From: Chromatiales bacterium
GTDB taxonomy: Bacteria > Pseudomonadota > Gammaproteobacteria > Chromatiales > Chromatiaceae
NCBI GenBank assembly: GCA_022360905.1
Contig: JAKSBX010000065.1
Location: 24,148-88,147 of the forward strand
Length of the DNA stretch: 64,000 nucleotides
Direction of reading: 5' to 3'
Part shown: piece by piece, positions 1 to 64,000 of the stretch
How positions within the stretch are numbered: the first letter of the stretch is position 1
Layout of the letters: each line of letters starts with the position of its first letter
The notes under the pieces: generated by a model
Databases searched by the model: none
The model's input: the letters and a program-made list of their open reading frames with translations, nothing else
Told to the model about the DNA's origin: nothing
Made by a program: the position numbers and the translations under genes

Positions 1-2
1 CC

Positions 3-635
3 ACGGCCATAGATGCATCGGGAGACCGGGCGGTTGTCGGTTCCGGGCGTCTGATCACGTCCGGGAACACCGGTCATCCAGAGTTCAGCCTGACCTTATT
101 GAATCTCTCCCAGCCATCCGACCCGCTGTTGATGAGTCAACTCGTCGTTGACTATCAGCCAGATGACCTGGCTATCAAGGACGATCATGTCTACGTGATT
201 GGCTCTGATCAGGTTTTGAATATCTATCGCGTCACTGTCAATAATGAACTGCGTGAATTGTCAGGACTCTATATCCCGCCAGTGAGTGGGGCTACAGAGA
301 TTCTGTTGCAAGGGGAGTATGGGTTTATATCTCGTACAGACAATACTATCTCGGTTGTGGATATCAGTGACCCTTCCAGCCCAACAGTGGTGATTACAAT
401 CGATACCCAAGGGTCGATCGGGGATATTCACATTGAAGACAAACTGTTGCTGATTGCCGGTCAAGCTGGAAATCTGCAGGTGCTGAATATCGAAAACCCG
501 GAAGCACCTACTTTTGTGGGTAATTACCATACCCCATCTCCGGCGCGGGCCGTGACAGTAATCAACGATCAGGTGTTTGTGGCAATCAAGAATCAGATTG
601 TAATCTCTGATCTACCGATTCATCCTGTGCCGTAG
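3..635 (+). CDS. LVIVD-repeat (beta-propeller) protein, C-terminal part; gene begins upstream of the window
   Basis: Repeats such as VVDISDPSSPTVV and VLNIENPEAPTFVG. The frame stays open from base 3 to the track start at 99, so the gene is 5'-truncated by the window edge. Confidence 0.8.
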   Translation, partial: TAIDASGDRAVVGSGRLITSGNTGHPEFSLTLLNLSQPSDPLLMSQLVVDYQPDDLAIKDDHVYVIGSDQVLNIYRVTVNNELRELSGLYIPPVSGATEILLQGEYGFISRTDNTISVVDISDPSSPTVVITIDTQGSIGDIHIEDKLLLIAGQAGNLQVLNIENPEAPTFVGNYHTPSPARAVTVINDQVFVAIKNQIVISDLPIHPVP

Positions 636-808
636 CAAAACAGCTGGGGAGAGACTCGGCTATTGTTGATGGTGAGCGTGATATTGGCCGCAAATACTCG
701 CCAATACTTTAGCCGGGTCAGATTACTCCGATCTTGCTCATACCGGTGCAGGCCCAAGTATGGGCATGACACCGGCTTCTCTTTTGTTGGTTCCCGCTTG
801 AAAGGCGC

Positions 809-2845
809 TTAGGCCTGTTTTGCGCTACTTAACTGTTTTTGAATATTCGGGGGAACCGCTTCGTAATGGCTGAACTCAATGGTGTAGCTGCCTTCACCGC
901 CGGTTATCGCTTTCAGCTGGGTGGAGTAGCCTTCAAGTTCCGCCAGCGGCGCCTGACCTTTGATGACTAGCGTGTTGTTGCGCCCTGTCTCCGTGCCGCT
1001 GATCTGGCCTCTACGTCCAGCCAGGTCACCAGTCAGATCGCCCATGAAGCTGTCGGAGGTGGTGATGGAAATATTGACAATGGGCTCAAGGATCACTGGT
1101 CCGGCGTTATCGACGGCTTCAAGAAAGGCCTTTTTACCCGCTGTGACAAAGGCGATCTCCTTAGAGTCGACAGAGTGAAATTTGCCGTCGTAAACCGTAA
1201 CTCTGATGTCCTGCATGGTGAAGCCGCTTATCGCACCTTCTTCCATGGCGCTTCTGACCCCTTTCTCAACGGCCGGGATAAACTGACCGGGAATCGCACC
1301 GCCAACCACCGCATTGACATATTCAAACCCTGAACCCCGTTCCAGTGGCTCGATACGCAGAAATACTTCACCGAACTGTCCTGCGCCACCGGTCTGTTTC
1401 TTATGTCGATAGTGACCCTCCGCTTTGCGGGTTATGGTCTCCCGGTAGGCGATGCTGGGTGGATGGGTATCGACTTCAACACTGTATTTTTTCTTGATCT
1501 GTTGCAGCAGTACATCGAGATGCAGCTCGCCAAGGCCACGCATGACCGTCTCATTGAGACTGACGTTGTGCTCAACATGGAAACAGGGATCTTCATCTTC
1601 CAGCTTATGCAGAGCATCGCTTAATTTTTGCTCATCGCCACGTTTGGTGGTGTTGATGGCCAGGCCGAACAGGGGCACAGGGCACTCAATCGAACGAAGG
1701 TGATGGTGGTCTTCGTCGTGGGAGTCGTGTATCACCGCATCGAAATGGATCTCATCAATCCGAGCTACGGCGCAGATATCGCCGGGTACCCCCTGTTTCA
1801 TCTCCTCCTGCTCTTTACCCTGTAAACGGTAGAGATGACTGACCTTGAACGGTTTCCTGGCATCACCGATATAGAGTTGGGAGTTGACTTCGAGCTTGCC
1901 TTGGTGGATGCGGAAGATGCCCAGTTTGCCTCGGTAGGGGTCATTGATCACCTTGAATACATGGCCGATGACATGTTTGCTCTCGTCGGGGGTGACCTCG
2001 ACAGGCTGCATGTCAGCCCCTTCACCTTTCATGAATGGAGGCGGGTTACCTTCGGTAGGATCGGGCATCAGTTTGGAGAACAGGTTCAGCAGTTCATCGA
2101 TCCCTGCGCCATTCTCTGCCGACGTAAAACAGACCGGAATCAGGTGACCTTCACGCAGTGCCTTTTCGAAAGGATCGTGTAACTGTTCGGGCTCGATGGC
2201 CTGTCCCTGTTCCAGATAGAGCTCCATCAGCTCCTCATCCACTTCAACGACCTGATCCACCAGGTTGTCGTGTGCCTGACTGACCGATGAGATATCGGTG
2301 GCATCGCCACCCGGCTGAAAGTAGCAGTCGATGACCTTTTTTCCGTTTTCAGCGGGCAGATTGATCGGCAGGCACTCTTTGCCGAAGGTCTCCTTCAGGC
2401 TCTCCAGCAGGGCGTCATGGTCAACATCTTCTGAATCTATCTTGTTGATGATGATAAATCGGCACAGGTTGCGCCGCTTCGCGGCATCCATCATGCGGAT
2501 GGTAACCGGCTCGATACCGGCTGAAGCATTGACAACGACCATCGCCGATTCCACGGCAGGCAGGATGCTGATCCCTCGACCCAGGAAATCTGCATATCCG
2601 GGGGTGTCGATGATATTGACCTGTTTGCTTTCATGGCTCAGGTGGGTGATGGCGATATCCAGGGAGTGTTGCAGCTCTTTTTCCAGATCATCGCTGTCAC
2701 AGACGGTGTCGCCCCGTTCAATCGTGCCTTTCGTCTTGATCATGCCCGATCGGTGCAGCAGACTCTCGATCAAACTCGTTTTACCTGAGCCGGCATGTCC
2801 GACCAGTGCGATATTGTGGATATCATGGGTAGAGTAATTGGCCAT
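809..2845 (-). CDS. fusA: Elongation factor G paralog (EF-G2/FusA-related GTPase)
   Basis: GHAGSGKTS P-loop, DTPGYADF, NKID, and EF-G domain IV/V motifs (KKQTGGAGQFG, DGKFHSVDS). The canonical RGITI switch is replaced, and the gene is not in a str operon. Confidence 0.9.
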   Translation of the reverse strand: MANYSTHDIHNIALVGHAGSGKTSLIESLLHRSGMIKTKGTIERGDTVCDSDDLEKELQHSLDIAITHLSHESKQVNIIDTPGYADFLGRGISILPAVESAMVVVNASAGIEPVTIRMMDAAKRRNLCRFIIINKIDSEDVDHDALLESLKETFGKECLPINLPAENGKKVIDCYFQPGGDATDISSVSQAHDNLVDQVVEVDEELMELYLEQGQAIEPEQLHDPFEKALREGHLIPVCFTSAENGAGIDELLNLFSKLMPDPTEGNPPPFMKGEGADMQPVEVTPDESKHVIGHVFKVINDPYRGKLGIFRIHQGKLEVNSQLYIGDARKPFKVSHLYRLQGKEQEEMKQGVPGDICAVARIDEIHFDAVIHDSHDEDHHHLRSIECPVPLFGLAINTTKRGDEQKLSDALHKLEDEDPCFHVEHNVSLNETVMRGLGELHLDVLLQQIKKKYSVEVDTHPPSIAYRETITRKAEGHYRHKKQTGGAGQFGEVFLRIEPLERGSGFEYVNAVVGGAIPGQFIPAVEKGVRSAMEEGAISGFTMQDIRVTVYDGKFHSVDSKEIAFVTAGKKAFLEAVDNAGPVILEPIVNISITTSDSFMGDLTGDLAGRRGQISGTETGRNNTLVIKGQAPLAELEGYSTQLKAITGGEGSYTIEFSHYEAVPPNIQKQLSSAKQA

Positions 2846-3126
2846 CGTGACTCCTATCAGCAGAACATGCCGGGTTATATAGCCATCAGAGGCGTCGGCT
2901 AAATGTTATTGATTATGTTTGTTGCCAGTATATCAATCAACTATCTGAAGTTGTTGAGCTCAGGCAGTAGATTGGCATAAAACAGCCTGATTTTTCAAAA
3001 AATCATGACACCGGTCAGCTTCATGCCGTGCCGCATGCCCTGGCCTGTCTGTGTATGGTGTGGGATAGGGTAGGCTGGTCCTTCGGCAAAGGCTGCGCTT
3101 AAATTGAGCCATTGCCGGTAGGGGGA

Positions 3127-4428
3127 TCAGGGGTGTACTGAATTGATCACGACCTGAACAGTCTCGGATGATCCGGGCGCTACAGGTTGAATCTCCCCTT
3201 CAAGGTCTCCGGCCTGTGCGGTAGGGCTGCCGGACATGGATATCCTGGCGCCGACCACCACCTCATTGAAACCGGAGAGCTTCATCTGTGGCATCATGGC
3301 CATACTGTCATCCAGGCTGATTGAAACCGGCAGGTCACTGACCTTTTTTCTGACCGCTGCCAGGGGCATGGGTGGGCCGCTGACCGCCTTGGCGTAGATG
3401 AATACCAGGTCATTCGGTTTGGTCTTGGCCTGAAGTTCAGGGGAGAGGGATACGGCAACCTTAATCGACTCATCGGCCGTTGCTGCAGCAGGCTGCGGCT
3501 TGGCTTTGGGTTTCTGCTTTTGCACAATGCTCGGCAGCTCCGCCTCTTCCGGAGGCAGACCCAGCTGGCTGCGCGCATCGTCGATGGCGTTATTGACCGA
3601 TTCAAGTTCGGCACTCTGTGGTGTCAGACTACTGCGCAAGGAATCCCAACGCAGGATTGCCGATTTAAAATCGGAGGATTGATAGGCCAGGATACCGGCC
3701 AGCCAAAGCACGTTCGGGTTTTCCGGTTCCAGTTGATAGGCCTTTTCGATCATCGGTGCGGCACGGCCGGTGAAATCGTTGCCGGTTGTTGCGGCGATGG
3801 CTTCTGCATAGGCCAACAACAGATCGACCCGTTGGTCGTTCATCTCCATGGCACGCTGATACGCATTGATGGCGGCGGAGTGATCATTGAGGGCCATATA
3901 ACTCCGGCCGAGCATGATCCAGCCATCCTGATTGTCCGGATTCTCCTGTAATTTTTCCGCCAGTCTTCTCACCAGCTCATCCATTGGGGGAAGGTTTTCC
4001 ATACCGCCGGAAGGGGCCTGGGCCGTCTGTTGTGTTGTGCCAGGCGCCGGTTGTTGAGCCAGATGGTTGATGATTTCAGGTGTACCCAGCAGGTCGTAGA
4101 GCAGCCAGGCGGCAAGTGGAATCAGCAGTGCGGTGACCGCCATGATGCGTCCCGAGGGGCTCACCTGAACGCTTGACTCGGAAGTTGTCGTGGAGACATC
4201 GGTCAACAGGGATTTCTCCAGGTCCTTGCGTGCCGCGTCATAGCGGTTCTGGTCCAGATTGCCGGCTTCAAGGTCGTTGTCCAACTCCTCCAACTGTTGT
4301 TTGAAGACAGCCAGGTTGAGTTCATCGGAAGTGATCCTGTCGGATACCTCTTTTCTTAGTAACGGCAGGCCGACAAAAGCCATTGCCAGGACGGTCAGTC
4401 CGGCAATAATCATCCAGAATAGGGTCAT
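3127..4428 (-). CDS. ccmI: Cytochrome c biogenesis protein CcmI/CycH (TPR)
   Basis: N-terminal TM, ELNLAVFKQQLEELD motif, TPR region (GWIMLGRSY), C-terminal PMPLAAVR domain; last gene of the ccm operon. Confidence 0.93.
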   Translation of the reverse strand: MTLFWMIIAGLTVLAMAFVGLPLLRKEVSDRITSDELNLAVFKQQLEELDNDLEAGNLDQNRYDAARKDLEKSLLTDVSTTTSESSVQVSPSGRIMAVTALLIPLAAWLLYDLLGTPEIINHLAQQPAPGTTQQTAQAPSGGMENLPPMDELVRRLAEKLQENPDNQDGWIMLGRSYMALNDHSAAINAYQRAMEMNDQRVDLLLAYAEAIAATTGNDFTGRAAPMIEKAYQLEPENPNVLWLAGILAYQSSDFKSAILRWDSLRSSLTPQSAELESVNNAIDDARSQLGLPPEEAELPSIVQKQKPKAKPQPAAATADESIKVAVSLSPELQAKTKPNDLVFIYAKAVSGPPMPLAAVRKKVSDLPVSISLDDSMAMMPQMKLSGFNEVVVGARISMSGSPTAQAGDLEGEIQPVAPGSSETVQVVINSVHP

Positions 4429-4904
4429 TGATTCGTGTCTCTTTGTTCGTTCGACTGATCCAGCAGTTTTTCGAGTCTTTGTTGTTCTGCATCACTCAGT
4501 TCTGTTTCACGGCTCTGGTTTTTGCGTTTGATGATACGAAACAGTACCACTCCGCCGATCAGAAAAACGATTAACGGGCCGAACCAGATGGGGTAGGTAC
4601 TTGGCTTGACCGGCGGGCTGTAGAGTACGAAGTCTCCATAGCGGGCAACCATGAAGTCGATGATTTCTCCCTTACTCTGACCGCCTTTCATCATGCCGTA
4701 GATTTCGTTTCTCAGGTCAATGGCCAGTTCCGCATTGGACCCTGCCAGTGACTCGTTCTGGCAGACCAGGCAGCGCATCTCTTCAATGATTTCGCGAAAA
4801 TCCTCATCTTGTGCCGGATCCTCGAAGGTATATTCCGCGAGGGTTGCGGCTTGCAGGGCGGTCAGGCCCAGAAGGTAGATAAAACTGAACAGAAATAGGC
4901 GCAC
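4425..4904 (-). CDS. ccmH: Cytochrome c biogenesis protein CcmH
   Basis: RCLVCQNESLAGSNAELA motif and RYGDFVLYSPP. Confidence 0.95.
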   Translation of the reverse strand: MRLFLFSFIYLLGLTALQAATLAEYTFEDPAQDEDFREIIEEMRCLVCQNESLAGSNAELAIDLRNEIYGMMKGGQSKGEIIDFMVARYGDFVLYSPPVKPSTYPIWFGPLIVFLIGGVVLFRIIKRKNQSRETELSDAEQQRLEKLLDQSNEQRDTNQ

Positions 4905-4905
4905 G

Positions 4906-5448
4906 TTATGATCCTTTGGCTTTCAAATCATTGATCATGGGAAGCAGGGTTTCGTTAAACACACCCAGGGTGAGGGGGCCTGCGTGTTTGTAATGAATGA
5001 TGCCATTGCCATCTACCAAAAAGGTTTCCGGGGCACCATAGACACCAAGATCGATGGCTGTGCGTCCTTTTTGGTCGAAAATGTTGACCGTATAGGGGTC
5101 GCCCAGTTGCTGTAGCCAGGCCTGAGCCTTGACCCGCTCATCTTTCCAGTTGAGCCCGACGATCTCCACTTTGCCTGAACGGGCAAGATGCACCAAAGTG
5201 TCGTGTTCAGCGCGACAGGAGACACACCAGGTTGCCCAGACATTCAGCAGGTAGATCTTACCCTTCAGGTTCTGATCGTTGATCATGGTTTCGGCACTTT
5301 CCACCGAGGGCAGGGAGAACTCCGGTATCGATTTGCCGATCAGGGGGGAGGGGATTTCCCTGGGGTTCATGCCCAACCCTTTATAGAGGAAGGCGGCAAT
5401 TATCCCGAAAATGATCAACGGTACGGAATAACGCAAATAGCGGTTCAT
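4906..5448 (-). CDS. ccmG: Thiol:disulfide interchange protein CcmG/DsbE
   Basis: NVWATWCVSC thioredoxin motif and GVYGAPETF. The likely start is the ATG at 5448 (MNRYLRY); the track ORF extends to 5490. Confidence 0.95.
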   Translation of the reverse strand: MNRYLRYSVPLIIFGIIAAFLYKGLGMNPREIPSPLIGKSIPEFSLPSVESAETMINDQNLKGKIYLLNVWATWCVSCRAEHDTLVHLARSGKVEIVGLNWKDERVKAQAWLQQLGDPYTVNIFDQKGRTAIDLGVYGAPETFLVDGNGIIHYKHAGPLTLGVFNETLLPMINDLKAKGS

Positions 5449-5455
5449 GACAGAA

Positions 5456-7453
5456 TTAACTCCCTGATGCAGTCGCAGTCGCTGCAGCATTGTTGACCAT
5501 CTCTGGCGAGCGTACTTTGGCGGTTCGATAGCGTCGGTCGGTGACAGCCAGTATGCCGCCCAGACTCATCAGTACACCACCCAGCCAGATCCATCGTACA
5601 TAGGGTTTGTAGTAGAGACGCAGACTCCAGTCGCCACCACCCAGAGGCTCTCCCAGTGAGACATAGAGATCCCGGGTGAAGCCCCAGTCGATGGAGGCTT
5701 CCGTCATGGGACGTGTCTGTACGAAATAGGTCCGTTTTTCCGGCTTCAGAGTAATGAAAGCCTCACCGTCACGGGAAACCTGGAAACTGCCCTGATGGGC
5801 GTTGTAGTTCGGGCCTGGAACCCGCTTTACACCATCGAAGCGGAACTCGTAGCCGGCAATTTCACTGACATCCCCGGGACTCATGCGGACATCATGCTCC
5901 TCGCCGAAATTGGATACCATGGTGACGCCAACGATAAACATGGCGACTCCGAGGTGAGCCAGAATCATGCCATAGTAGCTTCGACCGCCGGTTCTGAAAT
6001 CCTGCCAGAACCCATTGAAGCCCTTCTTGTTTTTCAGCCGATCCCGGACGTTGATAAGGTGAGAGGCGGCAACCCACAGGGCCAGCCCCATACCCAGACC
6101 TACCACCCAGTTGCCGCCGGAGAACATCGGCAGCAGACTGATCAGGCCAAATGCGACACTGACGACAAAGGCCACCTTCAGCTGTTTAATCAACAGGGAG
6201 GGCTCTGCATGCTTCCATCGGGATAGGGAGCCGATGCCCATCAGCAGCGCCAGGAAGGGTGTGGTCAGCAGAAACATCTTGTTGAACCAGGGGAAACCCA
6301 CCGAGATCTTGCCCAGTTGCAAAGCGTCGTAGATCAGAGGCGCCAGTGTGCCCAGAAGCACCAGGGCGGCAAACACTGAGAGCAGAAGATTGTTACCAAG
6401 TAAAAAGGTTTCACGGGAGATCAGATCGAATCTTCCGCCACTGGAGATATAGGGAGCACGCCAGGTGTAGAGCAACAGAGAGCCGCCGATTACCACCAAC
6501 AGGAAGATCAGGATAAATACACCACGGGCCGGATCCGAGGCGAACGAGTGCACGGAGGTCAGCACGCCGGAACGGACCAGAAAGGTACCGAGCAGACTGA
6601 GGGAGAAGGCTGCGATCGCCAGCAGCACCGTCCAGCTTTTGAAGGCACCCCGTTTTTCGGTCACAGCGAGCGAGTGGATCAATGCCGTGCCGACCAGCCA
6701 GGGCATGAAGGAGGCATTTTCCACCGGATCCCAGAACCACCAGCCACCCCAGCCCAACTCATAGTAAGCCCACCAGCTGCCGAGCACGATGCCGAGGGTC
6801 AGGAACACCCAGGCGATGGTCGTCCAGGGACGGGACCAGCGGGCCCAGGAGGCGTCCAGCCTACCGCCGAGCAGAGCGGCGATGGCAAATGCGAAGGCGA
6901 CAGAGAAACCCACATAACCCATATAGAGCATCGGTGGATGGATCGCCAGACCAGGGTCCTGCAGCATGGGGTTGAGTTCACCACCCTCTAAGGGAACGGG
7001 GAAGGTTCTGTCAAAAGGGTTGGAGGTCAGCAACATGAAGAGCATGAAACCGATGCTCACCATGCCCATCACCGAGAGAACCCGGGAGACCATCTCCAGC
7101 GGCAAGTTACGACTGAAGGCGGCAATCGCCACACTCCAGGCGGCGAGCATAAAGGCCCACAGCAGCAGGGATCCCTCATGGGCGCCCCACACGGCGGATA
7201 TCTTGTAGATGTCCGGTAACTTGGTGTTACCGTGCTGAGCCACATAGATAACGGAAAAGTCGTTGCTGAGGAAGGCATTGGTCAGAATCAGCAGCGAAAT
7301 GGTAAGAAAGACGAACTGACCCCAGGCAAGACTTCGGGAAGCGGCCATCCAGGCGTTATTCCGGGTATAGGAGCCGACCAAAGGCACGATAGCCTGGGTA
7401 ACTGCCAGGCAGAGTGCGAGAATTAAGGCGAAGTGACCGAGTTCAGGGATCAT
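5456..7453 (-). CDS. ccmF: Heme lyase CcmF
   Basis: MIPELGHFAL start, HPPMLYMGY, and the WGGWWFWDPVENAS WWD domain. Confidence 0.97.
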   Translation of the reverse strand: MIPELGHFALILALCLAVTQAIVPLVGSYTRNNAWMAASRSLAWGQFVFLTISLLILTNAFLSNDFSVIYVAQHGNTKLPDIYKISAVWGAHEGSLLLWAFMLAAWSVAIAAFSRNLPLEMVSRVLSVMGMVSIGFMLFMLLTSNPFDRTFPVPLEGGELNPMLQDPGLAIHPPMLYMGYVGFSVAFAFAIAALLGGRLDASWARWSRPWTTIAWVFLTLGIVLGSWWAYYELGWGGWWFWDPVENASFMPWLVGTALIHSLAVTEKRGAFKSWTVLLAIAAFSLSLLGTFLVRSGVLTSVHSFASDPARGVFILIFLLVVIGGSLLLYTWRAPYISSGGRFDLISRETFLLGNNLLLSVFAALVLLGTLAPLIYDALQLGKISVGFPWFNKMFLLTTPFLALLMGIGSLSRWKHAEPSLLIKQLKVAFVVSVAFGLISLLPMFSGGNWVVGLGMGLALWVAASHLINVRDRLKNKKGFNGFWQDFRTGGRSYYGMILAHLGVAMFIVGVTMVSNFGEEHDVRMSPGDVSEIAGYEFRFDGVKRVPGPNYNAHQGSFQVSRDGEAFITLKPEKRTYFVQTRPMTEASIDWGFTRDLYVSLGEPLGGGDWSLRLYYKPYVRWIWLGGVLMSLGGILAVTDRRYRTAKVRSPEMVNNAAATATASGS

Positions 7454-7917
7454 TGTATGCTGGCCTGGGGCTGAGGATTGGCGACCGCCTCGTCATGGGC
7501 GGTTTTCAGAGATTCGGCGACCTCCGGAGGCATATAGTTCTCATCATGTTTGGCTAGTACTTCGCTGGCGATGAAGATGCCGTCCTGATTGAGTTGGCCC
7601 ATGGCGACGATACCCTGACCTTCACGAAACAGGTCGGGAAGAATACCGGTATATTCAACGGTCACTGCCTCGGCATTATCGGTCACTGAGAATGCGGTGG
7701 TCAGGCCATCGGGCTTGCGCTTGACACTGTCGGTCTGTACCAGGCCTCCAATGCGGAACGGATGTGCCTCCGGCGCCTTGCCTTCCACCACTTCAGAGGG
7801 TGAAAAGAAGAACATCAGGTTCTCATCAAAGGCATTCAGTGCCAGCCAGGTGGCAACGCCGATACCGGCTACCATGAGACCGATCAGGGTGAGTCTTTTC
7901 TTACGTATGGGATTCAT
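7450..7917 (-). CDS. ccmE: Heme chaperone CcmE
   Basis: LPDLFREGQG and LAKHDENYMPPE (heme-binding HxxxY). Confidence 0.97.
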   Translation of the reverse strand: MNPIRKKRLTLIGLMVAGIGVATWLALNAFDENLMFFFSPSEVVEGKAPEAHPFRIGGLVQTDSVKRKPDGLTTAFSVTDNAEAVTVEYTGILPDLFREGQGIVAMGQLNQDGIFIASEVLAKHDENYMPPEVAESLKTAHDEAVANPQPQASIQ

Positions 7918-8080
7918 TTTCTACTTTCCTGGCCCGACGTATTTTACGGGCGATATCAGTTAAGGCGCGCTTACGTTGACGCAGAGGTGCTACTACGTTG
8001 GCAACCAGTACGATGAACGCCAGGATAAAAGAGGGCCAGACATAGACTGCGTAGCCACCCATTGCGAAAAACTCGCTCAT
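7901..8080 (-). CDS. ccmD: Heme exporter protein CcmD (59 aa, not in ORF track)
   Basis: Manual translation gives MSEFFAMGGYAVYVWPSFILAFIVLVANVVAPLRQRKRALTDIARKIRRARKVENESHT*. The MGGYAxYVW signature and position between ccmC and ccmE fit. Confidence 0.92.
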   Translation of the reverse strand: MSEFFAMGGYAVYVWPSFILAFIVLVANVVAPLRQRKRALTDIARKIRRARKVENESHT

Positions 8081-8823
8081 TTCGCCTCCTGTTCAACCAT
8101 TTCCTGAACCCAGCGACTGTTCCTTTCCCGTTCAACAATTTCTGCGCGCGCGCGCATTAAGACCACAGCGCCGTAGTAAAGTTTAAACGAGATTGCCATG
8201 GTCAGCAGTGGGATCAACATGCTCATATCCATGGAGGGTTTATCGAATTTCGTCACCGATGCGGGCTGGTGCAGGGTGTTCCACCACTCCACCGAATAGT
8301 GAATGATCGGTATGTTGACCACCCCGACCAAAGCGAGGATGGAGACGGCCCGGGCAGCAACCCGCTTGTCCTCGATGGCGCTGTGCAGGGCGATGATGCC
8401 GAGATAGAGAAACAGTAGGATCAATTCCGAGGTCAAGCGTGCATCCCAGACCCACCAAGTACCCCACATGGGTTTACCCCAGAGCGAGCCGGTGGCCAGC
8501 GCGAGGAAGGTGAACGAGGCCCCCACGGTGGCGCTGCTGATGACCACGATTTCAGTCATTTTGATCCGCCAGACCAGGCTGATCAGCCCGGAAACCGCCA
8601 TCACCACGTAGATGAACATGGACATCCAGGCTGAAGGCACATGGATATACATGATGCGATAACTTTCGCCCTGCTGATAATCGGGAGGGGCGACGAACAG
8701 GCCGTAGTAGAGGCCGAACACCAGGGTGATCAGAAAGCTGACCATGAACCAGGGCACCAGTTTGCCCGCTACATTGTAGAAATAGCGTGGCGAACCCATT
8801 TGATGAAAGAAACGTATGATCAT
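8077..8823 (-). CDS. ccmC: Heme exporter CcmC
   Basis: IMYIHVPSAW, WGKPMWGTWWVWDARLTSEL, WWNTLHQ. Confidence 0.97.
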   Translation of the reverse strand: MIIRFFHQMGSPRYFYNVAGKLVPWFMVSFLITLVFGLYYGLFVAPPDYQQGESYRIMYIHVPSAWMSMFIYVVMAVSGLISLVWRIKMTEIVVISSATVGASFTFLALATGSLWGKPMWGTWWVWDARLTSELILLFLYLGIIALHSAIEDKRVAARAVSILALVGVVNIPIIHYSVEWWNTLHQPASVTKFDKPSMDMSMLIPLLTMAISFKLYYGAVVLMRARAEIVERERNSRWVQEMVEQEAK

Positions 8824-8824
8824 A

Positions 8825-9508
8825 TTAACTCAGACTGATTCTCAATGAGGCGGCAGTGGCCATGGGCGCCAGCACCAGGGAACCGACCAGCATCGCGCCC
8901 AGGATAGAGATCTGTGCGGTGGTCGGTATACCGATTATGGCTGTTTTGACAGCATCTGTACCAAATATCAACACAGGAACATATAGGGGTAGTACAAGCA
9001 GGGAGAGGATTACACCACCCCGCCTCAAACCGACGGTCAGCGCCACGCCGACCGAGCCGATGAGACTGAGCACCGGAGTGCCCAGGATCAGTGTCAGCAT
9101 CAGGGTGGGGATGGCACTGCCGGGGATGTTTAACAGCACCGCCAGCAGCGGTGCTACGATAAACAGTGGCAAGCCGGTCACCAGCCAGTGCGCCAGGATC
9201 TTTGCCAATACCAGAATCGAGACCGGATGGGCGCTGAGCATAAACTGTTCCAGCGAGCCATCATCGAAATCGGAGCGGAACATACTGTCCAGTGACAGCA
9301 GTGAAGCGAGTAGGGCGGCGACCCATACCACCCCGGGTCCGACGGCTTCGATCAGCTTGGGATCGTTGCCGATACCCAGTGGGAACATGGCCGTCACCAG
9401 GACAAAGAACAGCATCGGATTGACCAGCTCAGAGCGTCTGCGATAGGCGAGCACCAGATCCCTTTTTAGGAGCAGGCTGAAGGCGCTTGTCAGAGAGAGG
9501 GTACTCAT
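8825..9508 (-). CDS. ccmB: Heme exporter permease CcmB
   Basis: DFDDGSLEQF and LLSLLVLPLYVPVLIFG; six hydrophobic segments. Confidence 0.96.
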   Translation of the reverse strand: MSTLSLTSAFSLLLKRDLVLAYRRRSELVNPMLFFVLVTAMFPLGIGNDPKLIEAVGPGVVWVAALLASLLSLDSMFRSDFDDGSLEQFMLSAHPVSILVLAKILAHWLVTGLPLFIVAPLLAVLLNIPGSAIPTLMLTLILGTPVLSLIGSVGVALTVGLRRGGVILSLLVLPLYVPVLIFGTDAVKTAIIGIPTTAQISILGAMLVGSLVLAPMATAASLRISLS

Positions 9509-10203
9509 CGTTCGGAGAGATTGATGCGTACCAGCTCGATCTCATCCTTAAAACCGATGCGGTGATGTGTGGTCATAGCCGCCATGCCACCTTTATTGAG
9601 GTGTCCCTCGAAAAGTCGCTCCATATGTTCAATACCCTTACGGTCAAGTGATGTGAATGGCTCGTCGAGTATCCACAGTTTTGCATCCGTGACCAACAGA
9701 CGGGCGATCGCGAGTCGTCGCTGCTGACCCGCTGAAAGATTTCGGGTCGGTACATCTTCAAATCCGTACAGGCCGACCTGATCCAATGCCTCTTCCAGAT
9801 CGATATCCTGCCGGGCCTTGCCCAGGCCCTTGGCGATTCGCAGATTCTCCAAGGGTGTCAGATCCAGCTTCGAACCATCTTTATGGCCTAAATAGGCAAT
9901 GTGCTCATGGAACTCAGGCCCCAACTGAAAAATATCTTCACCTTCCCAGAGCAGGTCTCCGGCTTCAGGCAGGCGAATACCGCACAGAATTCGCAATAGG
10001 GAAGTTTTACCACTGCCGTTTCTACCCTCCAGGACCAAGGCCTGACCAGGGTTGATGGTGAAATCGAGGCCTTCGAACAGCATTCGGTCATCCCGGATAC
10101 AGGCCAGTGATTTGGCTTCAAAGGTCGCAACAGAGTGGCTTGAAGATGCGGTTGTCACAGATTCAGTCGTTTTATCGTTATCGTAATCTTTACAGCCCAC
10201 CAA
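9505..10203 (-). CDS. ccmA: Cytochrome c biogenesis ABC ATPase CcmA
   Basis: GRNGSGKTS Walker A, LSAGQQRR signature, WILDEPFTSLD, TTH. Confidence 0.95.
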   Translation of the reverse strand: MVGCKDYDNDKTTESVTTASSSHSVATFEAKSLACIRDDRMLFEGLDFTINPGQALVLEGRNGSGKTSLLRILCGIRLPEAGDLLWEGEDIFQLGPEFHEHIAYLGHKDGSKLDLTPLENLRIAKGLGKARQDIDLEEALDQVGLYGFEDVPTRNLSAGQQRRLAIARLLVTDAKLWILDEPFTSLDRKGIEHMERLFEGHLNKGGMAAMTTHHRIGFKDEIELVRINLSER

Positions 10204-10745
10204 CCATACCCGAATTCACTCCGGAGTCTCAACAAAAAAAGCGCTGATCCTCTCTGTTTGGTCATTTGTTGATGAGCGTGGGTTAATATTCCCAAATACT
10301 GACCGGTAGAGACAAGGGTTTGTTCAATTTCCATCCGCAGTGAAGGCGGAAACCTGAAACAGATCACGGAACTGGTCTGTTGGAATGGCTTACTGGAAAA
10401 GAGAATTTATGCCGTTTTCAGTATCTTCTGATAGCGGGGCGGGGCGCGGAAACTAAGCTGCTGAGATATTCCAACATGCACTCAAGAGGCTTGAGGCTTT
10501 TTGATAATCACCTGTTCCTGTTCGAAACTCTGAAGATTGGGGGTTCTGTCAGCGATGTTGGATGTTTGCCAAAACAGGGTCATACAGAATGCAATGGCCA
10601 ACACTAATAGGTATTTCACCGGTTATACCCCCGGAACTCTTATTTGGTGGTGAAATTATAAAGCCTAGTTACAAGGCGGAATTTTTTATGTGGGCAAATA
10701 TATAGTAATTACCCTGATTCCGCTAGTGTGGGAACCTACTGATTT

Positions 10746-10759
10746 TTGATCTAGATCAC
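10746..10759. promoter_or_regulatory. Candidate FNR/CRP-family site TTGAT-ctag-ATCAC upstream of the ccm operon
   Basis: 9/10 match to TTGAT-N4-ATCAA in the AT-rich spacer, but about 540 bp from the ccmA start. Confidence 0.3.
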
Positions 10760-10776
10760 CAAAATTGCGTGTTTAA

Positions 10777-11100
10777 TTAAATTTTAGGCTGTATTAGGAT
10801 TTGATTATCGTCGATCTTGACGGGATATGTGCCTATCGGTTCATCTGCAGGCTCTTCCAGAGGTTTTCCGGTTTTAAGGCAGAATCGGCTGCCATGGAGT
10901 GAGCATTTGATGTTGTGATCCTCAATGCAGCCCAGGTAGAGGGATACCTCTTCATGGGTGCATTGGTCATCAACTGCATAGATCTCTCCGTCAACATTCA
11001 CGATCAGGTATCGATGTTGTTCAAAGTCAAATCGCTTCATGCTGCCTGGCGGAAGTTCAGACATTTCCGTAACCTTGATCCATCTCTCTGTCATCTGCAC
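10777..11100 (-). CDS. Rieske [2Fe-2S] ferredoxin (dioxygenase-ferredoxin/MocE-like)
   Basis: DQCTHEE and KCSLHGSRF Rieske ligand motifs in a 107-aa protein. Confidence 0.92.
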   Translation of the reverse strand: MQMTERWIKVTEMSELPPGSMKRFDFEQHRYLIVNVDGEIYAVDDQCTHEEVSLYLGCIEDHNIKCSLHGSRFCLKTGKPLEEPADEPIGTYPVKIDDNQILIQPKI

Positions 11101-11107
11101 TCTCCGG

Positions 11108-12211
11108 CTAGATCAGGCGGGCCGCTGCCTGGCCCGAATCGAGAACCTGCCGAACCTGGGCCGCTGCCTGCTCCAGTGTTTGATGGCGCCCGCTATGCCA
11201 GAGGGTGATGGCGCAGCTGTAGAGCAGCGAGTCATACGCGGGCCCCGGTTTTCCCTGTAACGCATCAAGTCCGGTCTCAGCGGCAAATTCCGCTGCCTTG
11301 CCGATATCGGTGATCCGGGCGACCTCATCGTCACTGCTCTTGATGGATGGATCATCTGGAAGCGGTACCGCACGGACACTCTGCTCAATCGACAGATTCG
11401 ACGGTGAGATCTCTACTGGACTCTCCTGATTCAGATTGTCGTAGCGAAAAATCATCCCCTGCTGCCTGAGGGAGGGAATCACACCGCCCTCGGTGCCTCT
11501 CACCAGCAGGCAGCCCTCGAATCCGGCGAAGCGTGCCAGAGCGGCATATTTGGCCGGGTAGGGCTTGTGTACATAGCCGGTGAGAAGATGTGTCTTTCGC
11601 TTTGCGGTTATTGGCTTGGCCAGCACTTCGACCGTGGTCAGCACCTGGCGTTTGACGATGCGTTGTCGCAGCCCAATAAGATCATGTAAACCGGGACAGA
11701 AGGTCTTTTGGTCCACATAGGCCCAGCCCAGTTCAGGATTTTCGATTCGGGCAACGGCCTCTTCCAGATCCATATCCACATCGATATCGGCGGCCTGCAG
11801 GACATGACGATGGGTGATGCCGAATTTCGGTCCAACCGCATCAAGCCCATGGCTGACGCAGGGGAGTCCGCAGGCTGCCAGCACCACCGGAATCATCGGC
11901 GCAATCGGCAGGTTTCTGTTCATACCATCGTAAGGATCGGCCAGAGATATCAGCTCATCGACATCGGCTGTGCGGCTCTCGGAGATGTTCAGAATGGCCT
12001 CCAGAGTGCCTTTGTTTTCATCGTCCGTCTCCCGTTTCATACGCAACGCAATCAGAAAGATGGCGGTTTGCACATCATCGATCTCACCGCGCAGAATCGC
12101 GGACATCCCCTCTCTGGCTTCATCCAGGGAGATGTCTTTACTCAATTCTGGGCCAGTGGCGATACGTTGAATAATGGAGTGCATCAATGCCGCTGATGTT
12201 TGGTTTGTCAT
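11108..12211 (-). CDS. Anthranilate phosphoribosyltransferase-like protein (glycosyltransferase family 3, TrpD2/YbiB-like)
   Basis: N-terminal helical domain (FLIALRMKRETDDE) and TrpD-like fold motifs, but lacks the canonical GTGGD PRPP loop. Confidence 0.75.
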   Translation of the reverse strand: MTNQTSAALMHSIIQRIATGPELSKDISLDEAREGMSAILRGEIDDVQTAIFLIALRMKRETDDENKGTLEAILNISESRTADVDELISLADPYDGMNRNLPIAPMIPVVLAACGLPCVSHGLDAVGPKFGITHRHVLQAADIDVDMDLEEAVARIENPELGWAYVDQKTFCPGLHDLIGLRQRIVKRQVLTTVEVLAKPITAKRKTHLLTGYVHKPYPAKYAALARFAGFEGCLLVRGTEGGVIPSLRQQGMIFRYDNLNQESPVEISPSNLSIEQSVRAVPLPDDPSIKSSDDEVARITDIGKAAEFAAETGLDALQGKPGPAYDSLLYSCAITLWHSGRHQTLEQAAAQVRQVLDSGQAAARLI

Positions 12212-12509
12212 CTGTACTACCTGGCAGACCGGAGAACTGCTGTTGGATGATAAAGATTAGAATTGGCGAGGAGTATAAAAAACTCAGTAAAATTGTCAAG
12301 AATAGCTTCCGTGACAACTGTGGGGGGATTATGGATGGAGGTACAGTTGACAGGCCGAAACGGGTTTACCGATTACCCATTGGCAGACACACGGTGCCGG
12401 ATGGATGTCCGGCAATGACAAAGCCCTGCAGGGATTACTCTGCAAGGTTTTGTTCAGGTAATTGATTTTGCCTGCTTTGTGGGGCCTAGCCCAGCTTGAA
12501 ATAGTCTGT

Positions 12510-12803
12510 TCAGCGGTGAAGCACTGAGGTCAACACATGGTCGTATTCAAAAAATACGGAATAGCTTGGATAGTCCCAACGGGTGATCGGTGGATCACCA
12601 ACCGGTGAATGTGCGGCATTGGGTTGACCGAAACGCTGACTGACCTGGTCCATCGTCATGCTGCGGGTTGGGCGTGGAATGCCTTCCTCACTGTTGATGG
12701 GGGCAGAATTAATCGAGTCTATCAGCAGAACTTCAGCCACGGCTGAATGGGATAGCAGGCAGGCACATAAAATGACGGATAGGGCGGTAACGCGAAAACT
12801 CAT
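12510..12803 (-). CDS. Small exported hypothetical protein (SmpA/OmlA-like fold possible)
   Basis: Signal peptide followed by MTMDQVSQRFGQP and PPITRWDY. Confidence 0.65.
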   Translation of the reverse strand: MSFRVTALSVILCACLLSHSAVAEVLLIDSINSAPINSEEGIPRPTRSMTMDQVSQRFGQPNAAHSPVGDPPITRWDYPSYSVFFEYDHVLTSVLHR

Positions 12804-13020
12804 CTGAGCAACTCCGAATTTGTCTCTTCAAGGATGAATATAGCACTCTAACCTAACTATAGGAAAGCATGAGTATTTATTCTGAATTAAAAGCGTGATG
12901 AGTATAAAACTCTGATCCAGCTAACAGAATTTCATGCATGATCGGTCTGATCTCGATCCGAAGCTTCTTTTTTTGTTAGTCTATGCGGTTTCCACGGACT
13001 TTGTGTTTTAATGCCGAGCT

Positions 13021-14268
13021 ATGTTTAAACCGATCGAATTTTATATCGGCCTGCGCTACACACGCGCAAAGCGGCGCAATCACTTTATCTCCTTCATCTC
13101 CGTGATCTCGATGGTTGGGATCATGCTGGGGGTTGTCGCCCTGATTGTGGTGCTTTCGGTAATGAATGGATTCCATAAAGAGATCCGCGAACGGATACTC
13201 GGTATGGCCTCCCATGCCACCATCTCCGGGGTTAGCGGTGAACTGGCCGATTGGCGGACAGTCGAATCCGAAGCCGCGAAGTTTCCCCATGTTGTCGGCA
13301 AGGCGCCCTATGTGGAGGGGCAGGGTATGCTGATCAGCGGACAGAAAGTCAGTGGCGTACTGCTGAGAGGTATCCTGCCAGAGCAGGAGGGGGAGGTGTC
13401 GGATGTCATCACTTCCATAACCAATGGCACGATTGAGACCTTGAAGCCGGGCAGCTATGGCATCGTGCTCGGCAGAGAGCTTGCCAATGTGCTGGGGGTA
13501 GGGATCGGCGACCGGGTGACACTGGTCACCCCTCAGGTCAATGTCACCCCCGCAGGCATCATGCCGCGTCTGAAGCGTCTTACCGTCAGCGCCATATTTC
13601 AGGTGGGCATGGGAGAGTATGACCGGGGGGTTGCGATTCTACATATCAAGGATGCTGCGAAACTGATGCGGCTGCAGGATGGGGTGACCGGCGTTCGATT
13701 GAAGCTGGATGATCTCTATCTGGCGCCGCAGGTTTCCAGAGAGTTGGCGATGAAGATGGGCGGTTACTACCGGATCAGTGACTGGACCATGCAGCATCGC
13801 AACTTCTTCTCGGCACTGCGGACTGAAAAGCGCATGATGACCATCATTCTCTCGTTGATTGTCGCCGTGGCAGCTTTCAATATCGTTTCGACCATGGTCA
13901 TGGTGGTTACCGACAAGCAGTCCGATATCGCGATCTTACGTACCCTGGGTGCTTCGCCGGGTTCGATTATGGGAATCTTTATGGTTCAGGGTGCAACGAT
14001 CGGAATTGTCGGCAATATTTTCGGCATGTTGGGGGGGGTGTTGCTGGCGCACAACGTGGAGGCGATCGTAAGCTGGATCGAAAAGGCTTTAAGTGTCGAT
14101 TTTCTCGACCCGAGTATCTACTACATCACCAAACTACCTTCAGATCCGCATACCAGTGACATACTGTTCATCGGCGGCATGGCTTTCCTGATTACACTGC
14201 TGGCAACCCTCTATCCGGCCTGGAAGGCCTCCCGTACCCAGCCTGCCGAGGCGTTGCGTTATGAGTAG
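13021..14268 (+). CDS. lolE: Lipoprotein-releasing ABC transporter permease LolC/LolE family
   Basis: [46 protein letters not shown]; directly upstream of lolD. Confidence 0.9.
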
Positions 14269-14947
14269 TAATGAGCTGGTACTTGAAGCGACTGATCTGG
14301 TCCGAACATTTTCCCAGGGAGGGCTTCATGTCGAGGTGCTGCAAGGGGTCAACCTGAAACTCTCTGCCGGGGAGCGGGTGGCCGTTGTTGGCTCATCCGG
14401 ATCTGGAAAAAGTACTTTGTTGCACTGTCTGGGTGGCCTGGACAACCCGGATTCCGGCCGTGTCGAGCTCTGTGGTCAGGATCTGCTCAGTCTCAATGAG
14501 CGGGAAAAGGGCGTGTTGCGAAACCGCAACATGGGCTTTGTCTACCAATTTCACCATCTGTTGCCGGAATTCACGGCATTGGAAAATGTGGCGATGCCGC
14601 TGTTGATTGGCGGAGATGGGGTAAATCCTGCGCGGGCTCAGGCAACTGAGATACTGCAGCAGGTCGGTCTGGCGGAACGGATGCATCACAAACCCAACGA
14701 GCTGTCAGGGGGGGAGAGGCAGAGGGCCGCTTTGGCTCGGGCCATGGTTCACCATCCGGCTTGTGTGCTGGCCGATGAACCAACCGGCAACCTGGACAGA
14801 AAAACAGCGGATCAGGTCTATGAATTGATGCTGCAGCTCAATCAGGAGCTCAATATCAGCTTCATCGTGGTGACCCACGATGCGGATCTTGCTCAACGCA
14901 TGGACCGCACCTTGCACTTGATCGATGGCAGGCTGACAGAGGGGTAA
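14261..14947 (+). CDS. lolD: Lipoprotein-releasing ABC ATPase LolD
   Basis: [45 protein letters not shown]. Confidence 0.95.
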
Positions 14948-14981
14948 GAGGCTTTTCCTGTACACCACCCGGAGAGGGTGA

Positions 14982-15515
14982 TTATTCGGATACCTTGGCC
15001 GAGGTGCTGCTATGCCGGCGGCTCTTCCATTTTTCCACAGCGCGCCAGCGCCAGATCCACAGAATCAGACTGTAGCCCAGAATCGAAGAGACGGTAGCGC
15101 ACACCAATGAGCCCAGGATCAGGGGTATGAGGATCTCAGAGCCGACACTCTGCAGCCACTCCAGGGTGAACTGAAAGGGCTCCAAAGAGGCCGTCTCACC
15201 GGTGATCATGATGCCGACCTGGTAGGCGAAATAGAACATCGGTGGAATGGTGATCGGGTTGGTGATCCATACCAGGGCGACTGAGAGCGGCAAGTTAACC
15301 CGGAAAAAAATCGCGGCGGCGGCTGCGAGCACCATTTGAAACGGAATCGGCACGTACGCCATGAACAGGCCTACGGCAAAAGCACCGGATACCGAATGTC
15401 TGTTGAGATGCCAGAGGTTGGCATCGTGCAGCAGATCACCGAATACCTGCATGTGCTTGTGGTTACACACATGGTCGCGGTGAGGCAAAAGACGCTTGAT
15501 CAGTCGTTTTGGCAT
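14982..15515 (-). CDS. DUF2062 family membrane protein
   Basis: LWHLNRHSVSGAFAVGLF and WITNPITIPP; usual neighbour of lolD and comEC. Confidence 0.85.
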   Translation of the reverse strand: MPKRLIKRLLPHRDHVCNHKHMQVFGDLLHDANLWHLNRHSVSGAFAVGLFMAYVPIPFQMVLAAAAAIFFRVNLPLSVALVWITNPITIPPMFYFAYQVGIMITGETASLEPFQFTLEWLQSVGSEILIPLILGSLVCATVSSILGYSLILWIWRWRAVEKWKSRRHSSTSAKVSE

Positions 15516-15803
15516 GTTTAGGCGAATAAAAAAACGGTCTATAGAGTTATCGGCAAGTGCAGTCGGAACTTGCGCATCGGCATACTACCCCATGCAATCC
15601 GGGTACCAGCTGATCTGAAGCAGTCTCTTCCTTGAATTTCACTCGAGTTGTAACTTGATTCGGTAATAGTAAATCAATAGCCGTTGTTAGGACTATTGTT
15701 TTTTTCGAATCGGACAGATTATTGAGCTGCCGGGCTTATAATCATAGTCCACAAGTGGGCTGATATCCGATAGAGTTGGCCTGGGTCTCGACAAGGAGTC
15801 GTC

Positions 15804-18119
15804 GTGAACAGATTTCTGATCAGTTTTGTCATCGGAGTGACACTCTTCCACCTCTTAGATCGCTTGCCGGGGTTGGAATGGCTGGCGGTGGTTTTGACAT
15901 TTCCACTGCTGTGGCGGTTCAAACATCTGCGTCCTTTGATGGCCATGGCTGCTGGAGCCGGTTGGAGTCTGATCAATGCCTCGCTGATTCTGCAACACCC
16001 GTTACCCCTGGAGTTGGAACGCAAAGACCTGATTCTCGAGGGGGTGGTGGATTCACTGCCGAAAACTCAGGATGGGATATCCCGTTTTCAGATGCGGGTC
16101 ACCTCATTGCATGACGAAGCGGGAGAGCCGTGTGAAATCTCCCGAGTCCAACTCAGTTGGTTTGGTGCCGCAAAAGATCTGAGCATTGGCGACGCCTGGC
16201 GTTTTAAAGTCAGACTGATCCGACCCAGGGGCGCTCAGAATCCGGCCGGTTTCGACCATGAAAAGTGGTTGTTTATGCAGCAGATCCAAGCCACAGGTTA
16301 TGTCAGGGATTGGTCTGGCAATAGCTTGCTTGATTCAGACCGATTTCCTGCACCGCTTGGATTGCTTCGCCAAGAGATCGCCAATGCCATCGATAATGTG
16401 ACCGACAATCCGGATGCCGCAGCACTGTTGAAGGCACTCGCGGTCGGTGACAAGCGGGGGATGGACAAGCAGGCCTGGAACACTTTCAGACGCACTGGAA
16501 CCAACCATCTGATCGCCATATCCGGATTGCATGTCGGCCTGGTTGCCGGCTGGTTTCTGTTTACCGGTGCTTGGCTATGGCGTCGCAGCACTAGGCTCTG
16601 CCAGCTGTTGCCGGCACTCAAAGCGGGTGCCGTGGTTGCCCTGCTTGGCGCCATAGTCTATGCCGCATTAGCCGGTTTTACCCTGCCCACCCAGCGGGCA
16701 CTGATTATGTTGGCTACGACCCTTGGAGCTCTGATACTCGGTTATCGGATTCAGTTCGGCCGAAGTCTGCTGCTGGCACTCTTTTTGGTGGTTTTGGTTG
16801 ATCCTGTGGCGATCCTGAGTCGAGGATTCTGGCTCTCATTTACGGCGGTGGCGGTCATTTTGTGGAGTATCGGTGGCCGACTTGCTCCCTGGGGAAACTG
16901 GCGTCAGGGCGTACAGGTTCAACTCTCTGTCAGTCTGGGCCTATTGCCGCTGCTCATATTGTTTTTCAGCCAGATTTCCCTAATCTCACCGGTAGTAAAT
17001 CTTCTCATGGTGCCCTGGTTCAGCCTGGTGCTGGTGCCCATGACCCTGATAGGGCTACCACTATTGGCGGCTCCCCCGGTTGCCGAACTCTGGTTCTCGC
17101 TGCTGCAGACACTGTCTGAAACAACCTTGGGATTGCTTGAGTGGTGTTCATCGCAGACCTTTGCCATGACAGATCTTGTGCAGCAGGATCTATTGCTCTT
17201 GTGGTTTGTTCTGGCAGGGTGTCTGTTGCTGCTGATGCCAGCCGGAATGCCGGGCCGTGGTTTAGGATTGCTGCTTTGTGTTCCGGTGATATTTGCCTCA
17301 GCTGAGCGCCCTGCCCAGGGTGAGATATGGTTCACCTTATTAGATGTGGGGCAGGGGTTAGCTTGTGTGGTTGAGACCAGCGATCACATTCTGCTCTTTG
17401 ATACCGGTCCAGGGCGGGGAGATCGGAGTGTTGCCGATTCTGTGATCATGCCATTCCTAAGATCCAGAGGGCATCGAACGATCGATATGCTGATCGTGAG
17501 CAATGGCGACCGGGATCATGCCGGTGGGGTTGAAGCATTGACTCGATCGATCCACACCAAGCGGATATTGGCTGGTAATCCGGAATTGGTTGAAGGGTCG
17601 GCTCGGCCTTGCCTGGCCGGGAACGAATGGGCCTGGGATGGGGTCCATTTCCAGATTCTCCATCCAAATGTCACGTCAGAGCTTAAAGGGCGTAACAATC
17701 ACTCATGTGTGCTGAAGATTGACAGTGGTGACTGGACTATTCTGCTGCCAGGAGATATCGAACAGGCAGCAGAAGCTGCTCTGATCAGAGCCAATCCTCA
17801 ACAGCTCCGGGCGGACCTGGTTGTAGCCCCGCACCACGGATCGAACAGCTCTTCAACTGCTGAGTTTGTGACAGCGGTCGATCCACAGTGGGTGCTATTT
17901 TCAACTGGCTACAAAAACAGCTATGGTTTCCCTAAACCGGCCGTGGTTCAGCGCTGGCAGGCTCAAGGTGCGAGATCGTTGAACACCGCGGAGCGTGGTG
18001 CCATCGAATTCCGTCTGGTGCCGGGTGAGATGGACCCGCAACCACGTCTCTACCGTGAACTGAACAGACGATTGTGGCAACAGGGTGGGGGAGAACTCGG
18101 GGAACCAGCAGATACCTGA
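15804..18119 (+). CDS. comEC: DNA internalization competence protein ComEC/Rec2
   Basis: GTNHLIAISGLHVG Competence domain and C-terminal metallo-beta-lactamase-like domain (LDVGQG, PHHGS). Confidence 0.93.
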   Translation: MNRFLISFVIGVTLFHLLDRLPGLEWLAVVLTFPLLWRFKHLRPLMAMAAGAGWSLINASLILQHPLPLELERKDLILEGVVDSLPKTQDGISRFQMRVTSLHDEAGEPCEISRVQLSWFGAAKDLSIGDAWRFKVRLIRPRGAQNPAGFDHEKWLFMQQIQATGYVRDWSGNSLLDSDRFPAPLGLLRQEIANAIDNVTDNPDAAALLKALAVGDKRGMDKQAWNTFRRTGTNHLIAISGLHVGLVAGWFLFTGAWLWRRSTRLCQLLPALKAGAVVALLGAIVYAALAGFTLPTQRALIMLATTLGALILGYRIQFGRSLLLALFLVVLVDPVAILSRGFWLSFTAVAVILWSIGGRLAPWGNWRQGVQVQLSVSLGLLPLLILFFSQISLISPVVNLLMVPWFSLVLVPMTLIGLPLLAAPPVAELWFSLLQTLSETTLGLLEWCSSQTFAMTDLVQQDLLLLWFVLAGCLLLLMPAGMPGRGLGLLLCVPVIFASAERPAQGEIWFTLLDVGQGLACVVETSDHILLFDTGPGRGDRSVADSVIMPFLRSRGHRTIDMLIVSNGDRDHAGGVEALTRSIHTKRILAGNPELVEGSARPCLAGNEWAWDGVHFQILHPNVTSELKGRNNHSCVLKIDSGDWTILLPGDIEQAAEAALIRANPQQLRADLVVAPHHGSNSSSTAEFVTAVDPQWVLFSTGYKNSYGFPKPAVVQRWQAQGARSLNTAERGAIEFRLVPGEMDPQPRLYRELNRRLWQQGGGELGEPADT

Positions 18120-18277
18120 GCAGGCTACCACGGCAGGCGCCGGGTAGCTGTAAGAAGGTGTAAAGTCTGACCCGGTTAGGTCGCCATGCAATCTAAGCTG
18201 CAACAAGATATCCTGGTCGAGTATCATGGCCGTATCGAGAAGAGTTTTCGTGAAAAATCACAGAAGGAAAAGGATAA

Positions 18278-18889
18278 GTGTTTGAACTTGTAAAGTCGGG
18301 CGGATGGTTGATGCTGCCCATTATTGCCTGTTCCATTGCTGCATTGGGGATTGTCATTGAGCGATTCTGGTCCCTGCAGCGCAAAAGGGTTATGCCGGAA
18401 TATCTGATGCGACAGATATTGCAGCTCCATCAGGAGGAAAAACTGAATCTGGCTGACCTGGATAAGCTGAAGTCCAGCTCGCCACTTGGCCGAATTCTGG
18501 CCGCTGGTCTGGTCAACCGAAATCATAGTAAGGATATTATGAAAGAGGCGATCGAAGAGGTAGGTCGTCAGGTTGTTCACGAACTGGAACGATATCTCAA
18601 TACGCTCGGGACGATCGCTTCCATCTCGCCTTTGCTCGGTCTGCTGGGAACCGTTATCGGTATGATCAAGGTATTCAGTGTCATTGTCACCGCTGGTGTC
18701 GGTGATCCTGGGGTATTGGCCGGCGGTATCTCGGAAGCATTGATCACGACGGCGGCCGGCCTCTCCGTTGCCATACCCAGCCTGATGTTCCATCGCTATT
18801 TTTCCGGCCTGATAGACCAACTGGTGATCGGTATGGAGGAGCAGGCACTGAAAATGGTCGAAGTAATCCACGGGGAAAGAGAGCGCTGA
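18278..18889 (+). CDS. exbB: MotA/TolQ/ExbB proton channel
   Basis: LGTIASISPLLGLLGTVIGM and ISEALITTAAGL. Confidence 0.9.
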   Translation: MFELVKSGGWLMLPIIACSIAALGIVIERFWSLQRKRVMPEYLMRQILQLHQEEKLNLADLDKLKSSSPLGRILAAGLVNRNHSKDIMKEAIEEVGRQVVHELERYLNTLGTIASISPLLGLLGTVIGMIKVFSVIVTAGVGDPGVLAGGISEALITTAAGLSVAIPSLMFHRYFSGLIDQLVIGMEEQALKMVEVIHGERER

Positions 18890-18890
18890 A

Positions 18891-19310
18891 ATGAATTTCA
18901 GAAGCAAAGCTCGGAAATCGCCTGAGGTGGATATCACGCCGCTGATCGACGTGGTCTTTCTGCTGCTGATCTTCTTTATGGTATCGACCACCTTCGAGCA
19001 TGAGAGCCAAATTCTCATCGAATTGCCGGAAGCGACCGGTGAGGAGATACAGCGTGAAAAACAACAACTCGATATCACCATCAATATTGCCGGTACCTTT
19101 TTTGTCGATCAGCGCGAAGTTGTCAATACTGAGATGGAAACCCTGAAAATGGCGATCAGTAAAGCGATTGGTGACCGGGGTAACATTCCGGTGATTATCA
19201 ACGCGGATGCACGCACACCTCATCAGTCGGTGATGACCGCCATGGACGCTGCGAGTCAGCTGGGTTTAACCAAGATGACCTTTTCTGCCCACAAACCTGC
19301 TATCGAATGA
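18891..19310 (+). CDS. exbD: ExbD/TolR family protein
   Basis: DITPLIDVVFLLLIFFMV. Confidence 0.92.
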   Translation: MNFRSKARKSPEVDITPLIDVVFLLLIFFMVSTTFEHESQILIELPEATGEEIQREKQQLDITINIAGTFFVDQREVVNTEMETLKMAISKAIGDRGNIPVIINADARTPHQSVMTAMDAASQLGLTKMTFSAHKPAIE

Positions 19311-19323
19311 GGAAGCTCTGGCT

Positions 19324-20304
19324 TTGAACCCGATTGAAGCTTCCTGGCAGCGACGGCAGCCTCTCAGCTATCTGCTGTTGCCGTTGAGCGCGCTGTTCTG
19401 TGCTGTTGTCGCCTTGAGACGAGTGCTCTATCGATGGGGTTGGCTTAAAAGTCACAGAGTCGGCTGCCCCGTGATCATCGTTGGCAATATCACGGTAGGT
19501 GGTACGGGTAAGACGCCGCTTATTATCTGGTTGGCTCAAAAGCTCACTGAATGGGGCTACCGACCGGGTATCATCACTCGAGGTTACGGTGGTCAGTCAG
19601 AAAGCTGGCCTTGTGAAGTGACTGCGGATTCCACCCCCCAGCAGGTTGGTGATGAAGCGATACTGCTGAAACGTCATGCAGAGTGTCCGGTATTTGCCGG
19701 TCCCGAGCGCCCTCTGGTGATTGAAAAACTGCTATCAATTTATCCCTGCAACGTGATTCTGTCCGATGACGGATTGCAGCACTATGCCCTGCAGCGGGAT
19801 CTTGAGATTGCCGTGGTGGATGGAAAGCGTCGCTTTGGCAATGGGTTCTGCCTGCCGGCCGGGCCCCTGCGGGAAACCAGAAAGAGACTGCAACAGGTCG
19901 ACCTGGTGATCGTCAATGGCGGTGTGGAAGAAGGGGAGCACGGGATGTCTGTGATTGGCGATAGCGCATGCCCACTGGTTGGGGGAGCGTGCAAACCCCT
20001 GACAGATTTCGCCTCAATCCCGGTCGATGTGATCGCAGGGATCGGCCATCCGGAGCGTTTTTTCAGCATGCTTGAATCCAAGGGGTTGAGGATAGATCGC
20101 CACCCATTCGCCGATCATCACAGCTTTACGCCCGATGATCTGGCTCCATTTAACCAAAAGACAGTTCTCATGACTGAGAAAGATGCGGTAAAGTGCGAAC
20201 AGTTCGCCCAATCCAATCACTGGTATGTGCCTGCGACTGCTCGTGTGGCGATGGCTTTTGAACAACAACTCAAGACTAAGGTGAAAAGGCTCTTAGATGG
20301 ATAG
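19324..20304 (+). CDS. lpxK: Tetraacyldisaccharide 4'-kinase
   Basis: [34 protein letters not shown]. Confidence 0.96.
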
Positions 20305-20485
20305 AAAACTGCTTGATATTTTGGTTTGTCCCGTGTGTAAGGGGAAGCTCCTCTATAGGAAGAAAGAGCAGGAGCTGATCTGTCGTGCCGATCGGCTGGC
20401 CTATCCGATACGTGATGGTATCCCGGTGATGCTCGAAGAGGAGGCGCGGAAAATTGCCGCAGACGAAGAGCTTCCGGAAGGCTGA
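20297..20485 (+). CDS. ycaR: Trm112 family protein YcaR
   Basis: [12 protein letters not shown] and [12 protein letters not shown]. Confidence 0.93.
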
Positions 20486-20490
20486 TTGAT

Positions 20491-21249
20491 ATGAATTTTA
20501 AAGTTGTCATACCGGCCCGCTACGCTTCTGTGCGTTTGCCGGGCAAACCGTTGTTGGAAATCGCCGGCAAACCGATGATCCAGCATGTATTCGAACGTGC
20601 CGTGGAGAGCGGTGCCAATCAGGTGGTGATCGCGACTGACAGCCAGAAAATCGCAGAAGTCTGCCGGGAGTTTTCAGCCGATGTCTGCATGACTTCTGCA
20701 GAACACCGCAGTGGTTCTGATCGTATCGCTGAAGTGGTAGCACAACGAGGCTGGGGAGATGAAGAGATTGTCGTCAATCTGCAGGGTGACGAACCCTGCA
20801 TGCCGGCAGAATTGCTCTCCCAGGTTGCCGAGGATATGAGTCAGCACGATGCTGCAGGTGTCACCACGCTCTCGGCTCCGATCACAGCGCGTCAAACACT
20901 GTTTGACCCCCATGTGGTGAAGGTGGTGACGGATATAAAGGGATATGCCCTCTATTTCAGTCGTGCACCAATCCCCTGGCATCGGGACGAATTTATCGAT
21001 GCTGAAAGTCCTCTGCCGACAGATACCGGTTTTGCCCGCCACATTGGGCTCTATGCCTATCGTGCCGGTTATCTGGCCCGTTTTGTTGCCTGGGACAGAG
21101 CGCCGATCGAGCGAGCCGAATCCCTGGAACAGCTAAGAGTGCTCTGGCATGGCGGCCGCATTCACGTCAGTGAAGCCAGAACAGAGCCCGGACAGGGCGT
21201 CGATACCCGCGATGATCTGCAGCAAGTTGAGGCTCAGCTCAACAAGTGA
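20491..21249 (+). CDS. kdsB: 3-deoxy-manno-octulosonate cytidylyltransferase
   Basis: VIPARYASVRLPGKPL, VVNLQGDEP, ESLEQLRVLWHG. Confidence 0.97.
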   Translation: MNFKVVIPARYASVRLPGKPLLEIAGKPMIQHVFERAVESGANQVVIATDSQKIAEVCREFSADVCMTSAEHRSGSDRIAEVVAQRGWGDEEIVVNLQGDEPCMPAELLSQVAEDMSQHDAAGVTTLSAPITARQTLFDPHVVKVVTDIKGYALYFSRAPIPWHRDEFIDAESPLPTDTGFARHIGLYAYRAGYLARFVAWDRAPIERAESLEQLRVLWHGGRIHVSEARTEPGQGVDTRDDLQQVEAQLNK

Positions 21250-21426
21250 ATTGTTAAACATTGTAAAGTTTTCCGACTACTAGCGGTAAATAGGTTATTT
21301 AACCCACTGTGGTTTAGGAATAAGAGGTCTATTTGTCGGAATTTTTTACACTATTTTTTTATTATTACAGTGTAATTTATTAGGTATGTTTTATAAGGTC
21401 ATGTAATCTAAACAATTATATGTTTT

Positions 21427-21442
21427 TGGCATAAACCCTGCA
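21427..21442 (+). promoter_or_regulatory. Candidate sigma-54 (-24/-12) promoter TGGCATAAACCCTGCA
   Basis: GG and GC have the exact spacing of TGGCACN5TTGCW. It lies in an AT-rich spacer with an upstream inverted repeat TTACACT-N16-AGTGTAA (21346-21375). Confidence 0.45.
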
Positions 21443-21533
21443 ATGACAAATGTCAATATTGGCTAAGCATGACGTTTGTGACTGGTTCGTCATAATTCAA
21501 AATATTTTAAATCTCTAATATTTAAACAATATT

Positions 21534-22412
21534 TTGAATAAGCCAAAGCGTGTTTGGAAAGACACAATAATAAAGGGTTTTTACATGGCATTGGTAAAAG
21601 ATCAGTTGGGCAGTGAAGCGTTCATCGGGGTTTCCGCGATTAAACTCTCATCCTCTCCATTCCCGGCGATGGAAAAGGGGAGTCCTACCGGTGTCTCGAT
21701 CAACGATAATCTCAGGTTGACCGATCAGCATATCCAGGACGGTCTCTCTTGTCTCAACCAGATCCAACAGGGTGATCATCACGTAAGTTCAGAGGAGCTT
21801 GAAAGAAAGCGAATCTCCCGTGAGCTCCACGATGGATTGGGACAGTTGCTTACCACCATGAGCTTGCATATACAGCGTTGTCTGGATGGTTGTGATGGGC
21901 AACAAAATGAACAGCAGAGTCAGCAGCGGGAATCTCTGGAAGCTGTTTCATCCATGGTCAAGCAGGCAATGTCAGAGGTAAGATCGATCTGCAGTGCAAT
22001 TCGACCTGCCATTCTCGATGATCTGGGTGTCATACCCGCAATATCCTGGCAGTGCCGTCAGATTACCAAAGTTTGTAGTGACACCCGAGTGGTAACCGAT
22101 TTCGATGTGGATGAAGAGTCCATACCTGAGGATTACAAGAGTGTCATCTATCGTATTGTGCAAGAGTCCCTGAACAATGCGGTTAAATATTCAAAAGCGA
22201 AAACCATCACTGTCTCACTGCTGCAAGCGCATGATGCCATCCATCTTTTGATCATCGATAATGGCGTCGGATTCGATCCTTCCGAGATTCAGGGGAAGCT
22301 GGGTATGGGGCTGGTCGGTATGCGTGAGCGGGCCGAGTCGGTGGATGGCAGAATACGTATCGATACCGGTGTCGATCAAGGCGTACAGATCCGCGCTTCC
22401 TTTCCCTTGTAG
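21534..22412 (+). CDS. Soluble NarX/UhpB-type (HisKA_3) histidine kinase with no recognizable sensor or TM domain
   Basis: ELHDGLGQ H-box, RPAILDDLG, QESLNNAVKY N-box, DNGVGFD G1, GMGLVGMRER G2. Start uncertain (21534, 21585 or 21669). Confidence 0.9.
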   Translation: MNKPKRVWKDTIIKGFYMALVKDQLGSEAFIGVSAIKLSSSPFPAMEKGSPTGVSINDNLRLTDQHIQDGLSCLNQIQQGDHHVSSEELERKRISRELHDGLGQLLTTMSLHIQRCLDGCDGQQNEQQSQQRESLEAVSSMVKQAMSEVRSICSAIRPAILDDLGVIPAISWQCRQITKVCSDTRVVTDFDVDEESIPEDYKSVIYRIVQESLNNAVKYSKAKTITVSLLQAHDAIHLLIIDNGVGFDPSEIQGKLGMGLVGMRERAESVDGRIRIDTGVDQGVQIRASFPL

Positions 22413-22484
22413 TGATCCTGGTAGCTGCTGTGAGATATCAAAACGCTCTGTAACTAAATCTATTATAGATTTATATCTTGCCAG

Positions 22485-23153
22485 TTAGCGGTTGATCAAA
22501 CCTTTCTCCAGCGCATAAGTCGTCAGCGCTGAAACATTGTGCAGATCAAGTTTTTTCATCAGGTTGGCACGGTGTTTTTCAACTGTTTTTACACTGATGC
22601 AGAGATAGTCAGCCATACTTTTATTGGTATGTCCTTCTGCAATGAGTTTCAGTATTTGACGCTCTCGTTGAGTAACCGTATCCCATCGAGTGAGGGGTTC
22701 ATTGTTGACATTATTGGTTTGCAGATAGCTGTTGACGACTTTTTCCGTTATCTCTGCGCTTAAGTATGTTTTGCCATTCAATACACGCTCAGCCGCTGTC
22801 ATTAACTCATTCTGAGTTGCATCCTTCAGAACATAACCATTGGCGCCTGCCTTAAGACTTGCCAAAACGTACTCTTCTTCATTGTGCACTGTCAGCACCA
22901 GGGTTTTGATCTCGGTATCCCGTTCTTTTATTTCGCGTATCGCATCCATGCCATTCATGCCGGGCATATTCAGATCCATGATTACCAGGTCCGGTTTGAG
23001 TTCAATGACCCGTCGTATTGCATCGCGGCCATTATCTGCTTCGCCAATCACATCGAACTGGGGATTGGAGGTTAATAATGCTTTTAATCCAGCACGCAGA
23101 ATATTGTGGTCTTCGGCGATGATGATTTTTTTCTTGTCACTGTTCATTGTCAC
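22485..23153 (-). CDS. NarL/FixJ (LuxR-HTH) family response regulator
   Basis: IAEDHNILR, VIMDLNMPGMNG receiver, and TQRERQILKLIAEG...KTVEKHRANLMKKL HTH. Confidence 0.95.
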   Translation of the reverse strand: MTMNSDKKKIIIAEDHNILRAGLKALLTSNPQFDVIGEADNGRDAIRRVIELKPDLVIMDLNMPGMNGMDAIREIKERDTEIKTLVLTVHNEEEYVLASLKAGANGYVLKDATQNELMTAAERVLNGKTYLSAEITEKVVNSYLQTNNVNNEPLTRWDTVTQRERQILKLIAEGHTNKSMADYLCISVKTVEKHRANLMKKLDLHNVSALTTYALEKGLINR

Positions 23154-23483
23154 CCGAACCTATCTCATCTCACTCCAGTTTTGATTCCTTTGCGCATCGT
23201 TTTCCAGCTATTACTCAGACAAGTTTAGGTGTGATTGCAGGTGATGCAAATTTCAAACCTGTCTGCCTGCTCATTCCGATGGAAATTCTTACCATTCACC
23301 ATGACACAAATTGTTTATTGAATAAACCACAAAATCGGCAGCACCGCCACTGTGAAAATCCACAGGCAAGCGTGGCTTGCTATGTATCGATTGGCGAATG
23401 GATCAAAAGTCAACTTTTCGTCTGTTTTTTTATGAATTTTAAGATTTTAAGTAGTCATAGGAAAACTCTATCTCCTATCTGTC

Positions 23484-23507
23484 AACCCTACCACCCAGGG
23501 TAGGGTT
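23484..23507. promoter_or_regulatory. Perfect inverted repeat AACCCTAC-N8-GTAGGGTT in the divergent promoter region; candidate regulator site
   Basis: 8-bp arms read directly from the sequence, between the response regulator and the giant gene. Confidence 0.4.
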
Positions 23508-23712
23508 TCTGCTGCCGCTCAAATACCGGGTTATCTCCTTTTCCAGTAGGGGCTTGCGTAGAGAAATAGCGTAGTTTCACGCAAAGCCACCTTTTATATA
23601 GATGGGTAGACTTTGGCCTAAGTACTGGTAATGGGGCTGGTAGTTTTTTTGACTTGAGTCAGATAGAGCCCCTGGAAAGTTGAATGACCAATAGGGGTCT
23701 GGAGAAAAATCC

Positions 23713-26700
23713 ATGATAAATGAAAATCAGGGTTACAAAAACAGAGGCTTGCAGTTTGTTGTATTTCTATGCCTCTCATTTCTGGTTACTACGCTGAATG
23801 CAGCCACTTTGACGATCAATGTGGTTGACCAGTCAGGTAACCCAATCACCGATGCGGATTTTGGATTTCGCTGGATGCTGGAGCGGGATAATACCTTCCC
23901 AGTTGATCCAATGAATCCTGGCACAACCGCTGATGAGTTACTATCGCTCAGCTTTCATGCCAGTAATCATGAAATCGGTGTCGGTACAGACGGCAGTTCG
24001 TTGGCAGGTAATGTCGACGGCAGTACGGCAAGCATTACCGACGATATCATCCCTGCAGGCCGCTATTATGTCTCTGTTCATCCTTACAGTGGTTATAGCC
24101 TGAGCGGTACTTCAGTAGAACTCACCGCAACAGATGCTGGTGTGGTTGAGGTCACTGTCCAGCAGTATCCGATCCCTACTGCACAGATCTCGATCTATCT
24201 GTTCGAGGATAAGCATCCGGTGAATGGTGTTCCGGATCTGCCGGAAGAGCAGAATGACGGCACTGTTGATTGGACTCAGTTCAGCCTGTTCCTTGAAGAG
24301 CCGGGCGGTCGCTACGGTGCCGCTGGCGGTCAGGTGATTCAGGACGCTTTCGGTAACTACCTCGGTACCACCTATGACCAGACCTGTGCTACCAGTAACC
24401 CGGTCGGTACTGGCGGTGATACCCCGGGTGGTATGATCAACGCGACCTGTATCGATGCTGACGGCAATCCGGTTATCGATGTACTGGGTGACGGTACCAT
24501 GCAGCCGGATGAGAACGGCTATCTGAATGTTAAAAACCTTGCGCCCGGCAAGTATGGTGTGGTCATCATTCCGCCACCCAACGCCGGTTGGCAGCAGACC
24601 AGCACCATCGAAGGTAGTAAGGTAATCGACGCTTGGGTCAAGGCCAACGAGCCGGCGGTTTTCGTGGAATTCGGTCTTCCAGGTCCCCATGTCTTCATGG
24701 GTTTTGTGCGTCCTTTCGCCGATCTGCCCCCAGCCCAGCCGGGTGAGCAGGTTGCAACGGTTAGCGGTACCGTTACCGACATGCACATGTCCCGTAACCC
24801 GGCTACCACCTTCTTCACTGGCCGTCCTTTCCCACAATGTTGGGTAGCCATCAACCAGGTCGGTGAGGGTGGCGCCCTGGGTCGCGCCGTCTATGCGGAT
24901 GCCTGTGATGGTGACAGCAACTTCTCTGTGGATCTGGTACCGCCAGGTCAGTATCAACTCGCGGTTTGGGATGCCAACCTGGATGTGGTCTTCGCCTCCT
25001 TGTTGTTCACCGTGGATCCAACCGGTGGTTCCTGTAACGGTGGCACCGTGGCCTCCTGTAGTTTTGGTGATGTGCCGGTATTCAACTGGTTCACACGTCT
25101 CAACACCGGCATCTTCAGGGATGATGACCAGGACGGTTTCTGGGACGACACTGAGATCGGTATCGGTCCTGAGAGTCAGGAGACCGTACTGCGCTGGCGT
25201 GACGGCACCATCTATCAGGCCTTCCCGACGGATGGTGATGGTTTAGCACCTTTTGATGAGATCTTCCCCTTCTTCCACTGGCTGGTTGCTGAAGTCAGCT
25301 TCGGTAACAAGAAAGCCACTGGTGCCACTTTTGTTGTGGACGCCGGTGGTGAAGTTCGTCCGGACGGCGGCTGGGCCGATCCTACCTTTGGCGAGCTCAA
25401 CCCTCAGGGGCAGTGTGAAGCTCGCGGCGTAGGCCATAGCGATATCATTATCTCTGCTACCGATCCTCGCGGTGCTATCGGTGATTGTCTCGGTTCTGAT
25501 GACGGTGGTGTTACCTGGGTTGTTGAAAACGCCCGGCAGATCATCAATCCGAATACCGGTAACAATCTGTCTCGCACCGAGACCGGTCTGGTACTCACCC
25601 AGGGCTTTCAGGGCTTTCTGGGGCAGACCAGTGTGATGCAGTTCGGTAAAGTCGACTATGTGATCGATACCCCGTTTGACTTCACCGCATTTCCTCCAAG
25701 AATTTCCGAGTATGTGGGTGAGAACGGCGGTATCTCCGGTATCGTCTACTACGCCACCACCCGTGCGGAAGATGAGCCTCAGTTCGCTGCGGCCGAGGAG
25801 TGGGAGCCTGGGGTACCACGGGTGCAGCTGGCTCTCTATGCGGATGGTGATGTCAACTGTCCTCCATTGACCAACTTTCCAACTGATCCTTGCGACATCG
25901 ACTGGAATGGTGACGGTATCCAGCAGCCGGACGATGGCGTGATCGAGGATATCAATGGTGAAGCCGGCATCCAACGGGCTGACGTGGATAACCACCCCTT
26001 AGGATGGGTGGACTGTTCGCCAGCTTGTGGTCCTGGTCCAGAAGACGTCGATTACAACGGCAATGGTGCTTTTGATCTTGGTGACGCCTTACAGATCACC
26101 CATACCGACAGCTGGGATGACAATCTACCTACCGGTTGTCAGGGTACCAATAACCCACCAGGTGCGGAGGTTGACCCTGCGGTCGATGATCAGCGCTGTT
26201 TCGATGGTCTGCGTAACTTCAACCAGGTTCGCGATGCACTGTTTGATGGTGGGTATGCTTTTGAAGACTACGACCTTGACCATCTGGCGTCGATTCCGGC
26301 TGCTCCCGGTTATAACGCTGCAGTCGTAGCTGCTAATCTCAGCGCTTTCTACGATGGTCTGAATACCGGCTGGCCGGAGTTGAATCTTCCGGGTGCCTGG
26401 CTCATCCCTGGTGACTATCTGGTTGAATCAGCAACACCTGCCGGTTACAAGCTGGTCAGGGAGCACCACAAGAATGTGGACTACGGCGATGAGTACATCC
26501 CGTCGCTGCAGGCCTTCCCCGCGACCTGCGTGGGCGAAGAAGTGATGGTGCCTCCTTATCTCGCAATGGCCACCAAAGACGGTAGCGGTGAAGCGGCTCA
26601 GCTGATCGCTGGTGTTGAAGCCATCGAGGCGCCTTTCGCCGGCGAAATGAGACCGCTCTGTGATCTCAAGCATGTACCGCTCTCAGCCGGTCAGAATGCG

Positions 26701-29700
26701 GCGGCCGAGTTCTTCCTGATGACCGACGTGCCTAAAGCAGGCAACATCTCGGGCATGATCCTCAACGACCTGGCCAACGAGTTCAACCCGAACTCACCCC
26801 AGTTCGGTGAGAAATTCGCACCGCCTCATGTGCCGATAGCGTTCTACGACTGGAACGGTAATGAGATCAATCGTGTCTATGCGGACAAGTATGGTCGCTA
26901 CAACCTGATGGTTGCTTCGACCACCACGGCGAATCTACCGATGCCATCAGGCATGTCGCCGAATATGCTGGTCTCTTGTATGAACGATGCGGGTCCGATT
27001 CCGAATCCGGATTTTACTGGTGCCGCCGGCGACGGTGTTGATGCCAGTGGTAATCCTGAGTTCATTATCGATCCACATTTCGATACTCAGTACAGCCAGT
27101 TCTGTTACACCTTCCAGTACATGCCGGGTACCATCACCTATCTGGATACCCCGGTTGAGCCGGTGGCTGCCTTTGCCGGTCCGGACCAGTTCCCACTGGA
27201 TTGTGAAGCGCCAACACAGACCCCGGCGATCTCCTCCGTGCTGCGTGAGGTGGTTCCAGCCAGCGGCATCGAAGGTCCTTTCGTGGTCGCCGGTACTGGT
27301 GAGAACATCGTCATCAACGCCAAAGGCCTGACCGCTGTTCGTAACCCGGAATGGGCCGAAGGAGATCCTTTAGCTGAACAGAACATTGATCGGGATTACG
27401 GTTTTGGTACCGTTGCCGGTTCGGTTCTTGTTCAGGATCGGAGTGGTAATCCAGTGACTACCCTGGGTGTCTCAACCTGGAGTGACAACGCCATTATCGC
27501 CTCTACTGCTGGTCTGGCAGCCGGTGAATACCAACTGCTGGTAGAGCACAACAACGGTAGTGTCTCTCCCACGGGTATCACACTGACCGTCGGTATCGCT
27601 GAAGGTGTGGGTCTTGGTAATAACAACTCCACCTATAACGTTGTCAATGTACCAAGCGCCGCCTATCCGACTATCCAGGATGCGATCGGCAGTCTCGATA
27701 ACGGCCTTGGTGGTGTCGGCGCTGGTGACCTGATCATTGTCAGGCCTGGTCTCTACAATGAGATGGTGATCATGTGGAAGCCGGTCAAGCTGCAGGGCTT
27801 TGGTGCCGAGACTACAATCATCAATGCCCGACAGACACCGACAGAAAAGATTATCGCCTGGCGTGAACTGGCTGCCGAGCTGGTTGGTACAGGTACAATC
27901 GACCAACTGCCAGGGCAGCTGGTACCCGTACCTTTCTTTGGTGGCGTTCAGGGTGCACTGGGTGCACCGATCTTCCCCACGGAAGAGGGTGCAGGCATCA
28001 TGGTTGCGGGTAAGTGGACCGGTCCCAACAGGTTCCATCGTAACAACCGCAACCGCTATGCCCGTATCGATGGTCTGAGCATCATCGGCGCCAGTACCGG
28101 TGGCGGCATTGTTGCCAACGGCTACACCCGTTTCCTGGTCATCTCCAATAACCGTCTCACCACTAACTCCGGTTTTTATGGTGGCGGTATCCGCATTGGC
28201 CACTCTACTCTGACTCATGAAATTAATGATGAGGATGATGAGTTCTTCAGACGCGGCTATAACAGCTGGCTTGAAGATCAGGCTGAAGACGGTTTCATGG
28301 CCTATGATGACGCCTTCGCCGACAACATGAATATCCATCATAACGAGATCATCAAGAATGGTGGATTGAATGGCGCCGGCGGTGGTATCTCAATCCACAC
28401 TGGTGCTAACAACTATCGTGTTCGCAGCAACTGGATCTGCGGTAACTTCTCCAAAGGTGATGGTGCCGGTATCGGCCATCTGGGACTCTCCCGCGGTGGT
28501 CAGATCCTGGATAACACCATTATCTTCAACGAGAGCTTCAGTCAGACACCAGGCACCAAGCCTGCCGGTGGCGGTATCTTCGTCGGTGGACTGGCCGGAC
28601 TGCGAGTCGATGAAGAGACTGGCCTGACCCTGTCTCCCGGTTCTGGTAACGTCAACATTCTCGGTAACCAGATTCGGGGCAACCTGGCCGGTGCCGGTGA
28701 TGGTGGCGGTATTGCCATGCTGAGTGTCAACGGTGAGGATATCGCACGCGACCCTGATGTCTTCGGCCGCTGGTATCGGGTAATTGTTGCCAACAACATG
28801 CTGAGCAACAATGTCTCAGGTCTTGCTGGCGCCATCTCTCTGTCAGACAGTGTCAAGACCTACATCCGTTACAACACGATTGCGAACAACGACTCCACCG
28901 CAACCGGTTCACAGGCTTTTGGTATCACTGATCCCAATCAGTCTATCGCCAAACCGGCTGGTGTCGTTGCCCGCTACCACAGTGCAACCATGATGTCTCT
29001 CATCGATGATGACGTTGCAGAAGAGTTCCCTGGCTCGCGGTTTGATGAAGATGATGTGCGGAATCGTAGTGAAGAGCGGATGACTTTCTCTGATCCGATC
29101 AGTCTGGTGGATAACATCGTCTACCATAACCGCTCGTTCTACTGGCGGAATACAGATGATCCAACGACCGTGGTACTGGAGAACGGTCTGGTGCCCGCAT
29201 CCTGCGATAACACCACCAACACAAACTGCGATATCACGTTGGTTAACGTGGAGGACTATACCCAGGATCTGGCAGTGCTGAACGGACACACCGTCAATCC
29301 GGTGCATCCGCAGTACGGCCCGATGTTGTTGCGTCCGCTGCGTAATCTGTTGCAGACCGGTGCATCTGCGGTTGCCAACAACACTTATATTGACGGCTAC
29401 TCAACAGCAAACAATGACCCGCACAACTCGCTTGGTCCGGTGTTTGTCAATGGTCGCTTCAATGAGGACCGTAATGCACTGATCTTCCCAGAGTTCAAAG
29501 TGCTGCAGGCAGCCGGTGCATTCGATGAAGGCGGCAACTTCCTGCAGGTCAACTTCGGTCCGCTCTCTCTGCTCGATATCGACGGTAATACTGCAACAGC
29601 GGATGCCCTTATCGATTATCACTTAGAGGCTGGAAGCCCGGCTATCGATGCGGCTGCCGCATCTGCCGGTACTGGCATCTACTCAACCGATATCGATGGT

Positions 29701-29754
29701 GATGCAAGACCGCAGGGCGCCAGAACCGACACCGGTGCCGATGAGAGGTTGTAA
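23713..29754 (+). CDS. Giant secreted protein (2013 aa): SdrD-B/prealbumin-like repeats, IPT/TIG-like domain, right-handed beta-helix, C-terminal choice-of-anchor-Q-like motif
   Basis: Sec signal peptide; GIFRDDDQDGFWDDTEIG and DxDxNG Ca-binding motifs; TIQDAI...GDLIIVRPGLYNE beta-helix entry; terminal DYHLEAGSPAIDAA...DIDGDARPQG...DTGADE. Confidence 0.8.
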   Translation: MINENQGYKNRGLQFVVFLCLSFLVTTLNAATLTINVVDQSGNPITDADFGFRWMLERDNTFPVDPMNPGTTADELLSLSFHASNHEIGVGTDGSSLAGNVDGSTASITDDIIPAGRYYVSVHPYSGYSLSGTSVELTATDAGVVEVTVQQYPIPTAQISIYLFEDKHPVNGVPDLPEEQNDGTVDWTQFSLFLEEPGGRYGAAGGQVIQDAFGNYLGTTYDQTCATSNPVGTGGDTPGGMINATCIDADGNPVIDVLGDGTMQPDENGYLNVKNLAPGKYGVVIIPPPNAGWQQTSTIEGSKVIDAWVKANEPAVFVEFGLPGPHVFMGFVRPFADLPPAQPGEQVATVSGTVTDMHMSRNPATTFFTGRPFPQCWVAINQVGEGGALGRAVYADACDGDSNFSVDLVPPGQYQLAVWDANLDVVFASLLFTVDPTGGSCNGGTVASCSFGDVPVFNWFTRLNTGIFRDDDQDGFWDDTEIGIGPESQETVLRWRDGTIYQAFPTDGDGLAPFDEIFPFFHWLVAEVSFGNKKATGATFVVDAGGEVRPDGGWADPTFGELNPQGQCEARGVGHSDIIISATDPRGAIGDCLGSDDGGVTWVVENARQIINPNTGNNLSRTETGLVLTQGFQGFLGQTSVMQFGKVDYVIDTPFDFTAFPPRISEYVGENGGISGIVYYATTRAEDEPQFAAAEEWEPGVPRVQLALYADGDVNCPPLTNFPTDPCDIDWNGDGIQQPDDGVIEDINGEAGIQRADVDNHPLGWVDCSPACGPGPEDVDYNGNGAFDLGDALQITHTDSWDDNLPTGCQGTNNPPGAEVDPAVDDQRCFDGLRNFNQVRDALFDGGYAFEDYDLDHLASIPAAPGYNAAVVAANLSAFYDGLNTGWPELNLPGAWLIPGDYLVESATPAGYKLVREHHKNVDYGDEYIPSLQAFPATCVGEEVMVPPYLAMATKDGSGEAAQLIAGVEAIEAPFAGEMRPLCDLKHVPLSAGQNAAAEFFLMTDVPKAGNISGMILNDLANEFNPNSPQFGEKFAPPHVPIAFYDWNGNEINRVYADKYGRYNLMVASTTTANLPMPSGMSPNMLVSCMNDAGPIPNPDFTGAAGDGVDASGNPEFIIDPHFDTQYSQFCYTFQYMPGTITYLDTPVEPVAAFAGPDQFPLDCEAPTQTPAISSVLREVVPASGIEGPFVVAGTGENIVINAKGLTAVRNPEWAEGDPLAEQNIDRDYGFGTVAGSVLVQDRSGNPVTTLGVSTWSDNAIIASTAGLAAGEYQLLVEHNNGSVSPTGITLTVGIAEGVGLGNNNSTYNVVNVPSAAYPTIQDAIGSLDNGLGGVGAGDLIIVRPGLYNEMVIMWKPVKLQGFGAETTIINARQTPTEKIIAWRELAAELVGTGTIDQLPGQLVPVPFFGGVQGALGAPIFPTEEGAGIMVAGKWTGPNRFHRNNRNRYARIDGLSIIGASTGGGIVANGYTRFLVISNNRLTTNSGFYGGGIRIGHSTLTHEINDEDDEFFRRGYNSWLEDQAEDGFMAYDDAFADNMNIHHNEIIKNGGLNGAGGGISIHTGANNYRVRSNWICGNFSKGDGAGIGHLGLSRGGQILDNTIIFNESFSQTPGTKPAGGGIFVGGLAGLRVDEETGLTLSPGSGNVNILGNQIRGNLAGAGDGGGIAMLSVNGEDIARDPDVFGRWYRVIVANNMLSNNVSGLAGAISLSDSVKTYIRYNTIANNDSTATGSQAFGITDPNQSIAKPAGVVARYHSATMMSLIDDDVAEEFPGSRFDEDDVRNRSEERMTFSDPISLVDNIVYHNRSFYWRNTDDPTTVVLENGLVPASCDNTTNTNCDITLVNVEDYTQDLAVLNGHTVNPVHPQYGPMLLRPLRNLLQTGASAVANNTYIDGYSTANNDPHNSLGPVFVNGRFNEDRNALIFPEFKVLQAAGAFDEGGNFLQVNFGPLSLLDIDGNTATADALIDYHLEAGSPAIDAAAASAGTGIYSTDIDGDARPQGARTDTGADERL

Positions 29755-29897
29755 TCATGAAAATGATCGACACACATGCAACTGAAAAGCGCCAGCCTGT
29801 CACCATGGACAATATCCTGGTTACAGGGTGGAACAAACTTCGCAAAACCACATTAGGTGAGTCAGGCGCTTACAAAATGACGAGGAGTAAACGCCCT

Positions 29898-31223
29898 ATG
29901 AAACTATTTAGTAAGCAAGCCCTTGCCGGGGCGATCGCCCTGGCACTGTTGGGCATCTCTGGCCAGGCTAGTGCCATTGTCAATGTACAGTGTCCTGGAG
30001 ATAACAACGGTGATGCAGACTGGAATGATGCTGGCGAATCCCAACCAGCGAATACCAAGTGTATACATCTGATTGCAGGCGACAGTTTTGCAAAAATGTC
30101 GGACGGCAACCCCTTGTACACCTTCGGTTTCGGTGATCAGACAGGGACACCCCCCGATCAGGTTATTGGCGAAGGTATCCTCAGTGCCGAGTGGCCAGGA
30201 CCAACCATCGAGTTGGATGAGGGAGATCAGTTCTATCTCAACCTGACCAACGTGGGTACGGTGATTCGGCCCGATCTGTTCGATCCGCACACCGTCCACT
30301 TTCATGGTTTTCCGAATGCGTCTGCAGCATTTGACGGTGTACCCGAGGTCTCGATCAGTATCAACATGGGATCGACACTGACCTACTACTACAACATTGT
30401 CGAGCCTGGCACCTACCTCTATCACTGTCACGTGGAGGCCACCGAGCATATGGAGATGGGCATGTTGGCCAACCTGTTTGTGCATCCGATACAGGACGAA
30501 CTGGGTTGCTTCGATATCGGCGCCGACAACCCTGGCACTGCGGACTACGATCCTGAAAGAGTACCAAATGGCAATTGTGCACCTGCGGTAGGTGATGCGG
30601 GTTACGTTTACAATGACGGTGATGGCACCACGGCATTTGATGTGGAGAAGGCGATCCAGCTTTCAAGCTTTGATCAGGTGTTCCACGATGCCAGCCTGTT
30701 TGTCCAGCCTCTGCCATTTGCTCTACTGGAAGGCAACTATCCACAGCTTAATGGCCGCGGTTATCCCGACACTGTCAATCCAAATGCACTTCCTGCTCCT
30801 GTAGATTCAGTGGATCCAATCACTGGCGGTACCGAGGGTAAGGTCACCGGTACGGTAGGAGAAGAGTTGACTGATGGTGCCATTACTCAGTTTCTGGGTT
30901 CCGATATCAGTGTCAATCAGGGTGAAAAGCTGCTACTGCGTCTCTCCAACGTGGGTCTGGATCGTTTCTGGACCATTACCGCGATGGGCCTGACCATGAA
31001 AGTGGTAGGCACAGGTGCGAAGCACATGCGGGGAACCGACGGCAAGAATATCTATCGTGAGGTTGCCTCCTATAACTTCGGTGGTGGTGAAACAGTCGAT
31101 CTGATCATCGATACCACTGGAGTTGCCCCCGGCACCTACTTCCTCCACGCAACTGAAGTCCATCAGATGAGTAATGCGACCCAGATGGATGGTGGCATGA
31201 TCACTGAGATCGTTGTCAACTGA
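29898..31223 (+). CDS. Two-domain multicopper oxidase subunit A (type 1 Cu site and half trinuclear ligands in domain 1; domain 2 degenerate)
   Basis: HTVHFHG (30288-30308) and YHCHVEATEHMEMGM (HCH at 30423). GAGGAG SD and a signal peptide support the start at 29898; the track ORF starts at 29757. Confidence 0.88.
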   Translation: MKLFSKQALAGAIALALLGISGQASAIVNVQCPGDNNGDADWNDAGESQPANTKCIHLIAGDSFAKMSDGNPLYTFGFGDQTGTPPDQVIGEGILSAEWPGPTIELDEGDQFYLNLTNVGTVIRPDLFDPHTVHFHGFPNASAAFDGVPEVSISINMGSTLTYYYNIVEPGTYLYHCHVEATEHMEMGMLANLFVHPIQDELGCFDIGADNPGTADYDPERVPNGNCAPAVGDAGYVYNDGDGTTAFDVEKAIQLSSFDQVFHDASLFVQPLPFALLEGNYPQLNGRGYPDTVNPNALPAPVDSVDPITGGTEGKVTGTVGEELTDGAITQFLGSDISVNQGEKLLLRLSNVGLDRFWTITAMGLTMKVVGTGAKHMRGTDGKNIYREVASYNFGGGETVDLIIDTTGVAPGTYFLHATEVHQMSNATQMDGGMITEIVVN

Positions 31224-31241
31224 GCCTGGCCGAACTAGGAG

Positions 31242-32681
31242 ATGAGATTAATGAAACAACTACTCAAACAACCTGGACGGCTTTTGGGCCTCCTGTTTTT
31301 GGGCATGAGCAGTGCGCTGACTGTGCAGCAGGCACAGGCAGAGCACGATATCCGAGGTATCTCACAGGGTGCCAATGGTGTTTTCAACCTCTATGCCTAC
31401 CCATTCAATATGAACCTGCCCGAGGGTACCAGTCTCTACATGTGGGGCTTCGGTGATCTGGATCTGGGTGAAGGCGCTTCCCATGATGCGGGTGCCAACT
31501 ACCAGTTGCCACAGTACCCCGCGCCGACACTGATCGTTACCGAGGGCGAGGCGGTCACCATCAACCTGGTGAACTATGGTGTGCCGGACAATATCTCCAT
31601 TGAGATGACCGGTCACGAGATCGATTCTCAATGTATCGATATTCCTGCACCAGGTGGTCCGACTCCGACTACCGGTGCGACAAACTGTACAGCCGGGCTG
31701 TTTACCAACGAAGCTGCTGTTGGCCAGGCCGTCAGTTATACCTTCACAGCGGGTTCCCCCGGCACCTATGTCTACCACAGTCTGGCAGGCGCGAACCCCG
31801 GGCTGCATACCGAGATGGGTCTGGTAGGGGTTATGGTTGTCAGGCCTGCTGATTTCGATCCAATCACAAACCGGACGGCCTACGGTGCCGGTACAGGAAC
31901 CGATTACGATCATGAGAATCTCTACCTGATGACCGAGGTGGATCCTGACATCCATATCCAGATGGAGAAGGGACACTACAACCACTTCACCAACACCGAT
32001 CGCTATGCCAAGGTTTGGTTCATCAACGGCCGGGTCTTCCCGGATCTGTTCCAGGGTGACTACAACACCCTGTTTCCCAACCAGCCTTATGAAGCCCTGG
32101 TCATGTCGCGTCCCGGTGATGTGGTCCTGGTACGCAACGTCAATGCAGGGCAGGATCCTCATCCCATGCACTACCATGGTGAGAACCTGCGGTTCATCGG
32201 CCGTGACGGCAAGATGTTGAGTTCCGATGGTTTGGTTGCCAACCTGGGTCGTTCGGACAACACCACCAACTCGGCACCAAAGCAGACAATTGATGCCCTT
32301 TGGACCTGGACAGGTAAAGACCTGGGTTGGGACATTTTCGGTCACGATACCGGACACAACTGTATCGATGTCAATCCGCGTGATGGATATGCAGATGCCA
32401 ACTCCGACTACCCCGGTGAGTGGTGTAATGACCACAACAAGCCAATTCCTGTCTCACTGCCTGGTGTGGGTGATCTGACCCTGGGTGGCTGGTGGAGCGG
32501 TAGCCCCTTCCTCGGGGACACCGGCGATCTGCCTCCTGGTGAGGGTGGTCTGAATCCGTTTGGTGGCTACTTCCTGGTGTGGCACTCCCATGCTGAAAAA
32601 GAGCTGACCACCTTTGACATCTTCCCTGGCGGAAGCCTGGGCTCAGTCGTTGTGCTGCCTCCTGGTACACCAATCAATTAA
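31242..32681 (+). CDS. Two-domain multicopper oxidase subunit B (trinuclear ligands only in domain 2; no type 1 Cys)
   Basis: Signal peptide; YPAPTLIVTEG and GTYVYHS in domain 1; HPMHYHG (32160) and WHSH (HSH at 32583) in domain 2. Confidence 0.88.
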   Translation: MRLMKQLLKQPGRLLGLLFLGMSSALTVQQAQAEHDIRGISQGANGVFNLYAYPFNMNLPEGTSLYMWGFGDLDLGEGASHDAGANYQLPQYPAPTLIVTEGEAVTINLVNYGVPDNISIEMTGHEIDSQCIDIPAPGGPTPTTGATNCTAGLFTNEAAVGQAVSYTFTAGSPGTYVYHSLAGANPGLHTEMGLVGVMVVRPADFDPITNRTAYGAGTGTDYDHENLYLMTEVDPDIHIQMEKGHYNHFTNTDRYAKVWFINGRVFPDLFQGDYNTLFPNQPYEALVMSRPGDVVLVRNVNAGQDPHPMHYHGENLRFIGRDGKMLSSDGLVANLGRSDNTTNSAPKQTIDALWTWTGKDLGWDIFGHDTGHNCIDVNPRDGYADANSDYPGEWCNDHNKPIPVSLPGVGDLTLGGWWSGSPFLGDTGDLPPGEGGLNPFGGYFLVWHSHAEKELTTFDIFPGGSLGSVVVLPPGTPIN

Positions 32682-32697
32682 TCGGGAGGGCACAAAC

Positions 32698-35600
32698 ATG
32701 AAAAGGTCTACTACCATGAAGCAAACACTGAAACCCATCGTAGTCGCCTGTGCCTTGGCTTTAGGTGCCGGACAGGCGAATGCATTGGATGTCTATCTCA
32801 TTGCTAAAGAGTTCACCCAGGACCTGCCCGGGGTTGCAGCAGTGGATGATCCCACCATGTGGGGTTATGCTCTGGATCCTGCAGGTGCCTGTTATAATGG
32901 TGGCGCCCCCGATGTGCTCGGTGCGGCCTGTACCGGTCCGGTGGCGAGTGCACCCGGTCCACGGATTGCCATCGATCCGGCAGATCCTGTCTTGAATATC
33001 TACCTGACCAACATGCTCACTGAAGAGACATCCATTGTGGTGCCCGGTCAGCCACTGCCTCATGCGGGCGGTGCGATGGGGCCCACCTGGAATGACGGCA
33101 GTGTCAGTAGCAGCCGCGGCGGCAACCTCGCTCTGAAGATGCGTTCTTACGGTCTGGAAGCGGCAGCCAACGGCGGCACACAGGTCTACACCTGGGATGC
33201 AGCCAACCCAATCGACAATAGCGGTTCGTTCATCTATCACACCGGCACCATGCCTCAGAAGCAGCTCTATATGGGCCTGTATGGTGCTGCCACCAAAGAT
33301 GCTGCTGTCGGCAATGTACTTTATGATCTGGATGGTACGGTAGGAAATGCAGATGATGTGACCTACGCCAACGAACTGATCCTTTTCTACAGTGACATCG
33401 ATACTCACTTCAATGAAGAAGTGGTAGCTGGAACTCTGCAGACTGCGATCGAGCGCCATCCTCAATGGTATATGATCAATGGTCAGCCTTATCAGGCAGG
33501 ATTTCCAGACATCCAAACAGGTGAGGGTGGTCTGCCGTTGACAACTTCCGGGCCAACCCTGCTGCGCTTCATCAGTGCGGCAACTGAAAAGCATGTGCCT
33601 GTTCTGCAGGGCCTCTACGGTACCATTCATGCTGAGGACGGAATCCAGTATACCTACGAGGATGATACCGGCGTCCATGCCGCACCGGTTGAGCAGTATT
33701 CTGTCGGCCTGCCTCCACTGAAAACCAGGGATGTCATCATTCAGCCCACCTTCAGTGGTCGGTATGCGATCTATGACGGCAACGGCAACATGACCAACCC
33801 GAGTGATCCTGAAGACTTCAATCAGGGCGATGAGATCGGTGGCATGCTGCGGTTCCTTGGCTTCAATGTCGGTGCCAACCAACCACCGATTGCCAATGCG
33901 GATCCAATCACCATCCAGATTCCTGAAGATCTGGGGGCCGCAACTACCTCATATCAGGTCACGGAAAACATTGATGTGTTGGCTAATGATATGGACCCGG
34001 ACGGTGATACCATCACACTGGGCACTCTCATCGGATTGCCGGATACCGGATCCATACCTGGTTTGACGTTGCAATTTCAATGTATAACAGGAACCAGTTG
34101 TGATCTATCTCTTGATTCGGCCGTTCCACCCAGTGTGGTTGGTGGAGAAACAGCTCAGTTCCAATATGAGATCACCACAGCGGCTAATCCTACGCCTGTT
34201 CAAGGTAGTGTGGATCTTACGGTTGAGGTTAATGCGGCACCTGTCCTGGCTACCGCACCACAGATCGTAATTACCACAGACGATCTGGTTGCTGATGTGG
34301 CTACCATCAATCTGGCGGATCTGGTGGCGGATGCAACCGATGCGACCGCCGGTGATACGGTAAGCGTATCGGATACGCCTCCCGTTGCCATCGCAGCCGT
34401 GCCTGCAACCACCGCAACGCTGGTGGGTTGTGACTACGTGGCAGGTACCTGCAGCATCAGCTTTGCAAGTACATCGGCACCAGCCCAGTTGAACCTGGAT
34501 TTCGCCATGACCGACGGTCTGAACCTGGTTGAGGGTCAGTCAGCGACTGTCTCCCTGGCCTTCCCTGGACCAACGCTGTTTGATGATACAACCACGCTGG
34601 ATCAGGTTGGCGCGCTGGATCTCGACGTGAACGATGTCAACCTGCCGGCCAGTTACGGTCTGGCTTTGGCCACACCTCCGTCAGCCGGTACTGCGACTGT
34701 GGAAGACGACGGTACGATTACCTATACCACAACCGCAGCGCCGTTTACCGGTGATAGCTTCACCTACTGTCTGACCAGTGCACCAGGGGATGATGTCTGT
34801 CTGGCAACTCCGCCTGCAGCAACGGTTACCATCGATCCTGCTCCGGCATCCGGATTGATCGCAGTCGGTGGCAAGACCTATACCGCTGATGAGGATTCGA
34901 TCCTTGACGTACTCGCAGCTAACGGTCTGTTGATAGGTGAATCAGCCATCAATGGCGGTACTCTGGCAGTAGTCGTGGATAGTGCACCGACCTGTGCCAA
35001 CACCGCAGCCGGTAGCTTCACCTACGATGGTGCGACTGGTTCCTTCCACTATGAACCTCTGCTGGATTGGAACAGCGTCAATCCTCCGGTGGATGACGGA
35101 GATGCCTGTACCTTGAATGACACCGCAGGTGCCAGAGGTGCCGACACGATCGTCTACCATCTGGAAGAGACCTACGATGATGGCGGTACTTTGGTAACCA
35201 TCAGTAGTAACACAGTGACGGCAGAGATTACTGTCAATCCGGTCAACGATGCACCGGTAGCTGTGAACGATACGTTCTATGTCCAGGATGCCTCTACAGC
35301 TGTAACGGATGGACAAGGTGAGCCAATATCTATGACCTTCAGTGTTGCACCAGCTGGGGTTCTCGGGAACGATACCGATCTTGAGAATGACAGCCTGCTG
35401 GCGACCGAAGTGAATGATCCTGGCAACCTGCCTCCTGCACTGGGGATCGATGGTTCCATACCAAGCTTTGCTATCAATCCCACGGCGGTCGGTGTTCTGA
35501 ACACTATCGAGTATCAGGCAAGCGATCTCGTTGCTCAGAGCAATACCGCTACTGCAGACATCGTGCGTCAGGTCTCGGTTACCCGGGCCTCCTATCTGCA

Positions 35601-35955
35601 GCGTGGCACTGCCGGTACTGGCAATGACAGATGGCGCATCAGAGGTCTGGTTGATACGACCATCCCAACCACAGGTACTGCACAAGGCGTACGGGTTTAC
35701 CTGGTACGGGTCGATATCAACGGGACACCATCGCCACGGGTTGAGATCGTTCCCACAGCGACTGGCAATAACAACGGTCGTATCCGGTCTGTCGGTGGAC
35801 AACATGTCTGGGGTATCAACGTCAACGGTGTTGGTAACAATCGACCTGAAGTTGAATTGCCAGATGGCAATGACTATCTGGAAATTGAGGTGGTTGATTT
35901 AGTCACCTACCCCGAGGCTGTCTACAACAACGTACCACTTGATATCGAGCCATAG
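32698..35955 (+). CDS. MCO-like subunit C: two nearly ligand-less cupredoxin domains plus cadherin-like/Ig (Big_9/VCBS-type) repeats
   Basis: APGPRI, GSFIYHTG, MINGQPY cupredoxin scaffold motifs, then NQPPIANAD, NAAPVLA and VNDAPVAVNDTF Ig repeats. GGGAGGG SD precedes ATG 32698. Confidence 0.8.
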   Translation: MKRSTTMKQTLKPIVVACALALGAGQANALDVYLIAKEFTQDLPGVAAVDDPTMWGYALDPAGACYNGGAPDVLGAACTGPVASAPGPRIAIDPADPVLNIYLTNMLTEETSIVVPGQPLPHAGGAMGPTWNDGSVSSSRGGNLALKMRSYGLEAAANGGTQVYTWDAANPIDNSGSFIYHTGTMPQKQLYMGLYGAATKDAAVGNVLYDLDGTVGNADDVTYANELILFYSDIDTHFNEEVVAGTLQTAIERHPQWYMINGQPYQAGFPDIQTGEGGLPLTTSGPTLLRFISAATEKHVPVLQGLYGTIHAEDGIQYTYEDDTGVHAAPVEQYSVGLPPLKTRDVIIQPTFSGRYAIYDGNGNMTNPSDPEDFNQGDEIGGMLRFLGFNVGANQPPIANADPITIQIPEDLGAATTSYQVTENIDVLANDMDPDGDTITLGTLIGLPDTGSIPGLTLQFQCITGTSCDLSLDSAVPPSVVGGETAQFQYEITTAANPTPVQGSVDLTVEVNAAPVLATAPQIVITTDDLVADVATINLADLVADATDATAGDTVSVSDTPPVAIAAVPATTATLVGCDYVAGTCSISFASTSAPAQLNLDFAMTDGLNLVEGQSATVSLAFPGPTLFDDTTTLDQVGALDLDVNDVNLPASYGLALATPPSAGTATVEDDGTITYTTTAAPFTGDSFTYCLTSAPGDDVCLATPPAATVTIDPAPASGLIAVGGKTYTADEDSILDVLAANGLLIGESAINGGTLAVVVDSAPTCANTAAGSFTYDGATGSFHYEPLLDWNSVNPPVDDGDACTLNDTAGARGADTIVYHLEETYDDGGTLVTISSNTVTAEITVNPVNDAPVAVNDTFYVQDASTAVTDGQGEPISMTFSVAPAGVLGNDTDLENDSLLATEVNDPGNLPPALGIDGSIPSFAINPTAVGVLNTIEYQASDLVAQSNTATADIVRQVSVTRASYLQRGTAGTGNDRWRIRGLVDTTIPTTGTAQGVRVYLVRVDINGTPSPRVEIVPTATGNNNGRIRSVGGQHVWGINVNGVGNNRPEVELPDGNDYLEIEVVDLVTYPEAVYNNVPLDIEP

Positions 35956-35976
35956 TTAGTATCATGGCGTGAGGCA

Positions 35977-36009
35977 CCGCCCCCTGTATTTCAGGGGGCG
36001 GATTTTTGT
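35977..36009 (+). terminator. Rho-independent terminator after the giant protein/MCO-ABC genes
   Basis: Perfect 10-bp stem CCGCCCCCTG-tattt-CAGGGGGCGG followed by ATTTTTGTT. Confidence 0.8.
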
Positions 36010-36049
36010 TAAGATCAATCGTCAAACGACACTATTCCTGGGTAGTAAC

Positions 36050-36643
36050 ATGAAAAGTTCACTCTTTTCCAACAAGACGCCTGAGGATGAGAAGGAGAGG
36101 CATCCCGGAGGCAATCCTCTGCTTGTAATCCTGGTCCTGGTGATCTGCACCATGGCCTTTGTTGCATTCACCGCATCCGTTGCCAAGGCAGATAGCAAAG
36201 CTCCGGTACAGACATTAGAAAAGGCGGCCCCCAAGCCCTGGCAACCTCCTGTCGCCAAAGCAACCGTTCCCACCCCCCCTGTGGATCAGAAAACCGCCAA
36301 GCAAATCGCTGAAAAATGGGGGGTTGAGCTACTGAGTCTGCGCCTTACCGCAGCTGGCTATATGATCGATTTCAGATTTCGGGTGCTCGATATCGAGAAG
36401 GCCAAGATCTTTTTCGATCATCGTATCAAACCACACCTCAAGGTTGAGAAATCTAATGCTAAACTACCTATACCCATGGCAGCCAAGGTAGGTGCATTCA
36501 GAGCGACCAACCGGGGTAAGAATATTAAGTCCAATAAGACCTACTATATGGTATTCGGCAATCCTGATGCCCATGTGAAATCAGGAGAAAAGGTTACAAT
36601 GGTGATTGGCGACTTCAAAGCTGAAAATTTAACAGTCAACTGA
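36050..36643 (+). CDS. Hypothetical membrane-anchored periplasmic protein
   Basis: Single N-terminal TM (LLVILVLVICTMAFVAF) and a compact domain with LRLTAAGYMIDFRFRVLD and YYMVFGNP. ATG 36050 is preferred over the track start at 35969. Confidence 0.7.
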   Translation: MKSSLFSNKTPEDEKERHPGGNPLLVILVLVICTMAFVAFTASVAKADSKAPVQTLEKAAPKPWQPPVAKATVPTPPVDQKTAKQIAEKWGVELLSLRLTAAGYMIDFRFRVLDIEKAKIFFDHRIKPHLKVEKSNAKLPIPMAAKVGAFRATNRGKNIKSNKTYYMVFGNPDAHVKSGEKVTMVIGDFKAENLTVN

Positions 36644-36665
36644 TCCGTTGACTCGAGAAGGAAAT

Positions 36666-39600
36666 ATGCAATATAGAAATCATCTGCTTGGTTTTCTAAC
36701 AATACTCGGACTGGCCTCTTCATTTGAATCCCATGCGGTAGTGACCGTCTATTGCTGCGATGCAACAGCCGAGGCTCAATTTATCCAGGATCTTTCGAAT
36801 CTACCATCTATCTCGACAGACATCACTAAAGAGAGCTTTGAAGGCAGCGACTGGGACGGCACTCGCACTACCGGTGTTCAGAGTGTGACTTCCCAAGGCA
36901 TTACCTGGGCGGGCAGTTCCACGGAATCCTCTTTTGTACGTACTTCCACCAGTGGTGGTGACGTGCATGAAGGCAGCTATCTGATGTTCCCAGTGGACAA
37001 CAGAAACGATCACCTGATACCCGATAAATACACGCTGACCGCCAGTGGTACCACGCTGTATGGTGTTGGCGGCTGGTTCCGCAGTAGTACCGGGGCAAAG
37101 ATCGGTTTTACCACCAACGGCTCGGCTCCGGTCGATTTCACCGGTGCAGACGCCACAGTGTCCGACTGGACCTTTCTCGGTTTCATCGATGATGCCGGTT
37201 TTACCACGGTACTGGTAGAGGCTGTGGATGAAGGGGGAGATGAGGTCAATATCTTCTTCTCGGATGATTTCACACTGGGTGCCCAATCCGGCGCATTCCC
37301 CGGACAGAAACTGCAGTTCAGCAGCGCCACCTACAGTGTGGCTGAGAATGCCGCTACGCTTCAGATCACCGTGGAACGCACCGGTGGTACCAGTGGCACA
37401 CTCTCCGCTGACTATGCGAGCGATAGTGAAAGCGGTACAGCGAGCGCCAATCAGGACTACACGCCGGTTTCGGGAACACTCAATTTTGCTGATGGTGAGA
37501 GCAGTCAGCAGATTACCATCGATATTCTGGATGACACCGTCTTCGAGGATAGTGAGAGCTTTACGATCAATCTGAGCGGTCTCAATATCGGCGCGCAAAA
37601 CAGTGCCACGGTGACCATCACCGATAACGATGCGCCGGCGGTGGGACAGGTGCAGTTCAGCAGCAGCAACTATACCTTCAGTGAAGGAGACGGCAGCGTT
37701 ACCATCACCGTACAGCGGGATGGTGGCAGTTCCGGCAGCGGTTCTGTGGATTACGCCATGAGCGATGGGACAGCAACGGCAGGCAGCGATTACACAGCCG
37801 CCTCCGGTAGCCTGTCATTTATCGATGGTCAGATCAGCAGCAGCGTGACTCTGGACATCACAGATGATGCAACGGCTGAAGGTACAGAGACGTTGCTGAT
37901 CACCCTATCGAATCCGGTATCGGTATCGCTGGCCGCCAGGGATGTTGCAGAGGTCTCTATTACCGATAACGAGCCGGTTTCGAGCTCGGGAAGTCTGCAG
38001 TTCAGCGGTTCAAACTATACCGCCGCGGAGAGCGATACATCGATACAGGTGCCCGTGACCAGGACGAATGGGAGCAGTGGGGCCGTTTCCATCGTCTGCT
38101 CTACCAGCGATCTTACAGCCACGGCAGGGTCCGACTATACGGCTACTCAAGCAACGGTCAATTTTGCTGATGGTGAACTCACCAGCAACTGTGTGATACC
38201 TATTCTGGATGACAGCAGCTACGAAACCGATGAGACTCTGATGGTCACGCTTGCAACGCCCTCTGGTGGTGCCGTCCTTGGCACACCGGCATCAGCGGTA
38301 GTGACCCTGAGCAGCGATGACTCGATACCCGCCATGGGTAGTCTGCAGTTCAGCCTCTCGGAGTATCAATTGAATGAGGATGGCGGTACAGCCACGATTG
38401 CAGTTTCCCGCTCAGGAGGTAGCAGTGGTGCCGTCGGGGTCAGCTACGCTTCCAGCGATTCCACGGCAACGGCTGGTGAGGATTACACCGCTGCATCCGG
38501 CAGCTTGAGTTTTGCCGATGGCGTAACCAGCGGATCATTCCAGGTATCACTCCTCGATGACAGCGAATACGAGGGGGATGAGCGGGTCACGCTGACGTTG
38601 AGCAATCCAACCGGTGGCGCCGTGCTGGGGCAGACCTCTCAGGTTGATTTGGTGATCAGCGAAGACGATCTGGCACCGGCAACCGGCCTGCTGGTTTTCA
38701 GTGCCAGCGACATTGGCGCGGACGAGGCGGATGGTCTGATTGAGGTAACGGTGGAACGTCAGGGTGGCAGTAGTGGCGCTGCACAAATCAACTATGCAAC
38801 TGCAGATGGCACTGCAATTGCTGGTATCGATTACCAGGTGGCCAGTGGTACCCTTATGTTTGCCGATGGTGAGCTGTCGAAGACATTTGAAGTCACCATC
38901 ATTGATGATGGTCTATTCGAGGGCACAGAGACCATCAATCTGATTCTCTCGGATGCGGTTGGCGCATCACTGGGTGAGACCGCTACGGCAACCATCAGCG
39001 TCACGGATGATGACGAGCCGCCTGCGGCCGGTTCCCTGATCTTCTCCAATTCAGCCATCACAGCGGCTGAGGATGGTGGCGACGTCACCGTTACCGTTTC
39101 ACGCAGTGGCGGTTCAACCGGTGCCGTATCGGTTGATTACAATACGGCGGATGGCACTGCGATTGCCTCTTCAGACTATACCTACACCTCCGGCAGCATC
39201 AGTTTTGCCGATGGCGATGCAGCCGATAAGACCTTTACTGTCCCACTGTTGAACGATTCTGCCGTGGAATCCGATGAGACCATCTTGTTACAGATGAGTA
39301 ACTTTCAGGGTGGGGCGGTAGCCGGTGATCAGAGCAGCGGTCAGATTACCATCACCGATGATGATGTACTCAACGCATCTACCGTAATCGGTTTCACCAT
39401 CACCAGCCTTACTGTGAATGAATCTTCAGTCAATGCGAGCTTCACTATCGATCGTAGTGTCGTTCTGACCGGCACGGTCAGTGTCGACCTGAGTGTTGGT
39501 ACATCAACCGCTGTTGCCGGTAGCGATTTCAATGTCACCACAGGAACTCTGCAGTTTGCCAGTGGCGAGACGCAAAAGACAATCAATGTGGAGATCATTG

Positions 39601-39881
39601 ACAATACGGTTGTTGACGGAGACCGGACAATTACCTTTGTCCTGGGTAATGCGTCCGGTACCGCGACCATCGATAGCAACAGTGGCAGCTTCACGCTGAC
39701 CATCTCCGATGATGATCAGGATGGCGGCAGCGATGGAGATGACAATGGCGGCGGTGGAGGTGGCGGATCCGCTGATTTGTTGCTTCTGCTGGGCTTGATG
39801 ATCCTATTCTTTGGTTATCTGCAGCTGCAGAATGCCCGCCAGGCTCGAGCCTTCGCAAAACGTCGTGTCGAAGAGCAGTAA
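36666..39881 (+). CDS. Calx-beta repeat surface protein (7 repeats) with C-terminal GlyGly-CTERM sorting signal
   Basis: Signal peptide; seven LQFS..Y...E...ITV.R.GG...DY...SGTL.FADG repeats; C-terminus GGGGGGSADLLLLLGLMILFFGYL...KRR. Confidence 0.88.
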   Translation: MQYRNHLLGFLTILGLASSFESHAVVTVYCCDATAEAQFIQDLSNLPSISTDITKESFEGSDWDGTRTTGVQSVTSQGITWAGSSTESSFVRTSTSGGDVHEGSYLMFPVDNRNDHLIPDKYTLTASGTTLYGVGGWFRSSTGAKIGFTTNGSAPVDFTGADATVSDWTFLGFIDDAGFTTVLVEAVDEGGDEVNIFFSDDFTLGAQSGAFPGQKLQFSSATYSVAENAATLQITVERTGGTSGTLSADYASDSESGTASANQDYTPVSGTLNFADGESSQQITIDILDDTVFEDSESFTINLSGLNIGAQNSATVTITDNDAPAVGQVQFSSSNYTFSEGDGSVTITVQRDGGSSGSGSVDYAMSDGTATAGSDYTAASGSLSFIDGQISSSVTLDITDDATAEGTETLLITLSNPVSVSLAARDVAEVSITDNEPVSSSGSLQFSGSNYTAAESDTSIQVPVTRTNGSSGAVSIVCSTSDLTATAGSDYTATQATVNFADGELTSNCVIPILDDSSYETDETLMVTLATPSGGAVLGTPASAVVTLSSDDSIPAMGSLQFSLSEYQLNEDGGTATIAVSRSGGSSGAVGVSYASSDSTATAGEDYTAASGSLSFADGVTSGSFQVSLLDDSEYEGDERVTLTLSNPTGGAVLGQTSQVDLVISEDDLAPATGLLVFSASDIGADEADGLIEVTVERQGGSSGAAQINYATADGTAIAGIDYQVASGTLMFADGELSKTFEVTIIDDGLFEGTETINLILSDAVGASLGETATATISVTDDDEPPAAGSLIFSNSAITAAEDGGDVTVTVSRSGGSTGAVSVDYNTADGTAIASSDYTYTSGSISFADGDAADKTFTVPLLNDSAVESDETILLQMSNFQGGAVAGDQSSGQITITDDDVLNASTVIGFTITSLTVNESSVNASFTIDRSVVLTGTVSVDLSVGTSTAVAGSDFNVTTGTLQFASGETQKTINVEIIDNTVVDGDRTITFVLGNASGTATIDSNSGSFTLTISDDDQDGGSDGDDNGGGGGGGSADLLLLLGLMILFFGYLQLQNARQARAFAKRRVEEQ

Positions 39882-39899
39882 CATAAAAGGGTACATACG

Positions 39900-40700
39900 A
39901 TGGATAAGAGAGCATGGATTAACGATTCGATTGAAAAGTGTTTCAGTGGCTTGCTAAAGGCATCTGTACTTTCGGTTGCCATGTTCGCCACTTCCGGAGT
40001 CAATGCCGCCGAATTGCCAAGCATTGTGAAATCCAACGCTGATAAACCCCTTGGTCCACAGTTCAAACTCGACTGTGTCACCAAGCCGGGCAAGCCTCAG
40101 AGTCTCGGTGATCGTTTTAAAGTAGCCATGAACATGCATGACCATTCCCAGCACAGTGGTCACGATGAACATGCCCATCACCGTGCCATGATGGAGGACA
40201 AGTCGTACAAGGTAAATCATGCCAGCTATCAGATACCGGATGTAAATCTGACCTCTCACAAAGGGGAGCAACAGCAACTGGCGGATATCCTGAACAATGA
40301 CAAGCCGGTGATGCTGAACTTCATCTTCACAACCTGTACCACCATCTGCCCGGTTCTGTCGGCCAGTTTTCACCAGGTACAAGAGATTCTGGGTGATGAG
40401 GTAGATAGCGTTTCCATGGTATCGATCACCATCGATCCGGACTACGACACGCCTGAACAGTTGATGAAATATTCGAAAAGATTCAAGGCAGGCGAACAGT
40501 GGAATTTTTATACCGGCAGCTACAAAGATGTGGTTACCGTAGAAAAAGCCTTCGATATCTTCCGTGGTTCAAAAATGAATCACGAACCGATTACCCTGAT
40601 TAGGGATCAAGGTGGACAGCACTGGACGCGTATCAATGGTCTGGCCAGTGCAGAAGATATTGTTAAGGAGTACAAAAAGATCGTAGCGGCTGCAAATTGA
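39900..40700 (+). CDS. SCO1/SenC family copper chaperone with His/Met-rich N-terminal extension
   Basis: FIFTTCTTICP (CxxxC), MNHEP conserved His, ITIDPDYDTPE, and MNMHDHSQHSGHDEHAHHRAMM. Confidence 0.92.
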   Translation: MDKRAWINDSIEKCFSGLLKASVLSVAMFATSGVNAAELPSIVKSNADKPLGPQFKLDCVTKPGKPQSLGDRFKVAMNMHDHSQHSGHDEHAHHRAMMEDKSYKVNHASYQIPDVNLTSHKGEQQQLADILNNDKPVMLNFIFTTCTTICPVLSASFHQVQEILGDEVDSVSMVSITIDPDYDTPEQLMKYSKRFKAGEQWNFYTGSYKDVVTVEKAFDIFRGSKMNHEPITLIRDQGGQHWTRINGLASAEDIVKEYKKIVAAAN

Positions 40701-42331
40701 TGCAAAAGCTTAACAAAAAGATTACGGCGTTAATGCTATTCGCCGCTCTGGTCATATTCTCTACAGCCTCGCAGAATGAAGTGGAGGTTGATTCCAAGGC
40801 CTACTCAACAGGTAAATCGCTCTACAAACAGGGTATTTTACCGAATGGCGAACTGGTTAAAGCGACCATTCAGGGCGATATCTCTGTGGAAGGTGATCAG
40901 TTAATCTGTGAGACCTGTCACCGCAAGAGCGGCTTGGGTTCCACCGAAGGCCAGCAGGTGGTCCCGGCTGTTGCAGGTAGCGTGCTTTTCAAACCTTTGA
41001 AGCTGCCCACCAGCAAACCGCCCGAGCCGCCGGTATATCGCGAAGCCTATACCCGAGAGACCTTAATGGCAGCGATCAGAGACGGCGTCGATGCCAATGG
41101 GCAACCATTGGATCCTTTCATGCCCAGATATCAGATCGATGATGAGGCGTTGGACGGTTTAATGGCCTATGTCAGTACCCTGTCCAATACCCCGTCTCCG
41201 GGCGTAACCGAAGAGACCATCCATTTCGCAACCATCGTCTTGTCCTCAAACAAAAAGGAGGAGAACAAGGCATTGATCGATGTGATGGAGACTTATGTCG
41301 AACAAAAAAATATAGAAACAAGATATGAGACGAAAAGGGCACAGAACGCACCTTGGCATAAGGAGTGGATGTTCAAGCCCTATCGAAAGTGGCAGATACA
41401 TATTTGGGAACTGACAGGTGCCGAAGAGACCTGGCCGGAACAACTCAGTACCTACTATTCCAATCAACCGGTTTTCGCCCTGGTCAATGGTTTGGTTCCT
41501 ACTGGCTGGAATCGGGTCAGTGAGTTCTGTGAGGGGCATGGCATACCCTGTCTGTTTCCTACAACGCAACAGCCGGTTATCCGTGATGATAATTACTACA
41601 CCATCTATCTGAATAAGGGTGTCACACATGAGGCTGAGGCGGTTGCTTCCTATATCAAGAAAAACCGTCCTGCCGCTCGAGTGGTACAGGTTTATGATGA
41701 TTCTGAAACACTGAGTACTGTCTCATCCAATGCGCTCATAGATGAGCTTAACAAGGGTGGGATCAGCGTAGATACTGTTTCTCTGGGGCAACTTGGAGGA
41801 AAAGAATCGAAAGCTTTTCTGAGCGGCCAAGACGATACGGTTGTATTGTGGCTGGACAAAGTGAAATCAGAGCAACTCTTCAATAGTAGGCAGCTGAATA
41901 GCGCAGAGTTGATCATGCTTTCCAGCCAGTATTATGGAACTGACACCAAGCGGATCCCCCAGGATTTGACGAATTCTGTTCTGTTGATTCACAGTTCTGA
42001 AATGCCTGATAAACTGAGCAGGTTACTGATTCGCTCAACGGGTTGGTTTAGAGCAAAACGCATCTATAATAAAGAGGAGAAAGAGATTCAGGCCAATGCC
42101 TACTTCGCTTTGAAGGTACTTGGTGATGCGGTGAAGCATATACGTGGCTACTTCTATCGTGACTATATGATTGAAAAGATTGAACACATGATTGATGACT
42201 TACCTTATACCTCGATCTTTCCGCGCCTCAGTATGGCGCCAGATCAAAGGTTTGCATCTCGGGGCTTCTATGTGGCTAAAACTGACGGAAAAGGAGGAAT
42301 TGTTAATCTCACCGGTTGGATAACTCCCTGA
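40697..42331 (+). CDS. Monoheme c-type cytochrome fused to a type I periplasmic binding-protein-like domain
   Basis: Signal peptide, CETCH heme motif, distal FMPRY Met, then PVFALVNG...FCEGHGIPCLFP periplasmic-binding-like region. Confidence 0.75.
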   Translation: MMQKLNKKITALMLFAALVIFSTASQNEVEVDSKAYSTGKSLYKQGILPNGELVKATIQGDISVEGDQLICETCHRKSGLGSTEGQQVVPAVAGSVLFKPLKLPTSKPPEPPVYREAYTRETLMAAIRDGVDANGQPLDPFMPRYQIDDEALDGLMAYVSTLSNTPSPGVTEETIHFATIVLSSNKKEENKALIDVMETYVEQKNIETRYETKRAQNAPWHKEWMFKPYRKWQIHIWELTGAEETWPEQLSTYYSNQPVFALVNGLVPTGWNRVSEFCEGHGIPCLFPTTQQPVIRDDNYYTIYLNKGVTHEAEAVASYIKKNRPAARVVQVYDDSETLSTVSSNALIDELNKGGISVDTVSLGQLGGKESKAFLSGQDDTVVLWLDKVKSEQLFNSRQLNSAELIMLSSQYYGTDTKRIPQDLTNSVLLIHSSEMPDKLSRLLIRSTGWFRAKRIYNKEEKEIQANAYFALKVLGDAVKHIRGYFYRDYMIEKIEHMIDDLPYTSIFPRLSMAPDQRFASRGFYVAKTDGKGGIVNLTGWITP

Positions 42332-42370
42332 TACCGCGTTGGGTATGGTTTATATGTTAATGAGAATTGT

Positions 42371-43762
42371 TTGATGGATAACAATATCAACTACAACGCA
42401 ACGCAATACAGGGAAGAGTATCAACTGGCCAAACGTTTTGGCGTGATCAGTTTTATCGCCATTATCCTGATTGCCGTCGCCATACTTTTTCTATTTCGCT
42501 ATGAATCCGCCCGCATCATCCAGGACTCGACAATGCAGAGCAACGAGTCACTGACCATCGCCACAGAGTATACACTGAATGACCATTTTGTGATGCATAT
42601 GAATCTCATGAAGCTGAATGAGAAAAAGCCTGGCGAAATGCCTCTTGAGCCGATGTTGGAGCGTGCAATACAGAGAATGATACGGGATACGAATGTAGAC
42701 CGTGTTAAACTCTATGATAGATCCGGAAAGGTTGCCTACTCTTCCAGGACGGATGCATACGATGATGAAGACGAGGATAATGATGGCTTTATCTCTGCGC
42801 TATCGGGAACTCCCAGAACGGTTTTGAACTACAGGGACAGCTTCAGTATTTTTAATACCAATGACCGTGATGTCAATCTGGTGCAGACTTATGTACCAAT
42901 TCGTGCCAGTGAGCAGTCACCTGTCATGGGTGTGATGGAAATTTACTATGACATCAGTGATTATGTCAGCCATGCTATGCGGGCAATCATCATTGTAATG
43001 TCTGTCACGATGTTATTAATGCTTTTTCTCTATACCTTCCTGCTAATGCATATCAAGCGTTCTGAAAGGATTATTGATGCACAAAACCGGATTACCCGAG
43101 AGAAAAAAGCGATGCTTGAATTTCTCACGGCAAAAATGATCAATGCCCAGGAGGATGAGAAGAAACGTATCGCCTTTGAGTTGCATGAGGATGTGGTTCA
43201 GACGCTTTCCGGTGTCAAGATGCAACTAGAAAAATATATATTACAATTTGACAAACAGGATGACGGAGCTGAGGCAGATCAGCTCACTACTCTCATCATA
43301 CCCACCTTGCAGAATGCTGCGCACAAAATCCGCGCTGTGGCACTGGATTTACGCCCGCCTAGCCTGGATGATTTCGGTCTTAAAGCTGCACTTAATTCGT
43401 TGGTATCTGAGTGTCATACGGTTACTACAGGATTGCAGATCTCAGTAGATGTTTCAGTCAATGAAGAGTTGATATCTCAGGATCAAAAATCAATTCTCTA
43501 CAGAATGTTCAAGGATACACTCAAGGCTATCTGCTTCGATGAAAAAATCGATGGCGAAGTGATTATTTCCCTGAACAATATTGATGATCTGCTACAGCTT
43601 CAAGCCAAGATAGTCAGTAAACAAACAAATCTCAGCTACGCTGGGCAGTTGCCTGGCTATTTTGTTGCCATGCAGGAGAAAACCATACTGTCGGGTGGTG
43701 AGTTTTTTGTCATTGAAATGTCAGCAAATCTGCTGGAAGTCAAAGCTGTCTGGTCCTATTGA
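42371..43762 (+). CDS. Membrane sensor histidine kinase-like protein (HisKA_3) with a degenerate ATPase domain
   Basis: Two TMs flanking a periplasmic domain; ELHEDVVQTL H-box and LRPPSLDDFGL present; N, G1 and G2 boxes unrecognizable. Confidence 0.8.
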   Translation: MMDNNINYNATQYREEYQLAKRFGVISFIAIILIAVAILFLFRYESARIIQDSTMQSNESLTIATEYTLNDHFVMHMNLMKLNEKKPGEMPLEPMLERAIQRMIRDTNVDRVKLYDRSGKVAYSSRTDAYDDEDEDNDGFISALSGTPRTVLNYRDSFSIFNTNDRDVNLVQTYVPIRASEQSPVMGVMEIYYDISDYVSHAMRAIIIVMSVTMLLMLFLYTFLLMHIKRSERIIDAQNRITREKKAMLEFLTAKMINAQEDEKKRIAFELHEDVVQTLSGVKMQLEKYILQFDKQDDGAEADQLTTLIIPTLQNAAHKIRAVALDLRPPSLDDFGLKAALNSLVSECHTVTTGLQISVDVSVNEELISQDQKSILYRMFKDTLKAICFDEKIDGEVIISLNNIDDLLQLQAKIVSKQTNLSYAGQLPGYFVAMQEKTILSGGEFFVIEMSANLLEVKAVWSY

Positions 43763-43807
43763 AGCCTTGAGTATGAACTACTTTGTCGCCGGGTTAATTA
43801 ACAATCG

Positions 43808-44818
43808 TTAAGGTTTTTCAAGGCTCATTACAGCGAGCATACCGTTTCGGTAAATCTGAAAGTTAATTGGCTGACCTGGCTCCAAACGATCTATTTTTTC
43901 TCTTATTTTTTGTAGGCTAAGTTGGCCATCCAGGGGTATCTCTGCAATGGATACAATGATATCGCCACCTAGCAACAGCTGCTGGTTGTTGATTTTTACA
44001 GGAATGGTTCCTTCGCGTAATTGAAGTCGATCGGTTACGGAACCTTCAGCAATCTTTTGTACCAATACCCCATAATCCAGGGGATAGTTGATTGCTTTTG
44101 CGATATCCGCTGTGATCGGCAAGCCATTCAGACCACTCCAGTAGTTGTTTCTCTCCAGCATCAGTTCTCTGGCCGTATTGGAAGTCACGGCAAAGCCGAT
44201 TCCCTGGTGACCTCCGGAAGTCGTCTCTATATAGCTGACGATGCCAATGACTTCGCCATCCAGATTACAGACAGGTCCTCCTGAATTGCCTTTGTTGATG
44301 GCGGCGTCGGTCTGTAAAAAATCACCGAGCAGAAATAACTTTCCCAGCTCATGGCCGGAATGTCTCGCACTGATGTGTCCTGTGGTGAGGGTATGGTGAA
44401 GCCCATAGGGCGATCCGATGACAAAAACCTCATTTCCGACGCTGACTGTATCGGAATCACCAAGCTTGGCGACGACCAGGTTTTCCGGGATCTGTTGTAG
44501 CTTGAGCAGCGCAAGATCGGCAGCAGGCTCCGTACCAATGACTTTGGCAAGCACACGTTGCCCGTCTTTGAATTCGACATGAACCGCATCGCTGGTATGG
44601 ACTACATGTGCCGCTGTCAGAATATCACCATCATCGCTGATAATGACGCCACTGCCCAGGCCTTGCTCCACTTTTTCAGTGACCGGGGAGGTGGAGTAGG
44701 TATGGAGTACAACCACAGAAGGGTCGACTTGTGCAAACTGACGGCTGAAATCCGTTGCCTGACTTATTACAGGCAGCAGCAAGGTAAGGATCAATATCTG
44801 AGTAATCGTACGATTCAA
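43808..44818 (-). CDS. HtrA/DegP-family serine protease with one PDZ domain
   Basis: TAAHVV, DLALL, QTDAAINKGNSGGP catalytic triad; signal peptide. Confidence 0.92.
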   Translation of the reverse strand: MNRTITQILILTLLLPVISQATDFSRQFAQVDPSVVVLHTYSTSPVTEKVEQGLGSGVIISDDGDILTAAHVVHTSDAVHVEFKDGQRVLAKVIGTEPAADLALLKLQQIPENLVVAKLGDSDTVSVGNEVFVIGSPYGLHHTLTTGHISARHSGHELGKLFLLGDFLQTDAAINKGNSGGPVCNLDGEVIGIVSYIETTSGGHQGIGFAVTSNTARELMLERNNYWSGLNGLPITADIAKAINYPLDYGVLVQKIAEGSVTDRLQLREGTIPVKINNQQLLLGGDIIVSIAEIPLDGQLSLQKIREKIDRLEPGQPINFQIYRNGMLAVMSLEKP

Positions 44819-44846
44819 TTCACTAACCCCGAGTCTTTAGAGATCT

Positions 44847-44931
44847 GGGAATCTCTGATTAATCTCGCATACCGGCGAATGCGGAATTTATCTGCTTGAT
44901 TTTCTGGATACCGGTATTCGCCGGTATGACG
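44847..44931. repeat. REP/MITE-like palindromic element, copy 1
   Basis: GGGAATCTCTGATTAATC followed by a perfect 13-bp inverted repeat CATACCGGCGAAT (44868-44880) / ATTCGCCGGTATG (44916-44928); similar to the element at 60817. Confidence 0.7.
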
Positions 44932-45141
44932 CAAAGTGAGTTACTAAAAAGTGTCTTAATTCAGTCACTATAGCATTAAGTATATATGTCCCATATGTTA
45001 CTGCGCTAGGATTGATGTCGATATGACACACGGCTCTCGATAGAGCCCGGGAATGATGTTGATTCGTTTTCCTTATGCTACTAAGCTTAACCAGTAAATC
45101 ACGACTCCAGTATCAATTACGCACTAAGTCGGAGGGTGGAG

Positions 45142-45396
45142 ATGGCAGCCAGCAGATTCTTAATTATTCACTATCTGGATGGTACGAGCGAGACCTTCAC
45201 TTTTCCAAAGCAGGCGAAAGACCAGTACGACCTGATGGGTAAATTGAATGATGCGATGAAGGCAGATCGGTTGGTCATCGAAGCAGACGGCCATCTGAAT
45301 ATCATTCCTTTGAGTGCAATTAAAAGATTGCAGTTTTCACCGGCACCTGAAACCTTACCAGGCGAAGTCATAAAACAGGCTTCATTAAATCCCTGA
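45142..45396 (+). CDS. Small hypothetical protein
   Basis: GGAGG SD before the start; globular-looking 84-aa ORF converging on the RND gene. Confidence 0.6.
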   Translation: MAASRFLIIHYLDGTSETFTFPKQAKDQYDLMGKLNDAMKADRLVIEADGHLNIIPLSAIKRLQFSPAPETLPGEVIKQASLNP

Positions 45397-45407
45397 GTCA
45401 CACCAGT

Positions 45408-48400
45408 CTATCGCTCCACTGTTGGCTCGATCTTGAACATAATCGCATAGAGTGTCGGCACGAACAGTAGGGTTAGCAGGGTGGCAAAACCCAGTCCAGC
45501 CATGATGGTCAGGGACATGTTGACAAAGAAGACATCCTGCAACAATGGAATTAGGCCAAGGATCGTGGTTGCCGCGGCCAACACCACCGGTCGCAGACGA
45601 CTCACGGTTGAATCGAGGATCGCTTCATAGCCGACTTTACCGTTGGCGATCTGCTGATCGATCTCGTCAATCAGAACGATGGCGTTCTTGATCAACAGTC
45701 CGATCAGAGAGAGCGCACCCAGCAGCGACATGAAATCAAAGGCACCGTTGAAACCGAGCAATCCTGCGGTGATGCCGACGATTGCCAAAGGTACGGTAAG
45801 CCAGATGATAAGCGGTTGGCGCAGTTTGCCGAAAAGTAGAATACTGACCAGAATCATTAGCAGAAAACCGAAGGGCAGTGAACTGGCCAGGCCGGCCTGG
45901 GCGTTCTTTGAATCTTCATACTCGCCACCCCAGGTGAAACTGTAGCCGGGGGGCAGTTCCATCGCCTCGATCTGCGGCTTAAGCCGGTTAAACAGCGGGG
46001 TGGCCAGTTCACCGGTTGGATTGCATTGAGCGATGATGGTCTGAATACGGTCTCGGGAGCGGATCAACGGGTTTTCGAAAACTGTCTCGAAACCGTTCAC
46101 CACCTGGGCCGCAGGTACGGATTGATTCAGTACCGGACTCCAGAGCACGATATCCCGTAGGTTGCCGACGTCACTGCGTTCATCTTCGGAGGCGCGCATA
46201 TAGATCGGCAATACTCTTATGCCATCCCGGAACTGCCCCACAGGGGTTCCATCCATCGCATATTGCAGGGCATAGGCGAGACTTTCCCTGGTGATACCCA
46301 ATTGGCGGCCTACCTGCTCGTTGAAAATCGGCCGAATCAGCTTCACCGGTTGGCGCCAATCATCGCGGATATCCTTTGCTTCCGGGTCTGCCCGCATGAT
46401 CTGTTGAGCCTGCTGAGAGAGCTGACGCAGGACGACTGGGTCCGGTCCTTGAAAGCGCGCTTCAATCTTGGCGTCTCGGCCTGGTCCGATGCGTAGGGAT
46501 TTGATGATCGGATCGGTCCAGGGATAGTGCTCCTTCATATGGCGGTCGACTTTTTCCCAGACCTCTGCGATACGCTCCCGGCTGTCGGTCTTGACGATAA
46601 TCTGGCTGTAGACGGAAGAAGTCTCTTTGGGATCGTAGACCAGCGTGAAGCGTTGATGGCCACCACCGATACTGATGCTGGTCTGTTCCACGCCTTCCTG
46701 TTCCAGCAGAAACTGGTTGATCCGCAAAGTGTCTTCACGGGTGGCCCGAATATCCGTTCCCTCGATCTCCCAGATATCGACAAAGAACATGGGTGTGTTG
46801 GATTCCGGAAAGAAGGCCTGCTTGACACTGCCGAAGCCGATCACTGCGAGTACAAACAGACCGATCACGGTGCTGACTGTGATCCAACGCAGGCGTACCG
46901 CCCGATCCACAAGATTGCGAAACAGTTTGAAGACACCACTACCATAGGGATCATCACCCTGTTCTCCAGTCGATGAACCAGGCTTTAGTAACAATGAACA
47001 GAGCAGGGGGGTTGTGCTGATGGCGGTGATCCAGGAGAGTAGCAGGGAGTAGAGAATCACCCAAAACAGGGAGTTGGCAAACTCGCCGGTACTGTCTTGG
47101 GAGAGCCCGATGGCGGAGAAGGCAAGAATACCGATGATGGTGCCCCCAAGCAGTGCCCAGATGGTTTTTCCCACCGTCTCTTGTGCGGCCTGGGCTGCCC
47201 GCATACCACTCTGCATGCGTACCACCATACCCTCGGCCACCACGATGGCGTTATCCACCAGCATGCCCAGGGCTATGACCAGTGCACCAAGCGAGATCCG
47301 TTGCAGTTCTATTCCATCAAGGTGCATTAACAGCAGGGTGCCTGCGACAGTGATCAAAAGCACAGCACCGATAATCAAGCCGACCCTTAGCCCCATGAAT
47401 GCAAGCAAAACGATGATTACGATAGCTACTGCCTGGCCCACGCTGACCAGAAACCCGCTGACTGATTTATCGACCTCCAATGGTTGGTTGTAGATCTCTT
47501 TGATCTCCATACCGATGGGTATATTGGGGATCAACTCCCGTACCCTGCTGTTGAGACGCTCACCAACCGCCACCACGTTTTCGCCTTTTTGCATTGAGAT
47601 GCCGATGGTTAGTGCTGGTTTGCCGTTCAAATAATAGAGTTGGCTGGGTACTTCATCATAGGCGCGGGTGATGGTTGCAATGTCCCTCAGATAGATCAGC
47701 CGTTTATCTTCGGAGGCGACCAGAATATCGCCTATCGAAGTCACGGTATTGAGTTCTCCGCTGGGTACGATTCGCAGGCGTTGCCTTTGCACATTGCCAT
47801 GACCCGCAGTGACCACTGCATTCTGGGACTGAAGCAGTTGGGCGATACTGGAAGGAGAGATACCGAGTTCACCAAGCCGTTCCCGGGACATGTCCACATA
47901 GACCACTTCCTTTTGTTCGCCGCCAATTGAGACTTTTCGGACCCCCGGCACCATGACCAATTCCTGCTTGAGATAGTCTGCAAAATCCCACAGATCCCGC
48001 CAGCTGTATCCCTGGCCTGTGAGTGCCAGGTAGACTCCGAACACATCCCCAAAATCATCGATCACCATCGGATCCTGGGCGCCGGGTGGCAGTTTGTTTT
48101 TCATATCCACGATTTTACGTCGCAGCTCGTCGTAGATATCGGGGAAGTCATCGGCCCGGTATTTATCCTTGAACTCGATGGAGATGTCGGACATCCCCGG
48201 TCTGGAGATCGACATCTTAATCCGTTTCACCTGCTCCAGGCGCTGGATAGCATCCTCGATGTGATAGGTCACTTCATCCTCCACCTCCTGGGCGGATGCA
48301 CCCGGATAGAGAGTGATGACCTTAGCATTTTTGATGGTGAATGCCGGATCTTCCAGCTTGCCCATTTTGTCGAAACTGAGCAGGCCACCACCGACCAGAA

Positions 48401-48458
48401 TGATCACCAGCAACCAGGAGATGACCGGTGTACGGACAGAGTATTCCCCGATATTCAT
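45408..48458 (-). CDS. RND efflux permease (AcrB/AcrD/AcrF family)
   Basis: GKLEDPAFTIK, GMLVDNAIVVAEG, KNAIVLIDEID and SRLRPVVL proton-relay motifs; 1016 aa. Confidence 0.95.
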   Translation of the reverse strand: MNIGEYSVRTPVISWLLVIILVGGGLLSFDKMGKLEDPAFTIKNAKVITLYPGASAQEVEDEVTYHIEDAIQRLEQVKRIKMSISRPGMSDISIEFKDKYRADDFPDIYDELRRKIVDMKNKLPPGAQDPMVIDDFGDVFGVYLALTGQGYSWRDLWDFADYLKQELVMVPGVRKVSIGGEQKEVVYVDMSRERLGELGISPSSIAQLLQSQNAVVTAGHGNVQRQRLRIVPSGELNTVTSIGDILVASEDKRLIYLRDIATITRAYDEVPSQLYYLNGKPALTIGISMQKGENVVAVGERLNSRVRELIPNIPIGMEIKEIYNQPLEVDKSVSGFLVSVGQAVAIVIIVLLAFMGLRVGLIIGAVLLITVAGTLLLMHLDGIELQRISLGALVIALGMLVDNAIVVAEGMVVRMQSGMRAAQAAQETVGKTIWALLGGTIIGILAFSAIGLSQDSTGEFANSLFWVILYSLLLSWITAISTTPLLCSLLLKPGSSTGEQGDDPYGSGVFKLFRNLVDRAVRLRWITVSTVIGLFVLAVIGFGSVKQAFFPESNTPMFFVDIWEIEGTDIRATREDTLRINQFLLEQEGVEQTSISIGGGHQRFTLVYDPKETSSVYSQIIVKTDSRERIAEVWEKVDRHMKEHYPWTDPIIKSLRIGPGRDAKIEARFQGPDPVVLRQLSQQAQQIMRADPEAKDIRDDWRQPVKLIRPIFNEQVGRQLGITRESLAYALQYAMDGTPVGQFRDGIRVLPIYMRASEDERSDVGNLRDIVLWSPVLNQSVPAAQVVNGFETVFENPLIRSRDRIQTIIAQCNPTGELATPLFNRLKPQIEAMELPPGYSFTWGGEYEDSKNAQAGLASSLPFGFLLMILVSILLFGKLRQPLIIWLTVPLAIVGITAGLLGFNGAFDFMSLLGALSLIGLLIKNAIVLIDEIDQQIANGKVGYEAILDSTVSRLRPVVLAAATTILGLIPLLQDVFFVNMSLTIMAGLGFATLLTLLFVPTLYAIMFKIEPTVER

Positions 48459-48485
48459 GTGTGCCCCTATGCTTGCTATTGCCGG

Positions 48486-49607
48486 CTATTGGTATTTCAG
48501 GTCTTCAGGTCTCTGCAGCGCCTGTTCTTTGTCCGGCATCAGCCGTACCTTCATACCTTCGACCAGGAACGGGGTACCTGCGGTTACGATTCTGTCTCCA
48601 GGCATCAATCCTTCGAATACTTCTATGTTTTCTCCCGACAGACGCCCGACCGTCACCGCGCGGGGTTTAACCGTCATGCTCTCGGTTTCAATGACCCAGG
48701 CTTGGGGATCGAGTTTATAGTCGCCGACGATGGCGCTGGCGGGTACGCTAAAAACCTTGCTGCCGCTGTCAAACTTACTGAAATCGACCGTCACCTTGGC
48801 CGTCATGCCGGGTAGGATATTGGCACTCTTCAGTCTTTGCATGGTGTAGGTGACTTGAAAGGTTTGGGTTTTGGCGTCGGCCTGAGTGGTGATTTCACGG
48901 AAGGTCAGCGGGTAGCTGCTGCCGGGAATGTCGGCAAACGAGACACTGACCGTTACATCGTCTTTCGCACTCTCCCGATTCTCGGCGGTCAACCCTCGAA
49001 GCAGGTTTTCCGGTACATCGAATTTAACTTCGAGTTCTGAGATGTCCTGCAGCACCAGGATAGACTGCTTCGCCTGTACCTCTTCAAAGTTATCGATATT
49101 GAGTCGTGCAATGGTGCCATTGAAGGGAGCTGTCAGCTTGGTGTAGTTGAGATCCTGCTGGGCTGCCTTCAGGGCGGCGCCGGAACTCTTGAAATCCGCC
49201 TCAAGTTTATCGAAATCCATCTTCGAAATATTTCCCTGTTTTATCAGCTCCTTGGCACGGGTGAAGTTGCTATTGGCCTTGTCAAAATTGGCTTTGCGGT
49301 CGTTATAGACGATCTGAAGGTCGGTTGGATCGAGGGCGGCGACCTGTTGTCCCGCCTGGACCTGATCCCCCTCTTTGACCGCCACTTGCTTGAGTACACC
49401 AGAGACACGAAAAGCGAGCTCCGCTTTGCGGCCCGCATCGATGCGGGCGGGAAATGTGCGGATTGCGCCGCTGGCTGTGGTTTCAATCAGAAAACTCTTA
49501 ACCGGGCGAATCACGTCAGTCTGTATTGTGGTCGGGGGTTCACCGCAACCACCGAGAGAGAGACAGACCAGGGCTAAGCCGAAGACGGCACTATTTGACT
49601 GATACAT
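48486..49607 (-). CDS. RND periplasmic adaptor (membrane fusion) lipoprotein
   Basis: LGGC lipobox, ELAFRVSG lipoyl domain, TKLTAPFNG. Confidence 0.93.
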   Translation of the reverse strand: MYQSNSAVFGLALVCLSLGGCGEPPTTIQTDVIRPVKSFLIETTASGAIRTFPARIDAGRKAELAFRVSGVLKQVAVKEGDQVQAGQQVAALDPTDLQIVYNDRKANFDKANSNFTRAKELIKQGNISKMDFDKLEADFKSSGAALKAAQQDLNYTKLTAPFNGTIARLNIDNFEEVQAKQSILVLQDISELEVKFDVPENLLRGLTAENRESAKDDVTVSVSFADIPGSSYPLTFREITTQADAKTQTFQVTYTMQRLKSANILPGMTAKVTVDFSKFDSGSKVFSVPASAIVGDYKLDPQAWVIETESMTVKPRAVTVGRLSGENIEVFEGLMPGDRIVTAGTPFLVEGMKVRLMPDKEQALQRPEDLKYQ

Positions 49608-49882
49608 TGTTGGCTTGCACTCCAGCTGAATAGGCCCAGTAGGCTGGACTTTTTATATTCTTGGTTTAACCTGAATTTGAGGGTACATGACGGCACAGCG
49701 CGCAAGCTATTGCTTCCCCGGCAGTTCAGCAATGACCACTCAACCTTTGGGTGAAGCTAGGGTTTTTTGGTTCCACTGGGAAACCCATATCAATATAAAC
49801 AGCGCTCTCCATGAACCCACGGATTCAGCTTTAACTTTACTTTAGCGCCAATCAATAAAAATAGACAGCTGGTGACGGCACA

Positions 49883-51172
49883 ATGAAGCCTATAAAAACC
49901 CTTAATAACTTCGGTTTATTGGACCAAACGACCATTCCGCAAAACCTGATCAGCATGCTGCTTGCGATATTTCTTGTCATCGTGATGAGTAGTGGCTGTT
50001 CATTGCTGGAGATCTCGCAACAGAGCGAGGGTGTGAACAAGGCCGGAACCATCTCTGGCCGTGTCGATATTGAGAGTGGCAGTGATGCACCGGTGACGAT
50101 TCTGCTTTTCAGCAAACAGGATTTTGCACCGAAACTGGAACGAAAATATGTTTTGCAGGGGGCCGGGGAGTTTCGTTTCTACGCTCAGCAAGGTATCTAC
50201 TACATTGCCGCTTTTCAGGACACCAACCGGGACAATCTCTATCAGCAAACTGAACCGGCAACCCTGTATGGCGGCAGTGATCTGTTCAATGCGTCCCCCG
50301 TGGCCCTGCAATCCAGTGGCCATGTGGAACTGGATAGACTGATCCTCAAAAGGCCGATTGCCAACAAAATAAACCGGGACAATATCTCTTTTGAGATCGA
50401 GCAGGACCATACGGGAGAGATTGCCACTCTGGATGACCCAAGATTCTCCCGTGAGATCGGGGCACTGGGATTGTGGAAGCCGATCTCTTTCATCGATCAG
50501 GTGGGTATTGGGCTCTATATGCTCAGTTCATCGGAGGCCAAGCGGATTCCGGTGATCTTCATACATGGTGCAGGCGGGACACCGCTGGAGTTTGCCGAAT
50601 TGGCGAAGAGTCTTGACAGTCAACGGTTTGAACCCTGGGTGCTTCACTATCCAAGCGGTCTGAGACTGGACATTATCAGTGACTATCTGGTGAAAAGCAT
50701 CAATCAGCTGGAGAGTCAGTATCCGTTCGACAACTTCTATTTGATTGCCCACAGCATGGGCGGACTGGTGATGCGTTCAACCGTGAAGAAATATACAGCG
50801 AGCGCGCATCATCCTGTGATCGGCCTGACCATGACCATCAACAGCCCCATGGACGGCATGGCCAGTGCCGAGTTCGGTGCCCGGTCATCTCCGATCGTCA
50901 TTCCCTCCTGGCGGGATATCGCACAAAACAGTGAATTCCTGCGCAACATCCGGGATTGGCCCTGGCCAGAGGAGATACCCTATCACCTGGTGTTCTCCTA
51001 CCAGGGTGGAGACAGTGATGATGGGGTGGTTGATCTGGAGAGTCAGATCCCTCTGTCGTTACAGGCTGAAGCGACACGCTTGTACGGCTTTCACGCCGGG
51101 CATGCAACGATTCTAACCAATCCGGACTTCATCCGGAGTTTTCAAAATATCCTCAATAACAGCTTATTGTGA
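49883..51172 (+). CDS. Alpha/beta hydrolase (lipase-like) lipoprotein with an N-terminal beta domain
   Basis: SSGC lipobox-like motif, VIFIHGAGG oxyanion motif, AHSMGG nucleophile elbow, DGVV Asp, GHATIL His. Confidence 0.8.
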   Translation: MKPIKTLNNFGLLDQTTIPQNLISMLLAIFLVIVMSSGCSLLEISQQSEGVNKAGTISGRVDIESGSDAPVTILLFSKQDFAPKLERKYVLQGAGEFRFYAQQGIYYIAAFQDTNRDNLYQQTEPATLYGGSDLFNASPVALQSSGHVELDRLILKRPIANKINRDNISFEIEQDHTGEIATLDDPRFSREIGALGLWKPISFIDQVGIGLYMLSSSEAKRIPVIFIHGAGGTPLEFAELAKSLDSQRFEPWVLHYPSGLRLDIISDYLVKSINQLESQYPFDNFYLIAHSMGGLVMRSTVKKYTASAHHPVIGLTMTINSPMDGMASAEFGARSSPIVIPSWRDIAQNSEFLRNIRDWPWPEEIPYHLVFSYQGGDSDDGVVDLESQIPLSLQAEATRLYGFHAGHATILTNPDFIRSFQNILNNSLL

Positions 51173-51175
51173 ATG

Positions 51176-52228
51176 TCAGGCGATGGTAATGCGGTTGTCC
51201 AGATAGACGTCCTGTATACTGTTTAGCAACTCCACACCTTCACTCATGGGACGTTGGAAGGCCTTGCGCCCGGAGATCATACCCATGCCTCCGGCCCGCT
51301 TGTTGATCACAGCGGTGCGTACGGCTTGTGCCAGGTCTCCCTGGCCCGATGAGGCACCACCGGAGTTGATCAGTCCGGCGCGTCCCATGTAACAGTTGGC
51401 TACCTGATATCGGACCAGATCAATTGGATGTTCCGAAGTGAGCTCACTATAGACCTTGTCATGAGTCTTGCCGAATTTGACGGCCTGATAGCCCTTGTTT
51501 CCTTCAGCCTGTTTCTGCTTGACAATATCCGCCCCAATGGTAGCCGCCAGGTGGTTGGCTTGTCCGGTAAGATCAGCCGCAGAGTGGTAGTCCACCCCGT
51601 CCACCTTGAAGGAGCTGTTTCTCAAATAGGCCCATAGCACGGTCACCATGCCCAGTTCATGGGCCTGCTGAAATGCTTCCGAGATCTCCATGATCTGACG
51701 GCGTGACTCTGGTGAGCCGTAGTAGATTGTGGCACCGACTGCCACCGCGCCCATATCGAAGGCCTGTTCCACCGATGCGAACAAGGTCTGGTCGTACATG
51801 GTAGGGTAGGTGAGCATTTCATTGTGATTCAGCTTGACTAGGAAAGGGATCTTGTGGGCATAGCGGCGTGATACCGAACTCAGCACACCCAAAGTTGAGG
51901 CGACAGCGTTGCAGCCCCCCTCAATCGCCAGTTCGACGATTTTAGCCGGATCGAAATAGACTGGATTCGGCGCAAAGGATGCACCACCCGAGTGCTCTAC
52001 GCCCTGGTCAACCGGCAATATGGAAAGATAGCCGCTACCCGCCAGACGGCCTGTATTGAACAGGCCCTGAAGATTGCGCAAGACCCCAGGCTTGAGGTCT
52101 TTATCTGCAACAACCCGCTCCACATAGTCCGCTCCCGGCAGATGCAGCATGGATTGATCGATGGTCTTGCATTGGTGGTTCAATAGCTGATCGGCTTCAG
52201 AGCCGAGTAGGGTGGTGATGTCGGTCAT
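51176..52228 (-). CDS. fbaB: Class I fructose-bisphosphate aldolase
   Basis: [42 protein letters not shown]; likely start MTDITTLLG at 52228. Confidence 0.95.
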
Positions 52229-52473
52229 TGTTTGTTCCAGTTGGTTATTCTGCTCCATGAGTATAGATAGTCTGCGGCGTTATGTAAGTGCTCTGACGGA
52301 TCGCTTTTTCCTGGTTTTACGGGTTTTTTTGAAGGGGGTCGGAAATATCTGATACAGAGAGTATTTTTTAGGATGGCATGAAAGGATAGTTATCTGTCAT
52401 CTTCTGCCAGTGTGTGTCGTCTTCCGAATATCTAGACTAGTTACATCGAAGCGAACAACAGAGGAGACAGGCA

Positions 52474-53286
52474 ATGACACAAGCGAACACAGCGTTGATT
52501 ACAGGGGCATCCAGCGGCATCGGCGAAGCACTGGCCCGAATACATGCAAGCAAGGGAGGTGACCTGGTATTGGTGGCCAGATCGCGTAACAAACTTGAAA
52601 CATTGCAGGCTGAACTGGAGTCTGAACATGGCATCAAGGTCACGGTCATCGTTGCGGATCTTTCCGATCCTGAAGCCACGAATGAAATTTACAATCGCAC
52701 CGAAGAACTGGGAATCGTTGTGGACACCCTGATCAACAATGCCGGTTTTGGTGGTCATGGCCTGTTTCATGAACGGGAACTGGCTGCAGAGCAGCAGATG
52801 ATGCAGGTGAACATGGTCAGTTTGACCAATCTGACCCATCTCTACCTGCAGGGAATGGTGGCGCGCCAACATGGACGCATATTGAATGTCTCATCCACAG
52901 CATCCTTTATGCCTGGTCCGTTACAGGCGGTCTACTATGCCAGCAAGGCCTTTGTGACTTCGTTCACCCAAGCCATAGCGGAGGAGGTGGCTGAATACCA
53001 CGTTACTGCAACTGCATTATGTCCCGGTGCGGTGGATACCGGATTTGTCAAAGCCGGAAACCTGGAAGGTGTCGATGTTTGGAAAAATGCCAAGACGGCT
53101 GAATCGGTGGCAGAATATGGTTATCGGGCGATGCAAAAAGGCCAACTTGTTGCTATCAATGAAAAGAGTCTGGATCTGATGCTGAACTGGATTATTCCTC
53201 TACTACCGAGAAAGCTGGTGTTGAAACTATCCCGTCAGTTGATGGAGAAAAATGTACAACCTGTTGAGGCAAAAACCACGTCATGA
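52474..53286 (+). CDS. Short-chain dehydrogenase/reductase (DltE-like)
   Basis: ITGASSGIG, NNAGFG, YYASK. Confidence 0.93.
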   Translation: MTQANTALITGASSGIGEALARIHASKGGDLVLVARSRNKLETLQAELESEHGIKVTVIVADLSDPEATNEIYNRTEELGIVVDTLINNAGFGGHGLFHERELAAEQQMMQVNMVSLTNLTHLYLQGMVARQHGRILNVSSTASFMPGPLQAVYYASKAFVTSFTQAIAEEVAEYHVTATALCPGAVDTGFVKAGNLEGVDVWKNAKTAESVAEYGYRAMQKGQLVAINEKSLDLMLNWIIPLLPRKLVLKLSRQLMEKNVQPVEAKTTS

Positions 53287-54278
53287 AACGTGCCAGTAAT
53301 TTTACTGTCTCCCCGAGTTGGGCGATCTTATTCAAGGATATGCAGGTTGATATGTCAGCTGTGCTGAAACATGCAGATCTGCCTGCTGATCTGTTCAACC
53401 GGGAAGACGCGACTCTTACTCCGGCCCAGTACTATCAACTCTGGCGTAGCCTTGAATCGATCGTCGGTGAACAGAGCATCGCGCTGCTGCTCGCCAAGCA
53501 TCTGAGTGTCGAGTCCTTCGATCCGGCAATCTTTGCCTCGATCTGCAGTCCCGATCTGAATACGGCCTTACAGCGACTGAGAGACTACAAACCGCTGATC
53601 GGTCCAATGATATTGACGATCGACATCTCACCCAAGCAGACCCGATTGTCGATCGATTGCTATGGACATGAAGAGAATATGCCGAGCTCGCTAGGTATAA
53701 CCGAACTGGTGTTTTTCACCCAACTGGCTCGTATCGCCACCCGTACCGAGATCAGACCATTGGCAGTCCAACTACCCATACTGCCTGAAAACCTTCAGCC
53801 CTATGTGGATTATTTCGGTTGTCGGTTAAAGTCTGGTAAAGAGGTCGCAATCAGTTTCAGCGCGAAAGATGCATCTATGCCGTTTCTAACTTCAAATGCT
53901 TCGATCTGGTCTTTTTTCGAAGGAAAATTGAATCAACGTTTGAAAGACCTGGATGCCTCTGCTAGTTTTACAGAGCGGGTGAGATCGGTTCTCCTTGAAG
54001 CGCTCCCCAGTGGTGATAGTTCGATTGAATCTGTCGCACAACGGCTTGCCATGAGTAAACGGACCTTGCAAAGAAAACTCACTGATGAAGCGGAGACCTA
54101 TCAATCGGTGCTTCAAAGTGTACGATCTGAATTGGCTGATCACTATCTGAAAAAATCCCATCTCTCATTAGGCGAAATCTCTTTTATGCTGGGATTTCAA
54201 GAAACCAACTCCTTCATTCGGGCCTACAGTACTTGGAAGGGTGTCAGCCCGGGGCTGTTCAGGGAACGTTTTCAGTAA
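53283..54278 (+). CDS. AraC family transcriptional regulator
   Basis: C-terminal MSKRTLQRKL...LSLGEISFMLGFQETNSFIRAYSTWKG double HTH. Confidence 0.92.
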   Translation: MKRASNFTVSPSWAILFKDMQVDMSAVLKHADLPADLFNREDATLTPAQYYQLWRSLESIVGEQSIALLLAKHLSVESFDPAIFASICSPDLNTALQRLRDYKPLIGPMILTIDISPKQTRLSIDCYGHEENMPSSLGITELVFFTQLARIATRTEIRPLAVQLPILPENLQPYVDYFGCRLKSGKEVAISFSAKDASMPFLTSNASIWSFFEGKLNQRLKDLDASASFTERVRSVLLEALPSGDSSIESVAQRLAMSKRTLQRKLTDEAETYQSVLQSVRSELADHYLKKSHLSLGEISFMLGFQETNSFIRAYSTWKGVSPGLFRERFQ

Positions 54279-54293
54279 ACATCACAAATACTG

Positions 54294-55031
54294 ATGCAAA
54301 CTATGAAGCAAAAACTGCTCCTTTTTACACTGGGTTCACTGCTGATTTTTTTGTTGCTATCAGTCTGGTATAAGCCAGCTGAGTCCAGTGAGCCAGGTGA
54401 AAAAGAAGTCGTTGTACTGTTGCATGGTCTGGCCCGCAGCAATATGGCGATGTGGCGGTTAAAGCAGAGACTTGAAGAGGCAGACTTCCATGTGGAAACT
54501 ATTGGTTACGCCTCTTTCAATCGAACATCTCAGGATATTATCCTGGAGATCAGTCAACAGATTAACGACTGCTGCAGGTCGATCAACAACCGGGTACATT
54601 TTGTCGGTCACTCTCTGGGTGGGTTACTGATACGCGCCTACCTGGTGGAAAACAGACTCGATAACCTGGGTAGAGTGGTGCTGATCGGAACACCCAACCA
54701 TGGATCCGAGGTTGCAGATTATGCAAACCGGAAGTGGTGGGGCCATTTTGCCGGTCCGGCAGCTTTATCACTGGGAACCAGCAAAGAGAGTTTTCCAAAC
54801 ACCCTGCCAGAGCCTGACTATCCCGTTGGAATTATTGCCGGGGTCAGCTCATCTGGTAACGAAGAGCTGATTCCGGGTCTCGATGATGGGTTGGTTTCTG
54901 TCGAATCAACCAAGCTTGAAAATATGCAGGATTTCATAGCTGTACCATCCGGACACTCCATGATGCGTTACAACAAAGTGGTTGCATCCCAAACCATTCA
55001 TTTTCTGAAACATGGACAATTTAATAACTGA
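54294..55031 (+). CDS. Exported alpha/beta hydrolase (lipase/acetyltransferase-like)
   Basis: VVLLHGLAR, GHSLGG, DDGLVSV, GHSMM. Confidence 0.88.
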   Translation: MQTMKQKLLLFTLGSLLIFLLLSVWYKPAESSEPGEKEVVVLLHGLARSNMAMWRLKQRLEEADFHVETIGYASFNRTSQDIILEISQQINDCCRSINNRVHFVGHSLGGLLIRAYLVENRLDNLGRVVLIGTPNHGSEVADYANRKWWGHFAGPAALSLGTSKESFPNTLPEPDYPVGIIAGVSSSGNEELIPGLDDGLVSVESTKLENMQDFIAVPSGHSMMRYNKVVASQTIHFLKHGQFNN

Positions 55032-55136
55032 TACTCTCCAATCGGCAGTCCTCATTTATGACAATTCAGCAGTCATATCCTGGATTGGAGTTGATGAGCA
55101 GAGGGATATTCCTGAGGTTTGGTTTCACGAAACCAC

Positions 55137-58040
55137 TCAGGACTGCTCGCTTTCTGCAGCAGCTGGTTCTGTTTCGGCTGGTGGACTGGCAGAACTCTCG
55201 TTTTCTGAGTCCGCTTCTAGCTCACGGGTGGGATCGGATTGGAGTTCTTCTCCTGCTGTGTCCTCCGGCATACCGATTTCACGCTCATCCGCTTGTTCGC
55301 TGGTTTCGGTGTCTGCTCCACAATTGGTTTGATCCTCTGCAGAATCACAGGAAGATTTTTCACCAGCCTTTTGCTTGGACTCGGCATCCACATTGGCCAT
55401 CCGCTCAAGCTGCTCCTCGGCTTTCGAACGTCCATACTTGCGCAGATTGATTTCGAATACCTGAAGACCGGATGAACCTTTCTCCCCGGAGCTCCTGTTA
55501 CCCTCGCGATCAGAGCTGTTCTGCTGATCAAACAGAGAGCTGCTGGATGAGCCAATGGTTGAAGTTGGTGTGGGGGACTGTATGGAGACAAACGGCAGGG
55601 CATCATCATCGATGATGCGGATAATGGCGGTACTCGGATCGGAAATCACCGCACCCCCACCGGCGTTGGAGAGTATCAGAGTGAAACTGCTCTCCTGCTC
55701 ATAGAGGGTATCGTTGATGATATCGATCGTCAGAGACCGGTGGCTTACCCCTTCTGCAAAGGTCAATGTGCCACTGGCCGATCGATAGTCTTCATCCTCA
55801 ACGGCTGAGCCGTTCAGCGTGTTGTACTCCACGGTGGCTTTGATATCGAGATTACCCTCACGCATTACAGAGACTCTGAGCTGGCTGGCATTCTCTCGGA
55901 TTTCATAGCTGACCGATTCCAGTGAGATGGTCGCGAAATTGGTATCAGGATCATCATTCAGGATAGAGATGGTGGTTGAGGCCGGAGTCCCGATATCTGC
56001 ATCACCATCCAGCTCCGTGATAATCAGCTGGAATCGTTCGCTCTCCTCGAACAGATCATCGTCTACCAGTTCAATTGAAATCTGTTTCTCGGTCTCTCCG
56101 GGTAGAAACCGGACCATCGATTCGGTTTCGATGAAATCAACCTCTGCCAGTGCCGTATCAGCAACTGTCCGGTAGCTAACTTCGATGGTCCCAGCCGTGC
56201 CACCTGTACGAACCAGGCTGACAAGGGCCTCACCACGGGACTCGTTAACCGCCACGGAGAGTGAGTTGAACGCAACGGTGCCGGCACCATCATCATCCAG
56301 TATGACAACCTCAACCTCAGCCTGATGCCCCAGGGCGGCATCGCCTCTGACATCACTTAGTAATATCTGGAAAGCTTCATTCTCCTCATCGTCTCGGTCA
56401 TTGATGATCGGTATTTCAATACTGCGCAGTGTCTCCCCATCCGCAAAGGTCAATCTGCCGGACTGGCTGAGATAATCTTCACCGGCTTTTGCATCATCAT
56501 CACTGGTGGTAAATTCAACAGAGACTTCACCTTCACTATTGCCTACCCGCCTGACAGTCACGATCAAACGATTCGTGTTTTCATCGATCGAGTATTGGCT
56601 TTCATTGAATATCAGCAGGCTTTGGTCACTTGAGCCTGAATTGCTCAAAAGCAGATCATAGGCTGCAGAGACATCAGCCAGACCATAGCCGAATTGATCA
56701 TCGGCACCGGCTTCGCCAAGATCGATTGCGCTATCATAGAGAGCGGTCTCAATCTGCGAGATCGGGGTATCTGGAAAAGCACTCTTGAGCAGCGCTAAGG
56801 CACCGGTGATATGCGGTGCTGCAAATGAGGTTCCGGAAACCACGTTATAGGCAACCGGCAGTCGATCGGTGGTATAGACCTGTGAACCAGGTGCCACCAG
56901 TTTTGGATAGATTCCGCCATCACAGGCGTTAGGACCACGACTGCTTTGAAACTCGATCTCGTCCAGCAGATCGATTGCACCAACCGATAGCGAACCTGAG
57001 TTGTTGGCCGGACTGATACTGGTTTCTGCAAACGGGCCGTAGTTACCTGCTGAAAAAACCACACCGATACCGGCTTCCCGTAACAGCCGAATATCCTCAT
57101 CAAACTCCTGATAACACTGGTTGATGGTGTTGGCGAACCCCCAGGAGTTGTTGACCAGGTGAGGGGCGTCATCCGTCAGTGGATCACCATCGGGATCGAG
57201 CAGCCACTGAAAAGCCAGATGAATGGCGCTGAGAGTGGTCTGATTCGCATTGTCAAAGATTCGTGCCGCGATCCATTTTGCTTCAGGGGCCATCCCGACC
57301 TGATAGCCACTCTCATCGCCAGCGAGGATCAAGCCGAGTGCCTGTGTACCATGCCCTACCAGGTCGATGGGCAGCTCCTGATCTCCGTAGGGATCGAACC
57401 AGCTGTTGTCGCCACCACGCCAGCGGTCGGCCAGATCCGGATGATTGACATCGACACCGGAATCCATGATACCGACCACAATCCCTTCACCTCGAATCTC
57501 CCGTTCCCAGAGTCTCGCCGCATTGAGCTTCTCGATATTCCACTGGGGCTGACTGTCAACATCCTCCACTTCCGGGGTGTTCATGGTTAGGCGCATGTCT
57601 GCGGTTACCCGCTCGACCCCGGGTAGTGCCGAGATTGCATCAATCATCTCGGGGGGGACATCTAAAGCGATGCCGTTGATTGTCCAGAGAGACTTCAGTT
57701 TGGTTTTCACCCCATGCTTACGCAACAGTTCAGACAGCCTGGCAGAGGCTTCCCGAGTTTGTTGTTGCAGGCCGCTGAAGACGCTTTGGCGAAACTGTTT
57801 GCGTTTCAGTGTTTTGCTCTCTTTGCGGCTTCGATATTGCTCGGATTTCAGGTGTTGTTCCTTCAACTCGCTGATGTTGTATTGTTTTTCAAACCGAACA
57901 ATCACCGCTACCCGATCGAGTCTTGAAGCATCCGAAACCAGCTTTTCTGCATCTGCAGTCAGAGCCGCTGCCGCAAAGAGCATCGGTTGGTAGAAGGTGA
58001 TGGCCGCCAGAACTACGGCGGTTGTAAATCGGTTAAGCAT
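55137..58040 (-). CDS. Secreted S8 subtilase with prodomain, three Calx-beta repeats and an acidic low-complexity tail
   Basis: Signal peptide; GIMDSG (Asp), GHGTQ (His), SGTSFAAPH (Ser); three Calx-beta repeats. Confidence 0.92.
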   Translation of the reverse strand: MLNRFTTAVVLAAITFYQPMLFAAAALTADAEKLVSDASRLDRVAVIVRFEKQYNISELKEQHLKSEQYRSRKESKTLKRKQFRQSVFSGLQQQTREASARLSELLRKHGVKTKLKSLWTINGIALDVPPEMIDAISALPGVERVTADMRLTMNTPEVEDVDSQPQWNIEKLNAARLWEREIRGEGIVVGIMDSGVDVNHPDLADRWRGGDNSWFDPYGDQELPIDLVGHGTQALGLILAGDESGYQVGMAPEAKWIAARIFDNANQTTLSAIHLAFQWLLDPDGDPLTDDAPHLVNNSWGFANTINQCYQEFDEDIRLLREAGIGVVFSAGNYGPFAETSISPANNSGSLSVGAIDLLDEIEFQSSRGPNACDGGIYPKLVAPGSQVYTTDRLPVAYNVVSGTSFAAPHITGALALLKSAFPDTPISQIETALYDSAIDLGEAGADDQFGYGLADVSAAYDLLLSNSGSSDQSLLIFNESQYSIDENTNRLIVTVRRVGNSEGEVSVEFTTSDDDAKAGEDYLSQSGRLTFADGETLRSIEIPIINDRDDEENEAFQILLSDVRGDAALGHQAEVEVVILDDDGAGTVAFNSLSVAVNESRGEALVSLVRTGGTAGTIEVSYRTVADTALAEVDFIETESMVRFLPGETEKQISIELVDDDLFEESERFQLIITELDGDADIGTPASTTISILNDDPDTNFATISLESVSYEIRENASQLRVSVMREGNLDIKATVEYNTLNGSAVEDEDYRSASGTLTFAEGVSHRSLTIDIINDTLYEQESSFTLILSNAGGGAVISDPSTAIIRIIDDDALPFVSIQSPTPTSTIGSSSSSLFDQQNSSDREGNRSSGEKGSSGLQVFEINLRKYGRSKAEEQLERMANVDAESKQKAGEKSSCDSAEDQTNCGADTETSEQADEREIGMPEDTAGEELQSDPTRELEADSENESSASPPAETEPAAAESEQS

Positions 58041-58524
58041 GCTTAGTTCGCCACAGAAGACGATTAATTCCTCGAATGCGCGGATACCTGTTATATAAGG
58101 TTCACACGGATAGTGAATTAACTATATTCTCTGTACATATTGGGCGATATGCTGACTACTACTACCAGTGGATGAGGTCTATTACTACCTTGGGTGCAGT
58201 GAATGGGCTTCCTAGGCAGTCAGTATGAATTCTTAACTGATTGTTATTGTTGAGTATATTTCCTTTTAAAGATTACTCTGGACTGTAGCTGTCATGGTAG
58301 GGTTTTTATGCATCAAAGGTAAGGAGTTACCCCATATGCAAATACACCCTCCCATCAATCATACTATTTAAGAATTTCTGCTGAGATAGTGTAAGGAGAT
58401 TTCTGATCAGATCGGAGGCAATGGATTGAGTTGATTCTGCTGCTGTGCAATAGCATTGAATAGCTGTCAGGACTTAGGTTAACGAATACTTGCGATAGTG
58501 TAGGAATTGATCACAGGAAAGCCA

Positions 58525-60750
58525 ATGGGTAACAGATTTAACAGATTTTCGGTAGTTTTGCTGTCAGCCGGTCTGACAATGCTACTGGCTTCCTGCGCCC
58601 AACAACCCAAGGTGGATGATTCTGCTGAAAGTGACGGCATAACCTTCATCGGCCAGCAGCGTCCCGAACTGCCCGCCACAGGCGCTGACGAGCAGAATGA
58701 GCTGGTGCTTTCCCAAGAGGTGAAACGGGAACCGGAGTTCTTTGTCCGTGAGGGCAGTGGTGAGTTCATCAACCGAAAGGCTCAGGCGAAGAGTCAGAGC
58801 CAACCGGCCAAAGGGGACATCACGCTGAATTTCGAGGCGGTCGATCTGCGGGAAGTGGTGAAGGTTATCTTCGAAGAGATTTTACGGGAAAACTATCTGA
58901 TCGACGACAAGGTTCAGGGAAAAGTCACTATCCACACCACCTATCCAGTCAGTACGGAAGCCGTATTGCCGATCTTGGAGAACATCCTGCAGATGAACGG
59001 TGCGGTGATGGTTCGTAACGGTGCACTCTACAAGATTCTTCCGGCAGCGGATCTGAAAGGTATGGCACTGAAACCCTCGGTAGGCCAGGGCCAGGCAAAA
59101 ATGCGCGCCGGTCAGGGTGTACAGATCGTTCCGCTGAAATACATCTCTGCCGTGGAGATGAAAAAGATTCTTGAATCGTTCACCACGAAATCCGAACAGA
59201 TTCGTATCGACCCGGGCAGAAACCTGATGATCCTCAGTGGTTCCTATCAGAAGATCAACAATCTGCTGCAAACCGTCAAGATGTTCGATGTGGATTGGTT
59301 GAGCGGGATGTCCTTTGGCCTGATCCCTCTGAAATACACCGATGCGAAGACGCTCACCGATGAGTTGAAACATATTCTTGGTGATGGGGATGCCTCACCC
59401 CTGGGTAACATGATCAAGTTGATCCCAGTTGAACGACTGGGTGCGGTGATGGTGATCAGTCAGCAGCCTAGGTATATCGACGAGGCGCGCCGCCTGATTG
59501 CTCAATTCGATCAGGGTAGTGACAAGTCCCCTGACCGCCGGCTCTATGTTCATCATCTGAAAAATGGCAAAGCGGAAAATATCGCCGCGATCCTGCAGAG
59601 CATATTCGGTAATGAAGTGGCGGCGACCGAGTCAACCGGGCCCCTCAGCAGCAGTGATCCGTTGCTGCGTTCCAATGTGCGGTCACCGACAACCACCGGT
59701 ATCGATCTGAAAAACAGCAATGCGGACCGGGAAGCCGCGCTGACCAAGGATCAGCCAACACTTGCTGCTGCTGATGATCCATCGGCTGATCGGTCTGAGA
59801 CCACGACGCCAGGTGGCGGAGCCGCCTCGACGGCGACCATTATTGCTGATCCTGACAACAACGCGATCCTGGTGATGGCCAGTCCCAAGGACTATCAGAA
59901 GATCAAAGCAACCATCAACCGACTCGATGTGGCGCCCAAACAGGTGATGATCGAGGCGACCATCGCCGAAGTGCAACTGTCCGACAATCTCAGCTATGGT
60001 GTGCGCTGGTTCTTCAACGGTTCCACCGGTGGTGGGCGTCCTTACCAGGGTGGATTGGGCTCGCCACTGCCCGACAGTGTCGGTGGTGACGGATTTGCTC
60101 TGGGTCTGTTCAACAGCCTGGATGATCTGAAGGTGTTTTTCGACATTCTGGAGAATGAGTCTTCAGTGAAATTTCTCTCCGCACCGCAGATTATGGTGAT
60201 CGACAACCAGACCGCCAGTTTCAGGGTCGGCGATCAGATTCCGATCGTTACCCGCTCTTCGCAGAGCACCACAGACCCTAATGCGCCGATCGTCTCTGAG
60301 GTCCAGTTCCGGGATACCGGTACCCTGTTGCAGATCACACCCCGTATCAACGAGGGCGGCATGGTCACCCTGGAGGTCAGTCAGGAGGTGAGCACACCTG
60401 GCTCGGCACCGGCGATCGGCGGTGGCGGCAATGTGGCAATTTCACAACGTACAATTGAGAGTACGGTGGTGGTTCACGACGGCCAAACCGTGGTGCTTGG
60501 TGGTTTGATCAGAGAGAACACCAGCAATGGCCAGGCCGGAATTCCCGGTCTGATGCACATCCCACTGCTTGGCAGTCTGTTCAGCAGTACAACAAAGGAT
60601 GTCAGTCGAACCGAGCTGATTATCACGCTTACGCCAAAAGTGGTGCGAAATCCGCAGGAAGCCTTCGATATCTCCCAGGAACTGAGAGAGAAGATCAAAG
60701 AAGCCACACTGTTTCAGGATGACTTCAACCGGCGACGTGCAGTCCGTTGA
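58525..60750 (+). CDS. gspD: Type II secretion secretin GspD with lipoprotein signal
   Basis: TLNFEAVDLREVV N0 domain, LDVAPKQVMIEATIAEV, ISQRTIESTV, GQTVVLGGLI; LLASC lipobox. The track ORF starts at 58507. Confidence 0.95.
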   Translation: MGNRFNRFSVVLLSAGLTMLLASCAQQPKVDDSAESDGITFIGQQRPELPATGADEQNELVLSQEVKREPEFFVREGSGEFINRKAQAKSQSQPAKGDITLNFEAVDLREVVKVIFEEILRENYLIDDKVQGKVTIHTTYPVSTEAVLPILENILQMNGAVMVRNGALYKILPAADLKGMALKPSVGQGQAKMRAGQGVQIVPLKYISAVEMKKILESFTTKSEQIRIDPGRNLMILSGSYQKINNLLQTVKMFDVDWLSGMSFGLIPLKYTDAKTLTDELKHILGDGDASPLGNMIKLIPVERLGAVMVISQQPRYIDEARRLIAQFDQGSDKSPDRRLYVHHLKNGKAENIAAILQSIFGNEVAATESTGPLSSSDPLLRSNVRSPTTTGIDLKNSNADREAALTKDQPTLAAADDPSADRSETTTPGGGAASTATIIADPDNNAILVMASPKDYQKIKATINRLDVAPKQVMIEATIAEVQLSDNLSYGVRWFFNGSTGGGRPYQGGLGSPLPDSVGGDGFALGLFNSLDDLKVFFDILENESSVKFLSAPQIMVIDNQTASFRVGDQIPIVTRSSQSTTDPNAPIVSEVQFRDTGTLLQITPRINEGGMVTLEVSQEVSTPGSAPAIGGGGNVAISQRTIESTVVVHDGQTVVLGGLIRENTSNGQAGIPGLMHIPLLGSLFSSTTKDVSRTELIITLTPKVVRNPQEAFDISQELREKIKEATLFQDDFNRRRAVR

Positions 60751-60816
60751 GCACGATCCAGGAATAGGGCTCAGCAATTTAAAATGCTAGTCTGTTCATT
60801 ACTTTGGTTAGGATTC

Positions 60817-60929
60817 AGGGAAGCTCTGATCGATTCACTTTCGTCATCCCGGCGAATGCCGAGATTCAGGATAACTAAGCACATGGATTCCGGTATCCAC
60901 AGGAATGACGGATTAATCAGAAGTTCCTT
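60817..60929. repeat. REP/MITE-like palindromic element, copy 2, between gspD and gspE
   Basis: Imperfect terminal inverted repeats AGGGAAGCTCTGATCGATT / GATTAATCAGAAGTTCCTT enclose CGTCATCCCGGCGAATGCC...GGAATGACG. Confidence 0.7.
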
Positions 60930-61076
60930 AGCAAATACCCACTGCTGATCTGTCGTGATTTCTACTGTCTACCGTTTGTAATGTGGCGCTCAAGGATCCA
61001 ACTCATTGTTACGCTACACTAGATTGTAGCGATACAATGGGTATGAAACTTTCTGCAGTTCGAAGACAGGCACGGG

Positions 61077-62825
61077 ATGAATACAACGAGTCGCAGCATC
61101 AATAACGAAACCCTTTCGGCAGAAGATCCTGATCAACTGGAACCGGTCTATACCAGCCAGCCCATCTGCGTTGCACTGGTGGCTTCCGGACGTCTGGGAG
61201 TAGCCGAAGCGGATCGGGCGGTACGACTCAAGCAGAGCCAGCAAAGCGACGAGTCGATCGGCAATATTCTGCTGCAACTGGGCCTGATATCAGATCGTGA
61301 TCTGGCCCAGGCCCTGGTGGATATCTGTGGTGTGCCTCTGGCCGAACGGAAAGACTACCCGGATCTGGCCCATCTCAGTGAGAACATCTCTGCTAATTTC
61401 CTCAAACAGCACCGACTGGTGGTGTTCGACGATCAGCAAGAGCATATTCTGGCGATCATGGTCGATCCCAGTGACCGCTTCGTTGTAGAAGCCCTGGAGT
61501 TGATCAGTGGTAAATCGGTGAAGTTGCTCACCGGTATCGCCAGTGAGATCGATGAGACCATCCAGGAGCATTTTAATGAACTGCAGAAGAGCAGTTCCGC
61601 CGAGGAAGGGGAGGGTCTGGAGCACCAGCTGCTGCTGGATGATGTTGAACAGCTCAAAGAGCTGGCCAGTGAGGCACCGGTCATCAAGATGGTCAACCAG
61701 ATCATTCAAAGAGCGGTCTCCAGCAAAGCCTCGGATATCCACATCGAACCCTTCGAGCAGGTGCTGAAGATCCGCTATCGGGTCGATGGTCTGTTGCGCG
61801 AGACAGAACACCCATCGATCAATATGGCACCGGCCCTGATCTCCCGCATCAAGATCATGGCCCATCTGAATATCGCCGAGCGCCGTCTGCCCCAGGATGG
61901 GCGATTCAAGATCCGCGTGCATGGCGCCACCCTCGATTTGCGTGTCTCCACCGTACCGACACTGCATGGTGAGAGCATGGTGCTCAGACTATTGCAAAGG
62001 GATGAACTGAATCTGGACTTCGCCAGTCTTGGTTTTGAAAGTGCCACCGAACAGCGTCTGCTGGAGATTCTCGACCGACCCCACGGTATCGTCGTGGTCA
62101 CCGGACCCACCGGCAGCGGTAAAACTACTTCACTGTATGCCGCGCTGAACTATCTCAACCGCCCTGAACGAAAGATCCTCACGGTCGAGGATCCGGTCGA
62201 ATACAACATCGAGGGGGTCAACCAGATCCAGGTGAAATCGAGTATTGGGCTGGGCTTCAGTGAGGCTTTGCGATCCATCGTAAGACAGGATCCGGATGTC
62301 ATCATGATCGGTGAGATCCGTGATCAGGAGACCGCCAAGATTGCCGTGCAGTCGGCCCTTACCGGCCACCTTGTACTTTCATCCCTGCACACCAACGATG
62401 CCGCCGGCAGTATCACCCGGTTTCTCGATATGGGCATCGAAGCGTTTCTGCTTACCTCGACCGTGAATGCGGTTGTCGCACAAAGATTGGTGCGCAATCT
62501 ATGCCCTCACTGTAAACAGTCCTATACACCGCCCGCAGAGGTTCTTGCCCGCTTTTCTGCTCTCCAGGAGAACCCCGACTTATACAAGGCGGTCGGCTGT
62601 GATCAATGCGGCGGCAGCGGCTACCGTGGGCGAAGTGCGATCATCGAGATGATCGAGCTGAGCGAAGCGATGCAGTCTCTGATACTGCAAGGCAAAGATA
62701 AACACGCCCTGGCAGCCTGTGCCAAGCAGGAAGGGGCAAAATCGATGTATGAGGACGGCCTGTTTAAAGTGGCACGAGGCATTACCACGCTGGAAGAAGT
62801 ATTAAGAGTCACCCAGGAGAGCTGA
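61077..62825 (+). CDS. gspE: Type II secretion ATPase GspE
   Basis: ASDIHIEP, AERRLPQDG, TGPTGSGKTT, TVEDPVEY, RQDPDVIMIGEIRD, CxxC...CxxC. Confidence 0.96.
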   Translation: MNTTSRSINNETLSAEDPDQLEPVYTSQPICVALVASGRLGVAEADRAVRLKQSQQSDESIGNILLQLGLISDRDLAQALVDICGVPLAERKDYPDLAHLSENISANFLKQHRLVVFDDQQEHILAIMVDPSDRFVVEALELISGKSVKLLTGIASEIDETIQEHFNELQKSSSAEEGEGLEHQLLLDDVEQLKELASEAPVIKMVNQIIQRAVSSKASDIHIEPFEQVLKIRYRVDGLLRETEHPSINMAPALISRIKIMAHLNIAERRLPQDGRFKIRVHGATLDLRVSTVPTLHGESMVLRLLQRDELNLDFASLGFESATEQRLLEILDRPHGIVVVTGPTGSGKTTSLYAALNYLNRPERKILTVEDPVEYNIEGVNQIQVKSSIGLGFSEALRSIVRQDPDVIMIGEIRDQETAKIAVQSALTGHLVLSSLHTNDAAGSITRFLDMGIEAFLLTSTVNAVVAQRLVRNLCPHCKQSYTPPAEVLARFSALQENPDLYKAVGCDQCGGSGYRGRSAIIEMIELSEAMQSLILQGKDKHALAACAKQEGAKSMYEDGLFKVARGITTLEEVLRVTQES

Positions 62826-64000
62826 TGGCCTCTTTTCTCTATAAAGCAGTTTCATCGGATGGTGAGATCATTGAAGGGGTGCTCGAAGCGGTAAGCCGCG
62901 AACATGCGGTGAACCAGATACACCTCAATGGTCAGGTGCCGATTCGCATTGAAGAGAGTCAGCAGAAAACCCATACAACATCCCGCAGGTTATTCAAACG
63001 CAAAAAGATAGCCCAGGGTCAGATAGTCGCGTTTACCCGTGAACTGGCGACACTGCTGCACTCCGGACAACCCCTTGATTCGGCGCTTGGCATACTGGTC
63101 TCGATTTCCGGAGACGACTCCCTGTTCAGCCAGCACCTGATGAGTATTCGCGACAGCCTGAAGAGCGGTCACTCGTTTGCCGACGCCCTGGCCAAGGAGG
63201 AGGGGGTATTCAGTAACTTCTATATTCAGATGGTACGCGCCGGCGAGGCGGGTGGTGCTTTGGAGAGCGTGCTCTCACGACTCTCGATTCATCTGGAACA
63301 GGCTCAGGAGGTCAGAAGTTCACTGATTTCGGCACTGATCTATCCGGCAATCCTGTTGTTTGTCGCCATCACCTCAATCCTGATCCTCCTGACGTATGTG
63401 ATTCCCCAGTTTAGCGAGCTGTTCATGGACATGGGAGAGGCGTTGCCTCTCTCCACCCAGATTACCATGGGTCTGGCGACGTTTCTGCAGGATTATGGCT
63501 GGGTGCTGGCGCTGGTGGTAATCCTGGTGATTCTCTTTTTCAAGTGGCAGATGAGCCATAAACGGTCGGCAAAACGATGGCACGGGCGGTTACTCAACCT
63601 GGTGGTGATCGGACCGATCGTCAAACAGGTGGAAGCGGCCCGTTTCTGTCGAACCCTGGGCACCCTTTTGGAAAATGGCGTACCTCTGCTGAAATCCGTG
63701 GCGATCGTCAAGGATACCATCGGCAACTTCGTCATTGCCGATGGGATGGATCAGGTCATCAAGCATCTACGCTCCGGCCACAGGCTGGCCGATCCGCTGG
63801 CCGAGTATGCTCAGTTTCCACAGTTTGCCCTGCAGATGATCCGGGTTGGCGAAGAGTCCGGCCAACTGGAGCCGATGTTGATGCAAACCGCAGAGATCCT
63901 CGATATGGAGACTCAGACTTTGATCAAAAGAGCGCTCAGTCTGGTAGAACCGGTGATGATTCTGGTGCTTGGCCTGATCATCGCCGGTGTGGTGATGTCC
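62825..64000 (+). CDS. gspF: Type II secretion inner-membrane protein GspF (3'-truncated by window, not in ORF track)
   Basis: ATG overlaps the gspE stop; MASFLYKAVSSDGEIIEG...FTRELATLLHSG...AGEAGGALE...LIYP...LGTLLENGV...VGEESGQLE. Confidence 0.93.
   Translation, partial: MASFLYKAVSSDGEIIEGVLEAVSREHAVNQIHLNGQVPIRIEESQQKTHTTSRRLFKRKKIAQGQIVAFTRELATLLHSGQPLDSALGILVSISGDDSLFSQHLMSIRDSLKSGHSFADALAKEEGVFSNFYIQMVRAGEAGGALESVLSRLSIHLEQAQEVRSSLISALIYPAILLFVAITSILILLTYVIPQFSELFMDMGEALPLSTQITMGLATFLQDYGWVLALVVILVILFFKWQMSHKRSAKRWHGRLLNLVVIGPIVKQVEAARFCRTLGTLLENGVPLLKSVAIVKDTIGNFVIADGMDQVIKHLRSGHRLADPLAEYAQFPQFALQMIRVGEESGQLEPMLMQTAEILDMETQTLIKRALSLVEPVMILVLGLIIAGVVMS

Follow-up and report, generated by a model that had tools for sequence, protein, structure and literature searches.

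Histidine kinases are usually viewed as self-sufficient homodimers. Few natural systems divide these tasks, sensing and ATP use, between kinase-like proteins, and most of them were found through mutants (FasBC, the ChrS pseudokinase, DivL and RetS). DivL, for instance, has a Tyr in place of the His, and HK1/HK2, which Shrivastava et al. are said to have described, reportedly form a kinase spread over two genes, one for ATP binding and one with the phospho-His, with one regulator. HK1/HK2-TcrA is listed among the systems of Mycobacterium tuberculosis (PMC9321153), and DivL can do without both its ATPase domain and its autophosphorylation residue (PMC9491836). In FasBCA of group A Streptococcus, a DHp and ATPase fragment of FasB and a TM and DHp fragment of FasC suffice (PMC12675982). 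H246 of FasC is required, FasB and FasC heterodimerise, and FasC was proposed to be a pseudokinase (PMC12675982). In Corynebacterium glutamicum, the ChrS pseudokinase has lost its catalytic domain and still shapes signalling, while its active paralogue HrrS phosphorylates ChrA; two-hybrid assays showed that ChrS forms heterodimers with HrrS (PMC9491836). This pseudokinase is a product of laboratory evolution, its His is dispensable, its effect is mainly a loss of phosphatase activity, and according to its authors no natural ChrS pseudokinase is known (PMC9491836). In Pseudomonas putida GB-1, MnxS1, MnxS2 and MnxR are all required for expression of multicopper oxidases, and one strain has mcoA and a SCO1/SenC gene between its two Mnx kinase genes (PMC13689576). 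MnxS1 and MnxS2 are complete kinases with 59% identity, MnxR is sigma-54-dependent, and complementary domain loss was not reported (PMC13689576).

The window of this study, which is the whole stretch of 64,000 nucleotides that was analysed, contains a soluble histidine kinase, a response regulator and a membrane protein at the two ends of a copper-oxidase operon, their presumed target. From their sequences and conservation, these three proteins probably form a phosphorelay controlling the divergent copper-oxidase operon. The features are as follows.

21585..22412, + strand: soluble HisKA_3 histidine kinase, 275 aa (Pfam, DesK alignment, gene call, orthologue N-termini)
21585..21788, + strand: kinase N-terminal tail, about 68 residues (pLDDT <50, no Pfam or PDB match, dN/dS)
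21801..22010, + strand: kinase DHp (HisKA_3) hairpin with H99/D100/Q104 (Pfam, alignments, model)
22146..22409, + strand: kinase catalytic ATP-binding domain with intact N-box, G1 and G2 (Pfam HATPase_c, VraS match, alignments)
22485..23153, - strand: NarL/FixJ-type response regulator, REC and GerE HTH, 220-222 aa (Pfam, NCBIfam)
23713..42331, + strand: copper-oxidase operon, presumed target (ORFs, Pfam)
42371..43762, + strand: membrane Cache/PDC-like HisKA_3 protein, 463 aa (Pfam, TM scan, folds, alignments)

The operon starts with the gene for a secreted protein of 2013 aa. It further encodes two multicopper-oxidase subunits and a third paralogue, which is copper-free and has a cadherin-like stalk, as well as a protein of 224 aa, a Calx-beta protein, SCO1/SenC and a fusion of cytochrome c with a periplasmic-binding-protein domain. 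Expression of a homologous cluster of Sideroxydans was higher on magnetite (PMC12016527).

The longest possible ORF of the kinase runs from TTG 21534 to 22412 on the + strand and has 292 codons for amino acids. An earlier note on this DNA had placed the start at 21534. The true start is almost certainly ATG 21585, because the database gene call is 275 aa long, M[AT]LVKD is the common N-terminus of the orthologues and this ATG is preceded by an AAGGG motif. The residue numbers used here for the kinase (H99, D100, Q104 and the Cys positions) are those of the 292-aa ORF. The HisKA_3 domain covers residues 90-159 (E 7e-16) and the HATPase_c domain residues 205-292 (E 2e-13), and Pfam found no PAS, GAF or TM in the protein. 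No membrane helix was found either, as the highest mean of any 19 residues on the Kyte-Doolittle scale was 1.38. The solved catalytic core of DesK aligns with residues 90-286 (E 6e-15), and the H (ELHDGLGQ), N (QESLNNAVKYS), G1 (DNGVGF) and G2 (GMGLVGMRERA) boxes are in register with those of DesK as well as with those of the other HisKA_3 kinases of the genome. Thus, the earlier description of a kinase with all catalytic boxes and without PAS, GAF or TM was confirmed. H99, D100 and Q104 of the HDxxxQ motif were invariant among 25 homologues, and the ATP-binding domain possesses the N-box Asn, the DxGxG of G1 and the GxGL of G2. The AlphaFold2 model had a pLDDT of about 90 in the catalytic domain and below 50 for residues 1-84, and the modelled catalytic domain matched VraS with a TM score of 0.90 and an rmsd of 1.5 A. 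The dN/dS of the core was 0.02-0.09. Among the six HisKA_3 proteins of this genome, only this kinase is short. By its sequence, the kinase is of the NarX/DesK/LiaS type and appears to be equipped for autophosphorylation and phosphoryl transfer, and it looks able to act with the regulator unaided.

The regulator contains a REC domain (E 6.5e-31) and a GerE domain (E 4.8e-17), with an acidic pocket of E14/D15, D60, T88 and K110 as read from the sequence, which is the make-up of the NarL/FixJ type. Its NCBIfam matches to NarL, MctR and PRK15369 were partial and below the equivalog cut-offs, and Pfam found no AAA+/sigma-54 domain in it. Its gene was said to be convergent with that of the kinase and divergent from the giant gene. 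This is the case: the stop codons of the kinase and regulator genes are 72 nt apart, and 559 nt separate the start of the regulator gene from that of the gene for the 2013-aa protein. The identities of the regulator within the genus ranged from 86 to 99%, and regulators with about 60% identity adjoin oxidase clusters in Gallionella, Ferrovum, a beta-proteobacterial MAG and Desulfobacteraceae.

The membrane protein has two transmembrane segments, and HisKA_3 is its only Pfam domain. Its folds are predicted to be Cache/PDC-like in the periplasm and kinase-like in the C-terminal part. It retains the phospho-His helix, with an invariant H272-E273-xxx-Q277, and the RP/LDD box. However, the N-box Asn, G1 and the glycines of G2 were missing from all of the 25 aligned members of its family, down to 26% identity. 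In these members, the Asn of the N-box is replaced (KDTLKAICFDE) and what is left of G2 is M.E[RK]..LSGG; the membrane protein itself has no GxG there. No HATPase_c match was found in the membrane protein or among its full-length relatives found, nor was a functional ATP site recognizable. Judged by these residues, the membrane protein is a pseudokinase and not a kinase, and it may be read as the sensing partner of the soluble kinase.

The earlier note held that each of the two proteins has what the other lacks and that both are of the same HisKA_3 subfamily. The former applies literally to the sensor/TM part and to the ATP site (Pfam, alignments), and both proteins keep the phospho-His helix. 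The latter holds at the level of Pfam but not in the tree, where the kinase sits in a distinct clade of cassette-linked kinases. The two are not close paralogues, and their defects are complementary. Since both keep the invariant phospho-His, the acidic residue at H+1 and the Gln at +5, the split is not clean, and a kinase-versus-phosphatase arrangement would fit these residues as well as trans-phosphorylation. The distances in their DHp hairpins were 20 and 23 residues from the His to the tip and 31 and 29 residues from the tip to the RP box, for the kinase and the membrane protein, respectively, which is compatible with heterodimerisation and no more. Cache-type sensors normally signal as homodimers, which is not easily squared with the kinase and the membrane protein forming a simple 1:1 DHp heterodimer.

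In 45 genomes of the genus, the genes for the kinase and the membrane protein were both found in 35, neither was found in eight and the kinase alone was found in two. Both of the kinase-only assemblies are fragmented, and the kinase match of G123, one of the two, is cut off by the contig end. Three of the genomes without the kinase and the membrane gene also lack the oxidase subunit. Moreover, the three genes stay together through rearrangements. In G083 and G085, the oxidase operon is deleted and kdsB, kinase, regulator and sensor are adjacent, and in G100 and G122 the operon is reordered and the sensor has moved beside the regulator. As the trio is intact in G083 and G085 without an adjacent operon, the targets of the regulator may exceed this operon. 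A tight cassette of the trio was also found in G052, G010, G041, G055, G059 and GCA_041320475, as well as in one MAG each of Gallionella, a beta-proteobacterium, Thiobacillaceae and a gamma-proteobacterium, and the cassettes often adjoin homologues of the giant gene, of the oxidase subunits or of gspDEF. The trio is thus shared by many sulfur and iron oxidisers, including other genera of the family. All cassette-linked kinases belong to one clade (support 96/96), which is separate from the four other HisKA_3 kinases of the genome. Given that this clade mixes members with and without PAS, the kinase core, not the input domain, is the constant partner. Thus, the proposal that the ATP-dead membrane protein is linked to the kinase and its regulator held up at the level of an evolutionary unit, on the grounds of co-occurrence, rearrangements and distant cassettes. 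The trio is not obligatory everywhere, however, because two members of the sensor family (L015 and L045) have no kinase or regulator within 8-10 kb on either side, two others (L012 and L014) have the regulator alone nearby, and in Ferrovum and a Desulfobacteraceae MAG the orthologue of the regulator is paired with one complete kinase.

In GCA_041320475, the gene call of the kinase is a HATPase-only protein of 189 aa, and a design with an ATPase-only partner was considered. The H-box is found in frame 5' of the called start, with the deviant motif ELHYSVGHQ and without a canonical start codon; in a related MAG, the H-box motif is normal. The call is read as a local oddity of assembly or annotation and not as a general design with the catalytic domain alone.

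The intergenic region between the regulator gene and the operon contains several conserved elements with putative functions.

23485..23506, no strand assigned: candidate operator, inverted repeat ACCCTACC-N6-GGTAGGGT, about 205 nt 5' of the first operon gene
23521..23600, no strand assigned: further conserved promoter-proximal elements (phylogenetic footprint), namely the four below
23521-23527: half-site-like AAATACC (phylogenetic footprint)
23546-23552: half-site-like GTAGGGG (phylogenetic footprint)
23569-23588: conserved block GCGTAGTTTCACGCAAAGCC (phylogenetic footprint)
23595-23600: TATATA element (phylogenetic footprint)

Among 18 aligned Thiodiazotropha intergenic regions, the arms ACCCTACC and GGTAGGGT were nearly invariant and the spacer was variable. 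The inverted repeat occurs once in the window, with 0 copies expected by chance. G100 has related half-sites in its rearranged loci, and G022 has such half-sites next to its short kinase. The regulator would be the protein that binds the repeat at 23485-23506. An RNA hairpin or terminator is a less likely explanation of the palindrome than a DNA site, because it is the sequence of the arms that is kept and not their pairing alone, G100 has half-sites that are arranged differently and there is no U-run. A search for a wider regulon, which covered the rest of the window, the scanned rearranged and distant loci and the region 5' of the paralogous oxidase cluster of G083, returned single half-sites only. 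Scans for sigma-70 promoters, as well as for a terminator or hairpin between the convergent kinase and regulator genes, gave nothing above chance.

The N-terminal tail of the kinase was checked for a cryptic sensor. It has many Ser, Leu, Gln and Gly residues and is predicted to be disordered. At E<=10, the only Pfam match was DUF5446 (E 0.06, below its cut-off), and the PDB sequence search returned zero matches. In an exhaustive phmmer search with the kinase, nearly all of the best 150 matches started at query residue ~65-70, and only a handful of these 150, foremost the nearest orthologue, extended into the tail. A cryptic folded sensor was rejected on the basis of these searches together with the AlphaFold2 pLDDT below 50. 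The dN/dS of the tail was 0.18-0.26 (about 0.2), compared with 0.02-0.09 for the core, so that by this measure the tail is under purifying selection, and it contains the short conserved motifs LGS, L.LSSS.FP, G[VI]SIN and DGL.CL. In addition, the kinase possesses clade-specific cysteines. C116, C153 and C174 were invariant in 25 homologues of the short kinase, down to 38% identity, and no equivalents were found in the alignments with DesK and the four other HisKA_3 kinases of the genome. C116 lies at the tip of the DHp hairpin, where it forms a CxxxC together with C120, and C153 lies in helix 2; equivalents of C153 and C174 recur in G052 and G010. The constrained tail and the cysteines could be an input of the kinase's own.

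In the switch that we propose, the membrane protein would read a periplasmic signal with its Cache/PDC-like domain and without ATP use, and the fusion of cytochrome c and binding protein, encoded just 5' of the membrane gene, may share in reading it. The soluble kinase would provide the only working ATP site and have no folded input domain. The regulator would take the phosphoryl group and act on the repeat and on the neighbouring half-sites 5' of the operon. The physical interaction, the direction of phosphoryl flow and the signal are what we infer from the sequences. For the coupling between the two kinase-like proteins, the most likely form, with a little under half of the total probability, is that they associate by their DHp helices, similar to what has been proposed for FasB and FasC, and that the membrane protein gates the kinase, is phosphorylated by it on H272, or both. 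Another possible form, ranked after this one, is that phosphorylation of the regulator by the kinase is largely constitutive and that the membrane protein, via its HExxxQ motif, serves as a phosphatase under control of the signal. It is doubtful that the system amounts to an obligate heteromeric kinase, assembled by DHp helices with H272 trans-phosphorylated, that is ancient, is shared by gamma- and beta-proteobacterial sulfur and iron oxidisers and serves as a dedicated oxidase switch with a redox check by the cysteines.

The invariance of C116, C153 and C174 within the clade, their absence from the other HisKA_3 kinases of the genome and from DesK, and the constraint on the tail, which is not neutral, would also be expected if the two proteins were parallel inputs. 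The kinase would then be a cytoplasmic sensor of thiol redox or metal via its cysteines, or of a partner bound to its tail, independent of the membrane protein, which would be a second, periplasmic input, a phosphatase or a phosphoryl sink. A PAS with a conserved LHP[GE]C-x4-C in relatives of the kinase points to a history of cytoplasmic sensing in the lineage, an orphan paralogue of the short kinase seems to work without a pseudokinase neighbour, and the kinase itself has an invariant His, Asp and Gln. Nevertheless, parallel inputs are rather unlikely. No cofactor-binding fold was found in the kinase, the cysteines could be structural, and independence of the two proteins leaves unexplained why an ATP-dead, His-invariant neighbour was retained through many rearrangements. 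This explanation is moreover compatible with the three-protein switch and not exclusive of it.

Far less probable is an ordinary, self-contained pair of kinase and regulator, in which the membrane protein would belong functionally with the oxidase or secretion genes, or with another regulator, and would lie nearby only through shared ancestry of the locus. The kinase seems to have everything needed for such a pair, short HisKA_3 kinases without an input domain are not rare (lengths of 245-320 aa in about 20 of the best 150 representatives), and some members of the sensor family stand alone or with the regulator only. Against it, the kinase and membrane genes are co-present or co-absent in 43 of the 45 genomes of the genus, their adjacency with the regulator gene survives deletion and reshuffling of the operon, independent finds of the cassette come from several genera and from beta-proteobacteria, and no other NarL-type regulator is found beside the membrane protein within the window. 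The idea that the kinase is a truncated, non-functional relic of a longer PAS-kinase, suggested by relatives of 392-718 aa with PAS domains at the same position of the cassette, deserves hardly any credence. The short kinase is free of stops in 37 of the 45 genomes, the one stop found being in a separate paralogue copy, and several branches of the kinase clade contain short forms. On the dN/dS of both the core and the tail and the intact catalytic boxes and residues, a truncated pseudogene was rejected.

The locus has several useful properties. Both reduced forms are encoded as such and are conserved across genera and classes, and the graded series of partner kinases with and without PAS could be used to probe the evolution of such a division of labour. 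The switch would also give a handle on when symbionts of lucinid clams and iron oxidisers induce the extracellular copper-oxidase operon. To our knowledge, Thiodiazotropha has not been cultured. The three proteins and the 559-nt promoter region are small enough to be rebuilt in E. coli.

Literature searches, which covered few subscription journals, returned no described system of a HisKA_3 pseudokinase with a soluble kinase, and a design of a sensorless kinase with an ATP-dead membrane sensor appears to be seldom described and never tested in the HisKA_3 family. The parallel drawn earlier with MnxS1, MnxS2 and MnxR was quoted correctly (PMC13689576), but it is loose: those kinases are complete paralogues with a sigma-54 regulator, whereas the regulator of this locus has REC and GerE domains and the kinase-like proteins are not close paralogues. 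The soluble kinase shares the fold of the bifunctional HisKA_3 kinase/phosphatases DesK and NarX (PDB 3EHF, 5IUJ, 7SSJ), with its boxes in register with those of DesK. In DesK and NarX, sensor, DHp and ATPase are in one membrane protein, whereas here the ATPase and the sensor are on separate polypeptides. A phosphatase motif of bifunctional HisKA_3 kinases was reportedly described by Huynh et al. in 2010. This motif is kept in both the kinase (HDxxxQ) and the membrane protein (HExxxQ).

Similar to this locus as proposed, DivL-CckA of Caulobacter and RetS-GacS of Pseudomonas aeruginosa have a kinase-like protein that is not a kinase and controls a true kinase by contact (PMC9491836, PMC8498467). 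RetS, however, inhibits GacS, neither DivL nor RetS has a soluble kinase without a sensor as its partner, and both systems are of other kinase families. Different from the ChrS pseudokinase, the ATP-dead membrane protein of this study is ancient and conserved and has kept its His. HK1/HK2 is a clean split into two small proteins, whereas here the kinase and the membrane protein both keep the DHp His and the latter also has a dead ATPase of catalytic-like fold. The closest tested precedent is FasBCA, with two kinase-like proteins, one regulator and the division of labour that is proposed for this locus; the traits recognizable by sequence are the dead ATPase and invariant His of the membrane protein and a natural partner with DHp and ATPase only. 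The regulator of Fas is ComE-like (PMC12675982), whereas here a HisKA_3 kinase is found with a NarL/GerE regulator. Moreover, the Fas split was revealed when two membrane proteins, full-length in nature, were truncated by engineering, whereas the reduced forms of this locus, known from sequence, are natural and conserved genes.

To judge by the names attached to the best protein matches, the window derives from a genome of Candidatus Thiodiazotropha, a sulfur-oxidising symbiont of lucinid clams. The genes discussed here are arranged in the window as follows.

21585–22412, + strand: short soluble HisKA_3 kinase
22485–23153, − strand: NarL-type regulator
23713–42331, + strand: oxidase operon, whose first gene encodes a giant protein of 2013 amino acid residues
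42371–43762, + strand: membrane-bound sensor, 463 amino acid residues

An open reading frame at 21534–22412 (+) could encode 292 residues from a TTG codon, which is where the earlier note had begun the kinase. The start is placed at the ATG at 21585 instead, because the database gene call is 275 residues long, M[AT]LVKD is the N-terminus common to the orthologues and an AAGGG motif lies 5′ of this ATG. In the numbering of the 292-residue frame, Pfam places HisKA_3 at residues 90–159 and HATPase_c at residues 205–292, with no other domain. Residues 90–286 align with the solved catalytic core of DesK (E = 6e-15), and the H-box (ELHDGLGQ), N-box (QESLNNAVKYS), G1 (DNGVGF) and G2 (GMGLVGMRERA) are in register with those of DesK; the same boxes are carried by the genome's four other HisKA_3 kinases. 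In an AlphaFold2 model based on 25 homologues, helices 86–119 and 126–164 form the DHp hairpin, the catalytic domain has a pLDDT of ~90 and residues 1–84 have a pLDDT below 50. The model matched DesK and the catalytic domain of VraS in Foldseek (VraS TM 0.90, rmsd 1.5 Å). No 19-residue window of the kinase was hydrophobic enough for a membrane helix. The defining features of the HisKA_3 family, as tested, were all present, and Pfam, the DesK alignment and hydrophobicity agreed with the previous description of a kinase with intact catalytic boxes and without transmembrane, PAS or GAF segments.

Neither Pfam (above its cut-off) nor PDB (E ≤ 10) yielded a match to the N-terminal tail of ~68 residues. 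The kinase was also compared with 1.84 billion representative proteins: of the 150 matches listed, nearly all began at query residue ~65–70, and only a handful, the nearest orthologue foremost, extended into the tail. Among the 25 homologues the tail varied in length and sequence. Between close orthologues its dN/dS was 0.18–0.26 vs 0.02–0.09 for the core, so the tail is not neutral, and the short motifs LGS, L.LSSS.FP, G[VI]SIN and DGL.CL were kept. The tail is read as disordered, with docking motifs, rather than as a domain. The claim that the kinase has no sensor thus stands as far as a folded N-terminal domain is concerned. Cysteines specific to the clade offer a second conceivable input: C116, C153 and C174 are invariant among the short kinases and absent from DesK and the genome's other HisKA_3 kinases, and C116 and C120 often form a CxxxC at the tip of the DHp hairpin. 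Thiol-based sensing through these residues is thus possible.

In a maximum-likelihood tree of transmitter cores, all 20 cassette-linked kinases fell into one clade (support 96/96), separate from the genome's other HisKA_3 kinases. One subclade contained short forms only, namely the orthologues of Candidatus Thiodiazotropha, orphan paralogues and the kinases of a Lamellibrachia symbiont and of genome G022. The other subclade was mixed, with PAS-bearing kinases of Ferrovum (446 residues), a beta-proteobacterial MAG (392), G055 (718) and G059 (540) as well as short kinases of Gallionella, G052, G010 and a gamma-proteobacterial MAG. Since both types are intermixed, more than one branch has acquired or retained the input-less state. 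What these predicted cassettes have in common is a DHp-ATPase core beside a pseudokinase. Ferrovum, the beta-proteobacterial MAG and G055 have cassette-linked kinases (L097 7350–8690, L084 10001–11179 and L046) whose PAS domains share a motif LHP[GE]C-x4-C; this motif, perhaps a site that senses metal or redox state, is absent from the window kinase. Among the six HisKA_3 proteins of its genome, the window kinase is the only short one. Some other Thiodiazotropha genomes also possess a recent short-kinase paralogue beside a REC-TPR protein and another small protein of the ATPase type; no pseudokinase lies near it. For instance, at L024 (G084:C1, 9690–13160) the paralogue (253 residues) is divergent from the REC-TPR gene (546 residues), followed by a HATPase_c-only protein (239 residues), which makes a distinct signalling cluster in which input-less kinases are likewise used.

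The sensor possesses two membrane helices, and HisKA_3 is its only Pfam domain. Its model comprises a Cache/PDC-like periplasmic domain, an unbroken helix from the second membrane segment into the DHp and, at the C-terminus, an alpha/beta domain that can be superposed on the catalytic domain of VraS (TM 0.75). HATPase_c had no match in ~115 homologous clusters of 450–470 residues, and the ATP site, as tested, was not found in the sensor. In an alignment of 25 members with identities as low as 26%, H272, E273, Q277 and the RP/LDD box were invariant, and the N-box Asn, the G1 box and the glycines of G2 were missing throughout, bearing out the earlier view that this distant HisKA_3 sensor is ATPase-dead. 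By this alignment the sensor is an ancient and conserved pseudokinase whose phospho-His helix has been retained.

The regulator consists of REC and GerE domains (Pfam), has the usual phospho-acceptor residues and showed the features of the NarL/FixJ family, as tested. Its gene is convergent with that of the kinase, with stops 72 nt apart, and divergent from the giant gene, with 559 nt between the two starts, in agreement with the layout first described. In several other Thiodiazotropha genomes the kinase and regulator ends are ~15 nt apart or less, or overlap by 11 nt (locus L007), and the predicted transcripts there must overlap in antisense. Identities within the genus were 86–99% for the regulator vs 53–90% for the kinase.

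Alignment of 18 regulator/giant-gene intergenic regions of Thiodiazotropha revealed the following conserved elements.

23485–23506: inverted repeat ACCCTACC-N5-6-GGTAGGGT, with nearly invariant arms and a variable spacer
3′ of 23485–23506: half-site-like elements
23569–23588: 20-nt block GCGTAGTTTCACGCAAAGCC
23595–23600: TATATA

The repeat occurs once in the window, where none is expected by chance. Several ACCCTAC half-sites, including GTAGGGT-AA-ACCCTAC, were found in both rearranged intergenic regions of G100, and a similar palindrome lies between the oxidase-like gene and the short kinase of G022. The repeat is a good candidate operator, to which a dimeric GerE-type regulator would bind. 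Its right arm plus a T-run (GGTAGGGTTTTT) is present as a single copy at 58295–58306, in the divergent region between a Calx-beta subtilase gene and gspD, and a loosely similar TACTACC-TTG-GGTG is at ~58185–58197. The 7-mer ACCCTAC had 6 matches in the window vs 4.1 expected; the half-site matches near gspD may reflect a shared regulon or chance. G083 contains another complete oxidase cluster that is a distant relative of the first (L112, G083:C6:8000–27999), with a giant gene of 33% identity, oxidase subunits of ~25–40% identity, a 224-residue protein, SCO1 and a subtilase. This second cluster has no palindrome nearby, nor the three signalling genes. In Sideroxydans the homologous cluster is expressed more strongly with magnetite than with Fe(II)-citrate (PMC12016527), so operons of this type are indeed regulated in at least one organism.

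Among 45 genomes of the genus, kinase and membrane protein were both found in 35, both absent from 8 and never represented by the membrane protein only, while the kinase only was found in 2 with fragmented assemblies (one match running off a contig end); as related genomes are not independent samples, no p-value is attached to these counts. In three genomes without either, an oxidase subunit was also missing. The kinase and sensor are ~20 kb apart on one contig in most genomes of the genus, as in the window. G083 and G085 lack the operon entirely; in them kdsB is followed by kinase, regulator, a remnant of the cytochrome/binding-protein gene and sensor. The remnant has 81 residues in G083 (L007, G083:C2, 10566–11337) and 54 in G085 (L008, G085:C75), and the kinase, regulator and sensor are still open reading frames. 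Also absent from both genomes is 43808–58040 (~14 kb, encoding a DegP-like protease, a 1016-residue protein and others), such that gspDEF homologues directly follow the sensor; this block may be an insertion in the window or a deletion elsewhere. In several more distant loci the sensor is likewise beside, or a few kb from, gspDEF genes. In GCA_041320475.1 the short kinase is annotated as a 189-residue HATPase-only protein (L011, 12071–12800), with a deviant H-box, ELHYSVGHQ, in frame 5′ and no ATG, GTG or TTG before it. Possible causes are a non-standard start codon, a fault in the assembly and decay.

Other gene orders also keep the three genes together. The order in G100 and G122 is kinase, regulator, SCO1, sensor and giant gene. 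In G052, of another genus of the family, regulator and sensor are convergent with a short kinase, and G010, also of another genus, has the mirror image. G041, G055 and G059, likewise of other genera of the family, have sensor, regulator and convergent kinase, with a giant-gene homologue adjoining in G041 and G059. In one further genome of this group, whose sensor is only 29% identical, sensor and regulator are again convergent with a short kinase, and the 10 kb fetched to each side contained no oxidase genes. Beyond the family, MAGs of Gallionella (kinase of 260 residues), a beta-proteobacterium, Thiobacillaceae and a gamma-proteobacterium also carry the trio, often adjoining oxidase, giant-gene or gspEF homologues. 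There were exceptions: the stretch fetched around some sensors contained neither kinase nor regulator, that around others a regulator only, and the regulator orthologue (60% identical) of Ferrovum and of a Desulfobacteraceae MAG is paired with one complete kinase.

Domain complementarity, loss of the ATP motifs, gene linkage and promoter conservation were all observed, and at the sequence level the partnership of kinase, regulator and membrane protein is well supported. Of the proposed split of sensing and catalysis over two genes, the partnership thus stands, by linkage and complementary domains, and the mechanism of coupling is what we infer. Placed foremost is a heteromeric complex: the membrane protein would gate the soluble kinase and/or be phosphorylated on H272. 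The invariant His of a protein unable to autophosphorylate, the precedent of FasBC and the similar length of the two DHp hairpins in the models argue for it. Ranked next is a constitutive kinase with the membrane protein as a signal-controlled phosphatase, in favour of which are the motifs that both proteins keep, H-E-xxx-Q in the membrane protein and an intact HDxxxQ in the kinase; independent inputs to the regulator would come third. In many genomes the sensor gene is just 3′ of those for SCO1 and a cytochrome-c/binding-protein fusion, a conserved position that makes the fusion protein a possible periplasmic co-sensor.

The parallel drawn earlier with MnxS1 and MnxS2 is a loose one, as MnxS1S2R consists of two complete paralogous kinases and a sigma-54 regulator (PMC13689576), a pattern that the trio does not fit. 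Nor does it fit the clean split of HK1/HK2 of M. tuberculosis. A literature search of incomplete coverage turned up no natural HisKA_3 pseudokinase described as the partner of a sensorless soluble kinase. Less close are the pair of HrrS and the ChrS pseudokinase, which evolved in the laboratory (PMC9491836), DivL-CckA and RetS-GacS. For the whole trio, as predicted from sequence, the closest working likeness is FasBCA: in FasBC, a DHp-plus-ATPase fragment and a transmembrane-plus-DHp fragment suffice, and the His of the membrane partner is required (PMC12675982).

What the first reader, a model, noticed from the sequence alone, without database searches (positions are those of the whole stretch)
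23713..42331. Self-contained extracellular copper-oxidase system: giant scaffold, three split MCO subunits, surface adhesin, SCO chaperone and cytochrome
Seen: eight co-oriented, tightly packed genes, all with export signals or a TM anchor. They encode a 2013-aa Ca-motif-rich beta-helix/Ig protein, three paralogous cupredoxin-pair proteins, an unknown periplasmic protein, a GlyGly-CTERM Calx-beta protein, an SCO chaperone and a monoheme cytochrome c fusion. A regulator and two kinases bracket the set. Established: SCO proteins load copper, MCOs couple substrate oxidation to O2 reduction, and bacterial Mn oxidases such as MnxG, McoA and MofA are exported MCOs with accessory partners. Inference: this is a dedicated cell-surface metal (Mn/Fe) or small-molecule oxidase complex. 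I know of no characterized system with this composition, although similar uncharacterized clusters may exist in other genomes.
Basis: partly seen in the sequence, partly recalled or inferred. Interest (0 to 1): 0.93.

Follow-up and report, generated by a model that had tools for sequence, protein, structure and literature searches.

The report
Split three-subunit multicopper oxidase operon
A sulfur-oxidising clam symbiont carries a widely conserved operon for a copper oxidase whose oxygen-reducing copper centre can apparently only be built from two different subunits; it also encodes a copper-free third paralogue, a 2,000-residue partner protein and dedicated helpers, and no member of this system has been characterised biochemically.

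Summary
The eight co-oriented genes are real. The organism is a Candidatus Thiodiazotropha. The core giant-A-B-C-g5 sits in the same order wherever the flank of 80 related loci is long enough: B 72/72, C 69/69, g5 62/62, giant 70/70. These loci span Gammaproteobacteria, Betaproteobacteria, Verrucomicrobia, Lentisphaerae, Kiritimatiellia and others.

A, B and C are ancient paralogues, each a separate clade. Only A domain 1 (type 1 site plus four trinuclear His) and B domain 2 (four His, Cys replaced by Ser) keep copper ligands, at 99-100% conservation. C keeps none. This implies one catalytic centre at an A/B interface, probably in an A-B-C ring. The giant protein is fused to A in 11 loci and to C in Sulfurimicrobium lacus, so it is probably a subunit.

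A protease follows g5 in most other loci. Here its orthologue lies 13 kb away (55137-58040). SCO and a MofC-like cytochrome c are proteobacterial additions. The Calx-beta protein is lineage-specific.

A cluster of the same gene order was noted in Sideroxydans lithotrophicus ES-1 (Slit_1812-1818) and is more abundant on magnetite. I found no paper describing the split active site or the giant as a partner. Substrate, location and stoichiometry are untested. The structure prediction of the interface failed.

The parts
21534..22412 (+). Soluble histidine kinase (HisKA_3 + HATPase_c); probable regulator of the operon
   Evidence: Pfam. A homologue lies upstream of the giant gene in 36 related loci, and the same HK/RR pair precedes the cluster in L084.
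22485..23153 (-). NarL/GerE-type response regulator, divergent from the giant gene
   Evidence: Pfam Response_reg + GerE. A homologue lies near the cluster in 41 loci.
23713..29754 (+). Giant protein (2013 aa): signal peptide, Ig-like/SdrD_B/PL4-domain-II-like modules, a large conserved middle region of unknown fold, a right-handed beta-helix region and a choice-of-anchor Q tail. Inferred subunit or scaffold of the oxidase.
   Evidence: Conserved over its whole length (45% mean column identity in 23 orthologues). Present in 70/70 loci with enough flank. Fused to A in 11 loci and to C in Sulfurimicrobium lacus. 533 representatives at 50% identity with E<=1e-30. No PDB relative by profile.
29757..31223 (+). 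MCO subunit A (probable start 29898). Domain 1 carries the only type 1 Cu site (H178, C224, H231, M236) and half of the trinuclear ligands (H181, H183, H223, H225). Domain 2 has no ligands.
   Evidence: Pfam Cu-oxidase_3/2/1. Best PDB match is 3G5W, a type C two-domain MCO, at 8e-13. All eight ligands are 100% conserved in 79-81 orthologues and in the ~30%-identical S. lacus protein.
31242..32681 (+). MCO subunit B. Domain 1 is ligand-free. Domain 2 carries H307-x-x-H310-x-H312 and H448-S449-H450, the other half of the trinuclear ligands, with no type 1 Cys.
   Evidence: 99-100% conservation, with Ser449 also kept at about 97-100% (76 of 78 rows, the other 2 gaps). The same residues are kept in S. 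lacus.
32695..35955 (+). Subunit C: an N-terminal copper-free cupredoxin pair (~30-400), then a cadherin/Big_9 stalk and a C-terminal domain
   Evidence: hhalign to B E 9e-37 and to A E 2e-13. No conserved His or Cys. Ligand columns are occupied by T/V/P, H/S/G, Q/L, H/V/Q and N/P/S. Present in 69/69 loci. The tail length varies (327-1113 aa).
35977..36001 (+). Terminator-like hairpin (10-bp stem, 9 GC, T-rich tail) between C and g5; possible attenuator that splits the operon into two expression units
   Evidence: Pattern match only.
36047..36643 (+). g5: small membrane-anchored or secreted protein with a conserved ~115-aa helix + beta-sandwich domain and no conserved metal ligands; fifth core component, role unknown (small subunit or assembly factor)
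   Evidence: Present in 62/62 loci. Alignment. AF2 pLDDT 86.5. No PDB relative by profile or by fold (best E 6e-3, TM 0.43).
36648..39881 (+). g6: seven Calx-beta repeats with a Gly-run/TM/basic C-terminus (GlyGly-CTERM-like); lineage-specific accessory protein
   Evidence: Pfam. Found only in Sedimenticolaceae-like and tubeworm-symbiont loci. The tail is not recovered by an HMM. A rhombosortase is present in the genome.
39900..40700 (+). SCO1/SenC copper chaperone (C146-x3-C150, H228)
   Evidence: Pfam 1e-19. The motif is conserved in 39 orthologues. Present in 36/57 loci with enough flank.
40697..42331 (+). MofC-like protein: monohaem cytochrome c (C71-x2-C74-H75, M142) fused to a type I periplasmic-binding-protein fold
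   Evidence: Pfam. Motif conserved. Present in 33/57 loci. The same architecture is described for MofC-like genes beside MofA/OmpB and the ES-1 tandem MCOs (PMC5566968).
42371..43762 (+). Membrane HisKA_3 sensor with no detectable HATPase domain
   Evidence: Pfam.
55137..58040 (-). S8 subtilase with three Calx-beta repeats: orthologue of the protease that directly follows g5 in other loci, displaced here by ~13 kb, next to what another first-reader note (e1-5266498) reads as T2SS genes (gspD/E/F; not checked here by any family search)
   Evidence: 40-48% identity over the protease domain to the in-cluster S8 genes of 20+ loci. It is the best hit in its own genome at E 1.7e-160, against 7.5e-14 for the next S8. 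The post-g5 gene is Peptidase_S8 in 19/39 loci and Peptidase_C25 in 7/39.

Best explanation
The operon encodes a hetero-oligomeric multicopper oxidase.

Sequence of events as I read it:
1. All products are exported by Sec signal peptides (read by eye).
2. The SCO1/SenC protein supplies copper (inferred).
3. A, B and C are two-domain cupredoxin paralogues of the kind that normally form homotrimers, with a trinuclear Cu centre at each domain-1/domain-2 subunit interface.
4. Here only A domain 1 (type 1 Cu plus four His) and B domain 2 (four His, no Cys) keep ligands. One type 1/trinuclear unit can therefore form only at an A.d1/B.d2 interface.
5. The other two interfaces of a ring (B.d1/C.d2 and C.d1/A.d2) are ligand-free on both sides. 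The parsimonious assembly is a 1:1:1 A-B-C pseudo-six-domain ring with a single O2-reducing site, analogous to ceruloplasmin but made of three chains (inferred).
6. The 2013-aa giant protein binds this ring, because it is fused to A or to C in other lineages (shown by sequence). It probably positions the ring on a surface or polymer (inferred).
7. g5 is a fifth obligatory small component.
8. A dedicated S8 (or C25) protease matures the complex (inferred).
9. A c-type cytochrome is the recurrent redox partner: MofC-like here, MtrC-like elsewhere.

The enzyme oxidises an extracytoplasmic electron donor at the type 1 Cu of A and reduces O2 to water. The most likely donor is mineral-bound or dissolved Fe(II)/Mn(II), or a reduced cytochrome that collects such electrons.

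My odds: about 0.75 for the split-site heteromer, about 0.35 for a metal or mineral substrate.
For: - Ligand complementarity: A H178/H181/H183/H223/C224/H225/H231/M236 are 100% conserved; B H307/H310/H312/H448/H450 are 99-100% and S449 about 97-100% (76 of 78 rows, 2 gaps). The matching columns in the other domains hold non-ligands, and C has no conserved His or Cys.
- The same pattern holds in the ~30%-identical Sulfurimicrobium lacus subfamily.
- A canonical homotrimeric type C enzyme (3G5W) has all four motifs in one chain (alignment). The trinuclear site of two-domain MCOs lies between two subunits (PMC11761707).
- A, B and C are each monophyletic, with support 100/100, 98/97 and 100/97. 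They always co-occur in the order A-B-C: 72/72 and 69/69.
- Giant::A single ORFs occur in 11 loci and a C::giant ORF in S. lacus. Giant is present in 70/70 loci and g5 in 62/62.
- A protease follows g5 in 26/39 loci, drawn from two unrelated families, and the orthologue here is displaced.
- The SCO CxxxC/H motif and the cytochrome CxxCH/M motif are conserved. MtrC/MtrF-like multihaem cytochromes occupy the same neighbourhood in L066 and L084.
- ES-1 proteins Slit_1816-1818 are more abundant on magnetite than on Fe(II)-citrate and are predicted extracellular (PMC12016527; PMC5566968).
Against: - There is no direct structural or biochemical evidence. AF2 of an A-linker-B read-through fusion with a 29-row paired alignment gave pLDDT 55 and pTM 0.43, and no coordinates could be inspected.
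- No natural A::B fusion was found among 496-1577-aa proteins.
- An A-B heterodimer or another stoichiometry is not excluded.
- The substrate inference rests on one proteomic correlation in a ~30%-identical subfamily, and I could not retrieve the ES-1 sequences themselves.
- The module also occurs in lineages that I take, from general knowledge only, to be mostly anaerobic (Kiritimatiellia, Lentisphaerae, Syntrophaceae MAGs). No tool result here addresses their oxygen relations; if true, an O2-dependent enzyme is less obviously useful there.
- SCO and the cytochrome are absent from the PVC loci within 10 kb.
Confidence: 0.6

Rival explanations
1. An extracytoplasmic cytochrome c:O2 oxidoreductase. 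The physiological donor to the type 1 Cu is the co-encoded cytochrome (MofC-like, or MtrC-like in other lineages). The complex acts as an outer terminal oxidase or O2 scavenger for electrons exported from the cell, not as a direct metal oxidase.
For: A c-type cytochrome recurs in the cluster in two unrelated forms. The module occurs in lineages I take to be microaerophilic or anaerobic (my own knowledge, not a tool result), where O2 removal would help.
Against: No cytochrome lies within 10 kb in most PVC loci. The giant scaffold, adhesin-like tails and protease are not explained. No such MCO function has been established.
Confidence: 0.15
2. A copper-homeostasis system. The complex is a cuprous oxidase of the CueO/PcoA/CopA type that detoxifies Cu(I) in the envelope, with SCO as a buffer or chaperone.
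For: The best NCBIfam hit of A is the CopA family (TIGR01480), E 6e-15 but far below the cut-off. A has an H-M-E-M-G-M motif at the type 1 site. A CusA/CzcA pump lies directly upstream in L064.
Against: No CopB/PcoB, CopC/D or CopRS/CusRS genes are present. The regulators are of the HisKA_3/NarL type. The RND pump in this window is not of the heavy-metal type. A 2000-aa partner, a pseudo-subunit and a protease are not features of known copper-resistance MCOs.
Confidence: 0.1
3. An oxidase acting on an organic or polymeric extracellular substrate (phenolics, humics or a polysaccharide-linked group). The giant beta-helix/PL4-like protein acts as the substrate-binding module.
For: The giant family hits Beta_helix, PL4 domain II, SdrD_B and CarboxypepD_reg. 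C tails carry dockerin or cadherin modules. The module is common in PVC lineages that I know, from memory rather than any tool result, as polysaccharide degraders.
Against: The hosts here are, by my own knowledge of these taxa, chemolithoautotrophic sulfur and iron oxidisers (taxon names). No carbohydrate-active enzymes or uptake genes are in the cluster. The ES-1 response is to a mineral.
Confidence: 0.1
4. No trinuclear centre forms. A is a type 1-only electron-transfer cupredoxin protein and B binds a different metal with its His quartet. The set is a surface redox or adhesion assembly rather than an O2-reducing oxidase.
For: The interface is untested. B retains extra invariant residues (H238, H307, H398, E452, E454) that a plain half-site does not require.
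Against: A keeps the exact HxH and HCH spacing of multicopper oxidases, and B keeps the exact HxH...HxH counterpart. Both have been held at 99-100% since before the phyla-level spread. This is hard to explain without a shared trinuclear site.
Confidence: 0.05

Closest known systems
Sideroxydans lithotrophicus ES-1 cluster Slit_1812-1818 (He et al. 2017, PMC5566968; Keffer et al. 2025, PMC12016527)
   Same: Same gene order: two MCO-motif proteins, a larger third cupredoxin protein without motifs, small hypothetical protein(s), SCO1/SenC and a cytochrome c-PBP (MofC-like). The products are predicted extracellular. The Sulfurimicrobium lacus cluster matches that description, and the relatives of its A protein are the taxa listed for ES-1. 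It aligns to every window protein at ~30-44% identity and keeps all ligand positions.
   Different: In that subfamily the giant protein is fused to C (2739 aa). Here it is a separate first gene. Identity is only ~30%. The window adds a Calx-beta protein and has its protease displaced. The ES-1 sequences themselves could not be fetched, so the link rests on the published description and on close relatives. ES-1 has only expression data, with no biochemistry, and the papers do not describe the split active site.
Homotrimeric two-domain multicopper oxidases, type C (for example Nitrosomonas europaea 3G5W, mgLAC 2ZWN)
   Same: Best structural relatives of A (E 8e-13 to 2e-11). Same two-cupredoxin chain, type 1 Cu in domain 1, and the trinuclear site between subunits.
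   Different: Those enzymes carry all four His motifs in one chain and form three identical active sites. Here the motifs are divided between two genes, a third gene has none, and at most one site per ring is possible.
Six-domain MCOs (ceruloplasmin, hephaestin)
   Same: A pseudo-threefold ring of six cupredoxin domains with a single trinuclear centre (own knowledge).
   Different: They are single polypeptides with several type 1 sites. This system would be three chains with one type 1 site. No sequence relationship beyond the superfamily was tested.
Bacillus Mnx complex (MnxG with MnxE3F3)
   Same: A multi-subunit MCO with small accessory subunits of unknown fold, working on an extracellular metal (own knowledge; cited within PMC12016527).
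   Different: In Mnx the whole catalytic centre lies in one chain (MnxG). g5 shows no detectable similarity to any solved protein. MnxE/F were not compared directly.
mofABC (Leptothrix) and the ompB cluster (Geobacter sulfurreducens GSU1394-1398)
   Same: An extracellular MCO gene accompanied by a MofC-like cytochrome c-PBP protein and, in Geobacter, a SCO1/SenC chaperone (PMC5566968).
   Different: MofA and OmpB are single large MCOs. [quoted passage not shown]

Membership tests
Multicopper oxidase superfamily (catalytically competent) | Type 1 site ligands His-Cys-His(-Met) in one cupredoxin domain | tested here: met
   A H178, C224, H231 and M236 are 100% conserved. They are absent from B and C.
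Multicopper oxidase superfamily (catalytically competent) | Eight His in four HxH motifs for the trinuclear Cu cluster | tested here: met
   Met only in trans: A H181/H183 and H223/H225, plus B H310/H312 and H448/H450. No single chain has more than four.
Homotrimeric two-domain MCO (types A/B/C) | Each chain supplies both a domain-1 and a domain-2 half-site, so identical subunits form the trinuclear centre | tested here: not met
   A domain 2 has W/T/P and a gap at the ligand columns. B domain 1 has V/V/T and H/S/G. 3G5W has all the motifs.
Homotrimeric two-domain MCO (types A/B/C) | Trimeric ring quaternary structure | tested here: inconclusive
   The AF2 model of the A-B fusion was of low confidence. 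No multimer tool was available.
SCO1/SenC copper chaperone | Thioredoxin fold with CxxxC and a distal His | tested here: met
   PF02630, E 1e-19, above the cut-off. C146, C150 and H228 are conserved in 39 orthologues.
MofC-like cytochrome c-PBP | Monohaem CxxCH cytochrome c domain fused to a periplasmic binding-protein domain, encoded beside an exported MCO | tested here: met
   Pfam Cytochrom_C and Peripla_BP_6. C71/C74/H75/M142 are conserved. The architecture is as described in PMC5566968. No direct alignment to MofC was possible.
GlyGly-CTERM/rhombosortase substrate (g6) | C-terminal Gly-Gly motif, TM helix and basic tail matching the sorting-signal model, with a rhombosortase in the genome | tested here: inconclusive
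   The pattern is visible, but there is only an E 0.37 match to the tail of the SVAGG model. Rhombosortase TIGR03902 is present above the cut-off.
ES-1-type tandem-cupredoxin cluster (Slit_1812-1818) | A-B-C order, a third protein without motifs, small hypothetical protein(s), SCO and a cytochrome | tested here: met
   The gene order and content match the published description. Homology to the S. lacus representative of that subfamily is shown for every component.
ES-1-type tandem-cupredoxin cluster (Slit_1812-1818) | Direct sequence orthology to the Slit_ proteins; induction on solid Fe(II) | not testable with these tools
   The ES-1 sequences were not retrievable.
Copper-containing nitrite reductase (NirK) | Type 2 Cu site from His-x4-His and His-Cys in domain 1 plus one His of the neighbouring domain 2; curated model score | tested here: not met
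   TIGR02376 scores 30.7 and 27.6 bits against a cut-off of 296. The motif spacing is the MCO type, HxH/HCH.

The most novel reading that the evidence does not exclude
This would be the first multicopper oxidase whose trinuclear copper centre is obligatorily assembled from two different gene products. A carries the type 1 site and half of the cluster. B carries the other half. A copper-free paralogue C closes the ring. The ring is bound to a ~2000-residue beta-helix protein and matured by a dedicated protease. It would be an ancient, horizontally spread extracellular oxidase module (more than 500 clusters at 50% identity) used by sulfur- and iron-oxidising bacteria and by PVC bacteria to oxidise solid or dissolved metals.
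Probability: 0.55. Interest if true: 0.8.

Novelty: new variant of a known kind. Interest (0 to 1): 0.7.

Why it matters
Two-domain multicopper oxidases are regarded as homotrimers and as the evolutionary precursors of three- and six-domain enzymes. A natural heterotrimer with one active site would be a missing intermediate in that history. It would also be a new way to build a copper oxidase.

The module is widespread. The giant protein alone has 533 representatives at 50% identity with E<=1e-30. It occurs in chemosynthetic animal symbionts and in iron and sulfur oxidisers, and also in genera I know to be routinely cultured and genetically manipulated (Paraburkholderia, Cupriavidus, Collimonas, Vogesella; tractability is my own knowledge, not a tool result).

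The only functional hint is higher abundance on magnetite in Sideroxydans. That ties the module to the open question of how bacteria oxidise solid Fe(II) minerals. The split-site prediction gives a concrete design for expression: A, B, C and probably the giant protein and g5 must be co-produced. This may explain why no member has been characterised.

Tried and rejected
1. AF2 on an A-linker-B read-through translation (the two genes share a frame) with a 29-row paired alignment gave pLDDT 55 and pTM 0.43. No coordinates were obtainable, so the interface test failed.
2. A search for natural A::B fusions using the fused query found none. Maximum query coverage was 57%.
3. Giant protein: the profile search against PDB returned only a spurious LpxA-like hit. 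Pfam on the window copy alone gives only weak Ig-like hits.
4. g5: no Pfam or NCBIfam family and no PDB profile hit. The confident AF2 model (pLDDT 86.5) has no significant Foldseek match.
5. GlyGly-CTERM was not confirmed by an HMM.
7. The ES-1 sequences could not be fetched directly. An order-level genome search found Sulfurimicrobium lacus as a stand-in.
8. The NirK reading was rejected on scores and motif spacing.
9. The reading of the RND pump at 45408-49607 as a copper pump was rejected because it is not CusA/CzcA type.
10. Literature searches for a heterotrimeric two-domain MCO found only a proteolytic alpha-alpha-alpha' form of Nmar_1354.

Full report
**What is there**

The window holds eight co-oriented, closely spaced ORFs between 23713 and 42331.
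- The giant protein (2013 aa) gives weak Pfam/NCBIfam hits to prealbumin-like Ig folds and a choice-of-anchor Q tail.
- A (488 aa) and B (479 aa) match multicopper-oxidase domains.
- C (about 1086 aa from a start near 32695) shows cadherin/Big_9 repeats.
- g5 is a 224-aa ORF with no family.
- g6 has seven Calx-beta repeats.
- g7 is a SCO1/SenC protein.
- g8 is a cytochrome c fused to a Peripla_BP_6 fold.

A HisKA_3 kinase and a NarL-type regulator lie upstream. A HisKA_3 protein with no HATPase hit lies downstream. N-terminal signal peptides or anchors are visible in all eight translations, judged by eye.

The closest relatives place the window in Candidatus Thiodiazotropha, a lucinid-clam sulfur-oxidising symbiont.

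**Conservation**

Eighty loci encoding a relative of A were fetched. They come from Thiodiazotropha, other Sedimenticolaceae, Chromatiaceae, tubeworm symbionts, Thiobacillus, Sulfuricella, Rhodoferax, Methylococcaceae, Syntrophaceae, Thermoanaerobaculia, Verrucomicrobia, Lentisphaerae and Kiritimatiellia.

Wherever the flank is long enough, the order giant-A-B-C-g5 is kept:
- B in 72/72 loci
- C in 69/69
- g5 in 62/62
- giant in 70/70

SCO (36/57) and the cytochrome-PBP protein (33/57) follow in Proteobacteria only. The Calx-beta protein is confined to close relatives and tubeworm symbionts.

Within the window's own GTDB family the module is patchy: 21 of 151 genomes and 14 of 83 genera, with some copies broken. 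The N-terminal 1200 residues of the giant protein alone find 533 representatives at 50% identity with E<=1e-30. Public databases name these proteins only generically.

**The three cupredoxin proteins**

Profile-profile comparison shows the N-terminal ~390 residues of C are homologous to B (prob 99.9, E 9e-37) and to A (E 2e-13). A against B gives E 3e-54.

In a maximum-likelihood tree of 72 sequences, A, B and C each form one clade (support 100/100, 98/97, 100/97). These clades include the PVC and the distant betaproteobacterial members, so the triplication predates the spread of the module.

The copper ligands are divided as follows:

| Domain | Ligand columns |
|---|---|
| A domain 1 | H178-x-x-H181-x-H183 and H223-C224-H225...H231...M236, all 100% conserved |
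| A domain 2 | W/T/P and a gap |
| B domain 1 | V/V/T and H/S/G |
| B domain 2 | H307-x-x-H310-x-H312 and H448-S449-H450 (His 99-100%; Ser449 in 76 of 78 rows, 2 gaps) |
| C (both domains) | no conserved His or Cys |

Every one of these positions is unchanged in the ~30%-identical Sulfurimicrobium lacus proteins. So are the extra invariant residues A H310 and B H238, H398, E452 and E454.

The nearest solved relative of A is the homotrimeric type C two-domain oxidase 3G5W (E 8e-13). It has all four motifs in one chain. In such enzymes the trinuclear site lies between two subunits (PMC11761707).

It follows that neither A nor B alone can build a trinuclear centre, while an A.d1/B.d2 interface can build exactly one. 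In a three-membered ring the two remaining interfaces (B.d1/C.d2 and C.d1/A.d2) would be ligand-free on both sides. That is the pattern expected for a unique A-B-C heterotrimer and not for A2B or AB2 rings, which would leave orphan half-sites. This is an inference from sequence, not a demonstrated structure.

**The giant protein is part of the enzyme**

In 11 loci (Verrucomicrobia, Lentisphaerae, Kiritimatiellia and unclassified MAGs), giant and A are a single ORF of 2150-2870 aa.

In a complete betaproteobacterial genome found by an order-level search, identified as Sulfurimicrobium lacus, the order is A, B and then a 2739-aa protein. That protein consists of the C cupredoxin pair, cadherin repeats and the full giant sequence. 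It is followed by g5, a cytochrome-PBP protein and SCO. Representatives in which the giant match begins 500-740 residues into the protein show that this C::giant form is common.

The giant protein is conserved over its whole length, with 45% mean column identity across phyla. Its orthologues hit SdrD_B (19/23), PL4 domain II (16/23), Beta_helix (9/23) and CarboxypepD_reg (9/23). It has no detectable solved relative.

**Other components**

g5 carries a conserved ~115-residue domain with no conserved metal ligand. It folds confidently into a helix plus beta-sandwich (pLDDT 86.5) and has no significant structural neighbour.

The gene right after g5 in other loci is a protease: Peptidase_S8 in 19 of 39 and Peptidase_C25 in 7 of 39, the latter in PVC-type loci. 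In this window that position is taken by the Calx-beta protein. The S8-Calx subtilase at 55137-58040 (- strand) lies next to genes that another first-reader note reads as type II secretion genes, which I did not check. It is 40-48% identical to the in-cluster proteases. It is by far the best match in its own genome, at E 1.7e-160 against 7.5e-14 for the next S8.

SCO keeps CxxxC and His. The cytochrome keeps CxxCH and Met. In two other variants (L066, L084) an MtrC/MtrF-like multihaem cytochrome sits in the cluster instead. The same HisKA_3/NarL pair accompanies many loci.

**Comparison with the literature**

He et al. [quoted passage not shown] They predicted the products to be extracellular, found them not homologous to known metal oxidoreductases, and assigned no function. 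The same paper describes MofC-like proteins as a cytochrome c plus a periplasmic-binding domain, found next to MofA (Leptothrix) and OmpB (Geobacter, with SCO).

Keffer et al. 2025 (PMC12016527) found Slit_1816-1818 more abundant on magnetite than on Fe(II)-citrate. They described Slit_1816 as larger, without MCO motifs and with adhesin- and polysaccharide-lyase-like domains. They listed relatives in Paraburkholderia, Ralstonia, Anaeromyxobacter and Steroidobacteraceae.

The S. lacus cluster fits that description. The close relatives of its A protein are Gallionellaceae, Sulfuricella, Paraburkholderia, Burkholderia, Cupriavidus and Collimonas. I therefore take the window's operon to be a distant variant (~30% identity) of the ES-1-type cluster, with the giant module as a separate gene.

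I could not fetch the ES-1 sequences themselves. Searches for a heteromeric two-domain oxidase found nothing comparable.

**Mechanism and its limits**

The best reading is a Sec-exported, SCO-metallated hetero-oligomeric multicopper oxidase with one type 1/trinuclear unit at the A/B interface. It would be held on a large beta-helix/Ig scaffold, matured by a dedicated protease, and partnered with a c-type cytochrome. It would oxidise an extracytoplasmic donor with O2.

A metal or mineral donor is favoured only by the ES-1 proteomics and by the company of MofC/MtrC-type cytochromes.

Rival readings are:
- an outer cytochrome c oxidase
- a cuprous oxidase for copper homeostasis
- an oxidase of organic polymers
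- a non-oxidase redox assembly

The interface test failed: AF2 of the read-through A-B fusion gave pLDDT 55. No natural A::B fusion exists among the proteins searched. Read data were unavailable. Location, stoichiometry, co-transcription and substrate therefore remain open.

**Verdict**

The enzyme class is known.

Three points appear new:
- the split, single-site heteromeric design
- the obligatory giant partner
- the breadth of the module

All three are directly testable.

Noticed in passing
window 35977-36001 (+): A strong terminator-like hairpin (10-bp stem, 9 GC, then ATTTTTG) lies 22 nt after the stop of C and inside the long ORF call of g5. It suggests attenuation between giant-A-B-C and g5-g8, and a g5 start at ATG 36047.
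   Followed up: partly
window 55137-58040 (-): The S8-Calx-beta subtilase is the orthologue of the protease that sits directly after g5 in other loci. In this genome it has moved ~13 kb, and a protease-less Calx-beta protein occupies its place. Another first-reader note reads the adjacent genes as gspD/E/F; I did not check that.
   Followed up: yes
L084 10001-12370; also L072 and P0154-P0200: In Kiritimatiellia, Planctomycetes and related MAGs, the A subunit carries an extra N-terminal ~430-aa PAP2/VCPO_2nd (vanadium-haloperoxidase-like) domain. A separate giant gene, B, C, g5 and S8 are still present.
   Followed up: partly
L066 16746-19322; L084 17153-18991: MtrC/MtrF-like multihaem cytochromes (9 CxxCH in L084) are encoded just after the protease in two variants of the cluster. 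This hints at a link to extracellular electron transfer.
   Followed up: partly
L064, L066, L071, L076 (gene after g5): PVC-type loci carry a gingipain-like Peptidase_C25 where Proteobacteria carry Peptidase_S8. Two unrelated proteases occupy the same slot, and the C25 loci checked (L064, L066, L071, L076) are all among the loci with giant::A fusions.
   Followed up: partly
L064 488-3778: A CusA/CzcA-type heavy-metal RND pump (1103 bits, above the cut-off) lies directly upstream of the giant::A gene in one Verrucomicrobia locus. The RND pump in the window (45408-49607) is not of that type.
   Followed up: partly
window 42371-43762: A membrane HisKA_3 protein with no detectable HATPase domain lies next to the operon, while the upstream kinase (21534-22412) has the ATPase domain but no sensor or TM region.
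   Followed up: no
B residues H238, H307, H398, E452, E454; A residue H310: These extra residues are invariant from Thiodiazotropha to Sulfurimicrobium, and a plain half trinuclear site does not require them. H307 sits where a type 1 His would be, although the Cys is Ser. A second metal- or substrate-binding site is possible.
   Followed up: no
G545:C9:30026-31013 and G525:C18:212212-213343: Some family members carry interrupted copies of A (in-frame stops or a split ORF), which indicates ongoing loss of the module.
   Followed up: no
window 29757-29898: The annotated ATG of A adds ~47 residues that most orthologues lack. The likely start is M48 (29898), which leaves ~140 nt between giant and A.
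   Followed up: partly

Follow-up and report, generated by a model that had tools for sequence, protein, structure and literature searches.

Introduction

Multicopper oxidases (MCOs) have been known in two forms, the single chain and the homotrimer. In the trimers built from two-domain MCOs, each trinuclear copper cluster is shared by domain 1 of one protomer and domain 2 of its neighbour, and the two-domain fold is known to work only as a closed three-fold ring. In ceruloplasmin, hephaestin and the A domains of coagulation factors V and VIII, six cupredoxin domains form a ring of pseudo-three-fold symmetry whose only trinuclear cluster lies where the first domain meets the last, the other interfaces being degenerate, and an intermediate has been proposed between the homotrimeric two-domain oxidases and these six-domain enzymes. 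The ceruloplasmin-type proteins are single polypeptides, whereas the locus described here contains three separate two-domain genes, A, B and C, one of them without metal ligands, whose homology to those proteins is no closer than the general MCO fold.

The best structural matches of C are the type-C two-domain MCOs, namely the blue copper oxidase of Nitrosomonas europaea (3g5w) and the metagenomic mgLAC (2zwn), which have the same fold and size as its N-terminal module. In these enzymes a single, fully equipped kind of subunit forms a homotrimer containing three trinuclear clusters, whereas A, B and C are three paralogs in which only one inter-protomer cluster is possible, and C carries no copper ligand and adds a tail of ~700 aa. 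Catalytic MCOs with non-catalytic partners encoded nearby have been described in the Bacillus Mnx complex (MnxG with MnxE/F, according to a citation in PMC12016527) and in the fungal NLAC/POXA3 heterodimers (PMC10443355); in both, however, the accessory subunits are small proteins other than MCO paralogs, and the copper set of the catalytic chain is complete. Our literature search on heterotrimeric or heteromeric two-domain MCOs returned nothing relevant; the "heterotrimer" of PMC11761707 combines proteolytic forms derived from a single gene product.

The only mention of a putative C-type protein that we found is Slit_1816 of Sideroxydans lithotrophicus ES-1. All three cupredoxin proteins of its cluster, Slit_1812-1818, are up on magnetite, the large, motif-less Slit_1816 being the most differentially expressed; an extracellular location is predicted for these proteins, and Slit_1816 is uncharacterised, with no subunit role proposed (PMC12016527). 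Compared by published description, the genes of our window (the whole analysed stretch of 64,000 nucleotides) have the content of this cluster: two MCO-motif cupredoxins, a larger motif-less third, small hypotheticals, SCO1/SenC and a cytochrome (PMC12016527). Slit_1816, like C, carries adhesin-like extra domains, described as polysaccharide-lyase-like (PMC12016527). This description fits the fusion of C to a giant protein reported below, not the cadherin-like tail found here. A three-protein extracellular oxidase A-B-C would be previously undescribed.

Results

Organization of the locus

The features of the locus, which comes from Ca. Thiodiazotropha, are listed in Table 1. The start of C is identical in all orthologs, which share an MKR...MK N-terminus. 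Sec signals are present on A, B and C, and inspection of the C signal peptide found no twin-arginine motif. A reading of C as a lipoprotein through "VVAC18" was dropped because only Thiodiazotropha has this Cys, which sits in the signal peptide's hydrophobic core. The SCO1/SenC gene belongs to the operon, and a cytochrome c fusion gene is also found in the window.

Table 1 Features of the A-B-C locus in window coordinates.
Feature	Position	Strand	Evidence or remarks
Giant first operon gene, 2013 aa, beta-helix/adhesin-like	23713..29754	+	Conserved upstream of A; homologs annotated beta-helix, choice-of-anchor Q, pectate-lyase-like
A, two-domain MCO	29757..31223	+	Pfam Cu-oxidase_3/_2/Cu-oxidase
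B, two-domain MCO	31242..32681	+	Pfam; invariant columns
Ribosome-binding site GGGAGG	32684..32689	+	8 nt before C ATG, 3 nt after B stop; read from sequence
C, ORF of 1085 aa	32698..35955	+	ATG at 32698, stop at 35953-35955
C Sec-type signal peptide, residues 1-29, ...GQANA/LD	32698..32784	+	Sequence; conserved in orthologs; low-pLDDT helix 13-23
C pseudo-MCO cupredoxin domain 1, ~residues 30-232	32785..33393	+	AF2, Foldseek; hhalign to A and B
C pseudo-MCO cupredoxin domain 2, ~residues 233-390	33394..33867	+	AF2, Foldseek; hhalign to B
C stalk, residues 391-955, ~5 cadherin/Big_9-like beta-sandwich domains, four Cys pairs	33868..35562	+	Pfam, AF2, Foldseek
C C-terminal beta domain, ~130 aa, residues 956-1085, plus stop	35563..35955	+	Predicted beta strands
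Small membrane-anchored protein after C	35969..36643	+	Conserved C-terminal ~110-aa domain of unknown function
SCO1/SenC	39900..40700		In operon
Type II secretion genes GspD/E/F	58507..64000		

The N-terminal module of C has a two-domain MCO fold

Two cupredoxin domains were predicted in the N-terminal module of C (~360 aa; AF2, pLDDT 84, pTM 0.83). The top Foldseek matches of this model were the two-domain MCOs 2zwn, 3g5w and 9cck, with TM values of 0.67-0.72 on the target, and 2zwn was matched at E 6e-17 (TM 0.72 on target). In addition, the C family profile matched the MCO 3zx1 (E 4e-5), and 44/64 C-family representatives matched Pfam Cu-oxidase_3 (PF07732), so that fold, profile and relatives all identify the domains as MCO-type cupredoxins. 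The module also has the type-C format of two cupredoxins in one ~300-350-aa unit, and by these models the fold of residues ~30-390 is that of a type-C two-domain MCO. In profile alignments (hhalign), C aligned with the B family at 99.5% probability (E 1e-22) and with A at E 2e-5, and by this comparison B is the closest paralog of C. The first-pass annotation had read a two-cupredoxin scaffold from the motifs GPRI, GSFIYHTG, MINGQPY, EKHVPVLQG and GRYAIYDG and had named structure prediction with Foldseek among its checks. All five motifs are found in C, the N-terminal domains came out as cupredoxins, and the matches to 3zx1 and B agree with that reading.

The copper ligands are lost throughout a conserved family

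The ligand positions of C are occupied by T111, V114, P116, H181-T182-G183, Q189 and M192 in domain 1 and by H299, V302, Q304 and Y359-D360-G361-N362 in domain 2. At the Type 1 site, T111, T182 and Q189 thus stand at ligand positions and M192 alone is kept; no Cys occurs between residues 79 and 461. In place of the four HxH motifs of a trinuclear cluster, C has V114/P116, H181/G183, V302/Q304 and D360/N362. Just as the first-pass annotation had noticed, residues 1-400 contain neither HxH nor HCH, only isolated His, seven in number.

The loss extends over the family. Among 134 representatives, columns 114/116 are V/P (His in at most 2), column 183 is G, columns 302/304 are V/T and Q, and columns 360-362 are D-R/G-R/N. 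As judged from these alignments, copper ligands are missing throughout a large conserved C family, which comprises 1622 clusters (50% identity) at E <= 1e-10 and 879 clusters at E <= 1e-30. Q189, M192 and G193 are conserved in 128-131/134 representatives and in every aligned sequence except one at Q189; E313 is conserved in 127/134; and residue 360, which aligns with the first His of the ancestral HCH/HxH, is acidic (D or E) wherever it is aligned. Given the 879 clusters and these near-invariant Q189, M192, G193, E313 and D360 positions, the sequence record indicates that the module is constrained and not decaying.

The isolated His residues behave differently. H181 does align with the first HCH His of A (H223) and with B H179, so the earlier statement that this His is kept in domain 1 holds for the protein itself, but not for the family, in which the position is His in only 70/134 representatives and varies among H/Q/E/R/Y. 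H181, H299, H311 and N362 have no family-wide conservation in the 134 representatives. At the proposed interface of C domain 1 with A domain 2, the residues C H181 and A H464 showed no co-variation over 19 paired loci, and A H464 is itself variable. The suggestion that the retained His form auxiliary metal sites is therefore not supported, and because these His are not conserved in the family, the alignments mark them as relics, not ligands.

A cadherin-like stalk and a variable tail

The N-terminal module of C is succeeded by ~six cadherin/Ig-like beta-sandwich domains. The stalk (~565 aa; Ala/Thr/Asp 13.6/13.3/10.3%) scored above the gathering cut-offs of Cadherin_4 (PF17803; 62.5 bits, cut-off 25.1) and Big_9 (PF17963; 44.3 bits, cut-off 23.6). 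Its model is all-beta, with beta-sandwiches arranged as beads on a string (AF2 pLDDT 85), and the structures it matches best are those of multi-EC cadherin ectodomains (protocadherin EC1-6, Foldseek E 3e-14). The Ig-like repeats and the distinct C-terminal domain noted in the first pass were thus recovered. The terminal domain had no Pfam match and only chance-level sequence matches in the PDB, and it is conserved only in a subset of Thiodiazotropha orthologs. No membrane, anchor or sorting signal was recognisable in the tail.

The same annotation had inferred that C holds the trimer on a rigid, Ca-stiffened arm; as a hallmark of C, such an arm finds no support in the family. Across relatives, the tail ranges from absent (proteins of 337-397 aa) to >700 aa, and unrelated modules replace it. 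Clean calcium-type NDxDxxxD motifs number two (residues 430 and 891) against ~five linkers. Calcium stiffening is weakly supported, and since only two canonical calcium motifs are present, the term "rigid arm" applies to the stalk by analogy only. Bacterial cadherin-like/Big_9 adhesin stalks (PF17803, PF17963; one RTX protein match) are similar to C in their beta-sandwich repeats, NDxDxxGD-type motifs and extended beads-on-a-string form. Compared with large secreted adhesins, however, C has only the two clean motifs, no RTX, anchor or sorting module, and an enzyme-derived head.

C keeps its place beside A and B

B lies directly before C in every fetched locus that reaches upstream, and A and the giant gene are also there where the locus extends further. 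Relatives at 28-37% identity keep the A-B-C order, among them one whose C is a bare protein of 337 aa, and four further families have a B-like gene directly upstream of C. Almost all loci, the distant ones and that of the fusion included, have the small membrane-anchored gene after C. Of 151 genomes from the same order, 37 carry C, 38 carry B and 37 carry both; a single genome (G436) has a weak B-like match without a C match. Copy numbers match as well, with two of each gene in G344.

A class-wide genome sample yielded a fusion of C to the giant in another lineage. This 2759-aa ORF (genome G738, locus L087) joins a C-type module (E 8e-41), with its signal peptide, directly to the giant body (E 1.6e-262) and is placed between A-B and the small downstream gene. 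No giant-like tail was found among ~260 C-family proteins by BLASTP and the giant-family HMM. Among the best 150 of 2377 C-family representatives there were no B-C or C-A fusions, and matches started at the N-terminus except in one protein with a 215-aa leader. A 949-aa "A-B fusion" ORF in another locus (L041) was rejected as an alternative-frame artefact because the A and B matches fall in different frames.

Discussion

C as the probable third protomer of a split oxidase

We consider it probable, from sequence comparison and from the known trimers, that C serves a secreted heterotrimeric two-domain MCO as its copper-free third protomer and at the same time as its adaptor or tether. The two partners are each half-equipped. 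A domain 1 has a complete T1 set and half of the trinuclear ligands (H178, H181, H183, H223-C224-H225, H231, M236), which are invariant in 23 orthologs and align with the domain-1 ligands of 3g5w. B domain 2 has the other half (H310, H312, H448-S449-H450), likewise invariant and aligned with 3g5w, and B domain 1 is degenerate (H179-S180). The live copper half-sites are therefore A domain 1 and B domain 2, and the dead ones are B domain 1, both domains of C, and A domain 2. Because C always stands beside two half-equipped copper oxidases, it is most likely an inert third subunit and tether. Such a non-catalytic role is well supported, though only indirectly, in that it fits the adjacency, the co-occurrence, the complementarity of the six half-sites and the fusion to the giant.

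With the trimeric ring of the 3g5w/2zwn type, to whose ligand motifs A and B align, as the template, the single O2-reducing cluster would be formed by A domain 1 (T1 + HxH/HCH) and B domain 2 (HxH/HSH). As the four dead half-sites can pair only through C, C would have to close the ring, and the order deduced is A->B->C->A. The product would be the unfused equivalent of a six-domain, single-cluster oxidase. Since all three proteins carry Sec signals, they would be exported unfolded and loaded with copper in the periplasm, consistent with the SCO1/SenC gene of the operon, and then probably released through the neighbouring type II secretion system. A catalytically inert C would leave its C-terminus free for lineage-specific extensions: here ~five cadherin-like domains and a terminal beta domain, elsewhere nothing, another beta-sandwich adhesin module or the operon's entire giant beta-helix protein. 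By such an extension the oxidase would be placed at a partner, of which the giant is the likeliest, at the cell surface, or at a substrate that is solid or polymeric.

A bolder combination of these ideas is unlikely to hold in all its parts. In it, A, B and C would be an obligate heterotrimer and a living, unfused counterpart of the proposed intermediate between homotrimers and six-domain oxidases; copper-free C would be the adaptor; its interfaces at Q189/M192 and E313/D314/D360 would form a substrate or electron-entry site; and its C-terminus would dock the giant beta-helix scaffold for the oxidation of solid or polymeric extracellular substrates.

If the heterotrimer is real, a widespread triad splits one oxygen-reducing centre over two proteins, with a copper-free paralog completing the ring and serving as targeting module, which would be a new quaternary design for multicopper oxidases. 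The origin of six-domain, one-cluster oxidases from two-domain trimers would then become directly testable. The A-B-C model also offers a structural hypothesis for the uncharacterised magnetite-induced cupredoxin cluster of Sideroxydans, a cluster that bears on extracellular oxidation of solid minerals by bacteria. Experimental access is given by carriers that can be cultivated, among them Thiorhodococcus mannitoliphagus DSM 18266 and Sideroxydans lithotrophicus ES-1.

Other readings of C

C could instead be an independent secreted adhesin or binding protein that acts in one pathway with A and B but stays outside their oligomer; its dead cupredoxins would then have become a head that binds a ligand, metal or mineral, carried on an Ig-like stalk. 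The tail modules of the family (Big_9, cadherin, CshA, FG-GAP, DUF11/CLIPPER, PKD, CBM96) are typical of adhesins, and C evolves faster than its neighbours, with 36-57% identity to the window protein at most loci against 54-77% for A and B. However, A and B alone would leave the four ligand-less half-sites without a partner, the tail-less proteins of 337-397 aa still occupy the A-B-C position, and the most conserved segments of C are the four stretches matching those copper motifs that line the interface between protomers. We regard an adhesin outside the ring as unlikely.

Less likely again is a ring subunit that is not inert, in which the remodelled sites of C bind a non-copper metal or a substrate, e.g. 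Fe(II)/Mn(II), and C acts as the substrate-entry subunit. Acidic residues bind the substrate metal in Fet3p and ceruloplasmin, and the candidate residues here are C Q189/M192 in domain 1 and E313, D314 and D360 (with or without H299, Q304 and N362) in domain 2, which would face B H179, H189 and M192. Q189, M192, E313 and D360 persist in at least 127/134 representatives despite the loss of the copper ligands, D360 occupies the first-His position described above, and H179, S180, H189 and M192 of B domain 1 are invariant. These conserved C residues may nevertheless be purely structural or belong to the interface, and the further His and Asn candidates vary, as does H181.

A functionless, decaying duplicate of B, to which the loss of all catalytic ligands might point, is very improbable and effectively refuted by the conservation of C, namely its intact frame, the invariant columns across the 1622 clusters, its strictly conserved position and co-occurrence across classes, and the detection of the Sideroxydans counterpart as a protein (PMC12016527).

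Gene identity and fold of C

Gene C, carried by a Candidatus Thiodiazotropha genome, runs from the ATG at 32698 to the stop codon at 35953-35955 and encodes 1085 aa, with GGGAGG 8 nt before the ATG and the stop of the preceding gene 16 nt before it. This ATG was preferred over the in-frame upstream TTG at 32614, since the orthologs all share an MKR..MK N-terminus. A MAG protein labelled merely "Ig-like domain-containing" is 100% identical to C, and the window's own genome holds a single C. Our alignments left out the C genes of the "MFD" MAG contigs L051, L055, L061, L062, L065 and L067-L069, whose 1-14 in-frame stops or frame changes most likely stem from errors in long-read assembly, not from pseudogenization.

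Residues 1-390 of C gave no match in Pfam or NCBIfam, and pairwise BLASTP against the neighbouring proteins was marginal. Used as a profile, 33 clean orthologs retrieved the multicopper oxidase (MCO) 3zx1 (E 4e-5). Profile-profile comparison matched C to the family of B, the preceding two-domain MCO, with 99.5% probability (E 1e-22, spanning C 9-349), and to the family of A, the two-domain MCO before B, at E 2e-5. Among distant C-family representatives, 44 of 64 matched Pfam Cu-oxidase_3 on their own. AlphaFold2 modelled the module from a 48-sequence alignment with pLDDT 84 and pTM 0.83, and the top Foldseek matches were the type-C two-domain oxidases 2zwn and 3g5w and the Nitrosopumilus two-domain MCO 9cck (E ~1e-16, TM 0.67-0.72 on the target). 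The two-cupredoxin scaffold proposed by the first-pass annotation is therefore borne out by profile searches, AlphaFold2 and Foldseek, all of which agree that the N-terminus adopts cupredoxin folds. Its fold places C in the two-domain MCO superfamily; since the defining copper ligands are missing, it should not be classed as an oxidase.

Loss of copper ligands in C

No HxH or HCH motif occurs in the first 400 residues of C, just as the first reading had stated. Ancestral ligand positions were placed on C through alignments to A and B (Table). Among 134 aligned family representatives, His occurs at position 114 in two and at positions 116 and 183 in none. Judged from these columns, loss of the copper ligands is family-wide, and canonical binding of type 1 (T1) or trinuclear copper by C is therefore impossible.

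Table. Ancestral copper-ligand positions in C and coordinates of associated genes.
Feature	Position	Strand	Description
C domain 1, ancestral HxxHxH	T111 / V114 / P116		
C domain 1, ancestral HCH	H181 - T182 - G183		
C domain 1, ancestral T1 His and Met	Q189 and M192		
C domain 2, ancestral HxxHxH	H299 / V302 / Q304		
C domain 2, ancestral HxH	D360 - G361 - N362		
Small protein	35969-36643	+	One transmembrane helix, conserved ~110-aa C-terminal domain
Calx-beta protein	36648-39881	+	Seven Calx-beta repeats, without subtilase domain; follows small gene
Separate S8 + Calx-beta protease	55137-58040	-	Adjoins gspD/E/F
gspD/E/F	58507-64000		Type II secretion genes
C::giant fusion ORF	L087:5164-13443 (locus L087 = G738:C48:52000-71000)	-	2759 aa

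The first His of the ancestral HCH, described as retained in domain 1, is indeed present in C itself, where H181 corresponds in the alignments to A H223 and B H179, but it is not kept across the family: column 181 contains H in 70 representatives, Q in 37, E in 11, R in 4 and Y in 3. A H464 is variable too, and no co-variation with C H181 was found in 19 paired loci. This speaks against the idea that the single His residues serve as auxiliary metal sites; on sequence grounds, C H181 and A H464 look like relics, not ligands.

Complementary half-sites of A and B

The ligands of A domain 1 (H178, H181, H183, H223-C224-H225, H231 and M236) and of B domain 2 (H310, H312 and H448-S-H450) are invariant, and both sets align with the 3g5w ligands, whereas A has a degenerate domain 2 and B a degenerate domain 1. 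As the SLAC, 3g5w and 2zwn structures have established, each cluster of a two-domain oxidase is formed by domain 1 of a protomer together with domain 2 of its neighbour. It follows that, with A domain 1 and B domain 2 making up the one live interface, neither B domain 1 nor A domain 2 has a partner; a third protomer that is inactive on either side would be just what such a ring needs to close. On balance, we lean towards C being this putative inert protomer; the A-B-C ring that it would complete has just one trinuclear cluster and one T1 site.

B domain 1 retains a T1-like set with Ser in place of Cys (H179-S180...H189...M192), which cannot be a blue copper site. This set is kept strictly in 23 orthologs and may therefore serve a different purpose at the proposed B/C interface.

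Conservation of the operon

B lies directly upstream of C in every fetched locus extending that far, with A and a giant protein of ~2000 aa upstream of B wherever contigs reach further, and the A-B-C order is kept in relatives at merely 28-37% identity. Of 151 genomes of the same taxonomic order, 37 contain C, 38 contain B and 37 contain both, with matching copy numbers. In a class-wide sample, the system was found in 11 of 400 genomes, representing 10 genera, and a B-like gene immediately precedes C in at least four other families. One genome of the same family (G344) has two near-identical B-C pairs on separate contigs (C1:114961-117576 and C4:1737309-1739924). Two genomes of the window's genus, G320 and G352, carry only a far more divergent pair (e.g. 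G320:C118:53444-55403; C at E 1e-41 in a 426-aa frame, B at E 3e-62 in a 551-aa frame), an indication that the genus harbours another subtype of the system.

Downstream of C there are usually a large Calx-beta/subtilase protein, SCO1/SenC and a cytochrome c. The small gene follows C in nearly every locus, including those of distant relatives and of the C::giant fusion. No Pfam family matches its product, which may assist assembly or belong to the core as a fourth component. In other loci, the position after the small gene is taken by Peptidase_S8 with Calx-beta, with or without a MopE copper-binding domain.

Tail of C and its fusion to the giant protein

Residues 391-955 are rich in Ala, Thr and Asp and contain four Cys pairs, with approximate domain boundaries. 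Cadherin_4 and Big_9 scored above cut-offs here, in keeping with the Ig/cadherin-like tail described at first. AlphaFold2 predicted an all-beta chain of beta-sandwiches (pLDDT 85, pTM 0.44), from whose strand pattern we estimate about five sandwiches plus a terminal domain, and the best Foldseek matches were multi-domain cadherin ectodomains. The last ~130 aa form an additional beta domain, kept only within part of Thiodiazotropha and without a family match. As the tail has only two canonical NDxDxxxD motifs, calcium stiffening is plausible only by analogy. No membrane anchor or sorting signal was found at the C-terminus. Ortholog lengths range from 337-397 aa (bare module) up to 1171 aa, and in relatives the tail is swapped for TSP3, He_PIG, CshA, FG-GAP, DUF11/CLIPPER, PKD, CBM96 or HYR domains; it is not fixed in the family.

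In genome G738, A and B are followed by one fusion ORF and then a small-gene homolog. This ORF comprises a signal peptide, a C-type module (residues 16-502, C-family HMM E 8e-41, with H181, Q189, M192 and D360 kept) and a giant body (residues 695-2727, giant-family HMM E 1.6e-262), and no separate giant gene lies within ~2.7 kb upstream of A. Such a Rosetta-stone fusion is a physical link between the C module and the operon's giant first protein, homologs of which are annotated as beta-helix or pectate-lyase-like. The fusion also agrees with the way Sideroxydans Slit_1816 has been described in print: a large cupredoxin protein that lacks the motifs and has adhesin-like as well as polysaccharide-lyase-like domains (PMC12016527).

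Proposed role of C

We conclude that C is a putative subunit attaching the enzyme to something else; candidate partners of its tail would be the giant protein, the Calx-beta protein or a solid substrate. C could also be an independent adhesin whose head is a reused cupredoxin pair, a reading that sits with the cadherin-like tail and that we consider unlikely. The truly conserved residues of the family are Q189, M192, G193, E313, D314, D360, T366 and N367, and the replacements of the old copper motifs fall among the four most conserved stretches, a pattern compatible with a kept inter-protomer interface or a remodelled non-copper site. In a further reading C belongs to the ring, and its remodelled sites, acidic or built from Gln and Met, would bind substrate or a metal other than copper; this seems somewhat less probable still, and is compatible with the favoured reading. 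A decaying paralog is contradicted by conservation and is highly improbable.

Residues 1-29 of C are a Sec-type signal peptide with ANA at its end, and the signals of A, B and C (29757-32784) are all Sec-type, not twin-arginine. Copper oxidases are often exported folded, and Sec-type signals are unusual among them; those found here fit the operon-encoded copper chaperone SCO1/SenC. Type II secretion genes also adjoin distant loci. The export signals, SCO1/SenC and the type II secretion genes together lead us to suggest that A, B and C would cross via Sec, with copper loading and assembly in the periplasm and secretion afterwards.

Literature searches found no paper on a heterotrimeric two-domain MCO. 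The sole mention of this cluster type that we found is a Sideroxydans study, which gives the third protein no role and in which the rise of the cluster on magnetite in proteomics constitutes the only functional data (PMC12016527). Unlike C, which is an MCO paralog, the accessory proteins of the known heteromeric MCOs (Mnx, fungal NLAC/POXA3) are not. Six-domain enzymes (ceruloplasmin, the factor VIII A domains) likewise combine one live interface with several dead ones, but within one chain.

Follow-up and report, generated by a model that had tools for sequence, protein, structure and literature searches.

To our knowledge, few pseudo-histidine kinases have been recognised in bacteria (among them DivL, RcsD and, recently, PsmA), and these are mostly cytoplasmic or hybrid proteins. 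RetS of Pseudomonas, together with GacS, exemplifies a sensor-kinase-like protein that has no autokinase role and modulates the output of another kinase to one regulator. By the definition of Collins and Childers, as relayed in PMC12632262, such proteins miss at least one kinase function, yet are integrated in two-component networks. The enterobacterial RcsD, which has been named a pseudo-histidine kinase (PMC3762810), is likewise sensor-kinase-like without acting as an autokinase and modulates another kinase's output to one regulator; RetS-GacS and RcsD are hybrid or HPt-containing proteins of HisKA type, which carry other sensors and no HisKA_3 DHp domain, and are not family-level homologues of the protein analysed here. 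DivL (Caulobacter) shares with it a histidine-kinase scaffold that has lost catalysis and persists under selection, and DivL itself belongs to a network of several kinases, but it is HisKA-type, has Tyr in place of His, and is cytoplasmic and PAS-based; by sensing DivK~P it signals in the reverse direction, and it controls CckA, and the kinship is one of fold only (the DivL structure 4q20 is a structural match to our model).

Closer in family are the HisKA_3 kinases DesK (Bacillus subtilis) and NarX (E. coli), in which a Gln one turn past the His puts the hydrolytic water in place, and dephosphorylation has no need of the His (PMC5231405). Like our protein, they combine a DHp domain of this family (His followed by an acidic residue, Gln at H+5) with a CA fold, and among structures and profiles they match it best; their partner is a NarL-type regulator, as would be the case here, and their phosphatase chemistry depends on the Gln, not on the His. 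They bind ATP and autophosphorylate, whereas the present protein is without N, G1 and G2 boxes, has Glu rather than Asp at H+1, carries a periplasmic Cache sensor and is genetically linked to a second, soluble kinase (at position 21534). A comparable distribution of tasks is found in the CheA3/CheA4/CheY6 system of Rhodobacter sphaeroides, where one protein contributes His and phosphatase with no kinase domain, a second contributes the kinase, and there is one regulator. These are CheA-type proteins with a P1 HPt domain in contrast to the DHp domain here, CheA4 has no His of its own whereas the 21534 kinase is complete, and trans-phosphorylation is demonstrated for CheA3/CheA4 and putative for the present pair. 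Our protein conforms to the split-kinase type in bearing the His without a working kinase domain, but its would-be partner does not lack a phospho-acceptor domain, a complete HisKA_3 H-box (ELHDGLGQ) being present in the 21534 kinase and in its homologues. A full-text literature search returned no paper on this pseudokinase family or on a triad of HisKA_3 pseudokinase, soluble kinase and NarL regulator, and the iron-oxidiser genomics paper on related oxidase clusters mentions no kinase.

The gene follows an extracellular multicopper-oxidase operon in the window (the whole 64,000-nucleotide stretch of DNA that was analysed), and the final gene of this operon stops 39 nt short of it (Table 1).

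Table 1. Coordinates of the pseudokinase gene, its encoded domains and the associated genes (positions in the window).
Feature	Position	Strand	Remarks
Pseudo-histidine kinase ORF	42371..43762	+	463 aa from TTG 42371, zero internal stops
TM1, about residues 24-46	42440..42508	+	hydrophobic GVISFIAIILIAVAILFLF within a long predicted helix
Periplasmic single Cache/PDC-like sensor domain, residues 49-203	42515..42979	+	dCache_1 / sCache_3_2 matches in relatives; AlphaFold model
TM2, about residues 205-229	42983..43057	+	extends as one helix, via a linker of 30 residues, to DHp helix 1; no HAMP domain
DHp domain, HisKA_3 type, residues 261-340	43151..43390	+	X-box LRPPSLDDFGL inside
DHp key codons	H272 43184-43186, E273 43187-43189, Q277 43199-43201	+	
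CA-like domain, residues 341-463	43391..43759	+	kinase ATP-binding fold without N-box Asn, G1 DxGxG and G2 GxGL
Soluble sensorless HisKA_3 kinase, candidate kinase partner	21534..22412	+	all catalytic boxes present
NarL/GerE-type response regulator, putative shared substrate	22485..23153	-	intact receiver site E14, D15, D60, T88, K110
Divergent intergenic region, regulator / first oxidase-operon gene	23154..23712	.	presumed regulatory target
Extracellular multicopper-oxidase operon, presumed regulon	23713..42331	+	context

The probable true start is the ATG at 42374 (462 aa, with GAGA 8 nt upstream), since the orthologues are 462 aa long and begin MDNNI; in all of them the frame is open and full length. 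Pfam returned a single match, HisKA_3 (PF07730) at residues 263-332 (E 9.8e-9, 36.1 bits, cut-off 24), and HATPase_c (PF02518) gave no match even at E <= 1; in the same run the 21534 kinase matched both. By its sequence, the protein is a membrane-bound, Cache-sensing member of the HisKA_3 lineage and probably belongs to a known kind, the pseudo-histidine kinases: its catalytic residues are lost, and selection has kept the gene from decay. The AlphaFold model (pLDDT 88.9) places a PDC/Cache-like alpha/beta domain at residues 49-203 and an unbroken helix at 196-295, with no HAMP, and the Cache domain is strongly conserved family-wide (K113, G119, S124, N137, F140, G146, Y174, P176, G187, E190, Y192, D194). 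The original prediction, made from the letters of the window, had described this TM-periplasmic domain-TM topology, the HisKA_3 strings ELHEDVVQTL (residues 270-279) and LRPPSLDDFGL, an erased ATP-binding domain and a full-length frame that did not look like a decaying pseudogene, and all of these held up.

The erasure is visible in each nucleotide-contacting motif, as the N box reads YRMFKDTLKA (377-386), the G2 region reads FVAMQEKTILSGG (431-443) and DxGxG is absent. In an alignment with canonical relatives, Ala386 stands in place of the Mg-binding Asn, KD of QE, AKIVSK of DNGxGF and PGYF of GxGL, while R378, E436, LSGG (440-443) and W461 are retained; among family members the G1-lid segment differs both in length and in sequence. 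The fold is kept (beta-alpha-beta-beta-alpha-beta-beta, pLDDT 92-96 over most of 341-463), and Foldseek matched the model to the VraS CA domain (4gt8, TM 0.77, rmsd 2.8) and to DesK (TM 0.6-0.74). A search of PDB sequences with the single pseudokinase sequence found nothing; the family profile was needed to reach DesK and VraS (about 1e-12; VraS CA, E 1.6e-12). Judged from the model and these matches, the C-terminal domain is, at fold level, a GHKL/Bergerat-fold CA homologous to that of kinases. A hidden or frameshifted genuine kinase domain was considered and ruled out, the C-terminal 123 residues being in frame, aligned end-to-end with canonical CA and confidently modelled.

The family comprises about 114 clusters at 50% identity (E <= 1e-30). 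As both the N-box Asn and G1 are missing in 193 of the 200 full-length relatives, the loss of the ATP motifs is neither a matter of chance nor a feature of a single gene, and the architecture is unchanged among relatives from 92% down to 25% identity. In the tree, about 90 dead-CA representatives, which form a clade with long branches, lie on one side of a branch (SH-aLRT 96%) and the intact-CA relatives on the opposite side. Among the latter, a small sister clade (e.g., L120, L121, P0228, P0254, P0263) agrees with the pseudokinase in length, sensor, TM topology and DHp family and has all motifs intact (LHDxxxQ, QEALNN, DxGxGF, GLGLxGMRER); two of these relatives with the same sensor lie in plain kinase-regulator pairs from which the second kinase is absent. 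Purifying selection acts on the dead domain (dN/dS 0.05-0.16) as well as on the DHp domain (0.02-0.10) and on the protein overall (0.04-0.09). The pseudokinase anticipated by the original prediction is therefore borne out as a conserved protein and not a decaying gene. The ATP-binding motifs were lost once, long ago, and the CA domain has since been kept, probably as a structural or regulatory module; this is a whole family of classical-looking transmembrane sensors whose catalytic domain died once and has been retained for very long since. When 400 genomes from the whole class were searched with a profile, mostly partial matches came up (the sensor alone, in ~700-aa proteins, or the DHp-CA part of ordinary kinases), and with only about 4 full-length matches the family appears rare outside certain lineages.

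The residues of the DHp helix differ in their fate. Among the 193 dead-CA members Q277 is kept in 98%, E273 in 97% and H272 in 93%, and H272 is replaced by Q, N, E or R in 13 of 91 dead-CA representatives (14%), in at least seven separate lineages. The rate of His-less HisKA_3 domains has been reported as 0.3% (PMC12632262), and that of the dead-CA clade is about 41 times as high. The transmitter phosphatase motif of HisKA_3 proteins (acidic H+1, Gln at H+5, DxxxQ) is present with Glu273 instead of Asp at H+1, which counts against a phosphatase reading, given that characterised HisKA_3 phosphatases have Asp there. The retention of H272 in about 86-93% of members over very long branches also counts against it: a pure phosphatase would not obviously need the His, so that its persistence would suit a phospho-acceptor as well, or a His that is buried for structural reasons, as it is when DesK is in its phosphatase state. 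Repeated loss of the phospho-His with the phosphatase residues kept amounts to an experiment that nature has run within the family. The surroundings of two His-less genes were uninformative, as each lies on a contig of less than 2 kb.

The original prediction had named the sensorless kinase at 21534 as the obvious partner, and the neighbourhoods agree with it. Homologues of the pseudokinase adjoin those of the 21534 kinase and the 22485 regulator, or bracket the multicopper-oxidase operon with them, in Thiodiazotropha, other Sedimenticolaceae, Burkholderiales and unclassified gammaproteobacteria, a synteny that spans many genera and two proteobacterial classes. Both adjacent triads (L011, L020, L035, L029 [Burkholderiales], L003/L031, L123, L124, L125, L126) and the 20-kb bracket form (G000, G009, G087, G116) occur. 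Cross-tabulation of pseudokinase against regulator orthologue in 121 family genomes gave 13 / 4 / 5 / 99 (Fisher p 1.7e-10, kinship ignored), and in the own genome the other four HisKA_3 kinases each have an adjoining regulator of their own. Two observations count against a module: within the window the partners lie 20 kb from the pseudokinase, and Sedimenticola-like genomes carry its gene as an orphan beside gyrB. On balance the 21534 kinase is the likely partner, and the pseudokinase is probably the signal-sensing arm of a three-protein switch and not a kinase, since the ATP-binding residues were lost long ago, selection has acted since and kinase and regulator are frequent neighbours.

The module probably controls the neighbouring operon, which encodes a 2013-aa protein, two multicopper oxidases, a cadherin-like protein, a 224-aa protein, a Calx-beta protein, SCO1 and a MofC-like cytochrome c/PBP. 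The likely regulatory input has thereby been identified for an extracellular multicopper-oxidase operon that symbionts of lucinid clams and relatives of iron- and sulfur-oxidisers have conserved. The MofC-like cytochrome/PBP was considered as an obligate periplasmic co-sensor and rejected; it adjoins the pseudokinase in Thiodiazotropha and L005 and is missing in relatives outside oxidase loci, so it is not a general requirement.

We infer the following protein contacts and activities, direction of signal and regulon. Our best explanation, in which trust and doubt weigh about equally, is that the pseudokinase acts as a signal-controlled phosphatase of the regulator that the soluble kinase phosphorylates. 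The pseudokinase, which would be incapable of autophosphorylation, would form one module with the soluble kinase 21534 and the NarL-type regulator 22485. Phosphoryl groups for the regulator would come from the soluble kinase; the phosphorylated regulator would dock on the DHp helix of the pseudokinase dimer, where the E273-x-x-x-Q277 motif would take the phosphate off, and the periplasmic Cache signal, passed along the unbroken helix from TM2 into DHp, would turn this phosphatase on or off. The original prediction had the protein phosphorylated by, or allosterically controlling, a partner kinase; the conserved pseudokinase and the 21534 partner stand, and the mechanism proved too narrow because direct, His-independent dephosphorylation of a shared regulator was left out. 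The sequence data slightly favour this very option, as the phospho-His was lost at least seven times with E-x-x-x-Q kept and some relatives have a regulator as sole neighbour.

More tentatively, and leaning somewhat towards doubt, we propose an ancient and widespread arrangement whereby separate genes encode the two opposing activities that a bifunctional sensor kinase combines, the Cache sensor being a dedicated signal-gated phosphatase with the dead CA as a conformational clamp, and the soluble kinase a constant or separately regulated source of phosphate. If true, this would be a case from nature, outside chemotaxis, of the segregated kinase/phosphatase design that has been modelled as giving switch-like responses, with the family controlling an extracellular copper-oxidase system in sulfur-oxidising symbionts and their relatives. 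The family offers a clean system for studying the role of a dead CA domain, signalling purely by phosphatase control, and the sharing of one regulator by two kinase-like proteins.

The main rival is a split kinase relay, in which the CA domain of the 21534 kinase phosphorylates H272, either from one dimer to another or within a mixed dimer, the pseudokinase hands the phosphate to the regulator and the Cache domain gates access to the His. We consider it unlikely, though it deserves serious attention: most members keep H272 and an acidic residue at H+1, the kinase that recurs as a neighbour is intact and itself has hardly any sensor part, if any, and each of the two proteins carries what the other lacks. 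CheA3/CheA4 provide a precedent, as do HisKA-only proteins with a phosphatase motif, which have been suggested to be split bifunctional kinases (PMC3591291). However, the soluble kinase needs no external His, since it has kept a complete H-box and DHp domain of its own; His was lost at least seven times in the family with the rest of the protein retained, and several relatives have a regulator without a kinase within 10 kb.

Quite improbable in our view is allosteric control of the soluble kinase, through a DHp-DHp heteromer or sequestration (RetS-GacS style) or through membrane recruitment, with the regulator not a direct substrate. The 21534 kinase is the sole match to the pseudokinase in its own genome at E <= 1e-5, the synteny with kinase and regulator is conserved just as for the phosphatase reading, and DivL illustrates that a pseudo-histidine kinase can act through protein contacts alone. 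When DHp contact positions and domain similarity were compared with five other HisKA_3 proteins of the own genome, helix 1 gave no discrimination, and the 21534 kinase came out slightly nearer than the rest in helix 2 and the CA domain; the contact positions held no clear sign of a regulator shared by the two. Allostery would nevertheless leave the near-invariance of Q277 and E273 unexplained, two positions that in DesK-DesR complexes are turned towards the active site of the regulator. The long helix that runs from TM2 through the linker into DHp predicts a stable homodimer, and the relatives whose sole neighbour is a regulator do not fit.

That the pseudokinase is still an autokinase, binding nucleotide in a non-canonical manner, seems very improbable: the confidently predicted CA fold and the conserved R378, E436 and LSGG would permit it, but all three nucleotide-contacting motifs are missing, the G1 lid is variable, and the same-sensor sister clade retains all three. 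A decaying, functionless remnant of a kinase gene, to which the loss of the catalytic motifs might point, is ruled out by the open full-length frames, by the low dN/dS overall and in the dead domain, and by conservation down to 25% identity.

Automatic annotation labels the proteins of this family 'histidine kinase', which, taken literally, is probably incorrect.

The membrane sensor that closes the oxidase operon lacks the ATP-site residues of a histidine kinase, its fold and DHp domain are under selection, and its gene travels together with those of a soluble kinase and a NarL-type regulator (often with an oxidase cluster as well). We reason that it is very probably a selected pseudokinase working in this kinase-regulator module, for which functional statements are drawn from sequence, predicted structure and synteny.

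The original prediction of an intact phospho-histidine helix beside an erased ATP-binding domain, in a full-length reading frame, was confirmed in every detail by Pfam, motif alignments and a structural model. Pfam recognised a single domain (HisKA_3, residues 263-332, 36 bits), with HATPase_c giving no match at E <= 1; the soluble kinase, scanned in the same run, matched both. NCBIfam kinase models (e.g., UhpB) still align over residues 247-449, and the C-terminal domain is therefore homologous in extent to a kinase catalytic domain. Alignments with canonical relatives were used to read the H-box (LHEDVVQTL), the X-box (LRPPSLDDFGL) and the motif changes: YRIVQEaLNN to YRMFKDTLKA in the N-box (the Mg-binding Asn becoming Ala386), DNGxGF to AKIVSK in G1 and GxGL-x-MRER to PGYFVAMQEK in G2. 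The listed TTG start (42371) directly precedes an ATG (42374) that has GAGA 8 nt upstream; as the orthologues (462 aa, first residues MDNNI) begin at that Met, it is probably the true start, giving a length of 462 aa.

Features of the locus and of the predicted pseudokinase structure
Feature	Position	Strand	Remarks
Soluble kinase	21534-22412	+	converges on regulator; about 100 residues before H-box
NarL-type regulator	22485-23153	-	other end of gene run, divergent from its first gene
Gene run	23713-43762	+	pseudokinase is the last gene
MofC-like fusion	40697-42331	+	just upstream of pseudokinase
Pseudokinase ORF	42371-43762	+	463 aa, full length, stop-free
DegP/HtrA-like serine protease	43808-44818	-	PDZ domain; convergent with pseudokinase
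RND efflux pump and its membrane-fusion protein	45408-49607	-	beyond protease
gspD-E-F cluster	58507-64000		15 kb downstream of pseudokinase
TM1			long helix (AlphaFold2 model)
PDC/Cache-like alpha/beta domain, one	residues 49-203		AlphaFold2 model
TM2, linker and DHp helix 1	residues 196-295		one unbroken helix (AlphaFold2 model)
DHp helix 2	after helix 196-295		AlphaFold2 model
beta-alpha-beta-beta-loop-alpha-beta-beta domain	residues 355-462		AlphaFold2 model

The AlphaFold2 model (built on 98 relatives, mean pLDDT 88.9) contains no HAMP domain between TM2 and DHp. Foldseek grouped it with histidine kinases, the top domain-level matches being the CA domain of VraS (4gt8, TM 0.77, rmsd 2.8 A) and DesK (TM 0.6-0.74), and the family profile finds the sequences of both VraS and DesK with E of about 1e-12. 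Since fold and profile match these kinases while the motifs are absent, the CA fold was retained and the nucleotide-binding residues were lost. The TM-Cache-TM sensor (profile positions about 8-245) was also found on ~650-750-aa proteins from many gammaproteobacterial families (L097, L098, L100, L104, L105, L107 and other loci), presumably with a different cytoplasmic output; the sensor thus moves between proteins as a module whose ligand pocket is conserved.

The host is Candidatus Thiodiazotropha, a sulfur-oxidising symbiont of lucinid clams. The closest relatives of the pseudokinase share 92% identity with it, full-length ones (450-470 aa) reach down to 25%, and an exhaustive search recovered 114 clusters (50% identity) at E <= 1e-30. 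Pfam matched HisKA_3 in 95 of 98 cluster representatives and HATPase_c in only 12, and by motif scan both the N-box Asn and G1 were missing from 193 of 200 full-length relatives. In the maximum-likelihood tree, whose terminal branches measure about 0.3-1.6 substitutions per site, the members with intact motifs (LHDxxxQ, QEALNN, DxGxGF, GLGLxGMRER) are separated from all 90 dead-domain representatives by a branch with SH-aLRT support of 96%; considering that the two sets fall on opposite sides of this branch, the simplest reading would be one ancient loss of the catalytic motifs followed by long retention. Nei-Gojobori dN/dS among Thiodiazotropha orthologues (rough ratios, dS being near saturation) was 0.05-0.16 for the CA-like domain, 0.02-0.10 for DHp and 0.04-0.09 for the Cache domain, which clearly points to purifying selection. 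Thus relaxed selection on the degenerate domain is refuted, and the view that the gene is no decaying pseudogene holds, the dead domain being a family trait.

The run upstream of the pseudokinase encodes a 2013-aa secreted protein, two multicopper oxidases, a cadherin-like protein, a 224-aa protein, a seven-Calx-beta protein, SCO1 and a MofC-like cytochrome c/periplasmic-binding-protein fusion, and ends only 39 nt before it. The pseudokinase is probably the control input of this uncharacterised extracellular copper-oxidase system. The regulator has an intact receiver site (E14, D15, D60, T88, K110), and no TM, PAS or GAF match was obtained for the soluble kinase. The fusion resembles MofC, which has been described for the mofABC cluster of Leptothrix and the ompB cluster of Geobacter (PMC5566968); it adjoins the pseudokinase in Thiodiazotropha and a 38%-identical relative of the pseudokinase at locus L005, but relatives that lie outside oxidase loci lack it.

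The proposal that the soluble kinase is the partner is well supported by comparative genomics, as homologues of both genes recur together in other genomes. Within its own genome, which encodes six HisKA_3 proteins, this kinase is the only other match of the pseudokinase at E <= 1e-5, and each of the remaining four lies next to a NarL-type regulator of its own. The 20-kb arrangement in which the pseudokinase and its partners bracket the oxidase operon was also present in two more genomes of Thiodiazotropha and in another genus, there with a 38%-identical pseudokinase (G009, G087, G116). In a Ctena symbiont (L011) kinase, regulator and pseudokinase follow in order, the oxidase operon not lying between them; two Sedimenticolaceae (L020, L035) have kdsB, kinase, regulator, SCO1, pseudokinase, the 2013-aa gene and multicopper oxidases; at a Burkholderiales locus (L029) multicopper oxidases and the 2013-aa gene share one strand and are followed by pseudokinase, kinase and regulator; and more adjacent triads were found at L003/L031, L123, L124, L125 and L126. 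The partner kinases are mostly sensorless (49-100 residues ahead of the H-box). Longer N-terminal regions (150-515 residues) occur at L029 (11738-12361), L123 (9436-10056) and L124 (8552-9163), one with a PAS-like start and none with an evident membrane segment in the first 110 residues, the part that was read; here the module may combine a signal from the cytoplasm with one from the periplasm.

The pseudokinase is accompanied by the regulator at least as consistently as by the kinase. A regulator orthologue is the sole module neighbour at L001/L002, L007, L032 and L033; in a Sedimenticola-type lineage the pseudokinase homologue stands alone after gyrB. Among 121 family genomes the pseudokinase and a regulator orthologue were both present in 13, the pseudokinase only in 4, the regulator only in 5 and neither in 99 (odds ratio 64, Fisher p 1.7e-10, uncorrected for phylogeny). 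The 4 genomes with the pseudokinase only comprise two that are 80-84% complete, one in which the regulator is split and one just below threshold. The regulator match beside the pseudokinase in genome G052 (L126, 7047-7695) is broken into neighbouring stretches that use different frames (residues 6-86 and 87-222), possibly a frameshift or assembly error. Two genomes (G022, G092) carry duplicated regulators (70-72% identity to the window's), one copy divergent from the pseudokinase; the second copy lies on the same contig as the soluble kinase, 19 kb apart, in G022 (C228, C35), and on a different contig (C122, C9), the kinase being at a contig end, in G092 (C124, C122, C9). Two intact-domain relatives with the same sensor form ordinary kinase-regulator pairs, with no second kinase within 14-20 kb.

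We infer that the soluble kinase would phosphorylate the regulator and that the membrane pseudokinase would adjust how far the regulator is phosphorylated according to a periplasmic signal. Tentatively, we favour a signal-gated phosphatase of the regulator, because the residues for this activity are the best conserved of the DHp domain, outlast the His where it is lost, and because regulator-only neighbourhoods exist. In HisKA_3 kinases the Gln one turn past the His places the water molecule for hydrolysis of the regulator's acyl phosphate, the acidic H+1 residue pairs with a regulator Arg, and the buried His is dispensable for dephosphorylation, as established for NarX and also visible in complexes of DesK with DesR (PMC5231405). 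Among 193 dead-domain members, Q277 (H+5) was kept in 98%, E273 (H+1) in 97% and H272 in 93%. The His was replaced by Q, N, E or R in 13 of 91 dead-domain representatives (98-row tree), which fall into at least 7 (at most 10) separate lineages, all outside the intact clade; of the 13, 11 kept the Glu and 12 the Gln. As a survey found the His absent from only 0.3% of HisKA_3 domains (56/16,025; PMC12632262), its loss is ~41-fold enriched here. Such repeated loss speaks against the main rival, in which the soluble kinase phosphorylates H272 in trans and H272 relays the phosphate, as does the complete H-box of the partner kinase itself; general retention of the His speaks for it, and CheA4 to CheA3 provides a precedent (PMC3591291). 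We regard a relay as rather unlikely. It would be compatible with phosphatase activity, since CheA3 does both. RetS-like heteromeric control of the soluble kinase, which leaves the conserved Gln and Glu unexplained, is less probable still. Pseudogene status (in view of the purifying dN/dS and the family-wide trait) and residual non-canonical kinase activity are both very unlikely. For a phosphatase, retention of the dead CA domain is plausible by analogy with DesK, whose CA domain docks on DHp and contacts the regulator (PMC5231405).

Its DHp places the protein in the HisKA_3 lineage and its modelled structure in the kinase CA fold; it lacks the catalytic motifs by which a functional kinase is defined and is therefore not to be filed as one, despite automatic annotations. 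It matches what is understood by a pseudo-histidine kinase: catalytic residues lost, retention under selection and, probably, integration in a two-component network. From the examples DivL, RcsD and PsmA it differs in DHp family, topology, sensor and partners. In function it would resemble a split kinase, but its partner is a complete kinase, so that one defining feature is lacking. Full-text literature searches aimed at this family or such triads found no paper, and a paper on related MofC/SCO1/oxidase clusters of iron oxidisers mentions no kinase. The family is large, ancient and experimentally tractable.

In close relatives from Thiodiazotropha (L008, L010) synteny extends to the protease and RND pump; in more distant relatives it does not. 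Remote pseudokinase relatives (34-37% identity; L001/L002, 12252-21383, and L007, 1-8717) adjoin type II secretion/MSH-pilus-like clusters containing a secretin, T2SSE, T2SSF and pseudopilins; secretion of the oxidase complex may be under the module's control.
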